DNA of 64,000 bases from Deltaproteobacteria bacterium (GTDB lineage Bacteria; Myxococcota_A; Polyangia; Polyangiales; Houyiibacteriaceae). This document shows positions 1 to 64,000 of the stretch, one piece after another. The notes beneath the pieces are model-generated. The model was not told the DNA's origin. It searched no databases and saw only the letters and a program-made list of their open reading frames with translations. The position numbers and the translations under genes are program-made. The stretch's first letter is position 1; each line of letters begins with the position of its first letter. The stretch spans positions 1 to 64,000 of the forward strand of contig JAXMNT010000024.1 in NCBI GenBank assembly GCA_034670305.1, written 5' to 3'.

Positions 1-64
1 GTCCGCTGGGCATCGCGCTCCGATTCGCGCCTCGCCGTCGCGAAACACACGGCGTCCACGACGC

Positions 65-97
65 GGGCAAGGGCACGGGCAAGGGCAACGGCAAGGG
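65..97. repeat. (GGGCAA/GGGCAC)n hexamer cap tract (locus R0)
   Basis: GGGCAA GGGCAC GGGCAA GGGCAA CGGCAA GGG; same unit as other intergenic tracts in the window. Confidence 0.85.
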
Positions 98-148
98 AGC
101 AGGTCGCTTTTCAGCGACCTGCTAGCCGAGCCTTCGGGCAGTTGCGCC

Positions 149-994
149 TCAGCCGAGTCGGGTGAGGATCGCGTCGAGGCCGGGGCTCTCGGCGCCGCCC
201 TCGAACATCGCGACGCCCGAGCGCTCGTACGCTTCGGTGCGTTCTTTGAGGACGAGGTGCACGTCGGTGCCGAGCTGGCCGGGGAGGGCCAGGTCGAGCT
301 CGAAGATGTCGCCGGCCACGAGCGTGGTTTCGGGGGTGGCGCCGGTCTCCGTCCACAGCTTGGCGAGCAGATCGAAGTAGGGTCCGCGTCGCAGCAGCAC
401 CGGCCGCTCGATGTGATCGATCGACATCGACTCGGGCACAGCGTCGAAGCGCGGGTCCGGCTGCGCGGGTTCCGCCACGACGAATTTGCGCGCGTCGCCG
501 AAGACGCGCAGGTTCTCGCGGCCCTTGGGCGCGAGCACGTCGATCTTGTGTTCGACATCGTCCGTCGCGGAGTTGGTGACCACGCAGATGTGGGCGTCGC
601 CGGCGAGCAGGGTCTCGACGACCTCTTTGGCTTCGGGGCGGAAGACGGTGTCCGCCTTCGGGTAGTTCTCGAAGTACAGGCGCTGAAGCAGCGCGCGACG
701 TTCTTCGACCTCCGTGTGGAGACCTCGTTTGTCGAGCATCAGGTTGAGAATGATGGTCGCACGCAGGTAAGGATCGGCGTTGCCAGGAGCGACGACGAGC
801 CCTTCGTAGGTCCATCCGTGTTTCGTCGGCGCTTCGGCCACGAGCGCGGCGGTGGCGTCCCACTCCGCGTCGATGTCTTCGTTCCCGAGCAATGCGCGCA
901 CTTCGGCCATGTAGGCCGCGAAGAACGGGCCGGCCTCTTGTTCGACGTCGGTGAACGTTCCATCGAAGTCGAGAATCACGAGGGAGTGGCGCAT
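149..994 (-). CDS. HAD-superfamily hydrolase
   Basis: N-terminal VILDFDGT motif I, VVTNS motif II, VAGD..ELD motif IV; start trimmed to ATG 994. Confidence 0.8.
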   Translation of the reverse strand: MRHSLVILDFDGTFTDVEQEAGPFFAAYMAEVRALLGNEDIDAEWDATAALVAEAPTKHGWTYEGLVVAPGNADPYLRATIILNLMLDKRGLHTEVEERRALLQRLYFENYPKADTVFRPEAKEVVETLLAGDAHICVVTNSATDDVEHKIDVLAPKGRENLRVFGDARKFVVAEPAQPDPRFDAVPESMSIDHIERPVLLRRGPYFDLLAKLWTETGATPETTLVAGDIFELDLALPGQLGTDVHLVLKERTEAYERSGVAMFEGGAESPGLDAILTRLG

Positions 995-1168
995 CGGGAG
1001 CGCGCCTCTTAGCCCGAGGACCCCGATCGCACAAGCCGCCCCCCGAACGGCGTCCGTGAACGGAGTCCACCATGATCCGCACAGTGATCGTCTGCGTGGT
1101 CGACTGCGGTGCGTGCGCGAGCGCGGACGCATCTTGTCGTCGTCCCGGTTTGGTGCCAGGTGTGTGCG

Positions 1169-1708
1169 ATGAGTTCTGCCGCGCCCACCCAACCCGAGAC
1201 CGTTCGGCAGGATCGCGCGTTCTTCGTCTTCAACGCGGTCGTCAGCGTGGTCGCACTCGCTGTGCTCGCCTGGCTGCTGGTGTTTCGGCGTGGCGAAGAA
1301 GGACAGCTGGACCTCTCGTTCATGCCGACCGTCAACGCGTCGCTGAACGCGACGGCGGCGGTGTTGCTGACCGCGGGGTGGCTCGCCATCCGCAAGGGGC
1401 GCATCGGTCTGCACAAGCGGCTGATGACGGCCAGCTTCGCCGCCTCTGCCTTCTTTCTCGTCGGCTACCTCGCGTACCACTACGTGCACGGAGACACCCG
1501 ATACGAAGGCGCGTACCGAGGCGTCTACCTTCCGCTGCTCATCAGCCACATCGTGCTCTCGATTCCGGTCGTACCGCTCGCCTTGAGCGCGTTCTACTTC
1601 GCGTGGCGCGAGCGGTTCGAGACCCACAAGAAGATCACGCGCATCCTCGCGCCGATGTGGATCTACGTCAGCGTGACCGGCGTGATGGTCTACTTCTTCT
1701 TGCGCTAG
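1169..1708 (+). CDS. DUF420-family membrane protein
   Basis: Hydrophobic helices with LNA, HKRLM, FLVGYLAYH, LISHI and HKK..R...PMWIYVSVTG motifs. Confidence 0.85.
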   Translation: MSSAAPTQPETVRQDRAFFVFNAVVSVVALAVLAWLLVFRRGEEGQLDLSFMPTVNASLNATAAVLLTAGWLAIRKGRIGLHKRLMTASFAASAFFLVGYLAYHYVHGDTRYEGAYRGVYLPLLISHIVLSIPVVPLALSAFYFAWRERFETHKKITRILAPMWIYVSVTGVMVYFFLR

Positions 1709-3450
1709 CCCGACCGGGACGCGTTCTCCCGCGCGGCCCGGATCGCCATCACGCCCTCGAGCAGCATCCACGCGGTGAGCGCCAGCAGCAGGGCGGCGAG
1801 ACCACCGAGCAGCCAGCGCTCGGCGGCGACGAACTCACGCAGCTTCGCGATCAGCGCGACGATCGCGACGAGCGTCACGATCGTCATCGGGATCACGAGC
1901 GGCAGCACGGGTTTGTTGCGCACCGCGAAGTAGAGCGCGAGCACCATGAGCGTGAGCGCGGCGAGCAGCTGGTTGCTGGCGCCGAAGATCGGCCAGAGCA
2001 CCCAGCCGAGCTGCGTGGTGGAACTCCCGGTCGGCACCTCCCCGAACGCGAGCGCCGCCGCGGGGACCACCGCACACGCCGTCGCCACGAAGCGGTTCTT
2101 GAGCGGCGCGATGCGGGTGGCTTCGCCGAGCTCCGCGAGGATGAAACGCTGGATGCGCGTCGCGGTGTCGAGCGTGGTCGCCGCGAAACTGATCACCAAG
2201 ACCGCCATCAGCGTACGCGCGAGTTCGGTGGGGAGGCCCACCGCTTCGAGGAACGCTCCGCCGCCCAGCACGAACGCCGCCGCTTTGTTGGCGCCCGCGT
2301 GCGCCCACGAGTCGTAGTAGGTCGCCCAACCCAGATCCAACACCGGCCCCTGGCCCGGCAGCGTGCAGGCACCCACGAGTCCGATGCCGGCGACCGCGGC
2401 GAGGGTGGATGCGAGCGCAAGCGAACCTTCGCCGAGCATGCTGCCGTAGCCGACCAGCCGCGCGTCGCGCATGCGGCCGAGCTGCTTCGACGTGGTGCCG
2501 GACGAGACGAGGCCGTGGAACCCACTGATCGCACCACACGCGACGGTCACGAAGAGCACGGGGAAGATCGATGGCGCACCTTCTTCCGGCGTGCGGATGG
2601 CGGGCGCGTCGAACTCGGGGTTGGCCACCACGAGTCCCAAGAAGAGCAGACCCAGTCCGACGACGAGCTGATGGCTGTTGATGAAGTCGCGCGGCTGCAG
2701 AAGCAGCCAGACCGGCAGGAGGCTGGCGACCGCCGAGTACAGAAGCAGGAAGACGATCCAGCCGTCGCGGGCCTCCGACGGAGTCCAGCCCCAAGCGGTG
2801 AGATCGACCGGCGCCTTCGTGCCCACCCAGACGAGCGCGTAGAGCACCGCGAGCGCGAAGAGCGAAGGCCACAAGGGCCGCATCTTGCGGCGGTGCAAGA
2901 GCCACCCGACGAGCACCGCGAGGACGATCTCGCTCTGGATGGGAACCACGCTGGTGGGCTGCGAGACGAAGAGCCCGGCGATGGCCATCGCGAAGACGGC
3001 GAGCACGAGCCAGACCAGCACCACCACGAAACAGAGGAACAAGACCCGGGCGCGTCCGCTGAAGACTCGGCCAGCGATGTCGGCGATGGAGCGACCGCCC
3101 TCGCGTGCGCTGACGACGAGCGCTCCGAAGTCGTGAACCGCGCCCATGAAGATCGTGCCGACGACCACCCAAGCGAGCGCCGGCAGCCAGCCCCAGTACG
3201 CCGCGACGCACGGCCCGATGATCGGGGCCGCGCCGGCGATCGAGGTGAAGTGGTGGCCGAGCAACACATGGCGGTCGGTCGCGACGAAGTCGACTCCGTC
3301 TGCGAACTCTTCCGACGGCATCGGCCGCTCGTGTCCTTCGGTGTCGACGAGTTGTGCGTCCTCGAAGAGCTTCTCGCCCAGGTAGCGGGCGTAGAAGCGG
3401 TAGCCGAGCACGAACGACGCCAAGATCAGCGCAGCGGCGAGAACGACCAC
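1705..3450 (-). CDS. cstA: Carbon starvation protein A (CstA) transporter
   Basis: GHHFTSIAGAAPIIGP, GAVHDF, LLQPRD, ACGAISGFH, LWPIFGASNQLLA motifs. Confidence 0.93.
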   Translation of the reverse strand: MVVLAAALILASFVLGYRFYARYLGEKLFEDAQLVDTEGHERPMPSEEFADGVDFVATDRHVLLGHHFTSIAGAAPIIGPCVAAYWGWLPALAWVVVGTIFMGAVHDFGALVVSAREGGRSIADIAGRVFSGRARVLFLCFVVVLVWLVLAVFAMAIAGLFVSQPTSVVPIQSEIVLAVLVGWLLHRRKMRPLWPSLFALAVLYALVWVGTKAPVDLTAWGWTPSEARDGWIVFLLLYSAVASLLPVWLLLQPRDFINSHQLVVGLGLLFLGLVVANPEFDAPAIRTPEEGAPSIFPVLFVTVACGAISGFHGLVSSGTTSKQLGRMRDARLVGYGSMLGEGSLALASTLAAVAGIGLVGACTLPGQGPVLDLGWATYYDSWAHAGANKAAAFVLGGGAFLEAVGLPTELARTLMAVLVISFAATTLDTATRIQRFILAELGEATRIAPLKNRFVATACAVVPAAALAFGEVPTGSSTTQLGWVLWPIFGASNQLLAALTLMVLALYFAVRNKPVLPLVIPMTIVTLVAIVALIAKLREFVAAERWLLGGLAALLLALTAWMLLEGVMAIRAARENASRSG

Positions 3451-3456
3451 GTGAGT

Positions 3457-6021
3457 TCAGTCGGGGGAGGTCGGCGGCGCGCCGGCGCCGGCGAGCGCGA
3501 AGAACGACGAGACGAGGTCCGACTGCACCGCGGCCGGATCGGGGGCGGCCAGTGCGGCGCTCGACAGAGGACCGGAGGCGCGCGTCCGGAAACGCTGCAG
3601 GTGGGCCGCGTCGACCTCGAACCCGCCGCGGTCGTCGTAGGCCGCTGGGATGCCGACCATGCCCACGCCTTCGTCGTAGAAGCGGTAGGTGCGCAGGGTG
3701 ATCGCGCGCCCCGAAGGAATGTGCATCACGCGCACGATGGGACCCGAGTGGTGCGCCAGGTGGGCACCGCCCGGCGCGAACGCGAGCCGGTCGGTGTCGA
3801 AGCATGGACCAAGCCGCTGGACACGCCCGGTCAATGCATCGCGCACCGTCACGTCGCCCCCGCCGTCCTCGGACGCCACACAAGTGGCGATGGCGTCGCC
3901 CGTGTCGCTCACGGCGTGCATGCGCGGCACGTCCTGGCGCAGACGCTCATTGCCTTCCGCGTCGATCACCCGGACGAGCTCGTTGCTGTCGATGATCAAC
4001 GCGTCGCCCGCGAAGCGGAGCGGCAAGATGCCTTCGGGCGAGGGCGTGGAGGCCTTCTGGGCGCCGGTCGCGACGTCGAGGATCGTCACCGACTCGGAGG
4101 TCGCGAACGCGAGCAGCGCGCCGTCCGGGTGGTAGGTCGCCTGCAGCACGTGGCCGGGCAGTTCGATGCGCGCGCGGGAGCGGCCACCGCGCACGGCGTA
4201 GAGTTCTGCCAGGTCGCGTTGGCCATCGTCGGCGCGCCGCCACGAGACGAACACCGATCCACCATCGGGCGCGACCTGGACGTAGCGGGCCGCGCTGGCA
4301 CCAGCCGAACGGAGGCGTGCTTTGCGGCGGCCCCGCGCGTCGAACACGAGGACGGCGTCGCCGACCGCGAGCGCGACGATGCTTCCGTCGGCGGCCACGC
4401 TGGCCTGTCCGCAGGGACCGTATTCGCAGCTGGGCGTGCCTCCGAGTCGGAGCGTGGGGCCGGGGCGCGCGGAGGACGCGTTCTGAACCCGCACGACCGC
4501 ATTGTCGCGGGTGATGGCGACGTTGCCCGACGGGTTCACGGCGATGAGTCCGTTGAAGCGCGCCAGCACATCGCCGCTGCGCACGTCGCATACTCGGTTG
4601 CCCTGCTGGTAGAGCGGTGTGCCGCCCTCGGGGAAGAGCGGGTTGCCGGTGCCGCTGCACGACGAGCTGAAGGTGCCCGCGGCGCCCCAGGTCTCGATGC
4701 CGGCGCGACCCCACGTGGCCAAAGTCTGACCGTCTGGAGACCAGGTCACGCCCCACACGGAGTGTTCGCCGCTGCCGCCGGGCAACAGAAAGCGCCGCTC
4801 GCCCGTCGCCGCGTCGAGGACCTCGAGGTCGGGGCCTTCGGCGAGTGCGATGAGCGTGCCGTCCGGGCTGATCGCGAGCGCGCTCACCGATTCTGCCGTC
4901 GCGATGAGCTCGCCCGTCTCGCCGGTCCGGAGATCGACCGAACGAACTCCGTCCCGCTCGACGACGAAGGCGCGCGCGCGGCTCGGGTCGAGCGCGTAGT
5001 GGTTGGCGTCGCGGACTTCGAACGCCGCCACCCGTTCGCCGGTCTGGGCATCGAAGGAACGCACGCGGCCGGCACGAGACCGTCCGACGATGAGTGACCC
5101 ATCGCCGGACCAGCCGACCTCGACGACCGCGTCGTCCTCGACGTCCGCGTCGAAGCGCAACATCTGGCGCACCGAGCCATCGCGTGGGTCGCGGACCATG
5201 ATGTGTCCGTCGTCCATGGTGGTCAGGAGCGCGCCGCCGCCGGGCCGGTAGTTCGGGGCAAGCCAGCGCCGGCCTTCCTCTGCGGTCAGCGTCAGCTTGA
5301 TTTCGCCGCTGGCTGCGTCGAGCAGCCAGATCTGTCCGGCCGTCCTCGAGTGCACGGTCAAGGTGGCGCCGCTCGGTGCGAACTCGAAGGTCTCGTTGCC
5401 CTCCGAGCCCACGCCGGTCGAGTGCACCACTCCGTCGGGGGTGCGCAGCACCACCTCGAACGCGTCCTGGTCGCCGGACATGCCCAGGTACGCGAGGGTC
5501 GTATCGTCCGGATGGACCGCGAACCGGGTCGCGTCGAACATCAATCCAGGACCGAGGAGCCACTGCCACGAGTTCTGGTGCAGGTCCCAGCGGAGCACAC
5601 CCCCGGAGCCGTCGAACCCGGACGAGGACGCGACGACGACGCTGCGGCCCGACCGGTCCGGGAGCACCAATCGGTGGCCGGTGCGGATGAACACGCGGCG
5701 GCTGGCCCGCATCTCCCCGGTGCGCGCGTCGACGACGCTCGCGACACCATCGGCGCTGACGAGTGTGATTTGGCGGCTGTCCGGGGTGAACGCGAGGTCG
5801 GAGAGACCGCGCCGATGGGCGGACTGGAAGACGAGCTCCGGGGCCGCCGCGGGTGCGTTCGCATCCCACTGTCGCATGGGGGGCGGCACGTCCGACGCCA
5901 CGAGCATGTTCGGCGCAGCGACCGGTTCGGGCCGCTGCATGTTCTGAGGGGTCGTGTGTACGGGCGGTGGACCGCAGGCGACCGTGAGGAGGAGGACGGG
6001 GGCGACGAACGACCGGATCAT
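3457..6021 (-). CDS. WD40/beta-propeller lipoprotein
   Basis: Lipobox-like LTVAC; repeated AFTPD, AISPDG, TWSPDG, YHPDG blades; start set at ATG 6021. Confidence 0.8.
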
Positions 6022-6094
6022 GCGCGAGAGACTACAGCGAATCCATGCACGAGGGGTGGAGGCCGCGGACACCCCTGCGCCGCCAGGGTTCGTC

Positions 6095-7030
6095 TCAGGT
6101 CACGGTGCGAAGCACGAACCGTTCGAGGGCGCGTCCGAGCCGATCGGGTCCGGTGCGGCCTTGCAACCGGCGCTGCGCCTCGACGTACGCGGGCACGTCG
6201 CGCGCGCGGCGCGGCAACCTCGGATAACCCGCGCGGAGGGTGCGGATCGAGGCCTTGAACATCGCCTGTTCGGTCCGCCCGAACGACCACCCGAGCTGCT
6301 CGCGCACGGTCTGGGGAAGCAGGCCCGAGGTCATGGTCTTGTACCAGGACATCAGCGGCCTCGCGGAGGGGCGCGCAGGGGTCAGGAGGAACGCGCTCAT
6401 CTCCCGCGCGGGACCCCCGACCGCGATCTGATCCGAGTGGACCATGCGATCGAAGTAGCGGCTGAACGCGGCCCAGTCCGGCGGCAGCTCCGATTCGGGC
6501 ACGCCGAAGAGCATCGCGAAACACTTGGCCTCCGCGTAGTACTGCTCGCGCTCCTGCGTGGTGAGCGGACGGACGACGAGCTCGTACACCTGCACGGCGG
6601 TGTAGATGAGCGTGGTGTGCACCCACAGGAGCGAAGGCGCGTCGTTCGCTTCGTAGGTCTGACCTTGGTGGAACGCGCCGACGTCTTCGCGGATCGGCCC
6701 GCGGATGTGGTCGTGAATGTGCCGCACCCGCCGAGATGCGGAGAGCACCATCTCGAGGTCCCCGAACAGGATCGCGTTCACGTGCTGGAAGGTGCGTTGA
6801 AACCGTCCAAGCGGATCGGTCCGCGTCGCGCTGTGTTGGTCGACGGCGTGCGCGACGAATGGATGTGCGAGTTGGAGGAGGGCCGCGCATCCGCCGCCGA
6901 GAAAGAGCACGGACTCCCGCGCAATCTCCCACGTCATGCTCCCCGGCCCGTACAGCCCAGCACTCGGCTCCCGCACATGCTCCGTCGCCCGCCGGACCGA
7001 CTCTTCGTAACTCTCGCGACTGACGTGCAT
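6095..7030 (-). CDS. Oxygenase MpaB / DUF2236 family protein
   Basis: [41 protein letters not shown] motifs. Confidence 0.85.
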
Positions 7031-7067
7031 GCCGTCCCGCAGGATACCCCACCCCCCACACCCTCGC

Positions 7068-7374
7068 TTGCCCTTGCCCCTGCCCTTGCCCCTGCCCTTG
7101 CCCTTGAGTGCAGGCGCGGCGCTTCGGCTTCGGCTTCGGCTTCGGCTTCTGCGTCGGCTTCTGCTTCTGCTTCTGCTTCTGCTTCTCCGTCGGCGTCGGC
7201 GTCGGCTTCTGCGTCGGCGTCGGCTTCGGCGTCGGCTTCGGCTTCGGCTTCGGCGTCGGCGTCGGCGTCGGCTTCGGCTTCGGCTTCGGCTCCGGCGTCG
7301 GCTTCGGCGTCGGCTTCGGCTTCAGATTCGTGAGTGCAGGCCTCCCCGTTCGGGCACGGGCACGGGCACGGGCA
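7068..7374. repeat. Complete hexamer-repeat element R1: C-rich cap, (GGCKTC/TGCTTC)n core, G-rich cap
   Basis: (YTGCCC)n 7068-7106; core 7121-7323; (GGGCAC)n 7352-7374; TGAGTGCAGGC direct repeat at 7105-7115 and 7331-7341. Confidence 0.92.
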
Positions 7375-7394
7375 GCCTCGGCTTCAGCCCCCGC

Positions 7395-8147
7395 TCACCG
7401 CTTCTTCGGCACCGGCGAGAATCGATCCATCACCCACCGGGTCGCGCCCGGCAGGTGCCGCGCCGCCGCATAGAACTCCGGGTAGATGACCCGATCCCGC
7501 TTGCGCTCCACCGCGCGCACCACCCGCTTCGCGAGCCCCTCCACCGTGCCGGTCGGAAGCATGGCGGGCGGCGCGTCGTACCGGTCCATCGCGGCCGCCG
7601 CCATGTTGGTCTCCACCGGGCCTGGGTACACCGTCACGACGTGCACGCCCGCCTTCGCGACCTCCGCCCGGAGCGCTTCACTCGCCGCCGCGAGGCCCGC
7701 CTTCGAGGCGCTGTAGTGGACCATGCCGAGGGTCGGCGCGATGCCCGCGAGCGAGGCCACGTCGACGATCGCACCATGGCCGCGTTCGATCATGCCGGGA
7801 AGGACTCGGGCATGCAGGCGCAGCGGTGCGAGCAGATTCAATCGGAGCAGCCGCTCCCCCTCGTCGACCGGCACATCCACCGTCTGCGCCACGATCTGGA
7901 TGCCGGCGTTGTTGATGCAGATGTCCACCGGGCCGAAACCGGCTTCTGCGCGATCGACCACGCCGTCGATCGAATCGAGCACCGTGAGGTCGGCCGAGAT
8001 CACCTGCGCGCGTCCGAGTTCGGTCGCGAGCGTTTCGAGTTTGCCCACCGAACGGGCGACCAGCGAGACCTGATCGCCACGCGAAGAGAAAGGGCGCGCG
8101 AGCGCTTCGCCGATTCCCGAACTGGCGCCCGTGACGAGTACATGCAT
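7395..8147 (-). CDS. Short-chain dehydrogenase/reductase (SDR)
   Basis: TGASSGIG, NNAG, YSASK (YxxxK), PGPVET. Confidence 0.93.
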   Translation of the reverse strand: MHVLVTGASSGIGEALARPFSSRGDQVSLVARSVGKLETLATELGRAQVISADLTVLDSIDGVVDRAEAGFGPVDICINNAGIQIVAQTVDVPVDEGERLLRLNLLAPLRLHARVLPGMIERGHGAIVDVASLAGIAPTLGMVHYSASKAGLAAASEALRAEVAKAGVHVVTVYPGPVETNMAAAAMDRYDAPPAMLPTGTVEGLAKRVVRAVERKRDRVIYPEFYAAARHLPGATRWVMDRFSPVPKKR

Positions 8148-8189
8148 GCGGGCGAGCGTAGCAGGACCGCCACGCGGTTCAGCGTGCCG

Positions 8190-10616
8190 TCACGGCCGGA
8201 AGTGCCATTGCTCCATGCCGGTGCCGAACATCATGTCCGCGGGCACGTCGGACCAGCCGACGAGGGCAGGGTCGGCGAGGATGCGTTGGGCGACAAAGAC
8301 GCACGGAAGGTTGGGCAGGCGTTCGGTGGTCAGGGCCAGCAGGGCATCGCGGAGTTGACGGCGGCGTTCTGGGTAGAGCGCGTGTTTCTCTCGCTCCACC
8401 AGATCGTGGATGTCGTCGGTGTAGGCGTCGTGGCGTACGTCGGTCGCGTAGGCGCCTTGGCTCAGTGGGAGGCTCCAGTAGCGGCGCGGCAAGGCGTCGC
8501 GGGCCCCGCGAAGGATGTGGAGCAAGAGTCCGCCGTGGCCCTGATCGAGGTACGCGCGGTGCGTGCTCGGAATGGTCCGCACGCGCACGACCCATCCCAT
8601 CGCCCGCAGGTCGGGCACGAGGACCTCGCCGAGGCGTTGGTCCATTTCGGTTTCCGCCGTGATGAGGTCGATGGTCGACCCCACCAGACCGAGGCGCTCC
8701 ATCTCGGCGCGGGCGACGGCGGGCTCGTAGGGGGTGATCGTCGCACCGGGCGGCAGGTCGGAGACGGGTGCGTGGGCGACGCGTCCCGCGTCTCCGTAGA
8801 CCTCGCGCGCGATGCGCTCGCGGTTGAGGCCGCGCAGCATCGCGCGACGCACCTCCAGCCGACCGAGCAGCGGGTGGTTCATGTCCGGGTTGAGGAACGT
8901 GAAGAACGGAGACGCTTGAATGTGCACCGCGTCGGGGCGTGTGCGTCGAAGTTCGAGGGCCTGGTCCATCGTGATCGCGTTCGGGATGGTGAGGTCGATC
9001 TCACCGGCTTCGAACGCGCGGATGAGCGCTTCCGAATCCGCGACCTGGATTTCGATCCGCTCGAGGTTGCCTGGGCTCCCTGGGAACTCCGGGTTGCGCT
9101 CGGCGACTGCGCGCGTGCCGGCTTCGAACTCGACGACGCGGTAGGGGCCGAGACCTGGGTGCGGGTTCGCGCGCCGGAAGTCGCGAAGTGCGTCGTACCC
9201 CCCGTCCCGAAACGTCTCTTCGAGCACGTGCGAGGGCCAGACGAGCGGGGTCTCCAGTGCTTCGGCGAGCCGACCGTCCCACGTCACCACGAGCGTGCGA
9301 TCGTCGGGCGCTTGCCAGCGCACCGCGTGCTCTGGCTCGTAGGCGTCCCATGGGAGGGTGAGGTCGCGCGCGACCACGGGCCGACCGTCCGACCAGCGCA
9401 CGCCTTCGCGCAGCTTCCACGTGATCTCGAGCCGTCCGTCGGCGAGGAACCGCACGAAGTCGTTGTCGATGCCGGGGGTGTGCTCGAGGAACCAGGGCTT
9501 GTGGGTGTGGTCGATGTCTTCGTGCAGCGGCTCCCAGTACGCGACCGCGTTCAGGGGACTGCCGAGCAAGCTCGTCATTCGATTGGCGCCGATGCGCAGT
9601 ACCGGGCGGGCCGACTCTGCGCGGGTGTCGGTGGGGAGTGGCTGGGGCTGCAGCACCTCGACGACCGCCGGTCCGGGGATCGCCGCCCACACGGCCACGA
9701 AGGCGCCGACTGGGAGCACCACCCGCGCGGTGCGGTCGAGCCAGAGCGAGGCCCGCGGCTTTGCGGTTCGGACGAGCGAATGGGAGACGATGCTGACCAC
9801 CAGTGCGATCGAGCTCAGGAAGTAGGCGATGAGAAAGAGAATGTCGGCGAGCGTCAGGTAAGAGACCGACGGCAACGAATCGGCGACCGTGAACTGAAAC
9901 GCGAAACACGAGAGCAGCGCGGTCACGCCGATCGAGCTTCGCGGGGCGATGGTCTCTCCGGGCAAGAAGAGCGCGACCAACGAAACGAGCGCGATGATGG
10001 CCAAGGGCAGGAACAGTTTCAGTGCGACGGTCACGATCGGGCGTTTGAGCATGACCTCGTAGCCGACCCGATGAACGGTCGTCGGCAGTCCTTCGCGGGA
10101 CAGCAGGCCGAGGTCGGAGCTCACGGTGCGTTCGGTGACGCGGGGATGAAACTCTGGTTCGTAGAGCCAGTCGGTCAGGCTGAACCGTTCGGCCATGCCG
10201 CTGCCTGCCGCGTCGGGCACGAGCCGCCCATACTCTTCGGGCAACTCGAGCACGACCGCCACGCGCTGCTCGTCGTAGGGAAACCGCTGCATCGGGAACT
10301 CGCCCCGCAGCGTGCCGCGCATGCGCCAGCGCGCGGTGTGCCAGTCGCGGTCGCTCGCTTCTCCCAGCGGGGTGCGGTTCAGGGTGGCTGCGTTGGCGAC
10401 TTGGAGTTGCTCCGGATCGAAGTCCCCCCGCCACTTCGCCCAGAGCTCGAAGTCGACGTCGACCATCCCGTCCCTCAGCTGAAAGCGGGTGACGTCGTGC
10501 AAGTACACGCCGACGTACACGTCGCGTGAGGCATCCGCGTGGGCGGGGGCGTGGCCGAGGAGAAGCACCAGCAGGACGGCGGCCGCGGTTGCGATCTTGG
10601 CGCTGGACTCAGGCAT
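8190..10616 (-). CDS. Pentameric ligand-gated ion channel (GLIC/ELIC-like) fused to C-terminal family-5 ABC solute-binding domain
   Basis: Signal peptide (AHA-D); VYVGVYL, FPYDEQ Pro-loop; M1 KLFLPL, M2 [20 protein letters not shown]3, M4; then [33 protein letters not shown] typical of SBP_bac_5. Confidence 0.82.
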
Positions 10617-11691
10617 CGACGCCGATCGCGTCTGCGATGTTGTCGAAGCCGGCGTCCGTGACCGCCTGGGCGAGGCCTTGGCAGATGCGCTTCGGCAGGA
10701 GCGGGCCGCCGTAGATGAACGCGGTGTAGAGCTGGACGAGGGTGGCGCCCGCGCGGATCCGCGCCCACGCGTCCTCGGCGTTCTCGATGCCACCCACCGA
10801 GATCAAGAGCAACGAGTCGCCGGCGACGCGGCGGAGGCGCCGGAGCACATCGAGGCTCCGGGTCTTGAGCGGTGCGCCGCTGAGTCCGCCCGCGCCGAGT
10901 GCTTCCACCGTCGCGCTCGGCGTCTGAAGACCGCTGCGATCGATCGTGGTGTTGGTGGCGAGCACTCCGTCGAGCTCGAGCTCCATCGCCATGCGCGCGA
11001 CCGCCTCGATGTCGGCGTCGGCGAGGTCCGGTGCGATCTTCACGAGAAGCGGCACGCGCGCGTCGCTGTGCGCGTCGAGTGCGTCGCGGACCGCGCGCAG
11101 GAGCGGCGCGAGTTTCTCCACCGCCTGCAGGTCGCGCAGGCCCGGCGTGTTCGGACTCGAGACGTTGACGACGAAGTAGTCGGCGTGGCGGGCGAGCCGC
11201 TCGGTCGAGAGCACGTAGTCCGCGATGGCTTCGTCTTCCGGCACCACTTTGGTCTTGCCGATGTTCACGCCGACCAGCACCTCGCGTGGTTGGCTCAGCC
11301 GCGGCACCGCGGCGAGCGAGCCGCCGTTGTTGAAGCCCATTCGGTTGAGGAGCGCGCGGTCGGATTCGAGCCGAAAGAGGCGGGGCTTGGGGTTGCCCTC
11401 CTGGGGTTGCCCGGTGAGCGTTCCGATCTCGACGTGGCCGAACCCAAGCGCCCCGAGTGCTTCGAACCCGACCGCGTCCTTGTCGAACCCTGCGGCCAAT
11501 CCGAGCGGGTTCGGAAAGGTGCGTCCGAGCGCGCGCACTTCGAGTCGCGGGTCGCGCACCTGGGCCATCGAGCGCAGTCCGCCGGTGACGAGCGGGACCC
11601 TGGCGGCTCGACGGAGCGCACCGAACGCGAGGTGGTGGGCCACCTCGGCGTCCATCCGGTAGAGGAGCGGCCGAATCAACCGGTACAACAT
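10609..11691 (-). CDS. pyrD: Quinone-dependent dihydroorotate dehydrogenase (class 2)
   Basis: [42 protein letters not shown]. Confidence 0.96.
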
Positions 11692-11767
11692 GCTGGGACC
11701 ATGCCTCAACCCGGTCGGGAAGGCACGGCTGGGCTGCTCGGATGGGCTCGGCGCCCAGCCCCAGGCG

Positions 11768-13096
11768 CTACCAGTGTTCGTGCGCCCAGAGCGACTCGAC
11801 CGGCGGCCGCGCGCGCACGACCTTCATCAACGCGCCGTCCACCAGGACCTCCGCGGCGGGCACCCGCGCGTTGTAGGTCATCGACATCTCGCGACCGTAG
11901 GCGCCGGCGCCGTAGACCGCGAGCAAGTCGCCGGCCTGGACTTGCGGCAGGGGTCGCTCGAGCGCGAGGAAGTCGCCGCTCTCGCAGACCGGTCCGACCA
12001 CGTCGCAGGGACTGGTCTGTACGCCGAGCGTGGCGCTCGGAAGCGCCACCGGCGCGATGGCGTGGTAGGCCTCGTAGAGCGCGGGGCGAAGCAGCTCCGT
12101 CATGGCGGCGTCCACCACCACGAAGCGCCGCGTGCCCTGCGTCTTCACGTAGAGCACCCGGGTCAAGAGCACGCCTGCGGGGCCGACGAGCGCACGGCCT
12201 GGCTCGGTGATCAGATCGAACTCCGTCGCGCCCGACTGTCGGAGGCCTGCGGCGATGGCGCGCCCGAACTCGAGGGGCGGCGGGTAGGGGGCCGCTTCGC
12301 AGCCGTAGTGCATCGGCCAGCCGCCGCCGACGTCCAGGCTGCGCAACGACGCGCCCGCCGCGCGGCACTCGAGCGCGAATCGACCGAGGATCGCCACCGC
12401 TTCGGTCAGCGGCGCGGTGGAGCCGAGTTGGGAACCGATGTGGCACGCCACGCCTTCGAGCTGGAGGTCCGGGCTCGAGACGATGCGCCCGAGCACGCTG
12501 CGCGCGACGTCGAGCTCCAGGCCGAACTTGGTGCCGTGCAACCCCGTCGCGATGTACGGATGCGTCTCCGCGTCGACGTCCGGGTTCACCCGCAGGGCGA
12601 TGCGCGCCTTGGTACCCAGCGCCCGCGCTTCGGAGGCGACGACGTCCAGCTCGGGCACGCTCTCGACGTGGATCGCGCGGATGCCAGATTCGATCGCAGC
12701 GCGGATCTCCTCCGCACGTTTGCCGACGCCGCTGAACACGATGCGGGACGGATCGATGCCTGCGGTCTTCGCCCGGAGAAGCTCCCCGCCGGACACGATG
12801 TCGGCGCCGCAGCCGTGACCGGCCAAGCGCGCGAGAATCGCCATGTTGGCGTTGGCCTTGATGGCGTAGGCGATGAGCACGTCTCGATCGGTGGCCGCCG
12901 CCATCGCCGACCGGATGGCGCCGAACGCCGTGTCGATCTCTGCGCCGGAGTACACGTACGTCGGTGTCTGCTGGGCGAGCGCGATCGCGGCGAGGCTCAC
13001 GCCCTCGCAGTGCAACTTGCCGTCCTTGCGCGGGAACGAAGCCACTTCGGGCACCTCGGTGCGTGCGAAGGAAGGCGCTTTCGGTGCGTCGCCCAT
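11768..13096 (-). CDS. lysA: Diaminopimelate decarboxylase
   Basis: TPTYVY, YAIKAN (PLP Lys), [24 protein letters not shown]. Confidence 0.95.
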
Positions 13097-14490
13097 CAGC
13101 CGGCCTCCGCGCGCGTGGCGAGTCGCTGGGTCAGTTCTTCGATCGCTTCCAATACCCGCGCGCGGGCGGGGCCGCCGGGCAGGTCACGGCGCTCGACGGC
13201 GGTCTCCATGTCGAGGGCGGCGTACACCGTCTCGTCGAACGTCTCGTGTTCGGCCCGGAGTTCGGCGAGTGAGAGTTCGGAGAGCACTTTGCCCTCCCGC
13301 ACCGCCTTGCCCACGAGTCGGCCGACCACGTGGTGCGCGTCTCGAAACGGAACCCCGCGCGCGGCGAGCCAGTCGGCGAGTTCCGTCGCGTCCAGGAATC
13401 CTTCGCGCAGCGCGGCCTTCATCTTGTCGGCATCGAACACCGCGTCGCCGATCGCGCCGGTGAGTACTTCCAGCGTGTCGTCGACCGTGTCGAACGCGTC
13501 GAAGACGGGGGCTTTGTCCTCCTGCATGTCGCGGTTGTACGCGAGCGGCAGGCCCTTGAGCATCACCAGCAACGACACGAGGTCGCCCACCACCCGGCCG
13601 GTCTTGCCGCGCGCAAGCTCTGCCATGTCCGGGTTCTTCTTCTGCGGCATGATCGAGGAGCCGGTCGTGAACGCATCGCTCATCTGGACGAAGCCGAACT
13701 CCTGGCTCGACCACAGGACGAGCTCCTCGGCGATGCGGCTGAGGTGCACCGCGCAGTTGGCGAGTGCGGCCACGGCTTCCACCAGAAAGTCCCGGTCGCC
13801 GACCGCGTCCAGGCTGTTGCGCATCGGCCGCCGAAACCCGAGCGCCTTGGCGGTCATGTCGCGGTCGAGCGGGAAGGTGGTGCCGGCGAGCGCGGCGCAT
13901 CCGAGCGGCGACTCGTTCATGCGCTCGGCGGCGTCGAGGAGTCGGCCGCGGTCTCGGTCGAGCATCTCCGCCCACGCGAGCAGATGGTGGGCGAGCCGCA
14001 CCGGCTGGGCGCGCTGCAGGTGCGTGTAGCCCGGCAAGAGGACCTCGACGGTGTCGGCGGCGCGTCGCGCGAGCATGGCGAGCATCCGGTCGATGCGGGC
14101 TGCGGTGTCCCAGCAGGCGTCGCGGGTCCAGATGCGCATGTCGGTCGCGACCTGATCGTTTCGGCTGCGCCCGGTGTGGAGTTTGCCGCCCACCGATCCG
14201 ATCCGGTCGCTGAGGGTGGCTTCGAGGTTCATGTGCACGTCCTCGCGCGCATCGCTCCACTCGAAGTCCCCGGCCGCGACTTCGGCGCCGATGCTCTCGA
14301 GGCCCGCCACGATCGCATCCGCTTCGTCCGCGGTCACCACACCGCGCGCGGCGAGCATTCGGACGTGCGCGATCGATCCACGGATGTCTTGCGGCGCGAG
14401 GCGCTGATCGACATCCACGCTTGCGCTGTAGCGCAACGCGACCGCGTCGAGCCCACCTTCGAACCGTCCGCCCCAAGCTTTGTCCGACAT
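13096..14490 (-). CDS. argH: Argininosuccinate lyase
   Basis: WGGRF N-terminus, LHTGRSRNDQVATD, PGYTHLQRAQP, TGSSIMPQKKNPD. Confidence 0.97.
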   Translation of the reverse strand: MSDKAWGGRFEGGLDAVALRYSASVDVDQRLAPQDIRGSIAHVRMLAARGVVTADEADAIVAGLESIGAEVAAGDFEWSDAREDVHMNLEATLSDRIGSVGGKLHTGRSRNDQVATDMRIWTRDACWDTAARIDRMLAMLARRAADTVEVLLPGYTHLQRAQPVRLAHHLLAWAEMLDRDRGRLLDAAERMNESPLGCAALAGTTFPLDRDMTAKALGFRRPMRNSLDAVGDRDFLVEAVAALANCAVHLSRIAEELVLWSSQEFGFVQMSDAFTTGSSIMPQKKNPDMAELARGKTGRVVGDLVSLLVMLKGLPLAYNRDMQEDKAPVFDAFDTVDDTLEVLTGAIGDAVFDADKMKAALREGFLDATELADWLAARGVPFRDAHHVVGRLVGKAVREGKVLSELSLAELRAEHETFDETVYAALDMETAVERRDLPGGPARARVLEAIEELTQRLATRAEAG

Positions 14491-14549
14491 AGGGCGCGGG
14501 AATAGCACGTGCCGGCCAAACCGCGACCGGCGACGCCCGGCGCGCGGTT

Positions 14550-15003
<454 letters not shown>

Positions 15004-15018
15004 CGAGACGGAGGCCGC

Positions 15019-17217
15019 CTAGCGGGGCGGGATTCGGAGTTCGATGCGTCGGAGGAGGCGGGCGCCGGCGGGGAGGGCGAAGGCGTCGATGGCGACGGCG
15101 GCGAGGGCGGCGACGCCGGGGGCGACCCAGCCGAGGGCGGCGCCGGCGACGAGCGGCGCACCGGCGCCCACGGAGAGCAGCACGCCGCGGAGTGCTTCGC
15201 TTCGGGCGGCGCGCGCCATCCAGAGGGCAGCGGAGGCGTCGCGAATGTCGGTCGTCGCCAGCGCGATGCCTCGGTCGGCGCCGGGGCTGCCAGCGGCGCT
15301 GAGCAGGATGGGGACTTCGGCGGCGGCCAGCATCTCGTCGTCGGCCCCGCGCCGGCCCACCGCGGCGACGAGCCCACCAGAGGCGCCGAGCCGGCGCACT
15401 TCTTCGCCGCGTTCTTCGGGAAGCAGCTCGGCCTTCACGAGGTTGACGTCGAGTTGCCGCGCGATGACTTCGACGGTGGCGCGGCTGTCCCCGGAGACGA
15501 GGACCACGACGATGCGCTGGTCGAACATGCGCTGCACCGCGGCCCGCGCACCGATGCCGACCTCGTCGCGGAGCGAGAGCACCGCGCGCACGCGTCCTCC
15601 CACACCCAAGAAGAGCGCGGTGTGGCCCCGGCTCTCGCCGCGCGCGGCGGCGGCATCGGCGACGGCCACGCTGATGCTGTGATCGAGGAGCAACTGTCGG
15701 TTGCCGAGCACCGCCGTCTCCCCCGACGCGGTCAGGGCCGTCACGCCGCGCGCGGGGTGGTGGACGACCCGTCGCACCGTGGCGGGCGTGAGGCCGTGTG
15801 CTTTGGCGTAGCGGACGACGGCGTCGCCGAGCGGATGGCTCGCGGCGGCGCCTTCCATGCCCGCGGCGAGTGACATCAGCGGACCGGCGTCTTCGTCGCC
15901 CACGACGCTGATCTCGGTGACTTCCGGCCGGCCTTCGGTGATGGTGCCGGCGGTTCCGAGGGCGGTGGTCGCGACCCGGCCAGCGTCTTCGAGGGCGCGC
16001 GGGTCATGAAAGACGATGCCGCGCGCGGCCGCGCTCGTGGCGGCGGCCACGAGCGGGGCTTCCGCGGAGCGACGCGCGGCGAGCAGCGGCGCGGCGACCA
16101 GCACAGCGGCGGCGGCGGTCAGCGCGCCCGCGAGGCCCGGTTCGCCGGTCAACGCCAGTCCGAAGAGCGCGAAGAGCACCGCCGCCACCCCGCCCCACCG
16201 GGCGACCTGCTCGGCGAGTCGGACCACGCGTGCGCCGCCGCGTTGGGCTGTGCCGAACTCGGCGCCGCGACAGATGGCGCGATCCTCTCCCACTCGGGTG
16301 GCAAGCAACCGGAGCGCGCCTTCGGTGACCCGGGCACCGGCGAGCACGGAGTCGCCCGCCGAAACGCGCACCGGCGTCTGCGCGGTCGTGTGGGTGAGCA
16401 CCCAGCCGTCGCCGCCCTGGACGACTCCGTCGACCCCCACGACTTCCCCTTCGACCGCGAAGATCTCTTCGCCGGTTCGGATCCGGCTCGTGCGTACTTC
16501 TTCGTAGCGCAGTTGCGGGTCTTGATCTTCGATCGGCACCCGCACTCGAACCGGCAGTGGCCGTCGCAGCTCGCGCACCACGGCGTCGACCGGCTGTCGC
16601 GCCTTCGCGTCGAGCCAAGTGCGCACGATCATGGCGCCGGCGGCGACCGCGGCCCCGGCCAAGAGCGAGCGCGCCTCCGCGTCCTGAACCCGCGCGATGA
16701 ACGCCGCGATGGCAGCGAGGATGGCCCCGGCCGGGCCCACCGCGCAGGGAAGCCAGCCGACCTGGCGCGCGATCGATCGACTTCGAACGAGCGCGATCAA
16801 CGCCACCAAGACGGTGATGCCGGCGGACGCGGCCGCGATGCTCTCGCGGCCGGACGCGAACGCCAACCCGAAGCCGATGGCGCAGAGAGCGAGGGTGGCC
16901 AGCGGCGCGGCGGGTGGCGGCGTGACGTTCAAGGACGCGAACGAGGAGATGTCCGCCGAGGTCGAGGCCGACGCGAGGTCGATGCGGGGGCGCGTCGCTT
17001 CGCGGACGCGCTCGGGCACGCTGCGGGGCGGGAGCGGTCGTGCGGCACGGGCTTCGTGGGCACGGGAGCCCCCTTGAAACGCGCGCAGGCAGGCCTCGCT
17101 GCAGAGGTATCGGACCCCATCGTCGAGGGCGAGCACCCGGGCAGCGCGGAGCGGGTCGGTGTCTTGGCCACACGCGGGGCAAGGAACCGGATCGAGCTGT
17201 GGGCGCGCAGGGTGCAC
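15019..17217 (-). CDS. Heavy-metal P1B-type ATPase-like protein with N-terminal TRASH/YHS-like motif; catalytic motifs degenerate
   Basis: CPACG..TDP...YLCSEAC; overall P-ATPase layout with SHPLG, AELLPE, SGD; GTAGT replaces DKTGT, TTAQ replaces TGES, AAP replaces CPC. Confidence 0.75.
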
Positions 17218-17359
17218 CCCTGGCCATGTCGCACTCGCCCGGCGCCTTCAAGCGGCGGCCCCGATTCCCGAAGCGTTGGTTCTCGGTGAGAACGACCGTG
17301 CGTCTGCGAAAGCCGTCGAAAAATGGACCGATGGAGGCGCGATGTGCGAGCAGGGAGGC

Positions 17360-19039
17360 ATGTCCCTTCGTGGGTGCGTATTCGCCTGTTTGGTGGTCGC
17401 GTGCGGCGAGCCACTCGTGGTTCAGCCCTTGACGGAACCGACCCCCCCGCCCCCGACCGAGGTCGCGCCTGTGGCTGCTTCGCCGCGGTCGGAGCCAGCG
17501 CCGGTCCAGCGGGCGCCGGAACCTCCGCGCGGACCCACCGAGGAAGAGATCGCGGAGGCCCGGGCCGAGGCGGCGCGCGAGGCGTTCGAAGCAGCGTTTC
17601 CCAACCACGGGGTCAGCTTTCACTTTCTCGCGCGGGTGCGCGCGCGGCCCCACCACGAAGCGGCGGTGGTCGGCTACATGCGGCGCGGCGCGAACTTCCG
17701 CGCGAGCGAGCGGGTTCCCGGGGTCGGGTGTGCGCGCGGCTGGTTCGAGGTGCCCGGCGAGGGGTTCGTCTGCCGCGGCGAAGGATTCCTGATCGGCGCG
17801 GAGCCCCAGGTGTTCGAGCCGTCGCCGAGTCCCCCGGCGCTCGAGGATCCGCTCCCCTACCGGTACGTCTACACCGCGCGCGCGGACGTCGCGCAGTACT
17901 GGCGCCTTCCCACGGTGGGCGAGGAGTCGACCGCCAACGACACCTTCGAGTCGATGCGGTCGGCGGAGGCCGAACGGTTGCGCCGACTGTCTGCGCCGCC
18001 ACCCCCGCCGCCCAGCGTGGATGCCGGGGACGACGGGGGCGAGGTGGCGGGCGACGTCGAGGAGACGCCGGAGCCAGATGCGATCGTGGAGGCCGAGAAC
18101 GAGATCGAAGCGCCGGCACCGCCGGGCAGCAGCGACGCGGAGGTGGAAGACGCGGTCGACGAAGAGCAGGCGCCCGACCCGAGCCTCGTCGCCATGGCGC
18201 AAGGCGAGATCCAGATCCCCGACTTCGTGCGACTGCGCATGGGCCGTGGCTTCTACATGAGCGTGGACGCGGAAGAGCGCGACGAACGGCGCCCCTTCTG
18301 GCGGACGATTCGCGGCGCCTACGTGCGCGCAGACCAGGTCTCGACCAACGAGCCGCCGACCCACCGCGGGGTGGTGGTCGGTGGCGCCTGGCAGTTGCCG
18401 ATCGGCTTTGTCTACCGCGGTGGCACGCGTCGACTTCGCCGCGTGGCCGCCACCGAGCGGTTCCGAAACGCGGGCACACTCGAGCGGCACACCCCGGTGG
18501 TCGCGGCCGAGACCCTCCAGCGCAACGGCCAGGACTACATCGTGACCGCCGATGGGTTCATCGTACGTCGCAACGCGATTCGACTCGCCGAGCAGTCGGA
18601 GCGGCCGTCCGAAGTCGGCGAAGACGAACGCTGGATCGACGTGGATCTCTCCGAACAGATCTTGGTGGCCTACGAGGGCGACCGGCCGGTGTTCGTGACG
18701 ACGGTCTCCACGGGTCGCGACGGACACGACACGCCTTTGGGTCTGTTCCAGATCAAGTCCAAACACGTCTCGACCACCATGGACGACCTCGACGCGGGCG
18801 AAGAGAGCTACCTGATCGAAGACGTGCCGTGGACGATGTACTTCGAAGGCAACTATGCGATGCACGCGGCGTTCTGGCACTCCGGCTTCGGCCGGGTGCG
18901 GAGCCACGGGTGCGTGAACCTGGCGCCGGCCGACGCACGCTGGGTGTTCCAGTGGTCGCTGCCGATGTTGCCGGCTTCCTGGCATGGCGTCTTCAGCGAG
19001 CGCGGCCGCCCCGGCACCTGGATCCGCATCCGGGACTGA
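17360..19039 (+). CDS. L,D-transpeptidase (YkuD family) lipoprotein
   Basis: GGAGG RBS; lipobox VVAC; WIDVDLSEQ, VSTG, TP.G.F, HAAFWH..FG..SHGCVNL. Confidence 0.9.
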   Translation: MSLRGCVFACLVVACGEPLVVQPLTEPTPPPPTEVAPVAASPRSEPAPVQRAPEPPRGPTEEEIAEARAEAAREAFEAAFPNHGVSFHFLARVRARPHHEAAVVGYMRRGANFRASERVPGVGCARGWFEVPGEGFVCRGEGFLIGAEPQVFEPSPSPPALEDPLPYRYVYTARADVAQYWRLPTVGEESTANDTFESMRSAEAERLRRLSAPPPPPPSVDAGDDGGEVAGDVEETPEPDAIVEAENEIEAPAPPGSSDAEVEDAVDEEQAPDPSLVAMAQGEIQIPDFVRLRMGRGFYMSVDAEERDERRPFWRTIRGAYVRADQVSTNEPPTHRGVVVGGAWQLPIGFVYRGGTRRLRRVAATERFRNAGTLERHTPVVAAETLQRNGQDYIVTADGFIVRRNAIRLAEQSERPSEVGEDERWIDVDLSEQILVAYEGDRPVFVTTVSTGRDGHDTPLGLFQIKSKHVSTTMDDLDAGEESYLIEDVPWTMYFEGNYAMHAAFWHSGFGRVRSHGCVNLAPADARWVFQWSLPMLPASWHGVFSERGRPGTWIRIRD

Positions 19040-19048
19040 GTCGGGACC

Positions 19049-19205
19049 GAGTCGGCTTCGGCTTCGGCTTCGGCTTCGGCTTCGGAGTCGGCTTCGGAGT
19101 CGGCTTCGGCTTCGGCTTCGGAGTCGGCTTCGGAGTCGGCTTCGCCTAGTCGGCTTCGGCTTCTACTTCGGAGTCAGCTTCGGCTTCGGGGTCGGCTTCG
19201 GAGTC
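19049..19205. repeat. Hexamer core tract R3 (GGCTTC/GGAGTC)n
   Basis: Direct reading; no G/C cap seen. Confidence 0.9.
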
Positions 19206-19248
19206 CGCGCCCGACGCGATCGGCGTTGGAACTGCGGTAGGCTGCGGC

Positions 19249-20553
19249 ATGCGTTCCCTCCTGGCCACCATGCTCATCTTGCTCGCGGCTTGTTCCGAGG
19301 ATGGGTCCTCGCTGCTCGTCGACGTGCGGACGGACTTGGTGCCCGGTGTGGAGTTCGACGGGGTGCGCGTGACGCTTGGCGACGACACGCGCGAAGTGCT
19401 CGCTGGCGGTCGCGACTTTCTCTCCGGGGTCCGGGCGGCGACCTTCGAAGGGGTGTCGTCCGGCAACGTGCGCCTCCAGGTCGAGGTGCTGATGGGTGCC
19501 CGTGTGGTGGTGACCCGACCGGTGGAGGTGCTCGTGCGCGGTCAGACCGCGGTGACGGTCGCCATCACCCGATCCTGCTTGGGCATCGCCTGTCCCGGCG
19601 ACGACCCCAGTCAAACGGCGTGCCTCGGCGGCGTGTGTGTCGACCCGGGCTGCGTGGACGAGCGGCTCGAGCGGTGTTTCGAAGACCCGCTCTGCGAGGC
19701 GGCGGCCGACTGCCCCCCGCGCGCCGCGTGCGCCACGCCCGTCTGTACGTCCGGGAGCTGCGTCTACGACGGACGTGACGGGTGCGGCGACGCCGAATAC
19801 TGCGATCCGGCGGTCGGGTGTCGACCGCGCCTCGAGATGGACGCGGGCCCGGGCGATGCCGGTGCACGCGACGCGGGCCCCGAGGATGCGGGGGAACCAG
19901 AAGACGCCAACCCGGACGCCGCGGCAGACGGTGGAGCCGACGCGGGCAACGACGCCGGGACGGATGCGGGAACCGACGCCGGCACCGACGCCGGTTGTCC
20001 GCGCAACCTCGGGTGCAGCTACGGCACGCCCGGGGAGTGCGCGTGCGGCTGGACCTGTCTGCTCTTCGGCGAGGGCACCGGATGTCGCGAACCGGGTCCC
20101 AACGAGCTCGGCGAAGCCTGCAACGTGTCCACCGATCCCTGTGTCTCGGGCCTCGAGTGCGTGGAGCCGCCCTTCACGACCGACGTGTGCCGGCGCGTGT
20201 GCGACGTCCCCGCGTCGTGTGGTCCGGGCGCGTGGGCTTGCGTCGGGTTCGCGGATGGCGGGGAGGGCGGCATCTGTCGGCAGCTCGACTGCGACCTCGT
20301 CGCCCAGGACTGCGAGATCGGCGAAGGATGTTTTCCAGACACGACGATCGGTCGCAACAAGTGTGAGGACCCAGGCCATCAGACGGTCGGACAGCCGTGC
20401 GACGCGGGCAACGGCTGTGTCCCCGGCACGGTGTGCATCGGGTCGGGCGGGTTCTTCTGCCGAGAACTCTGCGACCCGGACGGCGCCGACACGTGTTCGT
20501 CCGGAACCTGTACTCGGGGCACCGCGCCGCCGGTGTGGGGCGTTTGTCTCTGA
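19249..20553 (+). CDS. Cys-rich lipoprotein with DAG linker
   Basis: Lipobox LAAC; many Cys-rich modules; DAG-repeat linker. Confidence 0.8.
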   Translation: MRSLLATMLILLAACSEDGSSLLVDVRTDLVPGVEFDGVRVTLGDDTREVLAGGRDFLSGVRAATFEGVSSGNVRLQVEVLMGARVVVTRPVEVLVRGQTAVTVAITRSCLGIACPGDDPSQTACLGGVCVDPGCVDERLERCFEDPLCEAAADCPPRAACATPVCTSGSCVYDGRDGCGDAEYCDPAVGCRPRLEMDAGPGDAGARDAGPEDAGEPEDANPDAAADGGADAGNDAGTDAGTDAGTDAGCPRNLGCSYGTPGECACGWTCLLFGEGTGCREPGPNELGEACNVSTDPCVSGLECVEPPFTTDVCRRVCDVPASCGPGAWACVGFADGGEGGICRQLDCDLVAQDCEIGEGCFPDTTIGRNKCEDPGHQTVGQPCDAGNGCVPGTVCIGSGGFFCRELCDPDGADTCSSGTCTRGTAPPVWGVCL

Positions 20554-20617
20554 CGGAGGCCTCAGGCCGCACACGAGGGCGTTTCGGTGCGCGCGTCAAA
20601 CCCGTTACCCTGGGGCC

Positions 20618-21511
20618 ATGACCTTGCTTCGTTTGGGATGTGGTGTGCTCTGTCTGGGGCTCCTGGCGTGTGGTGACGACGACGCGGGCGTGCCGACGCG
20701 GGACAGCGGCGCGGTCGACGCGCCTACGGAACAAGATGGGGGCGCAGTCGACGGGGCCACCGAAGACAGCGGCGGCGTGGACGGCGGCGGGGTGGATGCA
20801 CCTTCGACCGAAGACGCGGGCATGGAAGACGCCGGCCCGGCGGAAGACTCGGGCCCCCCGGAGGATGGTGGAAGCGTCGACACCGGCGTCGTCTCGATGC
20901 CCTGCACCGCACCCGGCGCGTGCGACCCCTTCGATCCCGACGCGTGCGGCGCCGACATGAACTGCGTGCTCGGTTCCGACGACATGACGGTCTGCCGGGC
21001 CAGCACCGGCACGGCGGCGACCGGCGCCACGTGCAGCCGCGCGGAGGACTGCGCGGGTGGCCACATCTGCATCAACTTCGGCGGCGAAGCCACGTGCCAG
21101 CAAATGTGTCCCGATGGGAGCATCGGGTTCTGCAGTGGGTCCGAGAACCGATGTTCGGGCGGCATCGGCGACGAGTGCGTGCGCTTCTGTCAGCCGCGTT
21201 CCGAGCCCTGCGACATCTACGCGCAGGACTGCGTCGACCCCGAAGACGGCTGCAACTTCTCGACCGATCCGGAGACCGGCGCGCGCTACACCGGCTGCCG
21301 CCCGGCGGGACCGCAGACCCTCGGCGAAGCGTGTGGCAGCGACCCCGGCTTCTGCGCGCGGGGCCTCGTGTGCATCCGAGTCGATGGCGAGGCGACCTGC
21401 CACGAGGTCTGCGACGCCGAGGACCCGACCGACATCTGCAGCGATGTCGGTCAGACCTGCTCGGGCCTGAGCACCGGGTTCATGGTGACGTACTGCCGCG
21501 ACGCCTCGTAG
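20618..21511 (+). CDS. Cys-rich lipoprotein with acidic DAG/DSG linker
   Basis: MTLLRLGCGVLCLGLLAC-GDDD; Cys modules resembling the C-terminal half of the upstream gene. Confidence 0.8.
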   Translation: MTLLRLGCGVLCLGLLACGDDDAGVPTRDSGAVDAPTEQDGGAVDGATEDSGGVDGGGVDAPSTEDAGMEDAGPAEDSGPPEDGGSVDTGVVSMPCTAPGACDPFDPDACGADMNCVLGSDDMTVCRASTGTAATGATCSRAEDCAGGHICINFGGEATCQQMCPDGSIGFCSGSENRCSGGIGDECVRFCQPRSEPCDIYAQDCVDPEDGCNFSTDPETGARYTGCRPAGPQTLGEACGSDPGFCARGLVCIRVDGEATCHEVCDAEDPTDICSDVGQTCSGLSTGFMVTYCRDAS

Positions 21512-21524
21512 GTCGCGATAGCGA

Positions 21525-21551
21525 CCCTTGCCCTTGCCCTTTGCCCTTGCC
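21525..21551. repeat. Isolated (CCCTTG)n cap tract R4
   Basis: Four CCC runs starting 14 nt after the stop at 21511. Confidence 0.75.
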
Positions 21552-21600
21552 GCGCCGGCCGGAAGGGTGCCGGCGAGACGTGATGGGGAGTCGCAGCGCT

Positions 21601-24312
21601 CTACCGCAAGAAGATCCGTGGGTCGTTCGGTCGGGCGTCGATGTGGAAGTGGTCGCGGTGCCCTTCGTTGTAGTTCGGCGTGAGCACGCTCGAGAGCAGC
21701 CGGGTGGCGACCAGGTCGCAGGCGATGGCCCGCAGCGCGCGGGCGCGTCGGTCCCCCCGTGCCGGACCGGTGCAGGTCTCTTGCATCGGCGTCGCTTCGT
21801 AGTGTGAGTACACGCTCAGCCAGCCTTCGTCGGTCCAGAACCGGTTGAGGTCGAGCGCGAGCCCCATCGTGTGGAAGCTGGTCGTCGGGTGGTTGCGGTA
21901 GCTGCTCAGGATCTCCACGCCGTGCACACCGTGCTCCTTGAGCACCCGCATCAACTCGGGGAGCCGGAGCGCCATCTCGCAGGAGGTGAGGAACGGCCGC
22001 TCCTCATGGGTCATGCGCCACCACACGCCTTCGATCGGGCCGAGCAGCTCGACCGGTGAGGGCACGATGCGGCTCGGTTGCAAGGCAGGACGGAACGGCA
22101 CGCCGGCCTCCCGCAACGCCGAATAACATTCCTCCTGCGCGCGAATCGACCAGTCGGCGCGGCGGTCGACCCGCCAGTTCGCTCCGGCGGTCTCGGCCCG
22201 GTAGTTGTGGAAGGTCGGGACACGGGCCCAGATCGCACGCGCCGCGCGGCCCGCCGGATCGCTCGAACGCACGCCGTATCGACCGGGCGGGGCGGGCACT
22301 GGCGGGGAGGGTGGGACCGGCAGGCTCGGCTCCACTTCGGCGACGGTCTCGCCCGTCCCACCAACTTGGTCGTCCGGCCCGCTGCCTTCGTTGGCCGCGG
22401 TCTCGGGTGCACCCGGCAACCGCCATCGGCTGTCGAAGTAACCCTGGGCAACCGCTCGGTTGCGCGCCTGGACCCGCGCCTGTCGGGTGGGAATGGTGCG
22501 CCGGTTGTAGACGATGTAGTCGCACACGAACTCCGGCAGTTTGTTGCCGCGCCCGACGACCTCCGGGGTGACCCCCGCCTGCACGATGACGTAGCGCTGT
22601 GGCGCGAGCGGGTTCGGGTAGACGAAGCGCACGCCCACGTCGTTGCCGGTGTGGCGGGTCTCTCCGACCACCACCGCGTTGGCTTCGAGGCGGATCGGGA
22701 GCGCACCTGCGATGCGCTCGAGCACCGCGTTGTCGCCCGGCGACGCGTAGAGCACGACGTGGGCGTTCTGCATGGTTTCGATGTCGAGCTCGGTGTCGGC
22801 CATGACCTCCTGGCGCAGGTCCCAAGACCACAGTGGCCAGCCGCGCGCGCCCCGCTCGGCCGCGTCCCGCAGCGCGTCCGTGTGCTCGGCGTTCTGGGTG
22901 CCGTACACGTGCACCATGCGTTCGTAGTACGCGTCGGTGATCGGTCCGCTGAGGCCCGGCTTCTTGTGCATGCCCGCGTCGTCCGGAAACCCGGCGGCCC
23001 AGGTGTTCGCCCCTGGCCGTCGAACGAAGTGTGCGACCTGACCGAGCGCTGCGGCCTCGCCGCGGTACACGGCGGCGCCGTCGATGGTGATTTGCGTCGG
23101 CCCGCGCAGGGGCGCGTCTCGCAGGTCGATCGAGAACGCGCGGGTGTTCTCGGTGGTGACCGTCAACGTGCCCGCCGCATCGTCGGCGACTGCATGCACC
23201 GTGGCGAGTTCCGGGAACACATCGATGCGGGTGACGTCCACCCAGTGCTGCCGGGACGCCCGGTAGTCGCCCGTGACGACGGTGACCTCGCGCGGCGACC
23301 GGTCGCGCCGGGTCTCGAGTCCGTCGTAGACGCGGCCATGGCGGTGCACCCGGTAGAGGATGTCGTGGCCCATCTCGTACCAGTTCTCGTCTGCTTCCAC
23401 GCCTGCCCGCTGGAGCGCGGTGGTGAACTCCCGCACGTAGGCAGGACGCATCGGTCCGGTGTCGGTGGTGCCGTGGTAGTAGCGGAAGTCGGTGTTGTTG
23501 TAGTTCCGGGCGAGGTGGATGCCGCTGTACCGCGGCACCTCGGTGCGCTCGACGTCCCGCAAGCGCCCGCGGCCACCGAGGTACTGCTGCCAACTCGGCG
23601 CGCCCGCCATCGCCTGGACCACGGCGAAACGGGACGCGTGGCGTGCACCGATCGCGTACGCGCCCACGCCGCCGTTGCTCAGGCCACCGAGGACCACGCG
23701 ATCGGGATCGACGCTGTAGTGCGCCTGCACGTCGTCGATGACGTCGAGCACGTCTTGTTCGCCCATCCAGCGCCACATGATCTGTCCGAACCCGGTCGGC
23801 GCGACGACGATCCAATCCGGCGACCAGCGCGGCGTGTAGTCGTCGTACAGGTGCTGGTCGTACGTGAGCCAGTCCATGTTGTTGCCGAGCACGACGCCGA
23901 GGAAGAGGTTGCCGTTGGACGAGCCGCCGTGGAGCGCGACGTAGAGTGGGTAGGTCTGGCTCGGGTCGTAGTCGGGCGGGAGGTAGACCGCGTACCCCTG
24001 CAGCACGGTGCTGATCTCGCTCCGGTAGCCTCGGTTGACGATCTCGCCTTTGGCGAGCGGGTAGGGGTCGACCCCGCCTTCGGCCTGGGTGAGGTAGCGC
24101 GTTGCCCGTCGTCGCCACGCAGCGGCGGGTTCTTCGAAGCGGTCTTCGATGCGGTCGGCGGTGTCGAGCAGGTGCTGAATGCTGTCCAGGGCACCGGCCG
24201 GAACCGTGGCCGCGGCCCGCAACGCCGTGAGTCGTTCCCGGGGGCCCTGCGCCTCCGCGAGGGAGAGCGACATGGATGCCAACGCACACGCGAGGACCAA
24301 CCGGACGAACAT
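21601..24312 (-). CDS. Secreted alpha/beta-hydrolase (esterase/S9-like) fused to C-terminal Extensin-like-C domain
   Basis: Signal peptide; YLPPDYD..YPLYVALHG, GLSNGG, HG.TD, GH; C-terminal SC..A, SFH..GLALD, VLTPNYN..HRDHFHID; alternative ATG at 24318. Confidence 0.75.
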   Translation of the reverse strand: MFVRLVLACALASMSLSLAEAQGPRERLTALRAAATVPAGALDSIQHLLDTADRIEDRFEEPAAAWRRRATRYLTQAEGGVDPYPLAKGEIVNRGYRSEISTVLQGYAVYLPPDYDPSQTYPLYVALHGGSSNGNLFLGVVLGNNMDWLTYDQHLYDDYTPRWSPDWIVVAPTGFGQIMWRWMGEQDVLDVIDDVQAHYSVDPDRVVLGGLSNGGVGAYAIGARHASRFAVVQAMAGAPSWQQYLGGRGRLRDVERTEVPRYSGIHLARNYNNTDFRYYHGTTDTGPMRPAYVREFTTALQRAGVEADENWYEMGHDILYRVHRHGRVYDGLETRRDRSPREVTVVTGDYRASRQHWVDVTRIDVFPELATVHAVADDAAGTLTVTTENTRAFSIDLRDAPLRGPTQITIDGAAVYRGEAAALGQVAHFVRRPGANTWAAGFPDDAGMHKKPGLSGPITDAYYERMVHVYGTQNAEHTDALRDAAERGARGWPLWSWDLRQEVMADTELDIETMQNAHVVLYASPGDNAVLERIAGALPIRLEANAVVVGETRHTGNDVGVRFVYPNPLAPQRYVIVQAGVTPEVVGRGNKLPEFVCDYIVYNRRTIPTRQARVQARNRAVAQGYFDSRWRLPGAPETAANEGSGPDDQVGGTGETVAEVEPSLPVPPSPPVPAPPGRYGVRSSDPAGRAARAIWARVPTFHNYRAETAGANWRVDRRADWSIRAQEECYSALREAGVPFRPALQPSRIVPSPVELLGPIEGVWWRMTHEERPFLTSCEMALRLPELMRVLKEHGVHGVEILSSYRNHPTTSFHTMGLALDLNRFWTDEGWLSVYSHYEATPMQETCTGPARGDRRARALRAIACDLVATRLLSSVLTPNYNEGHRDHFHIDARPNDPRIFLR

Positions 24313-24396
24313 GCGCATACGTTAGGAACTTCGAGTTGCGGGTCAAATGTTCCGATCGATCTTAACGAGAGGGGATCTCCTGAGATACGCTGCGGC

Positions 24397-24921
24397 ATGT
24401 TCCTCATCCTCGGTCTGGGTCTCGCCGCCGCGCTCGGCATCGCCATGGTGCTCGCCATCAAATCTCCGCGCGAGACCGACGGCCGCAGCCAGGCTGTGGC
24501 CGGCTTCAACGTGTTCTGGGGTGTCGTCACGATGCTCTTCTTCGCCCCCGCGGGCTGCCTGGCCGCCCTGATGGCGTTCGATCGCGCGCCCATCGGTGGC
24601 ATCGCCATCGGTTTGGTGAGCCTCGATGGATTTGCCCTCGGGATCGCGTTGTTCGTCGCGGCGCGCCGGCTTCTGAAGCTGCACAAGCTCGAGAAGGTCA
24701 AGAGCATCGCGTACTGGTCGTTCGTCCACCACGCGGCGGTGGTCGTCGCGTTCGTGTTGGCGATGGGCGCGTTCGACGACCTCGCCTTGTTCACCACGAT
24801 TCCCTGCGCGATCGGCGCGGCGCTCGCCTTTGGTCTGATCCGGCGGGTGGACCGGGACCGGGCCGCGGCGGAGAAGGAAGGGGTGCTCGAGCCCGACCCG
24901 GACAAGCCCCAAGCGTTCTGA
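24397..24921 (+). CDS. Hypothetical integral membrane protein (~5 TM)
   Basis: Several hydrophobic segments; GC3-rich codon use. Confidence 0.7.
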
Positions 24922-24979
24922 GGTCGCGGTCCCGCATCGCGGGGTCGACGGGGAGGGACATCCGCGGTACCTCCCGCGC

Positions 24980-26382
<1,403 letters not shown>

Positions 26383-26386
<4 letters not shown>

Positions 26387-27537
26387 GCGTCTCGATCCAC
26401 GGGCACGACCCGGGCACCGATCTGGCGGACTTCATGAAGGTCGCGGACGTGGTCTACGCGGATGACCCCGCGTACATCGCGCCGCTCCGCATGGAAGTGA
26501 AAGAGCGTCTGACGCCCGGCAAGAACCCGTTCTGGGCCCACGCGGAGGGACGGCTCTTCACCGCCCGCCGAGACGGCCAACTCGTCGGCCGCATCAGCGC
26601 GCAGATCGACCACGAACACCTCAAACACCACCAGGACGGCGCGGGCTTCTTTGGGTTCTTCGACACCATCGACGACGCCGAAGTCGCCGACGCGCTCTTG
26701 GCCGAAGCCGAAGCCTGGCTGCGCGCCAAAGGGTCGACCGTGATGCGGGGCCCGTTCTCGCTCTCTATCAACGAAGAGAGCGGCGTGCTCGTCGATGGGT
26801 TCGACACCCCGCCCGCGCTGATGATGCCGCACCACCGCGTGTACCAGAGCGGCCACCTCGACCGGCTCGGGTTCGTGAAGGCCAAAGATCTCTGGGCGTG
26901 GAAGTACGTGGTCGCCGAGCCGCCGAAACGCGCGGCCCGAGCTTGGGAGTCCATGCAGGCGCTCCCCGAAGTCCGGTTTCGCAGCGTGGACCCGTCGCGC
27001 ATGCGCGCGGAGCTCGACAGCATTCTCGACATCTTCAACGACGCTTGGAAAGACAACTGGGGTTTCGTCCCGGCCACCGAAGCCGAAGTCGAGAAGATGG
27101 CGAAAGACATGAAGCTGTTGATCGACCCGCGCCTCGCGTTCTTCGCCGAGGTGAAAGAGGAGCCGGTCGGCATGTGCGTCTGCTTGCCCAACTTGCCCAC
27201 GCTCACCCACGACCTGAACGGCAGACTCGCGCCCTTCGGCTGGGCGAAGTTGCTGTGGCGCCTGAAGGTGAAGAAGCCGCGGGCCGGTCGGCTCATGCTG
27301 CTCGGCATCAAACAGAAGATGCGCGGCAAACGCCGCTACGGTGGCCTCAGCACCGCGATGTACGCGGAGCTCGCCTACCGGGGCATTCAGCACGACTTCG
27401 AGTGGGCCGAGCTGAGCTGGACCCTCGAAGACAACCGGCCGATCAACCTCGGCATCAAAGCCATGCGCGCGAAGGTCTACAAGACCTACCGCGTGTACGA
27501 GAAGCCCCTCGCTTCCACCTCGAACGGAGCCCGCTGA
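26383..27537 (+). CDS. YghO-like tandem GNAT acyltransferase (bacterial ceramide synthase-like)
   Basis: [61 protein letters not shown] start overlaps fumC stop. Confidence 0.75.
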
Positions 27538-27959
27538 TGCTCGACGCCGGACTTCGCGCCCTCCACCTCTTCGGCGCGGTGCTGTGGATGGGCTCCGCCA
27601 TCTCGATGGCGCTCCTCGCTGCGATGGCATCGGCCGATGACCAGACCAAAGCGGCCACCTTCGCCCGGACGATCGTCCGCAAGGTGAGCACCCCCGCGAT
27701 GGTGCTCGCCTGGCTCGGTGGCCTGACCATCCTCGCGATCGGTTGGTCCGGGTACGCGCGGGCTCCGTGGATGCACACGAAGTTGCTCTTGGTGTTCATC
27801 GGCGCTGGGCTCACCGGTGCGCTCGGAGGGCGGCTCCGCCGGATGGCGGAAGGCGAAGCGGCGAAGGTGAAGCCGCTCGCGATCGCGCTCGTGGTGGTGC
27901 TGGCGTTGGTGATCTTCATGGTGCTGCTCGGGCCACACCTGATGCCTGCCCGGGCCTGA
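27537..27959 (+). CDS. HemJ/CopD-like small membrane protein
   Basis: LHLFGAVLWMG and WMHTKLLLV motifs, 4 TM; ATG overlaps upstream TGA. Confidence 0.6.
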   Translation: MLDAGLRALHLFGAVLWMGSAISMALLAAMASADDQTKAATFARTIVRKVSTPAMVLAWLGGLTILAIGWSGYARAPWMHTKLLLVFIGAGLTGALGGRLRRMAEGEAAKVKPLAIALVVVLALVIFMVLLGPHLMPARA

Positions 27960-27968
27960 CCGCTCTTC

Positions 27969-28072
27969 TTGCCGCTACGGGCCTGGCTCGCTTCGCGAGA
28001 CTGCCGGGTCTGAGCCACCCGTGGTCCCCTGTGTGAACGGTGGGCCACGTCTCGCGGGGGCTGGATCGGCAA
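27969..28072 (+). ncRNA. Candidate structured RNA (three-way junction)
   Basis: TTGCCG/CGGCAA, CGCGAGAC/GTCTCGCG, GGGT/ACCC, GTGGTCC/GGGCCAC pairings and a GTGA (GNRA) tetraloop; family not recognised. Confidence 0.3.
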
Positions 28073-28121
28073 TTCCTCCGTGATCTCGCGGCTGGCACGG
28101 GTTTGGCTTAAGCTGCACTCC

Positions 28122-28646
28122 ATGACCCGCGTTTCCTTCTCTCTCGTCGCACTCCTCCTGGCCCTCGGAAGCGGCTGCGCCGACGATCCGCACCTCTCGG
28201 TGCTCGGCAACGTGGAGATCGAGGTCGATGGTTCGACCACGGGCTTCGAGTTCGCCCAGCAGACCAACCTCATCGAAGAGGACCTGCTCGAACCCGGCGA
28301 GACCCTGTTCGCAGGGCACTGCCGGATCGGCGAGACCGAAGAAGGCCGCTTCGTCAGCGTCGCCCTTGTCCGCCCCGACGCCGCGAGCGAAGGCATCCAA
28401 GCCGAACGATTCCGCATCCGCATGCCGGTTGACGGCGGCACCCGAGGGAGCCGCGTCGAAGCGCTGCTCGGCGGCACCGACTTCTCGGCCACCCTCGACG
28501 ACGCCGGTTGCGACGTGACCGTGGACTACGTCAGCAGCGACGACGCCATCGCCGGCCTCACCTTCGACTGCACCATGCGTGACGCCGACAACGTCGCCGC
28601 CCGGGCGGTCGGTGAGCTGCACTACGGCGCCTGCACCGCGCAGTAA
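28122..28646 (+). CDS. Hypothetical lipoprotein
   Basis: Signal peptide ending LGSGC; four further Cys. Confidence 0.72.
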   Translation: MTRVSFSLVALLLALGSGCADDPHLSVLGNVEIEVDGSTTGFEFAQQTNLIEEDLLEPGETLFAGHCRIGETEEGRFVSVALVRPDAASEGIQAERFRIRMPVDGGTRGSRVEALLGGTDFSATLDDAGCDVTVDYVSSDDAIAGLTFDCTMRDADNVAARAVGELHYGACTAQ

Positions 28647-28673
28647 AAAGAGCCAGCAACCAAAACTGCGGTT

Positions 28674-29148
28674 CCCTGCCCTTGCCCCTGCCCCTGCCCT
28701 TGCCCTTGGGTTCAGAAGCAGAGTAGGCGAAGCAGAGTCGGCGACAGAAGCAGAGTCGGCGACAGAAGCAGAGTCGGCGACAGAAGCAGAGTCGGCGACA
28801 GAAGCAGAGTCGGCGACAACCGCGCGCCAGGTGATCGGAAGCGGCTTCGGAGATCGGGATCGGCTTCGGGATCGGCTTCGGTAGCGGATCGGGCACGGGC
28901 ACGGGCAAGGGCACGGGCACGGGTCACACAACGCATCCTCTCCTTCGGATTCGGATTCGGATTCGGCATCGCCCATCGGACCTTCGGCTTCTGGATCGGC
29001 ATCGGCTTCGGGATCGGCTTCGCATTCGGGCTTCGGCTTCGGATTCGGGATCGGCTTCGGCTTCGGCTTCGGCGTCGGCTTCGGCGTCGGCTTCGGAGTC
29101 GGCTTCGGCGTCGCCTTCAGCGTCGGCTTCGGCGTCGCCATCAGCTTC
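28674..29148. repeat. Compound hexamer-repeat element R5
   Basis: C-cap 28674-28707; 18-mer array 28729-28818; short core ~28843-28880; G-cap 28891-28923; further (GGCTTC/GGATTC/GGCGTC)n 28944-29148. Confidence 0.92.
28729..28818. repeat. Five perfect tandem copies of GAAGCAGAGTCGGCGACA (18 bp)
   Basis: Direct reading; no spacers. Confidence 0.95.
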
Positions 29149-31513
29149 CATCGTCTCGCGGCTCCTCCACGTCGGCCTTCCCCCCACGCTTCCCCACCGC
29201 CACCTCCACCGCCGTCCGCCACCGCAACCCCACCGGCCCCTCGCCGGCTTCGACCCCCTCGAGCTCCACGCCGCCGACCTCTGACGTGCACAAGAGCGGG
29301 ATGCCGAACTCCGCGTACCGCGCGACCACGTCCGGGTGCGGGTGGCCGTAGCGGTTGCTGCGACCCTGGCTGGCGATCGCGACCCGCGGCTGCACCGCCG
29401 CCAACAGCGCGGCCGACGACGACGTGCGCGAACCGTGGTGTCCGACCTTCAAGACATCGGCGCGCACATTCATCTCCGCGAGCTCTGCTTCGGCGAAGCC
29501 TTCGGCGTCGCCGGTGAAGAGGATGCGCAGCCCGCCGTGCGACACCCGCAGTACGAGTGAGTTGTCGTTCGGATCGTAGCCGGGATCGAACGCGGGACAC
29601 GGCCAGAGCACTTCGATCCGCGCGCCCCCGATCTCGTGGGTGCCACACACGTCCGAGGCGAACCGCACCCGCGTGCCGCGGCTTCGAAACGCGCGCAGCA
29701 GATGCGCGGCCGGCCCGTGCGGGTTCTCGTGCCAGCCCTGGCCCGACGCCCAGAGTTCTTCGACCGGCACCTCGTCGAGCAGCGCGCGCAAGCCTTCGTA
29801 GTGATCGGGATGCGGGTGCGAGACGACCACCAGGCGCAGCGCCGAACGCCGCCGCGCCTGCAGCAGCGGCCACAGGGCCCGCGCGCCGGGATCCGGCTGG
29901 CCCCCACCCGCGTCGATCAGCATCGCGCTCCCGTCGGGCAAGTCGACGATCGAGCCGTCGCCTTGGCCGACGTCGAGGAAGGTCGCGCGCAGCTGGTTCG
30001 GGTGCTGCTCGTGCCGCAGCCACATCTCCGCGCCGCCGACGCCCACGACCACCAGCACCAACAAGACGAGCCGGCGCCGGCTCGTCGGACCGAGCAGCAA
30101 GAGCGCCGCCACACATGCGAGCGTGCCCTGCAGGATCGACGGCGGCGGCAGCCGGCCCTCGCCGAGGCCGGCGAAGAACGCAGCCGCGGCGGTCAGACCG
30201 TCCACGCCCAACGTGAACACATCCGCCGTCAGACCTCCGAGTCCGATCCCGGCGAAGCACGCGTGCAAGAACGCGCATGGCACGAGCATCAGCGTCGCCA
30301 GGGGAAGCAAGACGACGTTGGCGAGCACGCCGCCGACGGGCAGCGCGCCGAAACACCAGACCACCAGCGGCGCCGTCGCCACGGTGGTCCGCCAGCTCAG
30401 CGTCCACGCGAGCCGGAACGCGCTGCGTTTCGAGTCCTCCGACCTCTCGAAGCCAACCCGCGGCCGATGCATCGAAACGATCGACGCGGTCGCGCAGACG
30501 CTCAGCAAGAAGGCGGGCCGCACTGCGTCGTCCGGCGTGACCACCGCGAACACCAGACACGCGAGCCCCGCGATTGCGACTGGGTCCGGCCGGCGCCGGA
30601 GCGCGTACAGCCCGAGACCGCCCGTCGCCATCAACGCGGCCCGCCACGCGCTCGGTGCGCCGCCTGCCATCACCGCGAACCCGAGCGCGACCGGGATGCC
30701 GAGCAGACACGCGGCGCGGCGGGCATCGAGCACCCGGCCGCGCAGGAGCCGCTCCGAAAGGAAGACGACGAACCCGACCAGGAGTGCGACGTGCAAACCA
30801 GAGACGGCGAGCAAGTGCGCGAGTCCGGCGCCGCGAATCGTGTCGCGGTCGTCGCGGTCGACCGCCGCGCCGTCGCCGAGCAAGAGGGCGCGGGCGACGC
30901 CCGCCGCGTGGGGCGGGAGCGTCGTGTTCAGCGTTTGTCGCAGCTGTCCGCGCGCGCGATGAAGCGTGCCGCCGAGGATCCCTTGGTCGATGACTCGGGG
31001 CTCCGCGACGAGCGTGGCTTCCCCATCGACCGGACGCGCGTCGAGCCAGCGCGGGTGCGGCGTCTCGTTGACGAAGCGGGTCGCGGGCCGAAGCCGAACG
31101 AGCAGCTGCGCGCGGCACCGGGGCGGCAAGTCGAGCGGCTGAATGCGCAACCGCATCGGTGCGACGAGGGGTGCGTCGCCCTCGAGCAACGAGCCCTCCA
31201 CCAACTGCACGGTGGCGACCGCGTCTTCGCTGCGGTGGCGGACCGACTCGACCACGACCTCCATGCGCGCGAGCCCGCGCGGCACGTCGTGGGTGCTCGG
31301 CCGTGGCGCCGCGACGAGTCCTGCGGCAAACGCACCGACCGCGAGCAGCAGCGCCCACGATCGCGCCCGGGCGCGCTGCCCCGCGTAGCCGAGGAGGGTG
31401 CAGAGGACCAGCACCGCGAGCGCCCAGGGCGCGCCGCGGCCCGTGTCCGGCAGGAGGGAAGCGCCGAGCAGCAGGCCCGCGACCCAGGCGGCGGCGATGA
31501 AGGCGAGAAGCAT
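29141..31513 (-). CDS. comEC: DNA uptake competence protein ComEC/Rec2
   Basis: [21 protein letters not shown] domain [37 protein letters not shown]. Confidence 0.93.
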
Positions 31514-31612
31514 GGGTAGGGGCACACAGCACACGCCGTGCCGTTGGAGGTTCACGGGGTTTCTGGGGCGAGAAGGGTGGCGGCCGACTGGCGGAGCGGT
31601 GGCGGGCCGCCG

Positions 31613-31909
31613 GATCCCGAAGCCGAAGCCGATGGCGAAGCCGATGGCGAAGCCGAAGCCGATGGCGAAGCCGAATCCGAATCCGAAGCCGAATCCGAAG
31701 CCGAAGCCGAAGCCGAAGCCGAATCCGAATCCGAATCCGAATCCGAATCCGAATCCGAATCCGAAGCCGAATCCGAAGCCGAATCCGAATCCGAATCCGA
31801 AGCCGAATCCGAAGCCGAATCCGAATCCGAATCCGAAGCCGAATCCGAAGCCGAATCCGAAGCCGAATCCGAATCCGAAGCCGAATCCGAATCCGCTACC
31901 GAATCCGCC
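31613..31909. repeat. Hexamer core tract R6 (GAAGCC/GAATCC)n
   Basis: Roughly 50 hexamers upstream of comEC; no cap. Confidence 0.92.
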
Positions 31910-31951
31910 ACCCGTTACCGCTGCCGAGTCCGCTGCGCCCCTCTCCGCTGG

Positions 31952-33154
31952 TTAGGGGAGGGCGACTCCGGTCCAGACGGCGAGGCCGGCGCGGCGGAGG
32001 ACGATGTGGTGGTACATGTCCGTGTAGATCGAGAGCGGCATCACCTGGTCGAGGTAGGCGGTGTCTTCGCGGTAGGTGATGGTGGTGCCGGGTGCGTCGA
32101 AGAAGGTGGCGCCCCAGATGTCGAGGAGGACGTCGACCTCATGGGCCAGCAGGCGATGGGAGGCGGTGGTCTCCATCGGAATCGCGGGGTCGCGCATCAT
32201 GCTGCAGTTGCCGCCGAACCCACTCGGCGGAACCGTGGCCGCGGCCGGGTCGATGAGCTGGGTCCGCAAGCGGCCGCGGGTGGCGGCGGCGAAGTCGCTT
32301 CGTGCGACCCGGTGTTCTTCTAGGACGAACCCCGCGTCCCGGGCCGCCGGAATGGACGGGGCGTACAGGACGAACGTTTCCCCACGTTCGCGGTGGGTGA
32401 CGAAGACATCGTGCACCGCGGCCGAACCGGTGTTGCGAATCACGATGTGGCGGTGGTCGGCGCGCCAGGAGGGTCCTCGCCGCAACGAGAGTGCGACGCG
32501 CTCGCGGGTGTCGGCCTCGTAGAAGACGAAGCGCTCGCTCTCGCCCTGGCGGTTGACCCAGGACGCGGCTGGGAACGCGCGCAGCGCATCGACCCAAGGC
32601 ACTCGGTTTGGAGGAGGTGTGTTCAGCGCGGCCGGCGTCAAGGTGAGCTCGTCCCACACGAGCTGTCGGGTCGGATCCGACGGGACGCGTGGCCCTCGGA
32701 CGCCACGCATCGGGTTCAGCTGGGCGCGTTCGGCGACAAGGGTCTCGCGCGCCCGCGTGGCGGCTCGGCTGTTGGCCTGCCGGGGACTGCGCCGCGCATC
32801 AACCTGCGGGTACCAGACCGAGGCACGCCCCTGGGTGAACCCGACCTCGAGGCCGATCGGAACCCGCCGGTTTCCGCTCGCGTAGAAGTGGAGCACCGGG
32901 AGCAGACGAATGCCGGAGTCTGGAGGCAGGTGCCGCGTCGCGCTGGTGGACGGGCGCGAACCTCGAGCCGACCGATGGAAGTAGGGTGGCAACACCACCG
33001 GCGCCTGGGCCGGTGCGCCGCTGGCATCGAACGCTTGCACGCCCCACTCGTGCGCCCAGACGGTCTGCGCACACCAAGACGCCGCTTCGACGGGGGCCGA
33101 GGGAGATCCGGCAAGAGCCAGCATCGCAAAGACACCCACGAAGAAGAACCGCAT
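31952..33154 (-). CDS. Hypothetical secreted protein (HEWG motif)
   Basis: Signal peptide [33 protein letters not shown] segments. Confidence 0.7.
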
Positions 33155-33245
33155 GCTTCTACGACGCGCGGGCGCGCTCGATGTTCCACTGGCGGCGCGG
33201 GGAGCCCTGGACGACAAGCGCATCGACCACAGGATACGGTCCACC

Positions 33246-34646
33246 ATGGCCAAGCCTGCCCCCCCGACTTCCACCGCCAGAACTGCGACGTTCACCGCCG
33301 CGCTGCGCAGGCCGCATGGCCCACCGCCCGTCACGAAGAACCCGCTCTCGCTGCTCCAGTACATGCGCCGCATGCGCGCGGGTGCGACGACGTTGGTCGG
33401 AGCGCGTTTTGAACGCTACGGCGACCTCTACTACGCGCCGTTCCTCGGCCGGGATGTGTACGTGCTGCGGCACCCCGACCACATCAAAGAGGTGCTCGTC
33501 ACCCAGGCGTCCAAGTTCGGCAAACCCCGCAGTGGCATGACCGCGTCGCAGCTCAACCGCCTGCTCGGCGAAGGCCTGCTCAACGCCAACGGCGACTCGT
33601 GGCGTCGGCGGCGCCGGTTGATTCAGCCCGCGTTTCGACCCGACCGGCTCGCGCACTACGCCAAGACCGTGGCGCGGCTCACCGACGCGCGCATGCAACA
33701 CTGGCGACCTGGGGCGCGCCTCGACATCAGCCGCGAGATGATGGAGTTGACGCTGGCCATCGTGAGCAAGGCGCTCTTCGATCACGAGGTGTCCGGCCAG
33801 ACCGACCGGGTCGCGGTCGCGATGAACTCGTTCCGGGATTCGTTCGGCGGCCTCGAAGCCATCTTCCCGGACTGGGCACCGGTGCCGGGCAAGAAGCGCA
33901 TCCTCGCTGCGATCGCGGAGATCGATGCGATCGTCTACGGCATGATCGATCGACGCGGCGCACGCGATGCCGATGCGGAGGACGCGGGCGATCTTCTGTC
34001 GTCGCTCGTCGCCGCCCGCACGCAGGAAGACGGCCTCTCGCGGGAGGAACTGCGCGACGAGCTGCTCACGCTCTTCATCGCCGGACACGAGACCACCTCG
34101 CACGCATTGAGCTGGACGTTTCACCTGCTCGGGAAGCACCCCAAGATCGCCGAGCGGGTCCGGGAAGAAGCGACCGCACTCGGCCACGCGCCGGGCTGGG
34201 ACGATCTTCCGGCCCTCGCGTACACCAAGCAGGTCCTCGAAGAGTCCATGCGGCTGTACCCGCCGGCCTACGCGGTCCCGCGCGAAGCCATGGAGCCGGC
34301 CGAAGTCGGCGGCTTCACCATTCCGGTCGGCGCCGACGTCGTGGTCTGGGTCTACCACGCGCACCGCGATCCCCGCTGGTTCGCGGAGCCGACCCGCTTC
34401 GACCCGGGCCGCTTCGATGCGGAACGCCGCACGTCGATCCCCCAGTGCGCGTACCTTCCGTTTGGTGCCGGCCAGCGCACCTGCATCGGCAAACAGTTCG
34501 CGATGATGGAAGCGCAGCTCATCCTCGCCCGCATCGCCCAGCAGTGGCGCTTCCGACCGGACCCGAGCCACCGCGTGCAGGCCCACCTCTCGGTCACGAT
34601 GGCGCCGAAGGGCGGCCTCCCGATGTTCGCGGAGCGCGCGCATTGA
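33246..34646 (+). CDS. Cytochrome P450
   Basis: AGHETT I-helix, EESMR (ExxR), FDPGRF, PFGAGQRTCIG haem motif. Confidence 0.95.
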   Translation: MAKPAPPTSTARTATFTAALRRPHGPPPVTKNPLSLLQYMRRMRAGATTLVGARFERYGDLYYAPFLGRDVYVLRHPDHIKEVLVTQASKFGKPRSGMTASQLNRLLGEGLLNANGDSWRRRRRLIQPAFRPDRLAHYAKTVARLTDARMQHWRPGARLDISREMMELTLAIVSKALFDHEVSGQTDRVAVAMNSFRDSFGGLEAIFPDWAPVPGKKRILAAIAEIDAIVYGMIDRRGARDADAEDAGDLLSSLVAARTQEDGLSREELRDELLTLFIAGHETTSHALSWTFHLLGKHPKIAERVREEATALGHAPGWDDLPALAYTKQVLEESMRLYPPAYAVPREAMEPAEVGGFTIPVGADVVVWVYHAHRDPRWFAEPTRFDPGRFDAERRTSIPQCAYLPFGAGQRTCIGKQFAMMEAQLILARIAQQWRFRPDPSHRVQAHLSVTMAPKGGLPMFAERAH

Positions 34647-34700
34647 TCCGGGACTGCGGTCGGCAGGAATGCGCAGGCGCGAAGGGGGCGTTGTAGCCCG

Positions 34701-35333
34701 GTGCTTCATGCGCGAAATGCGGTCGGCGTGGGTTGGTTCGTCCTCTTGTGCGCGTGCAGCCACGAGTGTGGGGCGGACCCGAACGCCCCGTCGCTTTTCG
34801 ACACCGAACCGGAGGTCGAGCTCAGCGACGACTCGTGGTCGGTGGGCGCGCACCGCGTGACCCAGCGCGTCGTGCGCGAGCCGACCTGGAGAGACAACGT
34901 CTACCGGCGGGAGCTCAGGGTCTGGCTCTCGGCGGGGGAGGACCGCACCGCCCGATGGGTCGAACTCGGCCACGTACGCAGCGAACGAAACATCGGCATC
35001 GCGGAGACGACGCCGCCGGCGATCGTGGCGGGCCACCTGGCCGTCTTCGTCGCGTCGACCACGTTCGTGGTGCGCCCGGACGCGGAGGTCGTGCGGGTCG
35101 ATCCGTATGAGGTTGCCGGCTTCGAGGAGCTGACCCTGAACGGACACTACGATCTCCGTTCGCGCCGACTCTTCATCGACGGCACGCGCTGGCGCATCGA
35201 GCTCGAGAGCATCCTGCCAGGGTCGAGCAGCGGGCAGCAGCAGCAGGCCGCCTTGAACGAAGTGCCGCCGCCCATCGTCTTCGAGAGCGACGACGCCGGC
35301 GGCACCTGGCGGGTGGCGTCCGCACCGGATTGA
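34701..35333 (+). CDS. Hypothetical protein, possible lipoprotein
   Basis: FVLLCAC lipobox-like segment; start uncertain. Confidence 0.55.
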   Translation: MLHARNAVGVGWFVLLCACSHECGADPNAPSLFDTEPEVELSDDSWSVGAHRVTQRVVREPTWRDNVYRRELRVWLSAGEDRTARWVELGHVRSERNIGIAETTPPAIVAGHLAVFVASTTFVVRPDAEVVRVDPYEVAGFEELTLNGHYDLRSRRLFIDGTRWRIELESILPGSSSGQQQQAALNEVPPPIVFESDDAGGTWRVASAPD

Positions 35334-35385
35334 CGCGCTCCCCCGTTGCAGCGCCGGAAACGATCGGCTACATCGGTCTCCCCAG

Positions 35386-35462
35386 GGATGCTTAGCTCAG
35401 CTGGATAGAGCGTCGGCCTCCGGAGCCGAAGGTCAGAGGTTCGAATCCTCTAGCATTCGCCA
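35386..35462 (+). tRNA. tRNA-Arg(CCG)
   Basis: Acceptor GGATGCT/AGCATTC, D-arm GCTC/GAGC, anticodon arm TCGGC-CTCCGGA-GCCGA, T-arm AGAGG-TTCGAAT-CCTCT, encoded CCA. Confidence 0.96.
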
Positions 35463-35539
35463 ACACCCTCGCAGTTCCTGACACCCGCTCGCAGCAACCG
35501 GTCTCCCGGATGGGGGCTGCGCGTGTTACCAACCGACGC

Positions 35540-36157
35540 GTGTCTTTGTGCTGTCCGAAGTGTGGGGCGCCGTTCGAGCTTCCGAAGTTTGATCACGGCG
35601 TGCTCGCGTGTGCGTCCTGCGGAACCTGTTCGGTGCGCACCGGCGGGGTACTGGCGGTCACGGGCGCAGCGGCGCCGCTCGCGGACGTGCACAGCCCCCT
35701 CAAGGTGGGACGGCGCGGTACGCTCGGCGGCGAACCAGCCCACGTGCTCGGGCGCACGCAGTTCGACTACGGCGACGGGCGCTGGGAGCAGTGGACGGTG
35801 CGCCTCGACGACGGCCGCACGGTGTGGGTGCAAGAAGACGAGGGCGAGCTGACCTTGCTCGACCAGCAGACGCAAGGGGAGGGGCCGCTGCCCGCCATGC
35901 GCATGGGCGGACAGGTCGCGGTGCTGGGCCAGACGCTCTTCGTCCAAGAGATCGGTGAAGCCATCGTGCACGGGGTGCGCGGCGAGGTGGATCTGGCGTG
36001 GACGCCCCGTCGCGCGCTGCACTACGCGGCTGGGTTCGTCGGCGAACGCCAAGGCATCGCGCTCTTCAGCGAAGGCGCGGTCGTGCTCGCGACCGGGCGG
36101 GCCATCGGCATCGGCGACGTGTCGTTCGGCGTCGGGCAACACGGGGCCGCCCAGTGA
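35540..36157 (+). CDS. Zn-ribbon plus DUF4178-like protein
   Basis: CPKC..CASC; SPLKVG, W.QW, V.GE; start uncertain (35510 or 35540). Confidence 0.7.
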   Translation: MSLCCPKCGAPFELPKFDHGVLACASCGTCSVRTGGVLAVTGAAAPLADVHSPLKVGRRGTLGGEPAHVLGRTQFDYGDGRWEQWTVRLDDGRTVWVQEDEGELTLLDQQTQGEGPLPAMRMGGQVAVLGQTLFVQEIGEAIVHGVRGEVDLAWTPRRALHYAAGFVGERQGIALFSEGAVVLATGRAIGIGDVSFGVGQHGAAQ

Positions 36158-37083
36158 GCGCGCGCGATCTCCAGTGCCCGAAGTGCGGCGCGCCGCTGAA
36201 GGTCCTCGGACCGTTCTCGAAGACGATCGCGTGCGCCTACTGCGAAGCGCAGATCGATCTCACGAGCCCCGAGTTCGCGTTCTACGGCGGGCTCAAGCAG
36301 CCGCCGATCACCGCGCCGCTGAAAGTCGGCCAGACCGGCCAGTTCGGCGGCAAACAGTACGTGGTGGCCGGACACCTGCGGCTCGCCGAGCAGGACTGGT
36401 GGTGGGACGAGTTCCTGCTGCTCGCCGCCGACGGAACCTCCCGCTGGCTCCAGTACGACGACGGCACGTTCTCGTTCTACGACGGGGTCCGGCTGGAGCA
36501 TCCACTCGACCCGATGTCGATCGGCTCGACCTTCCACCTCGGCAAGGTGATGTACCGGGTGCTCGACCGCGGGCGCGCCACCGTCTCCCGCATCGAAGGC
36601 GAGCTCACCTGGAAAGCCAAGGTCGGCGATCCGATGGCGTGGATCGACGCGGTCACCCCCGACGTGGTGGGCGATCCTGCCCGGCCCAAACGGGTCGGGG
36701 TCGAGTGGTCGGTGCACGAGCTCGAACTCTTCGGCAAGACCTCCGTGACCTGGCGCGAGGTCGGCGCGGCATTCGGCATGACGGCCGCGGAACTCGAAGC
36801 CGGCTGCTACCGCTTCGACGACGACGAGGACGACGACGACGACGACGACGAAGGCATCTTCTCGAACAAGACGATGCTGATCGCGGCCGCCCTGTTGATC
36901 TTCGTGGTGCTGCTCTACGCGGCCGCCCAGTTCGGCGGCGACGGCGACGACGACTACGGACAACCCGGTGTCGCCGCGGGCGCCGGAGGTGGCGTCGGCT
37001 ACGGCGGGACCCGCAGCCGTCCCCGCACCAGCTACCGCCGCGGCGGCTACAGCCGCGGCTCAGGATTCTCGTTCGGCAAATGA
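36154..37083 (+). CDS. Zn-ribbon plus DUF4178-like protein with TM helix and Gly/Arg-rich tail
   Basis: CPKC..CAYC; PLKVG, WDEF..WL, IEGEL; poly-Asp, TM helix, RGGYSRGSGFSFGK; GTG overlaps upstream TGA. Confidence 0.78.
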   Translation: MSARDLQCPKCGAPLKVLGPFSKTIACAYCEAQIDLTSPEFAFYGGLKQPPITAPLKVGQTGQFGGKQYVVAGHLRLAEQDWWWDEFLLLAADGTSRWLQYDDGTFSFYDGVRLEHPLDPMSIGSTFHLGKVMYRVLDRGRATVSRIEGELTWKAKVGDPMAWIDAVTPDVVGDPARPKRVGVEWSVHELELFGKTSVTWREVGAAFGMTAAELEAGCYRFDDDEDDDDDDDEGIFSNKTMLIAAALLIFVVLLYAAAQFGGDGDDDYGQPGVAAGAGGGVGYGGTRSRPRTSYRRGGYSRGSGFSFGK

Positions 37084-37481
37084 AAGACGACCCCATGCAT
37101 CGACCCACCCGACCGTCCACCAGTCTGCTTCGACAGCTTCGTGCGGCGCTTCCGCCCGCGGCGACCGTGCCTCTCGCGATGGCCAGCCTGGCGCTGCTGC
37201 TCACGCCCGCCTTCACCCGTGCTCAGGAAGCGGCGGAGACGGTGCACCGGGCCGGCGGCGGGTTCGGCGCGGAGGCGCTGCTCTGGGGCGTGGTGCACAC
37301 GTTCATCTACGGCATCGTCGGCATCGCGCTCGCGGCGCTTGGCACCAAGGTGTTTCAGTGGGTGATGCCGTTCTCGGTGAAGGACGAACTCGAGAAGGAT
37401 CACAACCTGAGCGTTGGCGTGGTGATGGCCGCCATGGTGCTCGGCATCTGCCTCATCGTCGCCGCGACGATCAGCAGCTAG
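37080..37481 (+). CDS. DUF350 (YjfL-like) membrane protein
   Basis: PF...EL..D.N.SVGVV..A..LGI.LIVA motif. Confidence 0.75.
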   Translation: MKDDPMHRPTRPSTSLLRQLRAALPPAATVPLAMASLALLLTPAFTRAQEAAETVHRAGGGFGAEALLWGVVHTFIYGIVGIALAALGTKVFQWVMPFSVKDELEKDHNLSVGVVMAAMVLGICLIVAATISS

Positions 37482-37527
37482 AGCGCATGGCCGCCGACGA
37501 CCTTCGCCCTCGATCCAAGCTGGCCTG

Positions 37528-39144
37528 ATGCCCGGTCCGGCGTCGGCGCGTCGTCGACAGAAACGAGAGCGGCTGGAGTCTTGGGCGCTGCTGACCGCGG
37601 TGCTCGTCGCGTCGGTCAGCGGGATCACCTACGAGCTCTTGCTCGGCACCACCGCGTCGTTCCTGCTCGGCGACACGGTGCGCGAGTGGTCCCTCACCAT
37701 CGGCGTCTTCCTCGCCGCGATGGGACTCGGTTCGTGGCTCTCCCGTTTCGTCGCGCTGCCTGCGACGAAGGACGGTGAAGAAGAGGTCTCGACCCTCGCG
37801 CTGCTCAAGCCGCTCTTGGTCACCGAGATCGGCATGGCGCTGCTCGGCGGGTTCAGTGGGCTCGGCCTCTTCGCGGTCTACGCCTGGGCGGAGCCGATGT
37901 TCCGGCCGGTGTTCTACGTGGTCGTCGCGCTGCTCGGCGGCGGGGTCGGCCTCGAGGTGCCGCTGCTCGCCCGCGCGATCGGACGCTACGGCAACCTGCG
38001 CGAGACCCTCTCGAGCGTGTTCGGCGTGGACTACGGCGGCGCGCTGCTGGCGAGCGTGCTCTTTCCGCTCGTGCTCTACCCGACGCTCGGCGTGGCGCGG
38101 ACCGCGATGGTCGCGAGCCTCTTCAACCTCACCGGCGCGGTGTTGATCGTCGCGACGCTGCGGGTGCCCGCGGGCGGCGACTTCGGCCGCCGGGTGTACC
38201 GGCCGGGTGTGTTCGCGATCCTCTTCGCGATGGTCGCGATCGTGCTCGGGCTCGTCTTCGCGTCGGGCCTCACGCAGCGGGTCGACGACGCGCTCTTCTG
38301 GCCGGAGGAGATCGTCTACGCGGAGCAGAGCGAGTACCAGCGCCTCGCGCTCACCCGGCACCCGGAGGGCGACTCGGTGCAGCTGTACTTGAACGGGCAC
38401 CTGCAGTTCAGCTCGCGCGACGAGGTCCGCTACCACGAGTCCCTCGTGCATGTGCCGGCGGCGCTCGGAACCTCCGCGCCGCGCACCGCGCTCGTGCTCG
38501 GCGGAGGCGACGGACTCGTGGTGCGGGAGCTGCGGCTCCTCGGCGTCTCGGAGATCGTGCTCGTCGATCGCGACCCGATGGTCACCGAGCTCGCCCAGCG
38601 TCATCCGCTTCTGACGGAACTGAACGAAGGCGCGTTCGACGGGGAAGGGCTGACGGTGGTGCACGACGACGCGCTCGAGTGGCTGCGGCACACCGAGGCG
38701 CGCTTCGATCTCATCGTGCTCGATCTGCCCGACCCGTCGACGCCTGGGCTGGCGCGGCTGTACAGCGTGCAGATGTACCGGCTGGTCGCGCACGCGCTCT
38801 CGGACGAAGGCGTCGCGGTGGTGCAGGCGGGCAGCCCCTACTACGCGCGGGAGGCGTACTGGTGCATCGACGCGACGTTGCGGGCGGCGGGGCTGCACAC
38901 GCTGCCGTACCGAACCAACGTGCCCTCGTTCGGAGAGTGGGGCTTCGTCGCCGCGTCGCGCCGCCCAATCGAAGCGCCACACACGTTGCGGCTGCACGAC
39001 CTCGACTACCTGACCGAAGCGGTGTTGCCGACGTTGTTCGTGTTCCCGAACGACATGGCGCGGACGGAGCAAGCACCGCACACGCTGCTGCAGCCAACGC
39101 TGCCGGCGCTGTTCACCGAAGGCTGGCTGCGTCGAGGTTCGTAG
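37528..39144 (+). CDS. speE: Membrane-bound polyamine aminopropyltransferase (spermidine synthase-like)
   Basis: N-terminal TM domain (YELL..T.AS, DY.G.L); LYLNGHLQFSS.DE.RYHE.LVH, LGGGDG, DLPDP, VPSFGEWG. Confidence 0.88.
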   Translation: MPGPASARRRQKRERLESWALLTAVLVASVSGITYELLLGTTASFLLGDTVREWSLTIGVFLAAMGLGSWLSRFVALPATKDGEEEVSTLALLKPLLVTEIGMALLGGFSGLGLFAVYAWAEPMFRPVFYVVVALLGGGVGLEVPLLARAIGRYGNLRETLSSVFGVDYGGALLASVLFPLVLYPTLGVARTAMVASLFNLTGAVLIVATLRVPAGGDFGRRVYRPGVFAILFAMVAIVLGLVFASGLTQRVDDALFWPEEIVYAEQSEYQRLALTRHPEGDSVQLYLNGHLQFSSRDEVRYHESLVHVPAALGTSAPRTALVLGGGDGLVVRELRLLGVSEIVLVDRDPMVTELAQRHPLLTELNEGAFDGEGLTVVHDDALEWLRHTEARFDLIVLDLPDPSTPGLARLYSVQMYRLVAHALSDEGVAVVQAGSPYYAREAYWCIDATLRAAGLHTLPYRTNVPSFGEWGFVAASRRPIEAPHTLRLHDLDYLTEAVLPTLFVFPNDMARTEQAPHTLLQPTLPALFTEGWLRRGS

Positions 39145-39187
39145 GGCCGCGCTGGCTTGCCCGAAGGGCTCTGCCCGCACGGCAGGG

Positions 39188-39352
39188 CCCCTTGCCCCTG
39201 CCCTTGCCCTTGCCCTTGCCCTCGGTTCTGAAGCCCGAATCCGAAGCCGACCCCGAAGCCGATGCCGAAGCCGATGCCGATGCCGATGCCGATGCCGAAG
39301 CCGATGCCGATGCCGAAGCCGATGCCGAAGCCGATGCTGACGCAGATGCCGC
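39188..39352. repeat. Hexamer-repeat element R7: C-cap plus (GCCGAT/GCCGAA)n core
   Basis: Cap 39188-39221; junction GGTTCTGAAGC; core to ~39352. Confidence 0.9.
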
Positions 39353-39379
39353 AAGGGCGCTGGTGGTAGGGTGGCGGGC

Positions 39380-39988
39380 ATGGATCTGGCGGAGCTGTTG
39401 GTCGAGCGGGCGTTTTTGGACGCGGCGGTGCTCGACGAGCTGAGGCATCGCAGCCGGGCGCAGGATCGGCCGCTGGTGGTGCTCATCGTGCAAAGCGGGA
39501 TCATCGAAGAAGAGCTGCTGGCCGAACACGCGGCGCGCGGGCTCGATACGATCTTGCTCGAGCTCGATCGCGGCGAGATGGACGAAGAGACGCTGCAGCT
39601 CTTGCCGGCGGCGATCGCGCGTCGCTACCTCGCGCTTCCGGTCGCGCCGGATCCGGACGGCAAGAGTCTGCGGGTGGCGTTTGCGGATCCCTACGACGAA
39701 GCGGCGGTCGATGCGGTTCGCACCCACACCGGGCTGCAGGTGCAGCCGCTGGTCGCGACGGTGTCGGACCTGCGCACCGCGATCGATCGCGCTTACGGCG
39801 TCGCCGCGGAAGTGACACAGCAGTTGGATCGGCTCGTCGGGCCCGCGACCGCGCCGATGCACCGGCTCGAAGACTCCGCGACGCCGGAGCAGCGGCACCA
39901 GGCCTTGCTGCTCGCGCTCATCGACGCGGGGGTCCTCACGCGAGAAGACTACGTGCAAGCGCTGCTGCGTCTCCTCGGTCGTTCGTGA
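39380..39988 (+). CDS. Stand-alone MshEN/T2SSE_N-like domain protein
   Basis: LAELLV..., LLPAAIARRYLALPV, LRVAFADP; no ATPase domain. Confidence 0.72.
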   Translation: MDLAELLVERAFLDAAVLDELRHRSRAQDRPLVVLIVQSGIIEEELLAEHAARGLDTILLELDRGEMDEETLQLLPAAIARRYLALPVAPDPDGKSLRVAFADPYDEAAVDAVRTHTGLQVQPLVATVSDLRTAIDRAYGVAAEVTQQLDRLVGPATAPMHRLEDSATPEQRHQALLLALIDAGVLTREDYVQALLRLLGRS

Positions 39989-40130
39989 GCACGCTCACAA
40001 AAATGCACGAAGCAGTTGGCAGGTGGCCTTCGGGTCGCGCAGGCTGAACGCACTTACACCAACGGCTGGGGCGCAGCGTTCCGGATGTCAGAGGACCCAT
40101 TTCCATCGGTTTCGTAGGCGCGTCCGCGCC

Positions 40131-40159
40131 TTGACACCCCAGGGGGTGCCCGCTAGCGT
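40131..40159 (+). promoter_or_regulatory. Sigma-70-type promoter
   Basis: TTGACA-17 bp-TAGCGT, ending ~60 nt upstream of ATG 40219. Confidence 0.65.
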
Positions 40160-40218
40160 CCGCCCGCTCTCTCCACCGGCCTTCGGTGGGCTTTGCATGG
40201 ATGTTTGGAGGACTGGTG

Positions 40219-41730
40219 ATGAGGAAGCTGATTGGCTTGATGGCGCTGAGTGCGCTTGCCCTTGGTGGCTGTGGGGACGACGACTCGGGTGTCGTGGATG
40301 CTGGTGGCGACGTGTTGATCATGTTCGACACGGGCGATGATCCCGTCGACACCGGAACGCGACCCGACGTGCCGCGCGCCGACACCGGCGGTACCTGTGG
40401 TGACTTCGGTGCCGCGTGCACGCCCGACCGCGGCTGCGCCCGGTCGACCTACTGTCAGGACCCGCTCGCGGGCGAGATCGGCGGCGCCGCCGACCCGATC
40501 ACCAACCAGCCCCCCGGAACCTCGCTCGCGACGAGCACGTTCCCCGGCGGCTACTGCACCCCGGACGACTTCTCGGGTGCCAGCCTCAACATCTGCGACG
40601 CGGACGATCCCGACGACCCCACCTGTGGTTCGTGCGGCGAGTGTCTGAACTTCGGCCAGGACTCGGTCTGCTTGCTCAGCTGTGCGCCGAGCGCGACCGA
40701 CAACGACATCTGCCGCGACGGGTACGCCTGTCTCCTCGGTGCGGACGTCTGCCTCGGCGGTTGTGTGGCCGACCCGATGGAGATCGAATGCCGCTCGCAC
40801 CGCCGCGACACGAACGGCATCCCCGGCATCCAGACCCGCTTCGACTGCGACCCGATGTTCACCGACGGTGACCCGGCCAACTGTGGCGGCGACATGAGCA
40901 ACTTCGACGAGCTCGTGTACGACACCGAGTCCACCGCGGTCTGCAACCAGGACACCTACCGCTGCGACGAGCCCGGCACCGCCGGCGCCGAAGCCGGTGA
41001 CACCTGTCTCTACGACGACGACTGTGAAGCCGATGGCCGCTGCCTCGACGAGAGCCGCTTCGAGTGGCCCGGCGGGTACTGCTCCAAGGACGGCTGCTCG
41101 GTGGCCGGCATCGACTGCGCCGGCGACGGCGTCTGCGAAGGCCGTGGTCTGAGCACCGACGGCACCTTCACCCTCTGCCTCGAGCCCTGCACCATCACGG
41201 TCGCGGACGACGAGATGCCGGCCACGTGGCTCGGCGACACCGGCGGCTGTCGCGAAGGCTACCAGTGCTTCTGGAACGGTCGTGGCGGCGAAGGCGTCGA
41301 GGGCAACGGCTTCTGCCTCCCCGGCGACTTCAACGAAGTGACCGAAGAGAACGTCGGCGAGCCCTGCGAAGACACCGACGAATGTTGGTCCCCCTTCGGC
41401 CGCGGCCGCTGCTTCACCCCGAACACGGACGACGCCGGCGTCTTCCGCGACGGCTACTGCACGGTCAGCGACTGCGCAGCGCCCGGTGCCCCGGACAACC
41501 TCTGCGGCGAAGGCAACAGCTGTGTGACCCTCGGAACGGACTTCGACGCCTGCGTCGTGAGCTGCACCGAAGGCGACGACTGCCGCAGCGGCTACGGCTG
41601 CATCGACCTGGACGGCATGCCCGGTGGCGAAGCGATCTGCTTCCCCGGCTGTGGCGCCGACGCGGACTGCCCCGGCGCCGAGACCTGCGACATCCCCGCG
41701 GGTGAGACGCAGGGCATCTGTCGCCCCTAA
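40219..41730 (+). CDS. Acidic Cys-rich lipoprotein
   Basis: GGAGG RBS; LALGGC-GDDD lipobox; repeated PGGYC/DGYC modules. Confidence 0.85.
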   Translation: MRKLIGLMALSALALGGCGDDDSGVVDAGGDVLIMFDTGDDPVDTGTRPDVPRADTGGTCGDFGAACTPDRGCARSTYCQDPLAGEIGGAADPITNQPPGTSLATSTFPGGYCTPDDFSGASLNICDADDPDDPTCGSCGECLNFGQDSVCLLSCAPSATDNDICRDGYACLLGADVCLGGCVADPMEIECRSHRRDTNGIPGIQTRFDCDPMFTDGDPANCGGDMSNFDELVYDTESTAVCNQDTYRCDEPGTAGAEAGDTCLYDDDCEADGRCLDESRFEWPGGYCSKDGCSVAGIDCAGDGVCEGRGLSTDGTFTLCLEPCTITVADDEMPATWLGDTGGCREGYQCFWNGRGGEGVEGNGFCLPGDFNEVTEENVGEPCEDTDECWSPFGRGRCFTPNTDDAGVFRDGYCTVSDCAAPGAPDNLCGEGNSCVTLGTDFDACVVSCTEGDDCRSGYGCIDLDGMPGGEAICFPGCGADADCPGAETCDIPAGETQGICRP

Positions 41731-41752
41731 GTCGAACTCGACACTGAATGAG

Positions 41753-41787
41753 AGAGCCTCGGTCTTCGGACCGGGGCTCTTTTGTTT
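41753..41787 (+). terminator. Rho-independent terminator
   Basis: AGAGCCTCGGTC-TTCG-GACCGGGGCTCT followed by TTTGTTT. Confidence 0.85.
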
Positions 41788-41839
41788 CCGTCGCGGGAAG
41801 CGGACGGCGGGGAGCTCGCGGAGGCCGAGGCTTCCGTAC

Positions 41840-42234
41840 GCCGATGCCGATGCCGAAGCCGATGCCGAGGCCGAAGCCGAAGCCGACGCCGACGCCGAAG
41901 CCGAAGCCGACGCCGACGCCGAGGCCGAAGCCGATGCCGAAGCCGATACCGGTGCCGAGGCCGAAGCCGAAGCCGAGGCCGAAGCCGAAGCCGAAGCCGA
42001 CGCCGAAGCCGAGACCGAAGCCGAGGCCGAAGCCGATGCCGGTGCCGAAGCCGACGCCGAAGCCGATGCCGAAGCCGAGGCCGGTGCCGATGCCGAGGCC
42101 GAAGCCGAAGCCGAACCCGAATCCGAAGCCGAAGCGGAAGCGGAAGCGGAAGCGGAAGCGGAAGCGGAAGCACTGGCACGGGCACGGGCAGGGGCACGGG
42201 CACGGGCAAGGGCACGGGGCACGGGCACGGGCAC
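41840..42234. repeat. Hexamer-repeat element R8: (GCCGAN/GCGGAA)n core plus (GGGCAN)n cap
   Basis: Core 41840-42171; G-cap ~42175-42234. Confidence 0.92.
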
Positions 42235-42327
42235 CCGCACCCTCCGGCCGTTTGTTCGCCGACAACGTTGCTTTTGCTTGCGGGGGCGGGGGATGTCCCC
42301 TAAGACGCGCGGTCTGGAGACTTACGG

Positions 42328-42459
42328 ATGTATCTTGCTATCTCGAAGAAGTCGCGGGTCAACAACCGCAAAAAGACCAACCGCCGCAACGCCAAGAACA
42401 AGGCGAAGCAGCGTCGCCGCCGCAATCGGGTCAAGAACCGCCCGATGGGTCGCAAGTAG
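42328..42459 (+). CDS. Small highly basic protein (43 aa), absent from ORF track
   Basis: [50 protein letters not shown]; mostly GC-ending codons; stop 9 nt before next gene. Confidence 0.7.
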
Positions 42460-42468
42460 CACCTTCGC

Positions 42469-43305
42469 GTGAAGCCTCTCTTCGTCGTCAGCGATTCGAC
42501 GGGTGAGACTGCCGAGCGGGTGGTTCGCGCCTCCCTGCTGCAGTTTCCCGATCACCGCGTTCGGCTGAGGCTCTTCACGCGCATTCGTGACGAAGCCGCC
42601 ATTGGCGGGGTCATGGACAAAGCCGCAGAGGTCGGTGCGATGGTGGTGTTCACCCTCGTGCGGCCGGAACTGCGCGACTTCATGTTCGCGGCGGGCCGCG
42701 AGCGTGGGGTGGAGACGGTCGATGTGATCGGCTCGCTCATCCACAAGGTGGCGAGTTTTCTCGAAGCCGACCCGCTCAACATCCCCACCGCGCAGATGTC
42801 GCTCTCGGAGGAGTACTTCCGCCGGGTCGAGGCGATCGAGTTCGCGGTCAAGAGCGACGACGGCAAGGAGCCCCGCAACCTGCGCAAGGCCGACCTCGTC
42901 CTCACCGGCGTGAGCCGCACCAGCAAGACGCCGCTCTCGACGTACTTGGCAGGACGTGGGCTCAAGGTGGCCAACATGCCGCTGGTGATGGGCGTCGAGC
43001 CGCCCGAAGAGCTCTACCAGGTGCCCGGCCACAAGGTCATCGCGCTGACGATCGACATCGAGCTGCTCCTCGAGATCCGCAAGCAGCGTCTGTCCCAGCT
43101 CGGCATGCCCACCGACGCCAACTACGGCATGCGCGAGCACGTGCGCGCCGAGCTCGAGTTCGCCCACAACATCTTCAAGGCGAACCCCGAGTGGATCATC
43201 ATCAACGTGAGCAACCGGGCGATCGAAGAGACCGCGACCATCATCCTGGAGTCCTACAAGGACCGACAGGACGACGGCTCCTGGGCCCCGATCCCCGTCG
43301 TCTGA
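42469..43305 (+). CDS. Pyruvate,phosphate/water dikinase regulatory protein (DUF299 kinase/pyrophosphorylase)
   Basis: [44 protein letters not shown]. Confidence 0.92.
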
Positions 43306-43329
43306 CCGCGATCCCCATCGTCTGACGGC

Positions 43330-43548
43330 GCCGCTGACTGCGGCTGCCGCTGAGTCTGCCGCTGCCGCTGAGTCTGCCGCCGCTGAGTCTGCCGCTGCCG
43401 CTGCCGCTGAGTCTGCCGCAGAGTCTGCCGCTGCCGCTGAGTCTGCCGCTGCCGCTGAGTCTGGCGCCGCCGCTGAGTCTGCCCCTGCCCTGAGTCTGCC
43501 GCTGCCGCTGAGCCTGCCGCTGCCGCTGCCGCTGAGTCTGCCGCTGCC
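43330..43548. repeat. Imperfect tandem array (GAGTCT GCCGCT GCCGCT)n, locus R9
   Basis: About 12 units built from hexamers/trimers between convergent genes, abutting the stop at 43548. Confidence 0.9.
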
Positions 43549-44057
43549 TACGTCTTCTTGACGTACGCGTCGCCGACGACCGTCACGAACTGCGACAAGA
43601 TCCCATCGGCGACCCGAAGCCGGCGACTCAGTTCGCGCGCCACGTTCATGATCAGCAGCGAGTACGACTTCAGATCGCGCCGGTAGAAGAGGCGTTCGAC
43701 GTGTTCGCTCGTGATCCGCACGAGGATGGTCGGCGCGACCGCCCGGACGGTGGCCGAGCGCGGCTGCACGTCGAGGATCGACATCTCGCCGAACCAATCG
43801 CCGGGTCCAAAGAGCGCCACTCGGAACTCGCCGCCGCGCGGTCCCTGTTTGACCACCTCGAGCTCGCCGCCGATGACGACGAACATCTCGCGGGAGGCGT
43901 CGCCTTCTTCGACGACCACGGAGCCGACTTCGGCGTGCATGGTCGGCAGTTCGCGGGAGAGCAGGGCGAGCGTCTGGTCGTCCAGGCCGCCAAACAGCCC
44001 GACGTCGCGGAGCATGTCCGCCGTGATTCGAGGTCCCGGGCGCTCGTCTTCGGTCAT
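43548..44057 (-). CDS. Stand-alone cyclic-nucleotide-binding domain protein
   Basis: LFGGL, EEGD...MFVV..G.LEV, GDWFGEMS...PRSATV; no HTH. Confidence 0.88.
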   Translation of the reverse strand: MTEDERPGPRITADMLRDVGLFGGLDDQTLALLSRELPTMHAEVGSVVVEEGDASREMFVVIGGELEVVKQGPRGGEFRVALFGPGDWFGEMSILDVQPRSATVRAVAPTILVRITSEHVERLFYRRDLKSYSLLIMNVARELSRRLRVADGILSQFVTVVGDAYVKKT

Positions 44058-44284
44058 GCCAGCGGTGTAGCACAACGGCCGACCGCGGAGGAAGACCACG
44101 CGGCGAAGGGTGCCGTCCCCTCATAAGCACTTCGTGAAGTGCTTATGCCGGGTGCGCTGGTTTTCTTGGTGTGGGGACGGGGGGTCTCTATCCTGGTCCC
44201 ATACTCTGCTCGTGGTGCGCGCCTGGTCGTGTGCGTCGAGGGGAGGGAAGGGTTCTTTCTGACGTGTCTTTCCGTGGCCAAGCC

Positions 44285-46609
44285 ATGGACCTCCCTCGGC
44301 CACTGGGGCCGTTCACCCTGCTGCGCCGTTTGGCGGTGGGCGGCATGGCGGAGGTGTACGTCGCGAAGACCAAGGGCATCGGCGGCTTCGAGAAGCTCGT
44401 CGCGATCAAGGTCATCCACCCGCGCTTCTCGGAGGACGACCATTTCGTTCAGATGCTGGTCGAAGAGGCCAAACTCTCGGTCCTGCTGACCCACGCGAAC
44501 ATCGCGCAGACCTTCGATCTCGGCTGCATCGACGGCACCTACTTCATCGTGATGGAGTTCATCGAAGGCGCGGATGCGTACAAGCTGCTCAAGCGCATCG
44601 ACGCGCGCCCCGCGCGCATCCCGCTCGATCTGTGCGCGTACGTCGTCTCCGAGGTCTGCCAGGGCCTCGACTACGCGCACCGCAAACGCGACATGAGCGG
44701 CGTGCCGCTCGACATCGTGCATCGGGACATCTCGCCTCAGAACATCCTGCTCAGCTTCGCGGGCGAGGTGAAGATCGTCGACTTCGGGATCGCCAAGGCC
44801 GCCATGCGAAGCGGCCAGACCGAGGTGGGGGTGATCAAGGGCAAGTACTACTACATGTCCCCGGAGCAGGCGTGGGCCGACCCCGTCGATCACAGCAGCG
44901 ACATCTTTTCGCTCGGCATCGTGCTGCACGAGCTGTTGACCGGGAAGATGTTGTACGACGAGGACAACCTGCCGCGACTGCTCGACCGCGTGCGCAAGGC
45001 CGACATCGAACCGCCGTCCCGGCAGCGGACCGACATCCCACCGGAGCTCGATGCGATCGTCATGAAGGCGCTCGCGAAGTACCCGAACGAACGCTTCGGG
45101 AGCGCGCACGACTTCGGTCAGGCCCTCACGCGGTTTCTCTACCAGTTCCGCCCCTCGTTCACGCCCGCGCGCCTCGCGGGCATGATGGGACAGCTCTTCC
45201 CCAGCGAGATCGCGTCGTCCACCGGCAGCGTGCATCTGCCGAGCGGGGAGCAGGTCCTCTCCAGCATCTCCGCCGATCCGGAGCCACCTCTGAAGACCGA
45301 GTCGGGGGCGAAGACCCTCGATCCGATGAAGCCGGAAGAGTTTCGTCCCGATCCGCAAAAGAGTGTGATCTTCGACCTCGGCGAGTTCGGCGACGAGACC
45401 ACCAGCCGCGAGGTGCCGGCGGGGCTTCTGCCGAAGAAGAAGACGAAGTCGGGGCGGCGTCCGATGCCTCCCGAGGTCGACGACGAGGGCGACGACGACG
45501 AGACCATCGTCGCCTCCGCGCGCTGGAAAGAAGCGGCGTTGGTCCCGACCGGCGGTGCGCCACCTCCCCGTCCACCCCCACCGGGCATCGGCGGCGTGCC
45601 GGACCTCAGTCCCGCCAAACCGGACGATGGCTGGGAGGACGCGACGGTCGTCGATGCCGACGGCGACATCCTCGCGCGCATGCGCGAGATGCTCGAGCGC
45701 AAGGTGGCGCGCGAACGAAAGTCTCCCTCCAGCGACAAGCCGCTTCCGAGCCCGCCGCTCTCCGCCCAGGAACGGGAAGCACGCGACCGAGGCCTGCCGC
45801 CGCCGCCGCACCCGCCAGCTGCGCCGCCGCCACCGCCGCCCCGCGCGCTCGCCGAGGTGCCCGGCACGCTGCCCTTGATGGACGGCGCCACCGCCGAGCT
45901 CCAGCCTTCGTGGCCCCCGGCGATCGCGAGCCACGCGCCGGGCATTCCGGATCTCTCGACCGGCACGTGGGAACCGGGGTCGGAGCCGGGCGCACCGGGC
46001 ATGGGCGGGCCGGGCGTGCCGCCTGCGTTCAGTGCGCCCGCAGCGCTCGCCGACACCTACGAGATGAAAGCCATCCCGGCTGCGAAGGGGTCCAAGGTCT
46101 TCTGGATCTTCGCGACGGTTCTGTCTTTGGCGATCGTGGTGGGGGCCGCGGCGGGTTACTACGTCCGTTCGAACGCGGTGCCGCCGTTGACGCTCACCAT
46201 CTCTTCGAGGCCTTCGGGCGCCTCGCTCGAACTGAACGGGCGACCGCTCGATTCGGTCACGCCGACCAGGCTCGGGGACGTGGAGGCCGGCACGTACGAA
46301 GTGCGGGCGTTCCTCGAGGGCTACGAATCCGAGACACGCACGGTGGCGGTGACGACCGGCCCGGTCGAAGTCGTGCTCGGACTGACGCCGCAGCGGCGGG
46401 ACCTCATCCTCGACTCGCAGCCGAGTGGGCTCGAGGTCTCGGTGGATGGCGTCTCGAGAGGGCGGACACCGACCCGACTGGCTGGGCTCCCGCTCGGCCG
46501 CGCGATCCACGTCGAGGTCCGCCTCGACCGCACGCGGGTGGTGGCGCGGGACATCGACGTCACCGAAGACCTCCCCGAGACCCTGACCCTCTCGGAACTC
46601 TCGAACTAG
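44285..46609 (+). CDS. Hanks-type Ser/Thr protein kinase with TM helix and PEGA domains
   Basis: GGMAEVY, VAIK, HRDISPQN, DFG, YMSPEQ; Pro-rich linker; TM; S.PSGA/S.PSGL..G.TP PEGA-like repeats. Confidence 0.92.
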   Translation: MDLPRPLGPFTLLRRLAVGGMAEVYVAKTKGIGGFEKLVAIKVIHPRFSEDDHFVQMLVEEAKLSVLLTHANIAQTFDLGCIDGTYFIVMEFIEGADAYKLLKRIDARPARIPLDLCAYVVSEVCQGLDYAHRKRDMSGVPLDIVHRDISPQNILLSFAGEVKIVDFGIAKAAMRSGQTEVGVIKGKYYYMSPEQAWADPVDHSSDIFSLGIVLHELLTGKMLYDEDNLPRLLDRVRKADIEPPSRQRTDIPPELDAIVMKALAKYPNERFGSAHDFGQALTRFLYQFRPSFTPARLAGMMGQLFPSEIASSTGSVHLPSGEQVLSSISADPEPPLKTESGAKTLDPMKPEEFRPDPQKSVIFDLGEFGDETTSREVPAGLLPKKKTKSGRRPMPPEVDDEGDDDETIVASARWKEAALVPTGGAPPPRPPPPGIGGVPDLSPAKPDDGWEDATVVDADGDILARMREMLERKVARERKSPSSDKPLPSPPLSAQEREARDRGLPPPPHPPAAPPPPPPRALAEVPGTLPLMDGATAELQPSWPPAIASHAPGIPDLSTGTWEPGSEPGAPGMGGPGVPPAFSAPAALADTYEMKAIPAAKGSKVFWIFATVLSLAIVVGAAAGYYVRSNAVPPLTLTISSRPSGASLELNGRPLDSVTPTRLGDVEAGTYEVRAFLEGYESETRTVAVTTGPVEVVLGLTPQRRDLILDSQPSGLEVSVDGVSRGRTPTRLAGLPLGRAIHVEVRLDRTRVVARDIDVTEDLPETLTLSELSN

Positions 46610-46616
46610 ATCGCAG

Positions 46617-47450
46617 TCAGTCGAGCACGCGGTTGTCGATGAGGCGCGTGGTTCCGATGTGGGCGGCGACCAGCACCACGCAGCCGGGGCCGTCGCCGTA
46701 GGGCTGGAGCGTTTGCGGATCCACGGCTTCGACGTAGTCCACCCGGTCGGCTGCGGCTTCGATGGGTTCGAGCGCCGCGCGTTGCAGCGCGTTCCGGTCG
46801 CGGATGCCTTCGACCCACAACGACTCGGCCGCGGCCAGACCTCGTGAGAGGGAGAGGGCGCGTGCGCGTTCGTCGGGCGAGAGGTAGCGGTTGCGCGACG
46901 AGAGCGCGAGGCCGTCGTCTTCCCGGACGATTGGACAGCCGACGATCTCGATGGGCAGGTTCAGGTCGCGGGCCATGCGCGTCACGATCTGGAGCTGCTG
47001 GTAGTCCTTCTGTCCGAAATACGCGGTGCTCTTGCCCACCATGCCGAAGAGTTTGGCGACGATGGTGGTCATGCCGTCGAAGTGGCCGGGGCGGTGCACG
47101 CCTTCCAGTCGGTCGGTCAGCCCGCCCACCCGGACCTGGCTCGAGAAACCGTCCGGGAACACCGCGTCGTGCGCGGGGGCGAAGAGCACGTCGACGCCGT
47201 GGGAGGCGCAGACCGCGCGGTCTGCGTCGAGCGTGCGCGGGTAGCGGTCGAGATCTTCTCCTTCGCCGAACTGGAGCGGGTTGACGAAGACACTGACCAC
47301 GCAGAACGAGTCCGGCGCGGCCGCATCCATCAACGACGCGTGGCCGGCGTGAAGCGCGCCCATCGTCGGGACGAGCGACACCGTCCGCCCCTCTCGGCGC
47401 GCGCCCTCGCACAGGTCCCAGAGGACCGACAACTCCGCGACGTCACGCAC
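46617..47450 (-). CDS. panC: Pantoate-beta-alanine ligase
   Basis: PTMGALHAGH, FVNPLQF, RPGHF.G, FGQKDYQQ, LALSSRN, RLIDN; start approximate. Confidence 0.95.
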   Translation of the reverse strand: MRDVAELSVLWDLCEGARREGRTVSLVPTMGALHAGHASLMDAAAPDSFCVVSVFVNPLQFGEGEDLDRYPRTLDADRAVCASHGVDVLFAPAHDAVFPDGFSSQVRVGGLTDRLEGVHRPGHFDGMTTIVAKLFGMVGKSTAYFGQKDYQQLQIVTRMARDLNLPIEIVGCPIVREDDGLALSSRNRYLSPDERARALSLSRGLAAAESLWVEGIRDRNALQRAALEPIEAAADRVDYVEAVDPQTLQPYGDGPGCVVLVAAHIGTTRLIDNRVLD

Positions 47451-47460
47451 GGCGACGACG

Positions 47461-48372
47461 TCAGGCTTGGGGGCCGTAGCCGTGTGCGGGAAGCGGCGGC
47501 TCGTTGTTCTCGGAGCGGGGTGCTTCGCCTTCACGGACCAATCCAAAACTGTGCGCTTCGGTGGGGAACACGCCGGCGCGCACTTCTTCGATGTACTGCG
47601 CGGTCGCCTCTTTGCCCTGCTCGAAGAACTCCGCGTAGCGTTTGACGAACTTCGGTCGCAGGTCCGGGGTGAGGCCGAGCAGATCGTAACAGACGAGCAC
47701 CTGGCCATCGCAGTGCGGGCCGGCGCCGATGCCGATGGTCGGGATCGAGAGCAGCTTGGTGATGCGTTCGGCCAGATCGGTCGGCACCCCTTCGAGCACC
47801 AACGCGAAGGCACCGGCGTCTGCCACAGCAAGCGCGTCGTCGATGACGCGTTCGGCGGCTTCTTCGGTCTTGCCCTGCACCCGGAACCCGCCCATCGCGT
47901 GGACCGACTGCGGCGTGAGCCCGACGTGCGCCATCACCGGGATGCCCGCGTCGACGATGCGCCGAATGGTCGGCGCGGCGCTGCGGCCGCCTTCGAGTTT
48001 CACCGAGTGGGCGCCGCCTTCGGAGAGAAAGCGGCCGGCGTTGCGGAGCGCGTCGCTTTCCGAGACCTGGTGGCTCAGAAAGGGCATGTCGCCGACGATG
48101 TGGGCGCGTCCCCGACCGCTGCGGATGCCACGCGCCACGGCGCGGCAGTGGTAGATGACCTCGTCGACGGTGACGCCGAGGGTGCTGTCTTGCCCCTGCA
48201 CCACCATGCCGAGCGAGTCGCCCACGAGCAGGATGTCGACTCCCGCGTCGTCGAACATGCGCGCGAAGGTCGCGTCGTACGCGGTCACCATCGTGAGGCG
48301 TTCGTGCTTCTGCTTCATGCGCAGAATGCGCGGAACGGTGACGGGCCGGCTGGAAGCCAGTTCGCGGGTCAT
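47461..48372 (-). CDS. panB: 3-methyl-2-oxobutanoate hydroxymethyltransferase
   Basis: TAYD, LVGDSLG, DMPF, VKLEGG, HVGLTPQ, IGIGAG..CDGQVLV. Confidence 0.96.
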
Positions 48373-48479
48373 GGAGTGCTTTCCATCTTCGTGGTCGCGG
48401 CCCAGCAGATTCCGGGTCCACGCCGTCGGACGTGCCCTCACTCTAACCAGGCCCACAGAACACGCCAAGGAGAATTCGG

Positions 48480-48884
48480 CTACTCCGCCTCCGGCCGGAT
48501 CTTCCAAAGCCCCGCCCACGCGATCGGCCCCGCCATCGCCATCACCCCCCACCGAACGAGCAACACAGTACGCGCATCGCCGACGTCGTCGGTGCCCATC
48601 GAGGCGAGCGCGACCGCCACCTGTCCTTCCAGCAACGTCTCCAAGAACCCGAGCGTCAGCCACAGGGTGGCGCCCACGAATCCGAGGGCAGCGCTCGAGA
48701 CCGCCCACACGGTCAGGCGCACCTCGGACCCGTCCGCGCCTTGTCGCATCGCTACCAAGAGCACACCCACGAACGCCACCGGTGCCAGCGCGACCCCCCA
48801 CGAGAGAAGGAACGGGCCGAGGGTGATGCCGGCGGCCACCCCCACGCTCAGGCTGAGTGGGACGACGAGCGGAGCAAGTCTCAT
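48480..48884 (-). CDS. Hypothetical membrane protein
   Basis: Four hydrophobic segments; co-oriented with neighbours. Confidence 0.55.
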
Positions 48885-48899
48885 CGGGCTACTGGCCGC

Positions 48900-50174
48900 T
48901 CACGCGTCGGCGAGTTTGGCGAGCCGGCCTTCGATGGCGATTCGAAGATCCGAATCGTCGTCCTCGGGCAACAGCGCCAGGGCGCGCTTCAACATGCGCT
49001 TCGCTTCGTCGTCGAGGTTCAGCTCCATGAGGAGGCGGCCCGCTTCCGCGTGGTACTGCGCGTGGTTCGCGCGGTCCGAGCCACGGGTGAGCGCGGCAAA
49101 AAGATCCGCCGCGCGGTCCGGGGCGCCGACCTTCTCGTGGAGCGCGGCGAGTGGCAGCACGGTGCTGGGCGGAAAATCGAGCACCTTGCGTTCGGTCATG
49201 AACGACACCACCCGCTCGAGTTGCCCAATCGCTTCTTCGTCGCGTTCCACCGCCGCGTACGCGAGGCCGAGCTCTTGCAACATCCACCAGTCCGGTCGGA
49301 TGTCGTCCATGAAAAGCGAACCGGCTTCGAGCACTTCCACCGCTTCTTCGGCCATCTCGTGTTCGAGCAAGAACCGCCCCATCGCCAGGTAGGGGCGGTG
49401 GTCGTCGTCGAACGTCTCGACCGCTTCTTCGAAGAAGCCCATCGCCTCTTCGAACTCACCGTCCGCATCCGCGATGCGCGCGAGCTCGATGTACGCGCCG
49501 AGCAACGGCTCGCCGACCTCGTCGTCTTCGAGCTGATCGATGAACTCGATCAGCGCGTCGCGTCCGCCTTCGTTGTCTTCGGTCAGGAGACGCACGCGGC
49601 CGATTTCGAGCCAGAGGTACTTCGGCGGCGTCTCTTCGTCTTCGAGGGCTTCGGCGAGGATGGCTTCGAGCAAGGGTTTGGCGGCTTCGGAGTCGCCTTT
49701 GTGCACCAAGAGGATCGCGTCGGAGAACGCGTCGCCGTAGCCTTCGTACTCATCGGCTTGGTCAGGCTCCCAGCTGCCGGACACCGCGAGCAGGATCTCC
49801 TCGTCGGTCACCTCGGCGTCGGCCGCCGCTTCGACGGCTTCTTCGCGCTCGAGTTCGTCCAGGATGCTCTGCGCTTCCGCCCGCACCTTCGCGCTCGCGA
49901 CCACCGTCAGCGCCCCCGCGAGTTCTTCGCGGGCCATCTCCTCGTCGTCCTGGTCCAGAAGCCGCTCGGCTTCGGCGATGCGACTGAGTGCGATCTCGTC
50001 GCAGGCGGCGTCGATGCGCTCGGCGATGGTGGCCTTCTCGGATTCTTCCGCCCGATCGAGCGCGCGTTCGAAGGCGAGCTTGGCCTCTCCGAACCGGCGC
50101 TGCTCGAAGAGCGACTCGCCTTCGCGAAGCGGACCATCGCTCTTGCCGCCGAACAGCTTGCCGAACAATCCCAT
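48900..50174 (-). CDS. Acidic TPR-repeat protein
   Basis: MGLFGKLFGG start; repeated helical A..F..A / LG..Y patterns. Confidence 0.75.
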   Translation of the reverse strand: MGLFGKLFGGKSDGPLREGESLFEQRRFGEAKLAFERALDRAEESEKATIAERIDAACDEIALSRIAEAERLLDQDDEEMAREELAGALTVVASAKVRAEAQSILDELEREEAVEAAADAEVTDEEILLAVSGSWEPDQADEYEGYGDAFSDAILLVHKGDSEAAKPLLEAILAEALEDEETPPKYLWLEIGRVRLLTEDNEGGRDALIEFIDQLEDDEVGEPLLGAYIELARIADADGEFEEAMGFFEEAVETFDDDHRPYLAMGRFLLEHEMAEEAVEVLEAGSLFMDDIRPDWWMLQELGLAYAAVERDEEAIGQLERVVSFMTERKVLDFPPSTVLPLAALHEKVGAPDRAADLFAALTRGSDRANHAQYHAEAGRLLMELNLDDEAKRMLKRALALLPEDDDSDLRIAIEGRLAKLADA

Positions 50175-51295
50175 TACTTCTTGTCCTTCTTGTCGAGACG
50201 CTGCTTGGCGGCGGCCCGCACGGGACCGGCGACCCCGCGGCCCTTGGTGAGCAGCTTCAGATCGGCGGGGCGCATGTGGGAGATGAACTTCAGCGACAGA
50301 CCCACGGGGGTCTTCGGGTTGAAGACCAGCGCGCGCTTGATGCCGTAGGTGCGGATCCACTCTTTGCGCTGCCCGATCGCACGCAGGATGGAGATGCTGA
50401 TCTCTTTGCTGTGGGCGATCGCGGCGGCTTCCGCGGCGGTCATGGTCGGGCTCGTGATCGCGGCGTTGGAGACCATCTTGTTGGGATCCCGCACGAGCAG
50501 CGAGCGGGCCGCGGCGTCGCCCACCATGGCGAGGCGAAGTTTGTCCGAGAGGCTCATGTCCCGGATCCGGAAGCTGAGCGGCTTGAACTTGTCCTTGAGT
50601 TCCTCGTTGCCGTCGACGGGGTCTACGTCGATGGCGGCTTCGTCGAGTTCCTCCGCGAGGACCTCCGAGAAGGCGAGGTCGCTCGGAAGCGGCTCGTCGG
50701 TCGGCTCGGGGATGAGCTGTCCCTGAATCGCTTCCACGTGTGCGTGGAACGAGGGGATGCCGTGCAGCTCCACGCCGTGTCGTGCACACAGCTCGATCAG
50801 CCGATCGGCGGTCGACATCCGGGTGTGTTTGTTCTTGTAGAGCGCTTCCACGATCAACGGCGCGCCGATGAGCCGCTGCTGGTTGACCGCGATGAGTTCA
50901 CTCATGCGTTCGCTGCAGACGCGCGCGATGCGGGCCAGGGTGCTGTTCGCGGTGTTCGGGTTCTGGATGAGCCGTTCGAGGACGGTGTCTTTGGCGCGGA
51001 ACGTGTCCGCGAGCGCGTCGATCACCGCGGTGTGCAGGTCGTTCGCCTCGCACGCGGGCAAGAGCACCGCGTCGGGCAGCCCAGCCAAGCTCTCCGTCGC
51101 GGCCCGACCGACCATGTCGTCGTCGTCCGCGCTGAGCTGACAGAGCACCGTCACGAGGGCCGCGCCCTTGACCGGGACCAAACCCTTGGCCGCCATCATC
51201 TTGGCAGGCGTCGGCGCGTTCGGATCTGCGAACCGCCGGATGCTCTCGGGCAGGTCTTCCTTGGCGAGGGGGAGCGGTGGCGCGTTCTCGATCAT
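50174..51295 (-). CDS. Conserved hypothetical helical-repeat protein
   Basis: NP.T motifs, LLVRDPNKMV, W..Y.IK.ALV.NPKTP; stop overlaps TPR gene start. Confidence 0.7.
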   Translation of the reverse strand: MIENAPPLPLAKEDLPESIRRFADPNAPTPAKMMAAKGLVPVKGAALVTVLCQLSADDDDMVGRAATESLAGLPDAVLLPACEANDLHTAVIDALADTFRAKDTVLERLIQNPNTANSTLARIARVCSERMSELIAVNQQRLIGAPLIVEALYKNKHTRMSTADRLIELCARHGVELHGIPSFHAHVEAIQGQLIPEPTDEPLPSDLAFSEVLAEELDEAAIDVDPVDGNEELKDKFKPLSFRIRDMSLSDKLRLAMVGDAAARSLLVRDPNKMVSNAAITSPTMTAAEAAAIAHSKEISISILRAIGQRKEWIRTYGIKRALVFNPKTPVGLSLKFISHMRPADLKLLTKGRGVAGPVRAAAKQRLDKKDKK

Positions 51296-51360
51296 GCGTC
51301 CATGGGCATATCGACCCGCTCCAGGCAGGTCAACGCTTACCGTTCCGGACTGGCGGCCTA

Positions 51361-52149
51361 TTACCGGCCGTGGAACTCCGGGGTGCGCTTCTCCAGCAGG
51401 GCCGCCATGCCTTCCTTCGCGTCGTCCGTGGCGAGCGTCTCGGCCTGAAACCCTGCTTCGATCCGAGCGGCTGCGGCCGGATCCCAGTCGAGGCCATCGT
51501 AGAGCGTCTTCTTGATGAGCCGCACCGCCAGCGGGGCATTGGCGGCGATGGTGGCGGCCAGTGCGCGCGTGTGCGGCAGGACCTCGGCCGCGGGGAGGGC
51601 GCGGCTCACGAGGCCCATCGCCGCCGCTTCGGTGCCACTCACCAAGGCGCCGGTGAAGAGCATCTCGGCCGCCCGGGAGACCCCCACCAGCCGAGGCAAG
51701 ATGTAGCTGATCGCCATCCCGGAGCTCAGACCGAGCCGGGCGAAGTTCGCGCCGTACTTCGAGTCTGCGGCGGCGATGCGGACGTCGCACATCAGGGAGA
51801 GCCCGAAGCCGCCGCCGACCGCGTGCCCGTTGAGGGCGCCGAGCACGGGCACCTCGAGGGTCCGCAGACTCAGGAACGGGGCGTACATGGCGAAACTGCG
51901 CTCGTGGGGCAGACCGGCGCTGTCGAGCTGGACGACGGACTTGAAGTCGGCCCCGGCGCTGAAGCAGTGTCCTTCGCCGCGCACGACGAGACACCGCAGG
52001 CCCGGGTCGGCCTTGGCCGCCGTCACCGCCTCGCCGAAGGCTTCGAGCAGCTCCGGGGTCATCGAGTTGCGGTTGTCGGGGCGGTCGAGGACGATCTCGC
52101 CCACGTGGGGATCGGCCCCGGGTTCGTAGCGAACGGCCGGCGTGTGCAT
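51361..52149 (-). CDS. Enoyl-CoA hydratase/isomerase (crotonase) family
   Basis: LDRPD.RN, FSAGAD, NGHAVGGG, D.KEG..A..EKR.P.F.G. Confidence 0.92.
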   Translation of the reverse strand: MHTPAVRYEPGADPHVGEIVLDRPDNRNSMTPELLEAFGEAVTAAKADPGLRCLVVRGEGHCFSAGADFKSVVQLDSAGLPHERSFAMYAPFLSLRTLEVPVLGALNGHAVGGGFGLSLMCDVRIAAADSKYGANFARLGLSSGMAISYILPRLVGVSRAAEMLFTGALVSGTEAAAMGLVSRALPAAEVLPHTRALAATIAANAPLAVRLIKKTLYDGLDWDPAAAARIEAGFQAETLATDDAKEGMAALLEKRTPEFHGR

Positions 52150-52353
52150 GGTGCGGGTATGGCACAAAGGTCCACGGTTGGCTGCCGGGTCGCTGTCTTC
52201 GCGAGGTCGCGGGGAGGGTGACGAAAGTCACGCGCGAATGGTCTGCCGCGACGCGTGAGCGAGCGGGGCACGAGTGCTTGCTCGGTCGGTCCGGTACGAT
52301 AGGGTGTGGGCGTATGTCGGACTGGGGGGTTCTCCTCGTCTGACCCGAGGAGA

Positions 52354-54432
52354 ATGATGATTCGTTGGCTTGTCGAGCGCCGGTCCTACCCGGTGCAAGC
52401 ACTCTTGGTCTGTCTTGCCTCTGTCGTTGGATGTGGGGACGATTCCGCGCCCACCCGCGACGCCGGGACCGACGCGCCGTTGATTCCGGACGCGCCCATG
52501 ATGCGGGACGGTGGTCCCAGGTGCGAGAGCGAAGCCGAGTGCGACGACCGGGTGATGTGCACCCGTGACCTGTGCATCGACGGGACCTGCCGGAACGTCG
52601 TCGACAACACCAACTGTGCCGACGAGCTCTTCTGCAACGGCGTCGAGATCTGCGACCCCATCCGCGGCTGTATGCCGGGACCGCTCGAGACGTGCAGCGA
52701 TGGAAACGTCTGCACCATCGACCGGTGCGACGAAGAAGCCAAGGTCTGCCAGTACGGCCCACGGGACTTCGACGAAGACGGGGAAGCCGACTTCTTCTGC
52801 GAAGGCGGCACCGACTGCGACGACCGCGATCCGACGCGTGGGTCGCTCGTGGCGGAGGTCTGCGACGACGGCGTCGACAACGACTGCGACGAGCTGACCG
52901 ACGAAGCCACCTGTGGCCGGCCGCGTTACGACACCTGCGACGACGCGCTCGACGTGAGCGCGGGCGGTTTCTTCGAACTCGACTCCACCGGCGCGACGCC
53001 GGACTACGAGCTCGACTGCGCGCCGCGCGGCCGCCGCGACATGGTCCTGACGTTCACGCTCACCGAATCCCAGAACGTCACCGTCACCGCGGAGGGACGT
53101 TCGACGACCTACATCGGGCTGCGCACCACCTGCGACGACAGCGACACCGAGACCGAGTGCGCGGGTGGGTTCCCCGGTCAGATGGCGGCCCGTGCCCTCG
53201 AGCCGGGCACCTACTTCCTGATCGTGGCCGACATCGGCGGCGACCTCGCGATCGACGTGGAGTTCTCTGAACCCACGCCGCCTCCGGCCAACGAGACCTG
53301 CGACATGCCCATGGACGTGAGCGCGGGCGGCTCCTTCCCCAGCACCTTCATCGACGTCAACGACGACGAGATGACCAGCTGTGGCTCCACCCGGGCGCCG
53401 GACCTCACCTACAGCTTCACCCTCACCGAGACCCGCGACGTGACCGTGTCGGCCATCGGCGAAGGTCCAGACAACATCGCGATCGGCGTGTACACGACGT
53501 GCGGCGAAGCCGGGTCCGAGCTCCGATGCGCACGCGGTGCGCCTTCGTCGGCGCACCTCTACTCCCTTGCGGCGGGCACGTACTTCATCGTGGCCGAGGG
53601 GTCGGCCGCCCGAGAGGCGAACTTCACGCTCGACGTGGTCTTCGGAGCGCCCACGCTCCCGCCGCCCGGCGACCAATGCAGCAACGCGATTCCACTCGTG
53701 GCCGGGGTCGAGGCGACCGGTACGCTGGCAGGGTTCCAGGACGACGAAGCGATCTCCTGCGGGTTCTTCTTCCGCGACGCGATTTACAGCTTCGAACTGA
53801 CCGAAGCGAGCGACGTATTCGTCGACTTCGATGCAGGCGGCTTCGGGTACATGAGCGTCCGCTCGGACTGCGACGACATCGCGAGTGAGACCCGCTGCTC
53901 GACCGGCAACCCGACCCGGACTCGGCTCCGCAACCTGGCGCCGGGCACCTACTTCATCATCGTCGAGGCGACCTCGGGCACGGGTTACAGCTTGAACCTG
54001 ACGACCCAGTCGCCCCCGTCCGTACCGACCCCGGTCACGGGCAACGACGTGTGTGGCTCGGCGCACGTGATCCCGCCCACCGGCGGGCTCTACAGTGGGA
54101 GCACGGTGCCTGCGCTCAACGACCTGAGCACCCGGCTCTGTGGGAGCAACGCGACCTCGCGCGACGTGATGTTCGAGCTCACGCTCACCGAGCGCAAGAG
54201 CGTCTTCGCGACGCTCGACGGCAGCTCGTACGACACGGTGCTCCATCTGCACCGCACCTCGTGCGTGGACCGTGGCGAGATCGCTTGCAACGACGACATG
54301 GGCGGTGGTTCCTCCACCAGCGCCCTCGACCGGGAGCTCGATCCGGGGACCTACTATTACGTGGTCGATGGATTCGGGTCGGCTTCCGCCGGCGATTACA
54401 TCTTCGAGGTGATCGTCTCCGATCCCGAGTAG
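52354..54432 (+). CDS. Cys-rich lipoprotein with putative metal-binding motif and four PPC-like repeats
   Basis: VVGC-GDD lipobox; CT.D.C repeats; E.CDDGVDNDCD; four L.[PA]GTY[FY] beta modules. Confidence 0.8.
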   Translation: MMIRWLVERRSYPVQALLVCLASVVGCGDDSAPTRDAGTDAPLIPDAPMMRDGGPRCESEAECDDRVMCTRDLCIDGTCRNVVDNTNCADELFCNGVEICDPIRGCMPGPLETCSDGNVCTIDRCDEEAKVCQYGPRDFDEDGEADFFCEGGTDCDDRDPTRGSLVAEVCDDGVDNDCDELTDEATCGRPRYDTCDDALDVSAGGFFELDSTGATPDYELDCAPRGRRDMVLTFTLTESQNVTVTAEGRSTTYIGLRTTCDDSDTETECAGGFPGQMAARALEPGTYFLIVADIGGDLAIDVEFSEPTPPPANETCDMPMDVSAGGSFPSTFIDVNDDEMTSCGSTRAPDLTYSFTLTETRDVTVSAIGEGPDNIAIGVYTTCGEAGSELRCARGAPSSAHLYSLAAGTYFIVAEGSAAREANFTLDVVFGAPTLPPPGDQCSNAIPLVAGVEATGTLAGFQDDEAISCGFFFRDAIYSFELTEASDVFVDFDAGGFGYMSVRSDCDDIASETRCSTGNPTRTRLRNLAPGTYFIIVEATSGTGYSLNLTTQSPPSVPTPVTGNDVCGSAHVIPPTGGLYSGSTVPALNDLSTRLCGSNATSRDVMFELTLTERKSVFATLDGSSYDTVLHLHRTSCVDRGEIACNDDMGGGSSTSALDRELDPGTYYYVVDGFGSASAGDYIFEVIVSDPE

Positions 54433-54436
54433 CACC

Positions 54437-56596
54437 ATGACCTTTTCCCGCTCCGCACTCCTTCTCCTCTTCTTGGTCGGCTGCACCACCGGCGGACCGC
54501 GACCCCTCCCGATGGAAGGGTTCGATGGCGATGTCGAGTTCGACGCGGGTCCCGTGGATGCGCCCGACGCAGGCCCGCTGGAATGTTCGGCGGGTTCGAC
54601 GGTCGGGGACGACTGCGCCAGCGACCCGCAGTGCTCGGATGGGTGCTTCTGCAATGGCATCGAAGCGTGCTCGGACGAGGGGGTCTGCGTCGCGGGCACG
54701 CCGGTGGTGTGCGACGACGAGATCGATTGCACCATGGACGCGTGCGACGAGATGGCGGACCGCTGCACCCAGGTGGCGATGGACGAGCTGTGCCAGGACG
54801 ACGACGCGTGCAACGGCCTCGAAGTCTGCGACACCTCGCTCGGATGCCGGACCACCTCGCCGCTCTACTGCAACGACGAGAACTCTTGCACGGTCGACTC
54901 ATGCGACACGGAGATGGGCTGTCTGTACAACCCGCGTGACCTCGACGGGGACGGCTTCACCGACGGCCGCTGCGGCGGCGACGACTGCGACGACGACCCC
55001 CGCTTCGGCACGATGATCTACCCCGGCGCACCGGAAGACTGCATGAACCGCCGCGACGACAACTGCGACGGGTTCCGCGACTTCAACGACCCCACCTGCC
55101 TGCCGATGAACGGTACCTGTGCGGCGGCCCAGCCGCTCGACGGGCCGGGCACGTACTCCGGCTCCACCCGCGGGCTGACCGACGACGTCGACCTCTCTTG
55201 CAAGACGAGCGGCCCCGATGCGTTCTTCACGTTCACGCTCCCCGAGACCATGGACGTTCGGGTGACCGTCAGCGGCGCCTCCGGAACCGCCGTCTCGATC
55301 CGGCGCGCCGCGGTCTGCGCCGCCGGTCCCGACATCGGATGCAACGACTTCAGCCCGCCCACGCTGCTCCGCCGAAGCATGGCGGCCGGCGACTACGTCA
55401 TCGTGGTGAAACAGTCTTCGGGGTCCACCTTCGACCTCACGCTCAACTTCGAGCCGCCCACGGTCATCCCCCCGGTGGACACGTGTGGTGCCGGCACCGT
55501 GGATGTGTCGGCCGGTGGCACGTTCGAGGGCATGTTCGGTGAAGTCGAGGACGACTACCGCCTCAACTGCAACGGCAACAGCCGGCGGGACGCGGCCTAC
55601 ACGTTCACCATCGACGAGCCCAAGGACGTCGTGCTTCGGGCCTCGAGCACCGCGCCGAGCTTCAACACGACCTACATCTCGCTCGTGACCGACTGCGACG
55701 ACTCCGACAGCACCATCGCGTGCCGCTCGAGCTCCGGCACCGCCGAAGTCAGCGTTCGGGACCTGCCGCCCGGCACCTACTGGGTACTCATCGAGGACAG
55801 CCACGCATCGGCCGGCACCTGGTTGCTCGATGTCTCGATCATGGACCCAGCACCCCGGTCTCCAGGAGACACGTGCTCGTCGGTCATCGACATCACCAGC
55901 AGCACCGGGACCGCCGCTTGGTCGACCGCGGCGCTCGATGTCGGCGCTTCGTGCGGCACCTCGTTCTCACCGCGGGACGTCATCTTCACCTTCACGCTCG
56001 ACACGCCGCGCGACGTGGAGCTCACCACGACCTCGAGCAGCTCCCACTGGACCGCTTTGCATGAGGAGTGCGGTCGGCCGTCCACCGAGCGCCGCTGTCG
56101 CAACGGCGGCACGACCCTGACGCAGAACTTCCGAAGCCTCGAGGCCGGCACCTACTTTGTCATCGTGCACTCGAGCTCCAGCTCCGGGAACGCGACCGCA
56201 CGCATCGTGACCAGCCCGCCGACCCCGATCCCGCCGAACGACCGCTGCTCCGGTGCGATCCCGATCGTGGGCAGCCGCGTGGCGACCGACACGCTCGTGG
56301 ACTTCGAAGACGACTTGAACATGGGCTGCGGCGGCTCCAACCCCGACGCCTTCTACGAGATCACGGTCGCCACCCGCACGGGCATCACCGCGACGGTCGA
56401 GCCCGTGGCCGGCTTCACCCACAGCCACAACCTATCGCTCCGCAGCAGCTGCACCTCGGTTGCGCTCGAGTGTCACACCGGCCGCCCCGCCGTGATCGAC
56501 ACGGTCCTGGACCCCGGCACGTACTACCTGGTGGTCGAAGCGTCCCCGTTCTCGGCCTCCGACTACAACATCCGAGTCTTCACCTACATCCCGTAG
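54437..56596 (+). CDS. Paralogous Cys-rich lipoprotein with four PPC-like repeats
   Basis: LVGC lipobox; CNG.E.C, CT.D.C, D.DGDG, DCDD; GDY/GTY modules. Confidence 0.82.
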   Translation: MTFSRSALLLLFLVGCTTGGPRPLPMEGFDGDVEFDAGPVDAPDAGPLECSAGSTVGDDCASDPQCSDGCFCNGIEACSDEGVCVAGTPVVCDDEIDCTMDACDEMADRCTQVAMDELCQDDDACNGLEVCDTSLGCRTTSPLYCNDENSCTVDSCDTEMGCLYNPRDLDGDGFTDGRCGGDDCDDDPRFGTMIYPGAPEDCMNRRDDNCDGFRDFNDPTCLPMNGTCAAAQPLDGPGTYSGSTRGLTDDVDLSCKTSGPDAFFTFTLPETMDVRVTVSGASGTAVSIRRAAVCAAGPDIGCNDFSPPTLLRRSMAAGDYVIVVKQSSGSTFDLTLNFEPPTVIPPVDTCGAGTVDVSAGGTFEGMFGEVEDDYRLNCNGNSRRDAAYTFTIDEPKDVVLRASSTAPSFNTTYISLVTDCDDSDSTIACRSSSGTAEVSVRDLPPGTYWVLIEDSHASAGTWLLDVSIMDPAPRSPGDTCSSVIDITSSTGTAAWSTAALDVGASCGTSFSPRDVIFTFTLDTPRDVELTTTSSSSHWTALHEECGRPSTERRCRNGGTTLTQNFRSLEAGTYFVIVHSSSSSGNATARIVTSPPTPIPPNDRCSGAIPIVGSRVATDTLVDFEDDLNMGCGGSNPDAFYEITVATRTGITATVEPVAGFTHSHNLSLRSSCTSVALECHTGRPAVIDTVLDPGTYYLVVEASPFSASDYNIRVFTYIP

Positions 56597-56614
56597 CGCG
56601 AGCGCAAGCAAGCG

Positions 56615-56713
56615 CCCCTTGCCCATGCCCGTGCCCATGCCCTTGCCCGTGTCCGGGCGACCAGGCAGCGGCATCGGCTTTGCCATCGGGATCGCCATCG
56701 GCATCGGCATCGA
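56615..56713. repeat. Hexamer-repeat element R10: C-cap plus short (GGCATC)n core
   Basis: (CCCNTG)n 56615-56650; core 56670-56713. Confidence 0.82.
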
Positions 56714-56917
56714 CTGCGCCGGCCGTGGGAGGCGCCGCCTGGCGCGTCCGACCCCGCGGCCGCAGGCCGCGACGCGGACCGGCGCAGCGCCGGTCTGCTT
56801 TGTCGTTTTTTGGACCCTCGCGACCCACTCCTATATCGCTGAGGCATGGCGACGGATGGAAAGGTGGTTCGACCGTTTGCGTTCTTTCGAGCGGGAGCTC
56901 GTTCGGAAGGAGCGCGG

Positions 56918-57679
56918 GTGGAACGACCGGTTCTGGTGTTCGAGGAGGTCTACAAATACTTCCGACGGGACCAGCCCACGCTGAGAGGGATCAACCTCAC
57001 GATTGAACGGGGAGAGTTCTGTTTCGTCACCGGTCCAAGCGGGGCGGGGAAGAGCACTCTTCTGCAGTTGGTCTACCGGAAACACACGGTGGATGCGGGC
57101 CGCATCCTGTTCTGCGGGCGAGACATCGCGCGTCTCAGAGACGATTCGATTCCGTTCTTGCGGCGCAACCTCGGCATCGTGTTTCAGGACTTCAAGATCG
57201 TGAAGCACTGGTCGGTGTTCGAGAACGTCGCGGTGGCGCTGGAGATCCTCGACATGCCGCAGCGGCTCATCCGCGCGCGTGTGTCGGAGGCGCTCGAGCG
57301 GGTGGGGCTTGCAGGGCGCGGTCGGGATCGCACCGAGAACCTCTCTGGCGGCGAGCAGCAGCGGGTGGCGGTGGCACGGGCCATCGTGACCGAGCCTGCG
57401 TTGATCCTCGCCGACGAACCGACCGGCAACCTGGATCCCCATCTGGCGATCGACATCCTGACCCTGTTCGAAGAGATCAACGAGACGGGCACCACGGTGC
57501 TCTTTGCAACCCACGACCACTCGCTCATGGCGAAACGGGATCACCGCATCATCGGATTGGACGACGGACGGGTGCTCGAAGCACGACGTGGTCTGAGCAG
57601 TTGGGGCGGCGACGGCGCATCGGACATCGATGTGGCCGAACCCAGGGGTCTACACGCCGTGCCTGGCTCGGCTGGCTGA
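56918..57679 (+). CDS. ftsE: Cell division ATP-binding protein FtsE
   Basis: GPSGAGKST, LRR.LG.VFQDF, LSGGEQQRVA.ARA, ADEPTGNLD; start approximate. Confidence 0.92.
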   Translation: MERPVLVFEEVYKYFRRDQPTLRGINLTIERGEFCFVTGPSGAGKSTLLQLVYRKHTVDAGRILFCGRDIARLRDDSIPFLRRNLGIVFQDFKIVKHWSVFENVAVALEILDMPQRLIRARVSEALERVGLAGRGRDRTENLSGGEQQRVAVARAIVTEPALILADEPTGNLDPHLAIDILTLFEEINETGTTVLFATHDHSLMAKRDHRIIGLDDGRVLEARRGLSSWGGDGASDIDVAEPRGLHAVPGSAG

Positions 57680-57689
57680 CGAGGAAATC

Positions 57690-58571
57690 ATGGACTGGAA
57701 GTCGACCTGGGCGAGGGCACGACGTGGCGTACGGGAGGAGTTTCGGCTCTACCTGGTGGCCGTCTCGAGTTTGAGTGTGGCGTTCGTGTGTGTGGGGGGC
57801 GCGCTCTTGGCGGTGACCAACCTCGATGCGATGGCCGAACGGTGGGGACGCAGCGGCAAGGTCAGCGTGTACCTGCACGATGGGGCCGAGCGCGACGATG
57901 TCTCGCAGATCCAAACCGTGCTCGAGGCGCTCCCCGAAGTGCTCGAGGTCGAGCTCCTCAGCTCGGCCGAAGCGCGGACGCGGTTTCTGGAGCAGTCGGA
58001 AGTGGGCGGTGACCTCACGGCACTCCCGGCCGAGATCTTCCCTGCGTCATTGGAAGTCCAGCTCGCGCCCGGCACCCCGCGCGCCCGCGTCCAAGAGATC
58101 GGGGAGCGCGTTGCCGGTCTCGGCGCAGTGGACGATGTCGAGACGTACGCCGGCTTCTTCACCCGGCTCGAAGGTCTGCTCTCGGCCGGCCGGGGACTCG
58201 CGGGTGCACTCGCACTGCTCGTCGGGCTCTGCGTGCTCGCGGTCATCGGCAACACCATCCGCCTCGCGGTCGCGCGGCGGAAGGACGAGATCGAAGTGAT
58301 GAAGCTTTGCGGCGCCACCGACACCTTCGTACGTCGGCCGTTCGTGGTGGAGGGCACGCTGCAAGGCGCACTCTCGGCGGGACTCGCGCTCGTCGTGCTC
58401 TTCGCAGGGTTTCTGGTTCTGCGTGGCCACCTCGACGCGAGTGTCGGCGCGCTCGCCGGCATCAACGCCACCTTCCTTCATCCGGCCATCGTCGCCGCGC
58501 TCTTCTTCGGCGGCGGACTCATCGGCGCGCTCGGCAGCGCGTTCTCCCTCAAGCGCTACCTGGCCGTCTGA
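57690..58571 (+). CDS. ftsX: Cell division permease FtsX
   Basis: 1+3 TM; NTIRL...RK.EIEVMKL.GAT..FVRRPF..EG. Confidence 0.92.
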   Translation: MDWKSTWARARRGVREEFRLYLVAVSSLSVAFVCVGGALLAVTNLDAMAERWGRSGKVSVYLHDGAERDDVSQIQTVLEALPEVLEVELLSSAEARTRFLEQSEVGGDLTALPAEIFPASLEVQLAPGTPRARVQEIGERVAGLGAVDDVETYAGFFTRLEGLLSAGRGLAGALALLVGLCVLAVIGNTIRLAVARRKDEIEVMKLCGATDTFVRRPFVVEGTLQGALSAGLALVVLFAGFLVLRGHLDASVGALAGINATFLHPAIVAALFFGGGLIGALGSAFSLKRYLAV

Positions 58572-59689
58572 TGCGACTGCGACGTCTCCGGTTCCTCGTC
58601 ATCGCGTTGCTCGCTGGGCTGGCTGCCACGCTGCCCGGTTCGGCGCAGCCGGCTTACCCACTCTCCGCCGGCATTCCGCTGGCGCCGACCCAGTTCGCCC
58701 AGCCCCAGGGCCAGGCCTATGGGCCGTACGGACAGCCAGGCCCCGGTGCGCCCAGCACCGGTGCGGCACCAGGGTCGCCGCTCGCTCAGATCGAAGGGCA
58801 GCTCGCGGTGTTGACCGCAACGGAAGCCGAACTCGAGACGAGCGGCCACGAGATCACCGTCGAGCTCGAGCAACTCTCCGAGCGACGCGCGGCTGCGACA
58901 CGATCGCTTCGCACCCGCGCCCGGGCGCTCTACCGCATCGAACGGGCCGGCATGCTGCCGCTGAGCGGCGGGTTCGACGCGATGCTCGGCCACCTCTCGC
59001 GGCTCGAGCGCCTGCGGCGCGTGGTCCGGTCCGACATGGCCGCGCTCCAGTTCTTGCGTCAGCGGGCGCGCGCACTTCGCAGCGATGCCGAGCGGATCCA
59101 CGAACGCAGCGCCGATCTCGGCGTCGAGCGCGCCGGTCTCGAGCAGCGCGCCGCCGAGCTGCGCGAACAGTCGCGCATCCAGCAGAACTACGCGGGCGCA
59201 TTCGACCCGCGTCTGTTGCCGCCGCTCCCGATGATGCAGCCGCAGGCCGCGCCTCGGCCGCAACCGAGCGGCCCGGTGTACGGACAGATCCGGCTCAGCG
59301 ACACGCCGCGGCCCGAGGTCTCTGCCCGCGGCTTCGCGACGCTCCGCGGCGAGCTCCCGCTCCCGGTCGCAGCGGGCGGCAACGTGCGTCCGGGCACCCG
59401 CGACGGAGCCCAGGTGCTCGAGTTCCAGCCGCCGCGCGGCAGCTCCGCGATGGCCGTGGCCGATGGCCGGGTCGCGTTCGCGGACCGCTACCGAAGCTAC
59501 GGCATGCTCGTCATCCTCGATCACGGCGGCGGCTACTACACGCTCTACGGTGGGCTCGACTCGGCGGCCGTGCAGAATGGCGAGTGGGTGGGCCGCGGCG
59601 CCCGCGTCGGCCGCGTGGGCGCGACCCTCGCGTTCGAAGTCCGGCGCGGCACCCGCGCACTCGACCCCTCCGCCTGGCTCGGCCTCTAG
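58571..59689 (+). CDS. envC: EnvC-like murein hydrolase activator (coiled coil plus degenerate M23/LytM domain)
   Basis: Follows ftsEX; coiled coil; LP.PV, YG..VILDHG.GYYTLY, FEVR....DP..WL; Zn ligands absent. Confidence 0.8.
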   Translation: MRLRRLRFLVIALLAGLAATLPGSAQPAYPLSAGIPLAPTQFAQPQGQAYGPYGQPGPGAPSTGAAPGSPLAQIEGQLAVLTATEAELETSGHEITVELEQLSERRAAATRSLRTRARALYRIERAGMLPLSGGFDAMLGHLSRLERLRRVVRSDMAALQFLRQRARALRSDAERIHERSADLGVERAGLEQRAAELREQSRIQQNYAGAFDPRLLPPLPMMQPQAAPRPQPSGPVYGQIRLSDTPRPEVSARGFATLRGELPLPVAAGGNVRPGTRDGAQVLEFQPPRGSSAMAVADGRVAFADRYRSYGMLVILDHGGGYYTLYGGLDSAAVQNGEWVGRGARVGRVGATLAFEVRRGTRALDPSAWLGL

Positions 59690-59782
59690 CAGCAGCTGTA
59701 TTCCGCGAGGTGGGATGGCGTGAACGCTTCCTACGCCGCTGGTCTCGCACACGAACGGCCGCCCGCAGCAGGACGAATTAGA

Positions 59783-59816
59783 GAATCCGCCCCGCACGAG
59801 TGCGTGGGGCGGATTC
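59783..59816. terminator. Strong hairpin between convergent genes (possible terminator)
   Basis: GAATCCGCCCC / GGGGCGGATTC 11-bp stem; U-tract weak. Confidence 0.5.
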
Positions 59817-59836
59817 GTTGGTGCTGGGTTCGGGCT

Positions 59837-60220
59837 TTACTGGAACATGCCGTATTCGGACTGGAGGTGTGCGAGCACGTTCTCCAGGTCCGCGTCGCTG
59901 AGCTGGTCGGCGCTGAACGCGGGCATGCGGTCTTCACCGTGCCGCACCAGTTGGCGGATCTCCGCCGCGTCGTCCGTCCGGCCGTGAAGGTCCGGACCGA
60001 CGCCGGGGTGACAGCCCGCGCAGAAGTTCGCGAACACTTCGCCGCCGGCCGCTGCGTCGCCGCTGACCGGACCCTCGTACTGGCTGAGGTCTTCACCGCC
60101 GCCCGAGTGCTCGTGGTGCTCGGGGCCGTCGCCTTCGCCACCGCTGCCGTCGCCACCGCCACAGGCGAGCGCAACCACGCACACCACACCGACCAGGGTC
60201 GCCATCCAGGACGTCTTCAT
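59837..60220 (-). CDS. Monohaem c-type cytochrome lipoprotein
   Basis: ALAC lipobox; CAGCH; GPDL; distal MP. Confidence 0.88.
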   Translation of the reverse strand: MKTSWMATLVGVVCVVALACGGGDGSGGEGDGPEHHEHSGGGEDLSQYEGPVSGDAAAGGEVFANFCAGCHPGVGPDLHGRTDDAAEIRQLVRHGEDRMPAFSADQLSDADLENVLAHLQSEYGMFQ

Positions 60221-60258
60221 GAATCTGTCTCCGCTCTCTTGTTTCTTGTAGGGCATCG

Positions 60259-62049
60259 TCATGCGGACGGCGCGTCTTCGCGCCCACGCTTGGTGGAGAT
60301 CTGTACCAGCTTTTTGGACTGGATGTGCTGCGCAGCGTCCGGGTCGACGAGGTCGCTGTGACACGAGGCCTTCTTGCCCTCGTCCGCGCCGACCGCGCCG
60401 CGCGTCTTGGTCGCGAGGCGGTGGATTTCATCGGGGGGAAGCACGCCGCGCTGCTCCAGGATCGCCTTCTGCTCGGGTGTGAGCGCGGCCGACTGAACCA
60501 CCTTGAGCCGCTCGAAGTCGGGATCCTTGCCGCTGGCGAACTCGACGATCTCCTTGCTGATGCGTACCGAACACCAGTCGTGCCCGCACATCGCGCAGAA
60601 GTCGGTGTCGACGTCGAGGTCTTCGTCGTGCAGCGCGCGGGCGAACTCCCCATCGAACGCGAGCTCGAAGTGTTTCTCCCAGTTCAGCGCCGCGCGGGCC
60701 CGGGTGAGGTCGTCGTCCCAGTCGCGGGTCTCGGGCACCCCGAGCGCGACGTCGGCGGCGTGGGCCGCGATCTTGTATGCAACGCAGCCCTGTTTGACGT
60801 CGTCGCGCTTCGGTAGACCGACGTGCTCCTTGGGCGTCACGTAGCAGAGCATCGCCGCGCCATGGTACGCCGCCGCGGTCGCGCCGATGCAGCTCGTGAT
60901 GTGGTCGTAGCCGGGGAAGACATCGGTCACGAGCGGTCCGAGCACGTAGAAGGGCGCGCCGTGACAGACGCGGCGCTGCAGCTTCATGTTGAACTCGATC
61001 TGATCGAACGGGACGTGGCCCGGGCCCTCGACCATGACCTGGCAGCCCTTGCGCCAGGCCCGCTCGGTCAGCTCGCCGAGCGTCTGCAGTTCGAGCAACT
61101 GCGCGGTGTCGGTCGCGTCCGCGAGGCCGCCGGGGCGCAGGCCATCGCCCAGCGAGAACGAGACATCGTATGCGCGCATGATGTCGCAGATGTCTTCGAA
61201 GAGCGTGTACGTCGGGTTCTCTTTGCCGTGGGTGATCATCCACTTCGCGAGCAAGGAACCACCGCGCGACACGATGCCGATGAGGCGATCCTTCACGTAC
61301 TTGAGGTGGTCGCGCAGCACGCCGGCGTGAATGGTGAAGTAGTCGACGCCCTGCGCGGCCTGGTGACGCAGCATGTCGAGAATGTCCTGCTCCGAGAGAT
61401 CCTCGATCTTCTTGCCGATGATCATCGAGTAGAGCGGCACGGTGCCGATGGGCACGTTCGAGGCGCGGATGATCGCGTCGCGGCAGGCGTCGAGATCCCC
61501 TCCGGTCGACAGGTCCATCACGGTGTCGGCGCCCCAGCGCTCGGCCCAGTGGAGCTTCTCCACTTCTTCGGTCGTGCCGGAGGACACCGGTGAGGCGCCC
61601 ATGTTCGCGTTGACCTTGGTCTTGCTCGCCCGGCCGATGCACATCGGGTCGAGTTTGTAGCCAAGGTGCACTCGGTTGGCAGGAATGATCATGCGGCCGG
61701 CGGCGACCTCGTCGCGGATCTGCTCGGCGGTCAGGTGCGGCTCGCGTTCGGCGACGCGCTTCATCTCCGGCGTCACGGCGCCGAGTCGCGCGTGCTCGAG
61801 CTGGGTGATCGGTTCGAATCCGGCCGGGGCTTCGGCGAAGCCGTTGGCGCCGCGCGTCCAGCCCTCGGGGAGGAAGTCCCAGGCGGTCTTGGTGCTGGGC
61901 GCCGGCATGCCGGGGGTGTCGGGGGACGAGAACATGAGCGGTCCGCCCACGTCCTTCGGGTTGGCGAACGAACCAGGGGTGGTGCCGGCCTTCGTGGAAG
62001 AAGGGTTGTCGGCGCCGTGCAGGGGCAGGTCGTGTTTCAGCTCGGTCAT
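60259..62049 (-). CDS. thiC: Phosphomethylpyrimidine synthase
   Basis: KVNANMG, DLSTGG, IGTVP, SRGGS, GDGLRPG, EGPGH, YVTPKEH, CAMCG...C. Confidence 0.97.
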
Positions 62050-62100
62050 CTCGTCTCCATGTCTCTCTTGAGAATGCAGGAAACGGGTGAGCGGGTGCCC

Positions 62101-62181
62101 ATCGCGTTCCCTACGCCGGTACAAACCGGATCAGGTTCGACGGGTACGTCTCAGCGCCCCATTGGGCGCGCCCCGCGCGAT
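62101..62181 (-). promoter_or_regulatory. TPP riboswitch upstream of thiC
   Basis: Minus strand GCGCTGAGA..ACCCGTCGAACCTGATCCGGTTTGTACCGGCGTAGGGA; ATCGCG/CGCGAT closing stem. Confidence 0.93.
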
Positions 62182-62240
62182 GCCTAGGACATAGTGCACG
62201 TGGGCGGCGTTGGGAAGGGCCGCGGCGGGAAAGGTCGGCT

Positions 62241-63335
62241 CTACAAACCCTGGTCGCGGAGCCAGGTGACGTACTCCGCGTAGAAGTCGAGGTGGTCCCA
62301 GCGGTTGAACCCGCCGGGTTCGTCGCCAAAAAGCTGTCCGACTTGGTCGAGGTGGTCGGCGGGAATGCATCCGAGGAACCGCCCCCACTTCGCGCTCGAG
62401 ACCCGGACCACCCCATCGTTGGGCTCCGGGTCGCCGAAGCCGCCGTCGAAGAGGGCCTCGGCCACCGCGAAGAGCGGGTCGATCGGATCGCGCTCGGCGG
62501 CCCAGCGCGAGATGAACGGGGGCGCGTCGCCGTCGGGCCGGCACATGCGGAACGCGAGGTTCAGATCCGAGCGTCCCGCGATCGAGTAGTAGGGGATGCC
62601 CTCGACGTCTGGGTACCGTTCGTTGAAGGCGGCGGCGCCCTCGAAGCTGAGATCCTGCATGGACCGGAAGATGTCCGAGTCCTCGTCGAGCTCGTCCCAG
62701 AGCACGCCGCCGACGAGCTGAAGCAGTTCGTTCACGGCGTCGCGCAGGCGGGGGTCTTCCGCAGCTGCGTTCACGAGGTCGAGCAGCGGCGTGCCGAAGT
62801 GCGGGGTGGAGATGGTGGAGACCGACGCGACGAGATCAGGCCGCGTGTGGGCGACGTAGCGCACGTCGAGTCCGCCTTGGGAGTGACCGATGAGGTTCAC
62901 CTTCGCGCGACCGGTCTCGGCCAAGATCATCTCGACGTGCGCGAGGAGCTCCTCCCCGCGGTGCTCCGAGCCGTTGAAGGGGTCGACCGCGGGCGTGAAG
63001 ACCTCGGTTTCGCCGAGTTCGGTCTCGAGGTGCGCCGGGACGCCGTAGAAGTAGTCGGTGATGTCCCACGCGCCGACCGCGAGGGTCTCGAACCCAAAGA
63101 AGCCATGCGCCAGCACGATGGGGTAGGGCGCGCCCAGCGGTTCGGGCGCCGCGTCTTCCGCGGCATCCATCTCGCCCGCGTCGGGCTGGAGAAGTGCGTC
63201 GGATCCGGCATCGGCGATCATCGCGTCGACCGGGCGTGCGTCGGACGCACCGGCGTCCTCGAACGGGGTCGTGTCCGAACCACCGCATGCGCAGAGAAGC
63301 GCGAAGGCCGCGCCGAAACCCAATCGAATACTCAC
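62241..63335 (-). CDS. Triacylglycerol lipase (family I-like) lipoprotein
   Basis: LCAC lipobox; YPIVLAHG, KVNLIGHSQGG, TPHFGT, NDGVV, DHLD; start approximate. Confidence 0.9.
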   Translation of the reverse strand: MSIRLGFGAAFALLCACGGSDTTPFEDAGASDARPVDAMIADAGSDALLQPDAGEMDAAEDAAPEPLGAPYPIVLAHGFFGFETLAVGAWDITDYFYGVPAHLETELGETEVFTPAVDPFNGSEHRGEELLAHVEMILAETGRAKVNLIGHSQGGLDVRYVAHTRPDLVASVSTISTPHFGTPLLDLVNAAAEDPRLRDAVNELLQLVGGVLWDELDEDSDIFRSMQDLSFEGAAAFNERYPDVEGIPYYSIAGRSDLNLAFRMCRPDGDAPPFISRWAAERDPIDPLFAVAEALFDGGFGDPEPNDGVVRVSSAKWGRFLGCIPADHLDQVGQLFGDEPGGFNRWDHLDFYAEYVTWLRDQGL

Positions 63336-63433
63336 CAGGACACCCCAGTCTGAACGCACGTGGTCGGACTCCACTCCGACGCCGAGCGCGTGAACACCAT
63401 ACGCCAAAACGGGAAAAATGCCCGTGCGTGAAG

Positions 63434-63650
63434 CCCTTGCCCTTGCCCTTGCCCCTGCCCTTGCCCTCCCGAATCCGAAGCCGAAGCCGAAGCCGCGGCG
63501 ACGCCGATCCCGAAGCGAATCCGATCCCGAATCCGAAGCCGAATCCGAAGCCGAATCCGAAGCCGAAGCCGAATCCGAATCCGAAGCCGAATCCGAAGCC
63601 GATCCCGAAGCCGATCCCGAAGCCGATCCCGAAGCCGCTGCCGCTGCCGC
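63434..63650. repeat. Hexamer-repeat element R11: C-cap plus (GAATCC/GAAGCC/GATCCC)n core
   Basis: Cap 63434-63466; core 63468-63650. Confidence 0.92.
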
Positions 63651-63734
63651 TTTCCTTGCCTCCCCTACCAACGCGAAGAGCCGACCGCAGGTTGTGTGTG
63701 CGGTCGGCTGATCACGGTCGTTGGACGCGGCGCC

Positions 63735-64000
63735 TTACTCGGCGGTGGCTTCTTCTTCTTCGGTCGAGGGCACGGTGAACTGGACACCGGGCGCTGCGAT
63801 GGGGGTGGTGGAGCGGCGGTTGGACATGCCGAGGAAGCCGCCGCCGCCGCCGATGGGCGTGGAGCCGGCGCAGGAGACGTTGCCGGCGGCGTGGAGGGCG
63901 CAGCAGAAGTTCCAGCCGCAGCCGGCTTCGACGATGTTGCCGAAGGCGGCGACGGCCGGATCGTTGTCGCGCAGCCATTCCCACGGCGCGGTCACGTCGT
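63735..64000 (-). CDS. 3' end of a probable RCC1-repeat protein (runs off window)
   Basis: GCGWNFCCAL...GNVSCAG....LG pattern resembling RCC1 repeats. Confidence 0.5.
   Translation of the reverse strand, partial: DVTAPWEWLRDNDPAVAAFGNIVEAGCGWNFCCALHAAGNVSCAGSTPIGGGGGFLGMSNRRSTTPIAAPGVQFTVPSTEEEEATAE

What the first reader, a model, noticed from the sequence alone, without database searches (positions are those of the whole stretch)
65..63650. Family of intergenic hexamer-repeat elements with telomere-like outward-facing G-rich caps
Seen: 12 intergenic loci (~2.9 kb in total, none inside a called gene) built from two hexamer classes. One is a variable core, NCNGAN (GCCGAA/C/T/G, TCCGAA, CCCGAA, GCAGAA, GCGGAA), found in either orientation. 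The other is a cap, (GGGCAN)n. The seven caps that read C-rich on + (7068, 14550, 21525, 28674, 39188, 56615, 63434) lie on the left of their element or intergenic space. The four that read G-rich on + (65, 7352, 28891, 42175) lie on the right. The G-rich strand therefore runs 5'->3' outward regardless of neighbouring gene direction, as at telomeres. R1 and R5 carry both caps as degenerate terminal inverted repeats. Caveats: R5 has extra core beyond its G-cap, and R0 and R4 show no adjacent core. Inference: simple slippage does not explain the fixed polarity. It suggests a non-autonomous repeat-built element, templated repeat addition by an enzyme encoded elsewhere, or oriented protein-binding or chromosome-organising sites. 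No candidate enzyme is in this window.
Basis: partly seen in the sequence, partly recalled or inferred. Interest (0 to 1): 0.85.

Follow-up and report, generated by a model that had tools for sequence, protein, structure and literature searches.

The report
Fixed-length, one-way repeat caps between genes
Hundreds of gaps between genes in this bacterium carry a one-way, usually 33-base G/C repeat that often sits exactly against a small hairpin unique to that site; it resembles a known but unexplained class of bacterial repeats rather than a telomere, and its fixed length and exact junction give a new handle on how such repeats arise.

Summary
194 of 230 caps next to a core face outward; all 18 two-cap gaps read C-cap then G-cap. 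Transcription strand and replichore do not explain this.
The telomere reading is not supported: I found no fitting enzyme. The same gene-relative polarity, inverted pairs and preferred unit number are published, in mirror image, for Xanthomonas GGGAATC repeats (PMC4692102).
New here:
- The cap peaks sharply at six CCC tracts, CCC(NTGCCC)5 (159 of 375; 11 have seven). A second genus shows the same (209 six-tract versus 14 seven-tract matches).
- The 28 fixed bases are usually perfect while N varies freely.
- A site-specific perfect hairpin often ends exactly at the cap (44 of 276 outward, 0 of 276 inward), mostly filling the space from stop codon to cap.
The window's first cap is the end of a 130-plus-copy IS5-derived mini-element. 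Hexamer tracts also flank four-helix-bundle cassettes, which this scan has reported before on other DNA, but most tracts are orphans.
Best guess: an oriented, length-constrained single-strand pause site that seeds fold-back hairpins and slippage. New variant of a known kind.

The parts
1..125 (-). Left end of the IS5-derived mini-element: CTAG (122-125), 11-bp hairpin (98-123), six-tract cap with one imperfect tract (65-97), start of the interior. The contig begins inside the element.
   Evidence: DNA fold z -4.4
7071..7103 (+). Six-tract C-rich cap, about 40 nt upstream of the start of the minus-strand gene 6095-7030
7123..7326 (-). Core tract, (GCCGAA/GCCGAC/GCAGAA)n on the minus strand
7352..7372 (-). 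Four-tract cap (G-rich on +), 22 nt past the stop of gene 7395-8048; closes a two-cap element
14550..15001 (+). Eight-tract cap (14550-14594) running into core tracts (14592-14681, 14772-15001), upstream of argH
19051..19208 (-). Core tract without cap
21511..21551 (+). 6-bp hairpin starting in the stop codon (21511-21526) and running into a degenerate cap (21525-21551); no core
   Evidence: z -3.6
28674..29148 (.). Two-cap element: C-cap 28674-28705, five perfect 18-mers 28729-28818, short core, six-tract G-cap 28891-28923, a short recurring motif also seen upstream of four-helix-bundle cassettes, then more core
31610..31907 (+). Core tract without cap, (TCCGAA/GCCGAA)n
39169..39351 (+). Hairpin, six-tract cap (39189-39221), linker and core (39234-39351), downstream of the spermidine-synthase-like gene
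41840..42234 (.). Core (41840-42169) and G-rich cap (seven strict tracts 42180-42218, degenerate to 42234)
43330..43548 (+). Degenerate (GCCGCT)-type hexamer/18-mer tract without cap
56616..56712 (+). Six-tract cap (56616-56648) and short inverted core (56664-56712)
63434..63651 (+). Six-tract cap (63434-63466) and core (63468-63651)

Best explanation
WHAT IT IS (shown; about 0.85): a myxobacterial version of the polar intergenic G-rich short tandem repeats described for Xanthomonas and Nostoc. The unit is hairpin - cap - short linker - variable interior, read 5' to 3' on the C-rich strand away from the nearest gene, and sometimes closed by a second, inverted cap. The constant part is the cap, CCC(NTGCCC)5. 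The NCNGAN core is this lineage's slippage-expanded filler. HOW IT WORKS (inferred; about 0.4): the cap is an oriented, length-constrained cis-site that acts on single-stranded DNA, through a G-quadruplex/i-motif fold or a bound oligomeric protein. A polymerase copying the G-rich strand pauses at the cap's edge. The nascent C-rich strand folds back through a stable GNA-type loop, copies the sequence just behind it and resumes at the cap. This leaves a site-specific perfect hairpin that ends exactly at the first C. Slippage past the cap gives the cores and local duplications. Caps are seeded at new sites by hitch-hiking on mobile DNA (the IS5-derived mini-element, four-helix-bundle cassettes) and by recombination between repeats; selection keeps them out of genes and promoters.
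For: Polarity. Fixed length: 159 of 375 non-mini-element caps have six tracts, 51 five and 11 seven, whereas core tracts are long-tailed. G004 has 209 six-tract and 14 seven-tract matches, G012 8 and 0. Constraint: 167 of 221 near-matches are perfect at all 28 fixed bases while N differs 58% pairwise; flanks are mostly unique (168 inward and 189 outward singletons of 235). Exact junction: perfect stems of 7 bp or more abut 44 of 276 caps outward, 0 of 276 inward and 13 of 2194 random sites; 35 of 50 stem ends lie at offset 0; all 43 hairpins after stops differ, and 10 reach 3 or more bases into coding sequence. G004: 7 of 33 caps have such a hairpin, all at the junction. Loops are cGNAg/cGNNAg/cANAg in 28 of 60, against 1 of 47 plain hairpins. 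Turnover: 1 of 24 G004 caps has a cap at the G000 homologue, baseline 4%. Precedent: PMC4692102.
Against: No folding, binding or pausing was measured. Four tracts suffice for a quadruplex, so six is unexplained. Only 16-20% of caps have a detectable abutting stem (44-54 of 276). The sharp mode is not general: G017 has 216 versus 136, and G250, G063 and G298 show mostly longer arrays in the listed rows. GGGAATC arrays, which do form quadruplexes in vitro, show no abutting hairpins on either side (2 and 3 of 111, one of each an N artefact), which counts against a generic quadruplex stall. That 25 of 43 stems begin within 2 nt of the stop codon, and the excess of TAG stops (62 of 110 versus 751 of 2402), fit an RNA 3'-end role or TAG-targeted insertion better than a replication accident.
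Confidence: 0.4

Rival explanations
1. RNA 3'-end or regulatory signal. Stop codon, hairpin and C-rich tract act as a terminator or stabiliser (REP-like stem plus Rho loading site), or the six CCC triplets are the site for a ring-shaped RNA/ssDNA-binding oligomer, for example the four-helix-bundle protein.
For: C-rich caps on the transcript lie a median 21.5 nt after the stop. Convergent gaps are favoured (45 with a C-cap and 45 with a G-cap, of 594) over divergent ones (13 and 11 of 991). Stems start at the stop codon. The local four-helix-bundle protein matches XCC0516, PDB 2GSC, five chains, E 1.5e-5 (pentamer recalled).
Against: In codirectional gaps the transcript meets the G-rich strand as often as the C-rich one (63 versus 51). 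Sites are not shared by homologous genes (1 of 24). Many loops are triloops, which favour DNA over RNA (recalled). G002 and G008 have 16 PF05635 matches each and no cap.
Confidence: 0.2
2. Relics of mobile-element ends. Orphan caps are left-over arms of older waves of IS5-type mini-elements or four-helix-bundle cassettes, kept tidy by slippage and palindrome correction.
For: A mini-element with hairpin plus six-tract cap at both ends has 136 left and 112 right ends, with CTAG at 121 and 91. TAG stops are in excess, and 6 of 43 orphan hairpins begin like its end. 35 of 37 cassette genes of families A-C have a hexamer tract nearby, against 74 of 393 small control genes. A weak linker consensus follows the cap in two genera.
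Against: Neutral relics should decay at the fixed bases as fast as at the linker, and slippage should spread the length; neither is seen. Only 116 of 1310 tracts lie near cassette-like DNA, none in this window. In G004 the mini-element query hit only cap-sized pieces among 40 of 527 candidates scored, and none of 8 four-helix-bundle loci had a cap within 300 nt upstream or 220 nt downstream.
Confidence: 0.2
3. Templated addition by an enzyme. A nicked target folds back and is extended, then an unknown polymerase copies an ordered template (cap, linker, core), giving one fixed end and one variable end.
For: Exact hairpin-cap junctions, some copying coding sequence. Ordered grammar, with CCGAAG-oriented core inward of 144 of 192 caps. 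Small tandem units of cap, linker, core and end motif. Fixed length with unique flanks.
Against: No candidate enzyme. The variable base is rarely A (15 of 1531 spacers) and each strand has invariant As, unlike DGR-type mutagenesis. Most loci have core only (501 of 964). Other genomes have long, near-perfect arrays of the same unit.
Confidence: 0.15
4. Assembly artefact, or unconstrained slippage of a favoured hexamer.
For: 151 of 210 contig ends lie in the mini-element or its nested inserts and 28 in hexamer tracts. Core lengths are long-tailed.
Against: 43 spacer patterns among 159 six-tract caps cannot be collapsed copies. The pattern recurs in other genera, one of them a single contig. Contigs from three runs agree.
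Confidence: 0.03

Closest known systems
GGGAATC repeats of Xanthomonas and GGGGA(C/T)T repeats of Nostoc (Rehm et al. 2015, PMC4692102; I read parts 1-6 of 8: whole main text and start of the references, no supplements)
   Same: Intergenic G-tract repeats, about 185 per Xanthomonas genome. A preferred unit number. Nearly always close to one neighbour (28 versus 160 nt on average) whatever that gene's direction. Both strands on transcripts, inverted pairs (70-75 in Xanthomonas), no leading/lagging bias, rare between divergent genes, no function found.
   Different: Hexamer with six tracts instead of heptamer with four units. Mirror polarity (C-rich strand reads away from the gene). Abutting site-specific hairpins, absent from 111 GGGAATC arrays I sampled. 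Not shared by homologous genes of another genus; Rehm found 83% shared between two species of one genus, so the distances compared differ.
GTAG-tagged REPs with RAYT/TIRYT transposases (Di Nocera et al. 2013, PMC3733652; passages only)
   Same: Small hairpins whose end supplies the TAG stop of a flanking gene; the genome has 11 RAYT-like Y1 genes.
   Different: The hairpins here share no family sequence (43 of 43 distinct), and the Y1 genes are framed by other repeats.
Four-helix-bundle (PF05635/TIGR02436; XCC0516; Avd-like) genes and the Coxiella 23S intervening sequence (PMC4990558; passages only)
   Same: The gene family is tied to short tandem repeats: heptamer repeats before the Coxiella ORF, hexamer tracts at 35 of 37 cassette genes here and at 33 of 40 hand-picked loci in relatives.
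   Different: No such gene or cassette remnant lies among the window's orphan arrays, and most tracts are orphans.
IS5/IS1182-group MITEs
   Same: The element at 1-125 has inverted ends, CTAG flanks and an IS5 transposase remnant (NF033581, E 8e-8 for 40 residues, below the cut-off).
   Different: Covers only the 271 of 646 caps classed as mini-element arms. No intact transposase was found with PF13751.
Telomeres/telomerase and repeat-adding bacterial RTs (recalled)
   Same: A G-rich strand running outward from a two-cap element.
   Different: Internal sites, fixed length, mostly one cap, opposite polarity to end-healing, and no matching RT.

Membership tests
Polar intergenic G-rich SSRs (Rehm class) | Abundant, dispersed, mainly intergenic G-tract repeats | tested here: met
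   437 of 466 intergenic; found on most large contigs
Polar intergenic G-rich SSRs (Rehm class) | Fixed orientation to the nearer gene regardless of its direction | tested here: met
   mirror image of Xanthomonas
Polar intergenic G-rich SSRs (Rehm class) | Preferred unit number | tested here: met
   six tracts rather than four units
Polar intergenic G-rich SSRs (Rehm class) | Inverted pairs; no replichore bias | tested here: met
   18 of 18 pairs C..G; 90 versus 125 against a KOPS proxy on 30 contigs, which is indirect in a draft genome
Polar intergenic G-rich SSRs (Rehm class) | G-quadruplex/i-motif folding in vitro | not testable with these tools
   The sequence fits the G3+ N1-7 consensus (established knowledge)
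Telomere-like repeat addition | G-rich strand runs 5'-3' away from the chromosome arm it caps | tested here: not met
   It points toward the flanking gene
Telomere-like repeat addition | Repeat-adding RT or polymerase with a template | tested here: inconclusive
   Only three retron-XIII-like RTs and no PF01896; genome incomplete and other polymerase families not searched
REP/REPIN-RAYT | Family-conserved palindrome | tested here: not met
   43 of 43 hairpins distinct
REP/REPIN-RAYT | Y1 gene flanked by the same repeat | tested here: not met
   The 11 Y1 genes have other inverted repeats; the one cap beside a Y1 gene belongs to an inserted mini-element
MITE (all orphan cap elements) | Shared ends, shared interior, target duplication | tested here: not met
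   Flanks mostly unique; mostly one cap per gap
IS5-group MITE (element at 1-125 only) | Inverted ends, CTAG flanks, many copies, transposase remnant | tested here: met
KOPS (FtsK-orienting sites) | Polarised along replichores | tested here: not met
   Both orientations within single gaps; no bias with proxy
Diversity-generating retroelement products | Adenine-specific variation with RT and template repeat | tested here: not met
   Invariant As on both strands; A in 15 of 1531 spacers; no DGR-type RT among the three RTs
Intrinsic terminator | Hairpin followed at once by a U-tract | tested here: not met
   The hairpin is followed by CCC(NTGCCC)n

The most novel reading that the evidence does not exclude
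An undescribed enzyme inserts these units de novo: it nicks near a TAG or gene end, lets the target fold back and extends it, then switches to a repeat template and writes cap, linker and core. The multicopy four-helix-bundle proteins may act as the ring that counts the repeats. This would be a target-primed repeat-writing system that explains the long-noted polar short repeats of several phyla.
Probability: 0.15. Interest if true: 0.9.

Novelty: new variant of a known kind. Interest (0 to 1): 0.55.

Why it matters
Polar 6-7-base intergenic repeats have been noted in bacteria without a function or an origin (PMC4692102 ends on that point). This family adds two sharp, measurable features: a cap length set at six tracts with a free spacer base, and site-specific hairpins joined to it at single-base precision on one side only. 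Either a ruler-like binder or structure exists, or an enzyme writes the unit. Both are testable with short oligos, strain pairs and transcript-end mapping, and both could bear on the unknown role of the widespread four-helix-bundle proteins.

Tried and rejected
- Caps bracketing genes (G-cap, gene block, C-cap): 6 observed, 5.3 expected; rejected.
- Transcription-strand rule: rejected.
- Replichore or KOPS role: rejected on proxies only.
- Small peptides from the repeats: the ATG of the recurring end motif is followed by caps in different frames (my reading); rejected.
- DGR-type mutagenesis: rejected.
- RAYT-like genes or retron RTs as the engine: no link seen. One RT has a core tract downstream, within what 1310 tracts per genome would give.
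- Caps simply being four-helix-bundle arms: fails in G004 and for this window.
- Four-helix-bundle genes near GGGAATC arrays: 0 of 80 loci with my own HMM, whose sensitivity I did not test.
- Rfam: nothing at the repeats.
- Sequencing runs: no RNA holder listed. Run X5 showed no listed piece across the 56616 cap, so no empty-site allele was obtained.
- No same-genus genome was among the relatives drawn, so empty-site comparison was not possible.
- Literature: nine searches found no description of this repeat family. Two papers were not held (Elhai 2008 and Mrazek 2007, recalled only). Subscription journals are not covered, and the Rehm supplements were not opened.
- MacGregor 2015 (PMC4679880): abstract, outline and a term search with no hit.
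Full report
1. Observation. Tandem-repeat and pattern scans recover all 12 loci. A dicodon gene caller that I wrote gives 6202 genes and 87.9% coding, and places the loci between genes. The neighbours are ordinary genes or unknowns; none of 47 window proteins matched a transposase, RT or four-helix-bundle family.

2. Polarity. Where a core is present, 194 of 230 caps face outward, and the core just inside a cap reads CCGAAG on the C-rich strand in 144 of 192 cases (mini-element caps included). With mini-element and cassette gaps removed, codirectional gaps carry the C-rich strand on the transcript 51 times and the G-rich strand 63 times. The first sit a median 21.5 nt after the stop, the second 78.5 nt before the next start. 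Convergent gaps are favoured and divergent ones avoided. Two caps share a gap 18 times (4.3 expected), always C then G, whereas caps do not bracket gene blocks (6 versus 5.3). There is no excess with the leading-strand proxies (110 versus 137 by GC skew; 90 versus 125 by KOPS). So polarity belongs to the intergenic unit. It is opposite to what telomerase-type healing of a break would leave (inference).

3. The cap has a set length. Of 646 strict arrays, 271 are mini-element arms. Among the other 375, tract numbers are 3:79, 4:61, 5:51, 6:159, 7:11, 8 or more:14; a tolerant count keeps the peak (173 at six, 28 at seven). Core tracts decay smoothly to more than 20 units. The 159 six-tract caps show 43 spacer patterns. 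Of 221 intergenic near-matches with up to two mismatches, 167 are perfect at all 28 fixed bases, while the N positions differ 58% pairwise. Flanks are mostly unique. G004, another genus, has 209 six-tract and 14 seven-tract matches, and G012 (one contig) 8 and 0. G017 (216, 136), G019 (18, 7) and G033 (26, 12) are broader. In 372 kb of G004, picked around earlier hits, 27 of 48 arrays have six tracts, with unrelated interiors and little core. A weak linker consensus follows the cap in both genera. Only 1 of 24 G004 caps with a homologous neighbour (24 of 34 caps) has a cap at the same gene end in G000, against a 4% baseline. In the phylum the six-tract motif is patchy: 31 of 301 genomes, four with more than 50 matches. 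In three distant genomes the listed matches lie mostly in longer arrays.

4. Hairpins joined to the cap. After stop codons, 35 of 110 caps are preceded by a perfect stem of 7 bp or more, against 114 of 1960 plain gaps (p 1.5e-15); 26 of the 35 end exactly at the cap and 30 within two bases. Over all contexts, 44 of 276 caps have such a stem outward, none inward, and 13 of 2194 random intergenic sites have one; 35 of 50 stem ends fall at offset 0 (caps preceded by further repeat units were left out of the 276). The 43 hairpins after stops all differ. 25 begin within two bases of the stop's first base, 10 copy three or more coding bases, and 6 begin like the mini-element end. TAG stops are enriched (62 of 110 versus 751 of 2402). 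Loops are cGNAg, cGNNAg or cANAg in 28 of 60 on the C-rich strand (3 of 60 in reverse), against 1 of 47 plain hairpins; that such loops give very stable DNA mini-hairpins is recalled. G004 shows the same junction in 7 of 33 caps. Most caps have no detectable stem.

5. Links to mobile DNA. The cap at 65-97 is the left end of an element with 136 left and 112 right ends; 33 pairings were found, 32 of 180-668 bp and one spurious. CTAG flanks 121 and 91 of the ends. It carries a four-helix-bundle remnant and an IS5 transposase tail; PF13751 finds only three fragments. Both ends are hairpin plus six-tract cap. The genome has 47 PF05635 matches in four groups. Of the 37 in groups A-C, 35 have a hexamer tract within 450 nt and 15 on both sides; small control genes give 74 and 1 of 393 within 400 nt. 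Relatives show the same with other hexamers (33 of 40 loci that I picked from 7 genomes). Earlier agents of this scan reported these cassettes. But only 116 of 1310 period-6 tracts lie near cassette-like DNA, none in this window. G004's caps are not at 8 of its 9 four-helix-bundle loci, and the mini-element was not seen there (40 of 527 candidates scored). Mobile carriage is therefore real but not the whole story.

6. Enzymes. The three RTs score best as retron type XIII. Eleven Y1 genes lie in their own long inverted repeats. PF01896 was not found. The genome is 96% complete and I searched no other polymerase families, so an enzyme is not excluded.

7. What is known. Rehm et al. (PMC4692102) describe GGGAATC repeats with a four-unit mode, lying 28 nt from one neighbour and 160 nt from the other regardless of gene direction, with 70-75 inverted pairs, no replication bias, quadruplex folding in vitro and no known function. 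Di Nocera et al. note that GTAG REPs often supply the TAG stop (passages). The Coxiella intervening sequence has heptamer repeats before its ORF (passages). Nine searches found no account of this family.

8. Mechanism. Shown: polarity, set length, free spacer base, exact one-sided junction, turnover, partial carriage by mobile DNA. Inferred: that the cap is a constrained single-strand site where polymerases pause, so that fold-back makes the hairpin and slippage makes the core (0.4). Rivals: RNA 3'-end or ring-protein site (0.2), relics of element ends (0.2), de novo templated insertion (0.15), artefact (0.03). The GGGAATC negative and the anchoring at the stop codon are the main results against the favoured reading.

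9. Verdict. Real; a new variant of a known but unexplained class; not a telomere-like system on present evidence. Interest 0.55.

Noticed in passing
window 62090-62185 (-): TPP riboswitch upstream of thiC.
   Followed up: no
window 35386-35462 (+): tRNA-Arg(CCG).
   Followed up: no
window 28729-28818: Five perfect copies of an 18-mer inside the two-cap element, a higher-order expansion of hexamers.
   Followed up: no
window about 28935-28950 and genome-wide: A short end motif (CCGAAGGAGAGG, 58 copies; 35 followed by ATG) closes some cores, precedes some caps and also stands upstream of four-helix-bundle leaders.
   Followed up: partly
G000 C1:298446-299113, C32:46143-46809, C83 near 18949, C11 near 27473, C19 near 96076: Two small structured inserts recur inside four-helix-bundle genes and the mini-element.
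   Followed up: no
G000, 11 loci such as C38:23445-24161 (L307): RAYT-like Y1 genes of about 235-250 aa, mostly framed by long inverted repeats that hold a shared palindrome.
   Followed up: partly
L304, L305, L306: Three retron type XIII-like reverse transcriptases in one genome.
   Followed up: partly
L031, L032, L037 (G012); L051-L055 (G002); L058-L060 (G013); L063-L065 (G036): Four-helix-bundle genes often occur as tail-to-tail pairs of two subfamilies, with lineage-specific hexamer tracts upstream in most G012, G002 and G036 loci.
   Followed up: partly
L101-L120 (G004): Segments of 50-140 bp that include a cap are often duplicated in tandem, and neighbouring caps share linkers, suggesting local copying.
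   Followed up: no
L284, L293 (G298): In a distant family a repeated hairpin-plus-cap end resembles the G000 mini-element end.
   Followed up: no
L154-L230: Many GGGAATC arrays in Xanthomonadales are followed on their 3' side by an A-rich linker, a mirror of the cap-linker order here.
   Followed up: no
G000 contig ends: 151 of 210 contig ends fall in the mini-element or its inserts, so intact copies may be unassembled.
   Followed up: no

Follow-up and report, generated by a model that had tools for sequence, protein, structure and literature searches.

A pentameric channel subunit with a C-terminal family-5 solute-binding domain in mostly uncultured Myxococcota

The fusion gene and its genomic setting

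The window, a 64,000-nucleotide stretch assigned to a Deltaproteobacteria bacterium, carries on its minus strand a gene (8190..10616) for a Pro-loop channel subunit fused to a C-terminal family-5 solute-binding domain. The ORF, Pfam, NCBIfam, phmmer, an AlphaFold model and structural matching together define it. The gene forms a single uninterrupted 808-aa frame (10616-8190), from the ATG at 10616 to the stop codon at 8192-8190, and its translation contains 0 internal stops. A predicted signal peptide (residues 1-28; 10533..10616), identified by sequence and hydropathy, shows a hydrophobic core and AHA before the likely cut. An extracellular beta-sandwich domain follows (residues 29-192; 10041..10532), delimited by AlphaFold strands and the match to GluCl and GLIC and ending at the pre-M1 Arg192. 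Hydropathy, AlphaFold and alignment place the transmembrane domain M1-M4 at residues 193-312 (9681..10040), with 4 membrane helices predicted in the model (194-217, 223-247, 256-283 and 287-312). The second of these is the pore helix M2 (residues 223-247; 9876..9950), located by alignment. The M1 proline is Pro204, and the M2-M3 loop LPSVSYLT spans 248-255. Alignment and AlphaFold define a proline-rich linker (residues 313-335; 9612..9680), behind which lies a complete family-5 domain of 473 aa (residues 336-808 plus the stop codon; 8190..9611), assigned by Pfam PF00496 and structural match and here called the clamshell. The features listed in the initial annotation, namely an uninterrupted 808-aa ORF with signal peptide, FPYD motif, four membrane helices, M1 proline, M2-M3 loop and Pro-rich linker, are thus all present, on the minus strand.

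The fusion gene is real, as the initial annotation described it. Region 7900-11800 recurs unbroken and with zero differences in contigs from 4/4 sequencing runs, all of one study and possibly the source of the same DNA. Independent support comes from a genome scan that returned 76 loci, all metagenome-assembled, because both domains are kept in one frame in 69 of them. Another 5/76 reach the contig edge before the binding domain and 2/76 (L073 and L076) are broken. A stop or frameshift between the domains, named earlier as a possible refutation, appears neither in the contigs of the four runs nor in these 69 frames.

The genes argH, lysA, pyrD, the fusion gene and a short-chain dehydrogenase (SDR) lie on the same strand with short gaps in the window. 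pyrD (10609..11709, minus strand), a quinone-dependent dihydroorotate dehydrogenase gene by Pfam/NCBIfam and locus survey, overlaps the fusion start with its stop by 8 bases (10609-10616), and co-transcription with the pyrD-side genes is plausible from this arrangement. The overlap proposed earlier is therefore genuine, but the link to a biosynthetic operon does not characterise the family: a co-oriented pyrD immediately precedes the gene in 3/76 loci, and pyrD is present in 5/76. Co-function with pyrD was rejected on this count. The SDR gene (7395..8147, minus strand; Pfam, locus survey) begins 42 bases downstream of the fusion gene and is not a conserved neighbour either, with one weak match in 76 loci. 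No neighbour cluster was common to more than 10/76 loci among 666 neighbouring genes called with a simple codon model. In a promoter/terminator scan, sites were no more frequent than in shuffles.

No ABC permease accompanies the gene, in agreement with the earlier reading. The scan covered 61/73 direct upstream and 62/66 direct downstream neighbours, the rest being pyrD or near-duplicates, and none of these 123 genes matched BPD_transp_1. The source genome's own OppC-type permease, used as query, found no match in the 76 loci (952 kb). ABC ATPase-like genes occur within 7 kb in 8 loci, and the three tested were of generic or branched-chain types. Databases name the fusion proteins 'ABC transporter substrate-binding protein', and the source genome encodes OppC-type permeases on contigs C4 and C5. 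Both observations would suit a membrane-anchored substrate-binding protein serving an unlinked ABC permease, with the channel part separate or reduced to an anchor. This explanation is very improbable, since a separate binding protein is encoded next to the C4 permease (26% identity to the fused clamshell over 223 aa, E 0.03) and the gating residues of the channel, described below, are under strong selection. The clamshell belongs to family 5 without being a subunit of an ABC importer.

Channel and clamshell domains

A protein search yielded 102 matches, 91 of which aligned over nearly the full length at 27-58% identity. The sequence pool comprised 326 partly redundant entries, including 228 two-domain sequences, 207 of near full length and 142 after 80% thinning. 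The channel precedes the clamshell in 228/228 two-domain sequences.

Pfam alone gives an uneven picture of the 808-aa protein. In the HMM check proposed earlier, SBP_bac_5 was firm, but Neur_chan_memb scored below its curated cut-off (E 5e-4, 20.8 bits against 28.1) and Neur_chan_LBD had no match at E <= 0.01. The NCBIfam model LGIC_1 (E 1.3e-13) likewise fell below cut-off, and several relatives do clear the Neur_chan_memb threshold. The sub-cut-off Pfam score marks a limit of the models and probably explains why databases name the family after its binding domain. Channel identity is settled instead by phmmer matches to GABA-A receptors (chimeras; residues 107-312, E 2e-10) and by structural matches of model residues 26-316 to GluCl (Z 18.0, rmsd 3.5, 277 aligned) and GLIC (Z 17.9, rmsd 3.2, 275 aligned). 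A further phmmer match links residues 180-310 to DeCLIC (E 1e-8). Hence, the earlier call of a pentameric ligand-gated channel stands on structure and phmmer, with Pfam weak, and all sequence and fold tests that were run, apart from the Pfam cut-off, place the protein in the Pro-loop superfamily.

Jaiteh et al. list 7 superfamily core residues and an F/Y-P-x-D motif at the beta6-beta7 loop (PMC4795631, Table 1). The window copy has 7/7 of these signature residues (F112, P113, D115, W150, R192, P204 and P249), and its Pro-loop motif FPYD occupies residues 112-115 (10272..10283, minus strand). They are 95-100% conserved across the 142 sequences: F112 97%, P113 99%, D115 99%, the beta9 tryptophan W150 100%, pre-M1 R192 99%, and P204 in M1 and P249 in the M2-M3 loop 100% each. 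The same signature residues and the same fold over residues 26-316 (Z 17-18) are shared with GLIC and with GluCl and GABA-A receptors, which lack an appended binding domain. Unlike the animal receptors, the window protein has no cysteine in residues 100-120, hence no Cys-loop disulfide pair, and no intracellular domain; its M3-M4 loop consists of 1-3 residues between modelled helices, and the large M3-M4 domain of animal Cys-loop receptors is absent.

The pore helix appears conserved like that of working channels. In the window copy, M2 carries Arg226 at 0', Thr at 6', Leu (L235) at 9', Ala at 13' and Phe at 16'. Across the 142 sequences, Arg is found at 0' in 94%, Thr at 6' in 94%, Leu at 9' in 90%, Ala at 13' in 99%, Phe or Tyr at 16' in 92% (81% and 11%) and Pro at 23' in 100%. 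An acidic -2' residue forms the cation filter of GLIC. As 79% of the family has Glu or Asp at this position, most members would conduct cations, a prediction that does not extend to the window copy, which has Ala at -2'. Its filter reads Ala-Pro-Arg, as in 2 of its 24 nearest relatives, and -2' and -1' are uncharged.

The binding-domain call of the initial annotation holds on both sequence and fold. Pfam SBP_bac_5 (PF00496) matches residues 393-692 at E 1e-37 (130.6 bits against a cut-off of 32.4), and the clamshell model (334-807) superimposes on 5u4o as a two-lobed fold with Z 28.6 (rmsd 3.5, 436 aligned). OppA of Thermus HB8 (2d5w) was the top Foldseek match, and Z reached up to 28.8 among family-5 structures. 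The full two-lobed fold is thus shared with OppA, DppA, NikA and AppA; unlike these proteins, the window clamshell is without a permease or ATPase partner, has its pocket Trp replaced and is 12-20% identical to solved family-5 structures.

The ligand class proposed earlier, peptide or nickel, is no more than a database label, because structural agreement is equal across ligand classes and the pocket strand is changed. Near-equal Z scores at this 12-20% identity were obtained for binders of peptide, nickel, sialic acid, opine and glutathione, and the NCBIfam equivalogs are far below cut-off (Opp4A, 39 bits against 650; NikA, 35 against 393). In OppA and DppA, a pocket Trp and the following Asp have roles in peptide binding. 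The AapF pocket-Trp strand aligns to residues 696-710, where the window copy lacks the Trp; arginines replace the usual pocket-strand motif (R703 in 59% and R706 in 76% of a near clade of 82). The clamshells of the kinase-fused relatives described below differ at these positions. From the arginines, one may guess, holding the idea weakly, that the solute is anionic and not simply an oligopeptide.

Conservation within the clamshell raises the question of whether it still binds a solute or has become a structural cap, spacer or tether (to the cell wall, for example), which would perhaps make the channel responsive to envelope strain. The loss of the canonical pocket Trp could be read in this way, as could the variability of the pocket strand (700-707) and first loop (345-360) across the family, while what is conserved consists largely of Gly, Pro, Trp and salt-bridge residues, as is usual in the core of a fold. 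Such a purely mechanical role is nonetheless improbable. Both lobes are complete and the cleft is modelled open (rmsd 3.1 to unliganded 5za4 against 4.4 to 5z99); recruitment of the domain to receptor-type kinases, described in the next section, argues for signal input; and a variable pocket is to be expected where, as stated in the available part of PMC10443332, family-5 binding proteins have no fixed ligand class.

The family and its kinase-fused relatives

The family is conserved and belongs mostly to uncultured Myxococcota. Among the 76 locus titles, 61 give a Myxococcota taxon, 6 Deltaproteobacteria, 3 Proteobacteria, 3 Rickettsiales and 2 Verrucomicrobiales, and 1 is without a name; distant members are named from Planctomycetota (P0185) and Spirochaetes (P0154, P0160). 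Occurrence is patchy, with 9 whole copies and 1 split copy among 40 relatives, 30/300 genomes of the order, and at least 7/300 in a phylum scan that scored 3 candidates per genome. At least three copies appear broken (L073, L076 and G011), and both this and the patchy spread count against the reading favoured below. One channel gene per genome was found, and since no other pentameric channel gene turned up in the source genome, a homopentamer is favoured. In the ESM Atlas, 171 proteins with both domains form an automatically named cluster.

A tree of the channel domain (66 rows) puts the 34 family-5 fusions on one side of a branch (SH-aLRT 92), which is compatible with a single origin of these fusions but falls short of proving it. 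Their nearest unfused-type relatives include forms with N-terminal Peripla_BP_6 and TAXI-type NMT1_3 domains. A clamshell-only search for longer fusions gave 8 relatives of channel length, besides 4 multi-domain proteins that matched weakly and are distant.

The same clamshell also occurs on Ser/Thr kinases. A profile search returned matches to the clamshell only (35-40% identity), situated behind a different N-terminal part. Pfam detected kinase plus SBP_bac_5 in 8 of the kinase-fused proteins, one hydrophobic helix stands just before the clamshell in each of the 12 kinase fusions counted below, and kinase catalytic motifs are present in 5/5 checked. These fusions represent 11 clusters from ENA, JGI and Logan, with 10 member sequences in P0282 and 4 in P0274. 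The clamshell profile picked out 202 proteins at 250 bits or more: 173 carry the channel, 12 carry a kinase, and 17, which lack a signal peptide, appear to be fragments. No secreted stand-alone clamshell was recognised among these 202, although the searches, seeded with fused proteins and in two cases length-limited, could miss one. In contrast to other family-5 binding proteins, this clade is always tethered to a channel or a kinase within the sample. Two metagenome scans for kinase-fusion context gave no relative in the first and 80 kinase-only loci in the second, 0 with this clamshell; among the best 20 of 31 genome matches, 18 were channel-fused, 2 were cut by a contig end and none was kinase-fused.

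In trees, the kinase clamshells share a branch with the window protein (SH-aLRT 99-100), and the best trees nest them among channel clamshells. An AU test of a group named after a tree had been seen rejected a channel-only clade with P0174 and P0185 included (p 1.1e-5) but not without them (p 0.109). A channel-to-kinase direction of transfer is therefore not established.

The kinase fusions bear on both the position and the role of the clamshell. In pentameric ligand-gated channels, the C-terminal end that follows M4 shares the extracellular domain's side of the membrane. The order cytoplasmic kinase, one helix, clamshell likewise places the domain outside, in agreement with the four-helix topology of the channel. 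The periplasmic position proposed earlier thus gains a second line of support from the single membrane helix of the Ser/Thr kinases. On kinases, the clamshell can only be an input. Because the same clade forms the predicted outer domain of single-pass Ser/Thr kinases, no secreted stand-alone clamshell was recognised and no linked permease was detected in the 76 loci, a sensor role remains the most likely reading, as the initial annotation had it.

Two further explanations have to be considered against this background. Family-5 proteins normally serve uptake, the pore is the sole partner in sight without a linked permease, and the -2'/-1' filter of the window copy is uncharged, so that the clamshell might deliver solute to the pentameric pore as a binding-protein-dependent channel rather than a signalling receptor. 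We regard such an uptake device as most unlikely: the pore is lined by Ser, Thr, Leu, Ala and Phe, as in a channel for small ions, the ligands known for family 5 are bulky, the 76 loci have no conserved catabolic neighbour, and the kinase fusions cannot transport.

A more serious rival holds that the channel is gated at its own extracellular domain by a small ligand, pH or Ca2+, while the clamshell only captures, concentrates or passes on the ligand, or adjusts the kinetics. Conservation is highest in the extracellular domain, with a mean pairwise identity of 51% against 46% for M1-M3 and 34% for the clamshell (142 sequences), and its near-invariant polar and aromatic residues W59, K61, W92, D135, D168 and E175 could form a separate site. 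The lower conservation of the clamshell and its variable pocket-lining positions fit varied ligands, but would also suit a clamshell that modulates the channel or has a structural function, or a channel gated by a ligand bound to the extracellular domain. 'Preliminary concentration' was proposed for N-terminal binding domains by Tasneem et al. (in the available part of PMC549065), and the N-terminal domain of DeCLIC appears to speed activation and deactivation, according to the accessible text of PMC12664993. Nonetheless, the clamshell is retained whole in nearly all members, and in the 11 kinase clusters it is the only outer domain, without a second site to feed. Gating at the channel's own domain is therefore a substantial alternative, though an unlikely one.

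Published relatives, proposed gating and significance

Channels that carry binding-protein domains have been described before. In the available text of Tasneem, Iyer, Jakobsson and Aravind (Genome Biol 6:R4; PMC549065), N-terminal PBP-I fusions and operonic PBP-II partners are reported and a parallel with glutamate receptors is drawn; N-terminal Cache or MCP-N domains on prokaryotic channels are also noted there. The initial annotation therefore overstated the novelty of joining a Venus-flytrap domain to a Cys-loop-type pore, as N-terminal binding-protein fusions have been in print since 2004 (PMC549065). As far as that text goes, these channels resemble the present family in the joining of a binding-protein domain to a Pro-loop channel, a proposed chemosensory role and a single gene per genome. 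They differ in that PBP-I is inserted between the signal peptide and the ligand-binding domain, whereas here a family-5 domain follows M4. DeCLIC (Desulfofustis; PDB 6v4a) is likewise a multidomain bacterial Pro-loop channel with a periplasmic accessory part of about half its mass, but its extra lobes are N-terminal and calcium-binding rather than a clamshell solute-binding protein (PMC12664993, in the portion available).

The accessible part of Jaiteh et al. (PMC4795631) mentions unrelated C-terminal regions after M4, which were cut off, and calls for an architecture survey, and the 2025 DeCLIC paper speaks, in its accessible part, solely of N-terminal domains (PMC12664993). A literature search over titles and abstract starts found no paper on the C-terminal family-5 form. 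Within that scope, no earlier characterisation of the architecture, named in the initial annotation as a refuting condition, came to light, although the ESM Atlas cluster makes it visible in databases. What is apparently new relative to published fusions is the family-5 domain, its place after M4 and its reuse on receptor-type kinases; the family itself is real, conserved and apparently uncharacterised.

For the kinases, the closest published system is GlnH-GlnX-PknG, which a 2021 review (PMC8050422), in the part at hand, calls the sole characterised binding-protein-stimulated Ser/Thr kinase. In both cases a solute-binding protein is linked to Ser/Thr kinase control, but GlnH, GlnX and PknG are three separate proteins (PMC8050422, same part), whereas the clamshell relatives unite kinase, membrane helix and family-5 domain in one chain. 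The kinase fusions would then be one-chain versions of binding-protein-controlled Ser/Thr kinases.

Structural modelling provides a hint that the clamshell packs on the channel. The AlphaFold model of the full chain has pLDDT 92.8 and pTM 0.84, the linker of the window copy being modelled with pLDDT 78-94; for parts of about 290 and about 470 residues, this pTM points to a confident relative placement. The kinase fusion P0274 served as control because its domains cannot touch across the membrane. It reached pTM 0.66, with both domains above pLDDT 90 and the linker below 50, a comparison confounded by alignment depth (91 full-length rows for the channel against 11 for the kinase) and by more disorder in the kinase. 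Across the 142 sequences, the linker has a median of 24 aa (range 17-40) and is 23% Pro. Mutual-information coevolution over 207 sequences was discarded, as its top pairs were clade markers rather than contacts.

A candidate docking surface is the beta8-beta9 segment (residues 135-156; 10149..10214, minus strand), proposed because its residues are conserved in fused and not in unfused channels. F145, S146, T148, Y152, P154 and F156 are present in 85-97% of the 142 fused sequences against less than 30% of 32 unfused ones, and compared with these 32 channels without a clamshell, the fused family is also near-fixed at E175 in loop C, D41, K61, W92 and W97. From general knowledge of the fold, we take beta8-beta9 to be loop F and E175 to lie in loop C. 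Closer kinship inside the fused set may explain part of these family-specific residues.

The reading we favour, at slightly better than even confidence, is a homopentameric inner-membrane channel whose five periplasmic clamshells act as its sensors and gate it on ligand closure. Together with the alternative of gating at the extracellular domain, a sensing or modulating role for the clamshell is probable. In the favoured reading, five subunits of one gene product would assemble in the inner membrane, and the stiff 24-residue linker would lay each clamshell on the outer face of the extracellular domain, probably on the side of beta8-beta9 (loop F) and loop C. Family-5 proteins shut over a bound ligand. 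A small solute would close the clamshell on binding, closure would shift the extracellular domain, and the conserved Pro-loop/pre-M1/M2-M3 interface would then open the hydrophobic gate at 9'/13'/16'. Because M4 lies at the periphery, away from the pore, a pull through M4 alone would be a weak lever.

Ionotropic glutamate receptors, GluR0 and the engineered EhuB-GluR0 chimera offer an analogy in operation, as clamshell closure gates the pore (bioRxiv 10.1101/2021.01.27.428399, in the part available). That chimera indicates that grafting can bring a channel under the gating control of a bacterial binding protein (same source). iGluRs and GluR0 differ in being tetrameric, with an unrelated pore and a clamshell wired straight to the pore helices; in the window protein, the clamshell is attached to M4, at the periphery, and is separated from the gate by a distinct extracellular domain.

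GABA-A and nicotinic receptors are modelled structurally chiefly on bacterial pentameric channels, whose natural stimuli are, to our knowledge, largely not known. The physiological context of DeCLIC is called poorly characterised in the accessible part of PMC12664993. The fullest version of the proposal, in which five family-5 clamshells docked outside the extracellular domain and tethered by M4 gate the channel, and the clamshell is a transferable sensor module for ion flux or a Ser/Thr kinase in myxobacteria, is put forward tentatively, at somewhat less than even odds. If true, the gating input would be unlike the intersubunit site of all studied pentameric channels. If the clamshell gates the pore, it would also show that the gate can be reached by way of the M4 end and the external surface of the extracellular domain, and would provide a modular scaffold for engineered ligand-gated channels. 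The binding domain is separable, soluble and expressible alone for screening, which makes the natural agonist directly testable. Should the proposal hold, one ligand screen would identify a natural agonist of a bacterial pentameric channel and, at the same time, of single-chain receptor kinases.

Clamshells attached to kinases and other domains

The clamshell of the 808-aa channel fusion, its family-5 solute-binding domain, falls in a clade that it has in common with 11 clusters of single-chain proteins (P0143, P0145, P0150, P0152, P0158, P0274-P0277, P0279 and P0282), in which a Ser/Thr kinase is followed by one membrane helix and then the family-5 clamshell. The genomic context of these clusters was searched for in two metagenome scans and in the 20 best of 31 genome matches, and was not found. 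More distant family-5 domains occur in the large proteins P0248-P0251, together with an AAA_16 domain and kinase, cyclase or other N-terminal domains; P0248 carries two of them. A degenerate family-5-like gene, below the Pfam cut-off, lies at L080:1183-3248 (genome G000, contig C22). Its stop overlaps the start of a gene for a membrane protein that looks sensor-like, the first 222 aa of which have no Pfam match.

Gene neighbourhood and other features of the window

Upstream of the fusion, five Myxococcales/Archangium-type loci (L052:3626-5583, and L058, L061, L062 and L066) contain three genes and a divergent GH3-family gene. The three genes, of about 160, 248 and 234 aa, have no Pfam matches, and the whole set may represent plain synteny. 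Within the window, a P-type ATPase-like protein is encoded on the minus strand at 15019-17217. The usual phosphorylation motif of P-type ATPases is DKTGT; since LGTAGTIT stands in its place, the sequence points to a possibly inactive ATPase. The window also contains long tandem arrays at 7121-7323, 14550-14682, 14771-14994 and 19052-19201, located between genes or at gene ends, in which a 6-base unit (GCTTCG or a variant of it) is repeated 15-37 times.

Incomplete and divergent fusions

Fusion P0155 (708 aa) lacks part of the clamshell, and P0218, in which an AcrB-type fragment is joined to the clamshell end, is probably an assembly chimera. Other fusion copies are split, cut short or interrupted by a stop (L073, L076, G011:C2:198186-200557 and G482:C27), reflecting either gene decay or sequence error.

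The closest relatives without a family-5 domain include Pro-loop channels that carry, at the N-terminus, either a TAXI-type domain (NMT1_3) or Peripla_BP_6 (P0202, P0206, P0209, P0210, P0228, P0232; P0207, P0240). A channel match at G007:C5:342352-343218 (30%, residues 20-304) lies within an 831-aa frame and is possibly another divergent fusion. Two divergent channel-clamshell fusions are P0174 and P0185, the latter named Planctomycetota. In trees, their clamshells adjoin stand-alone family-5 proteins, and the pair either branched off first or stems from a second fusion event.
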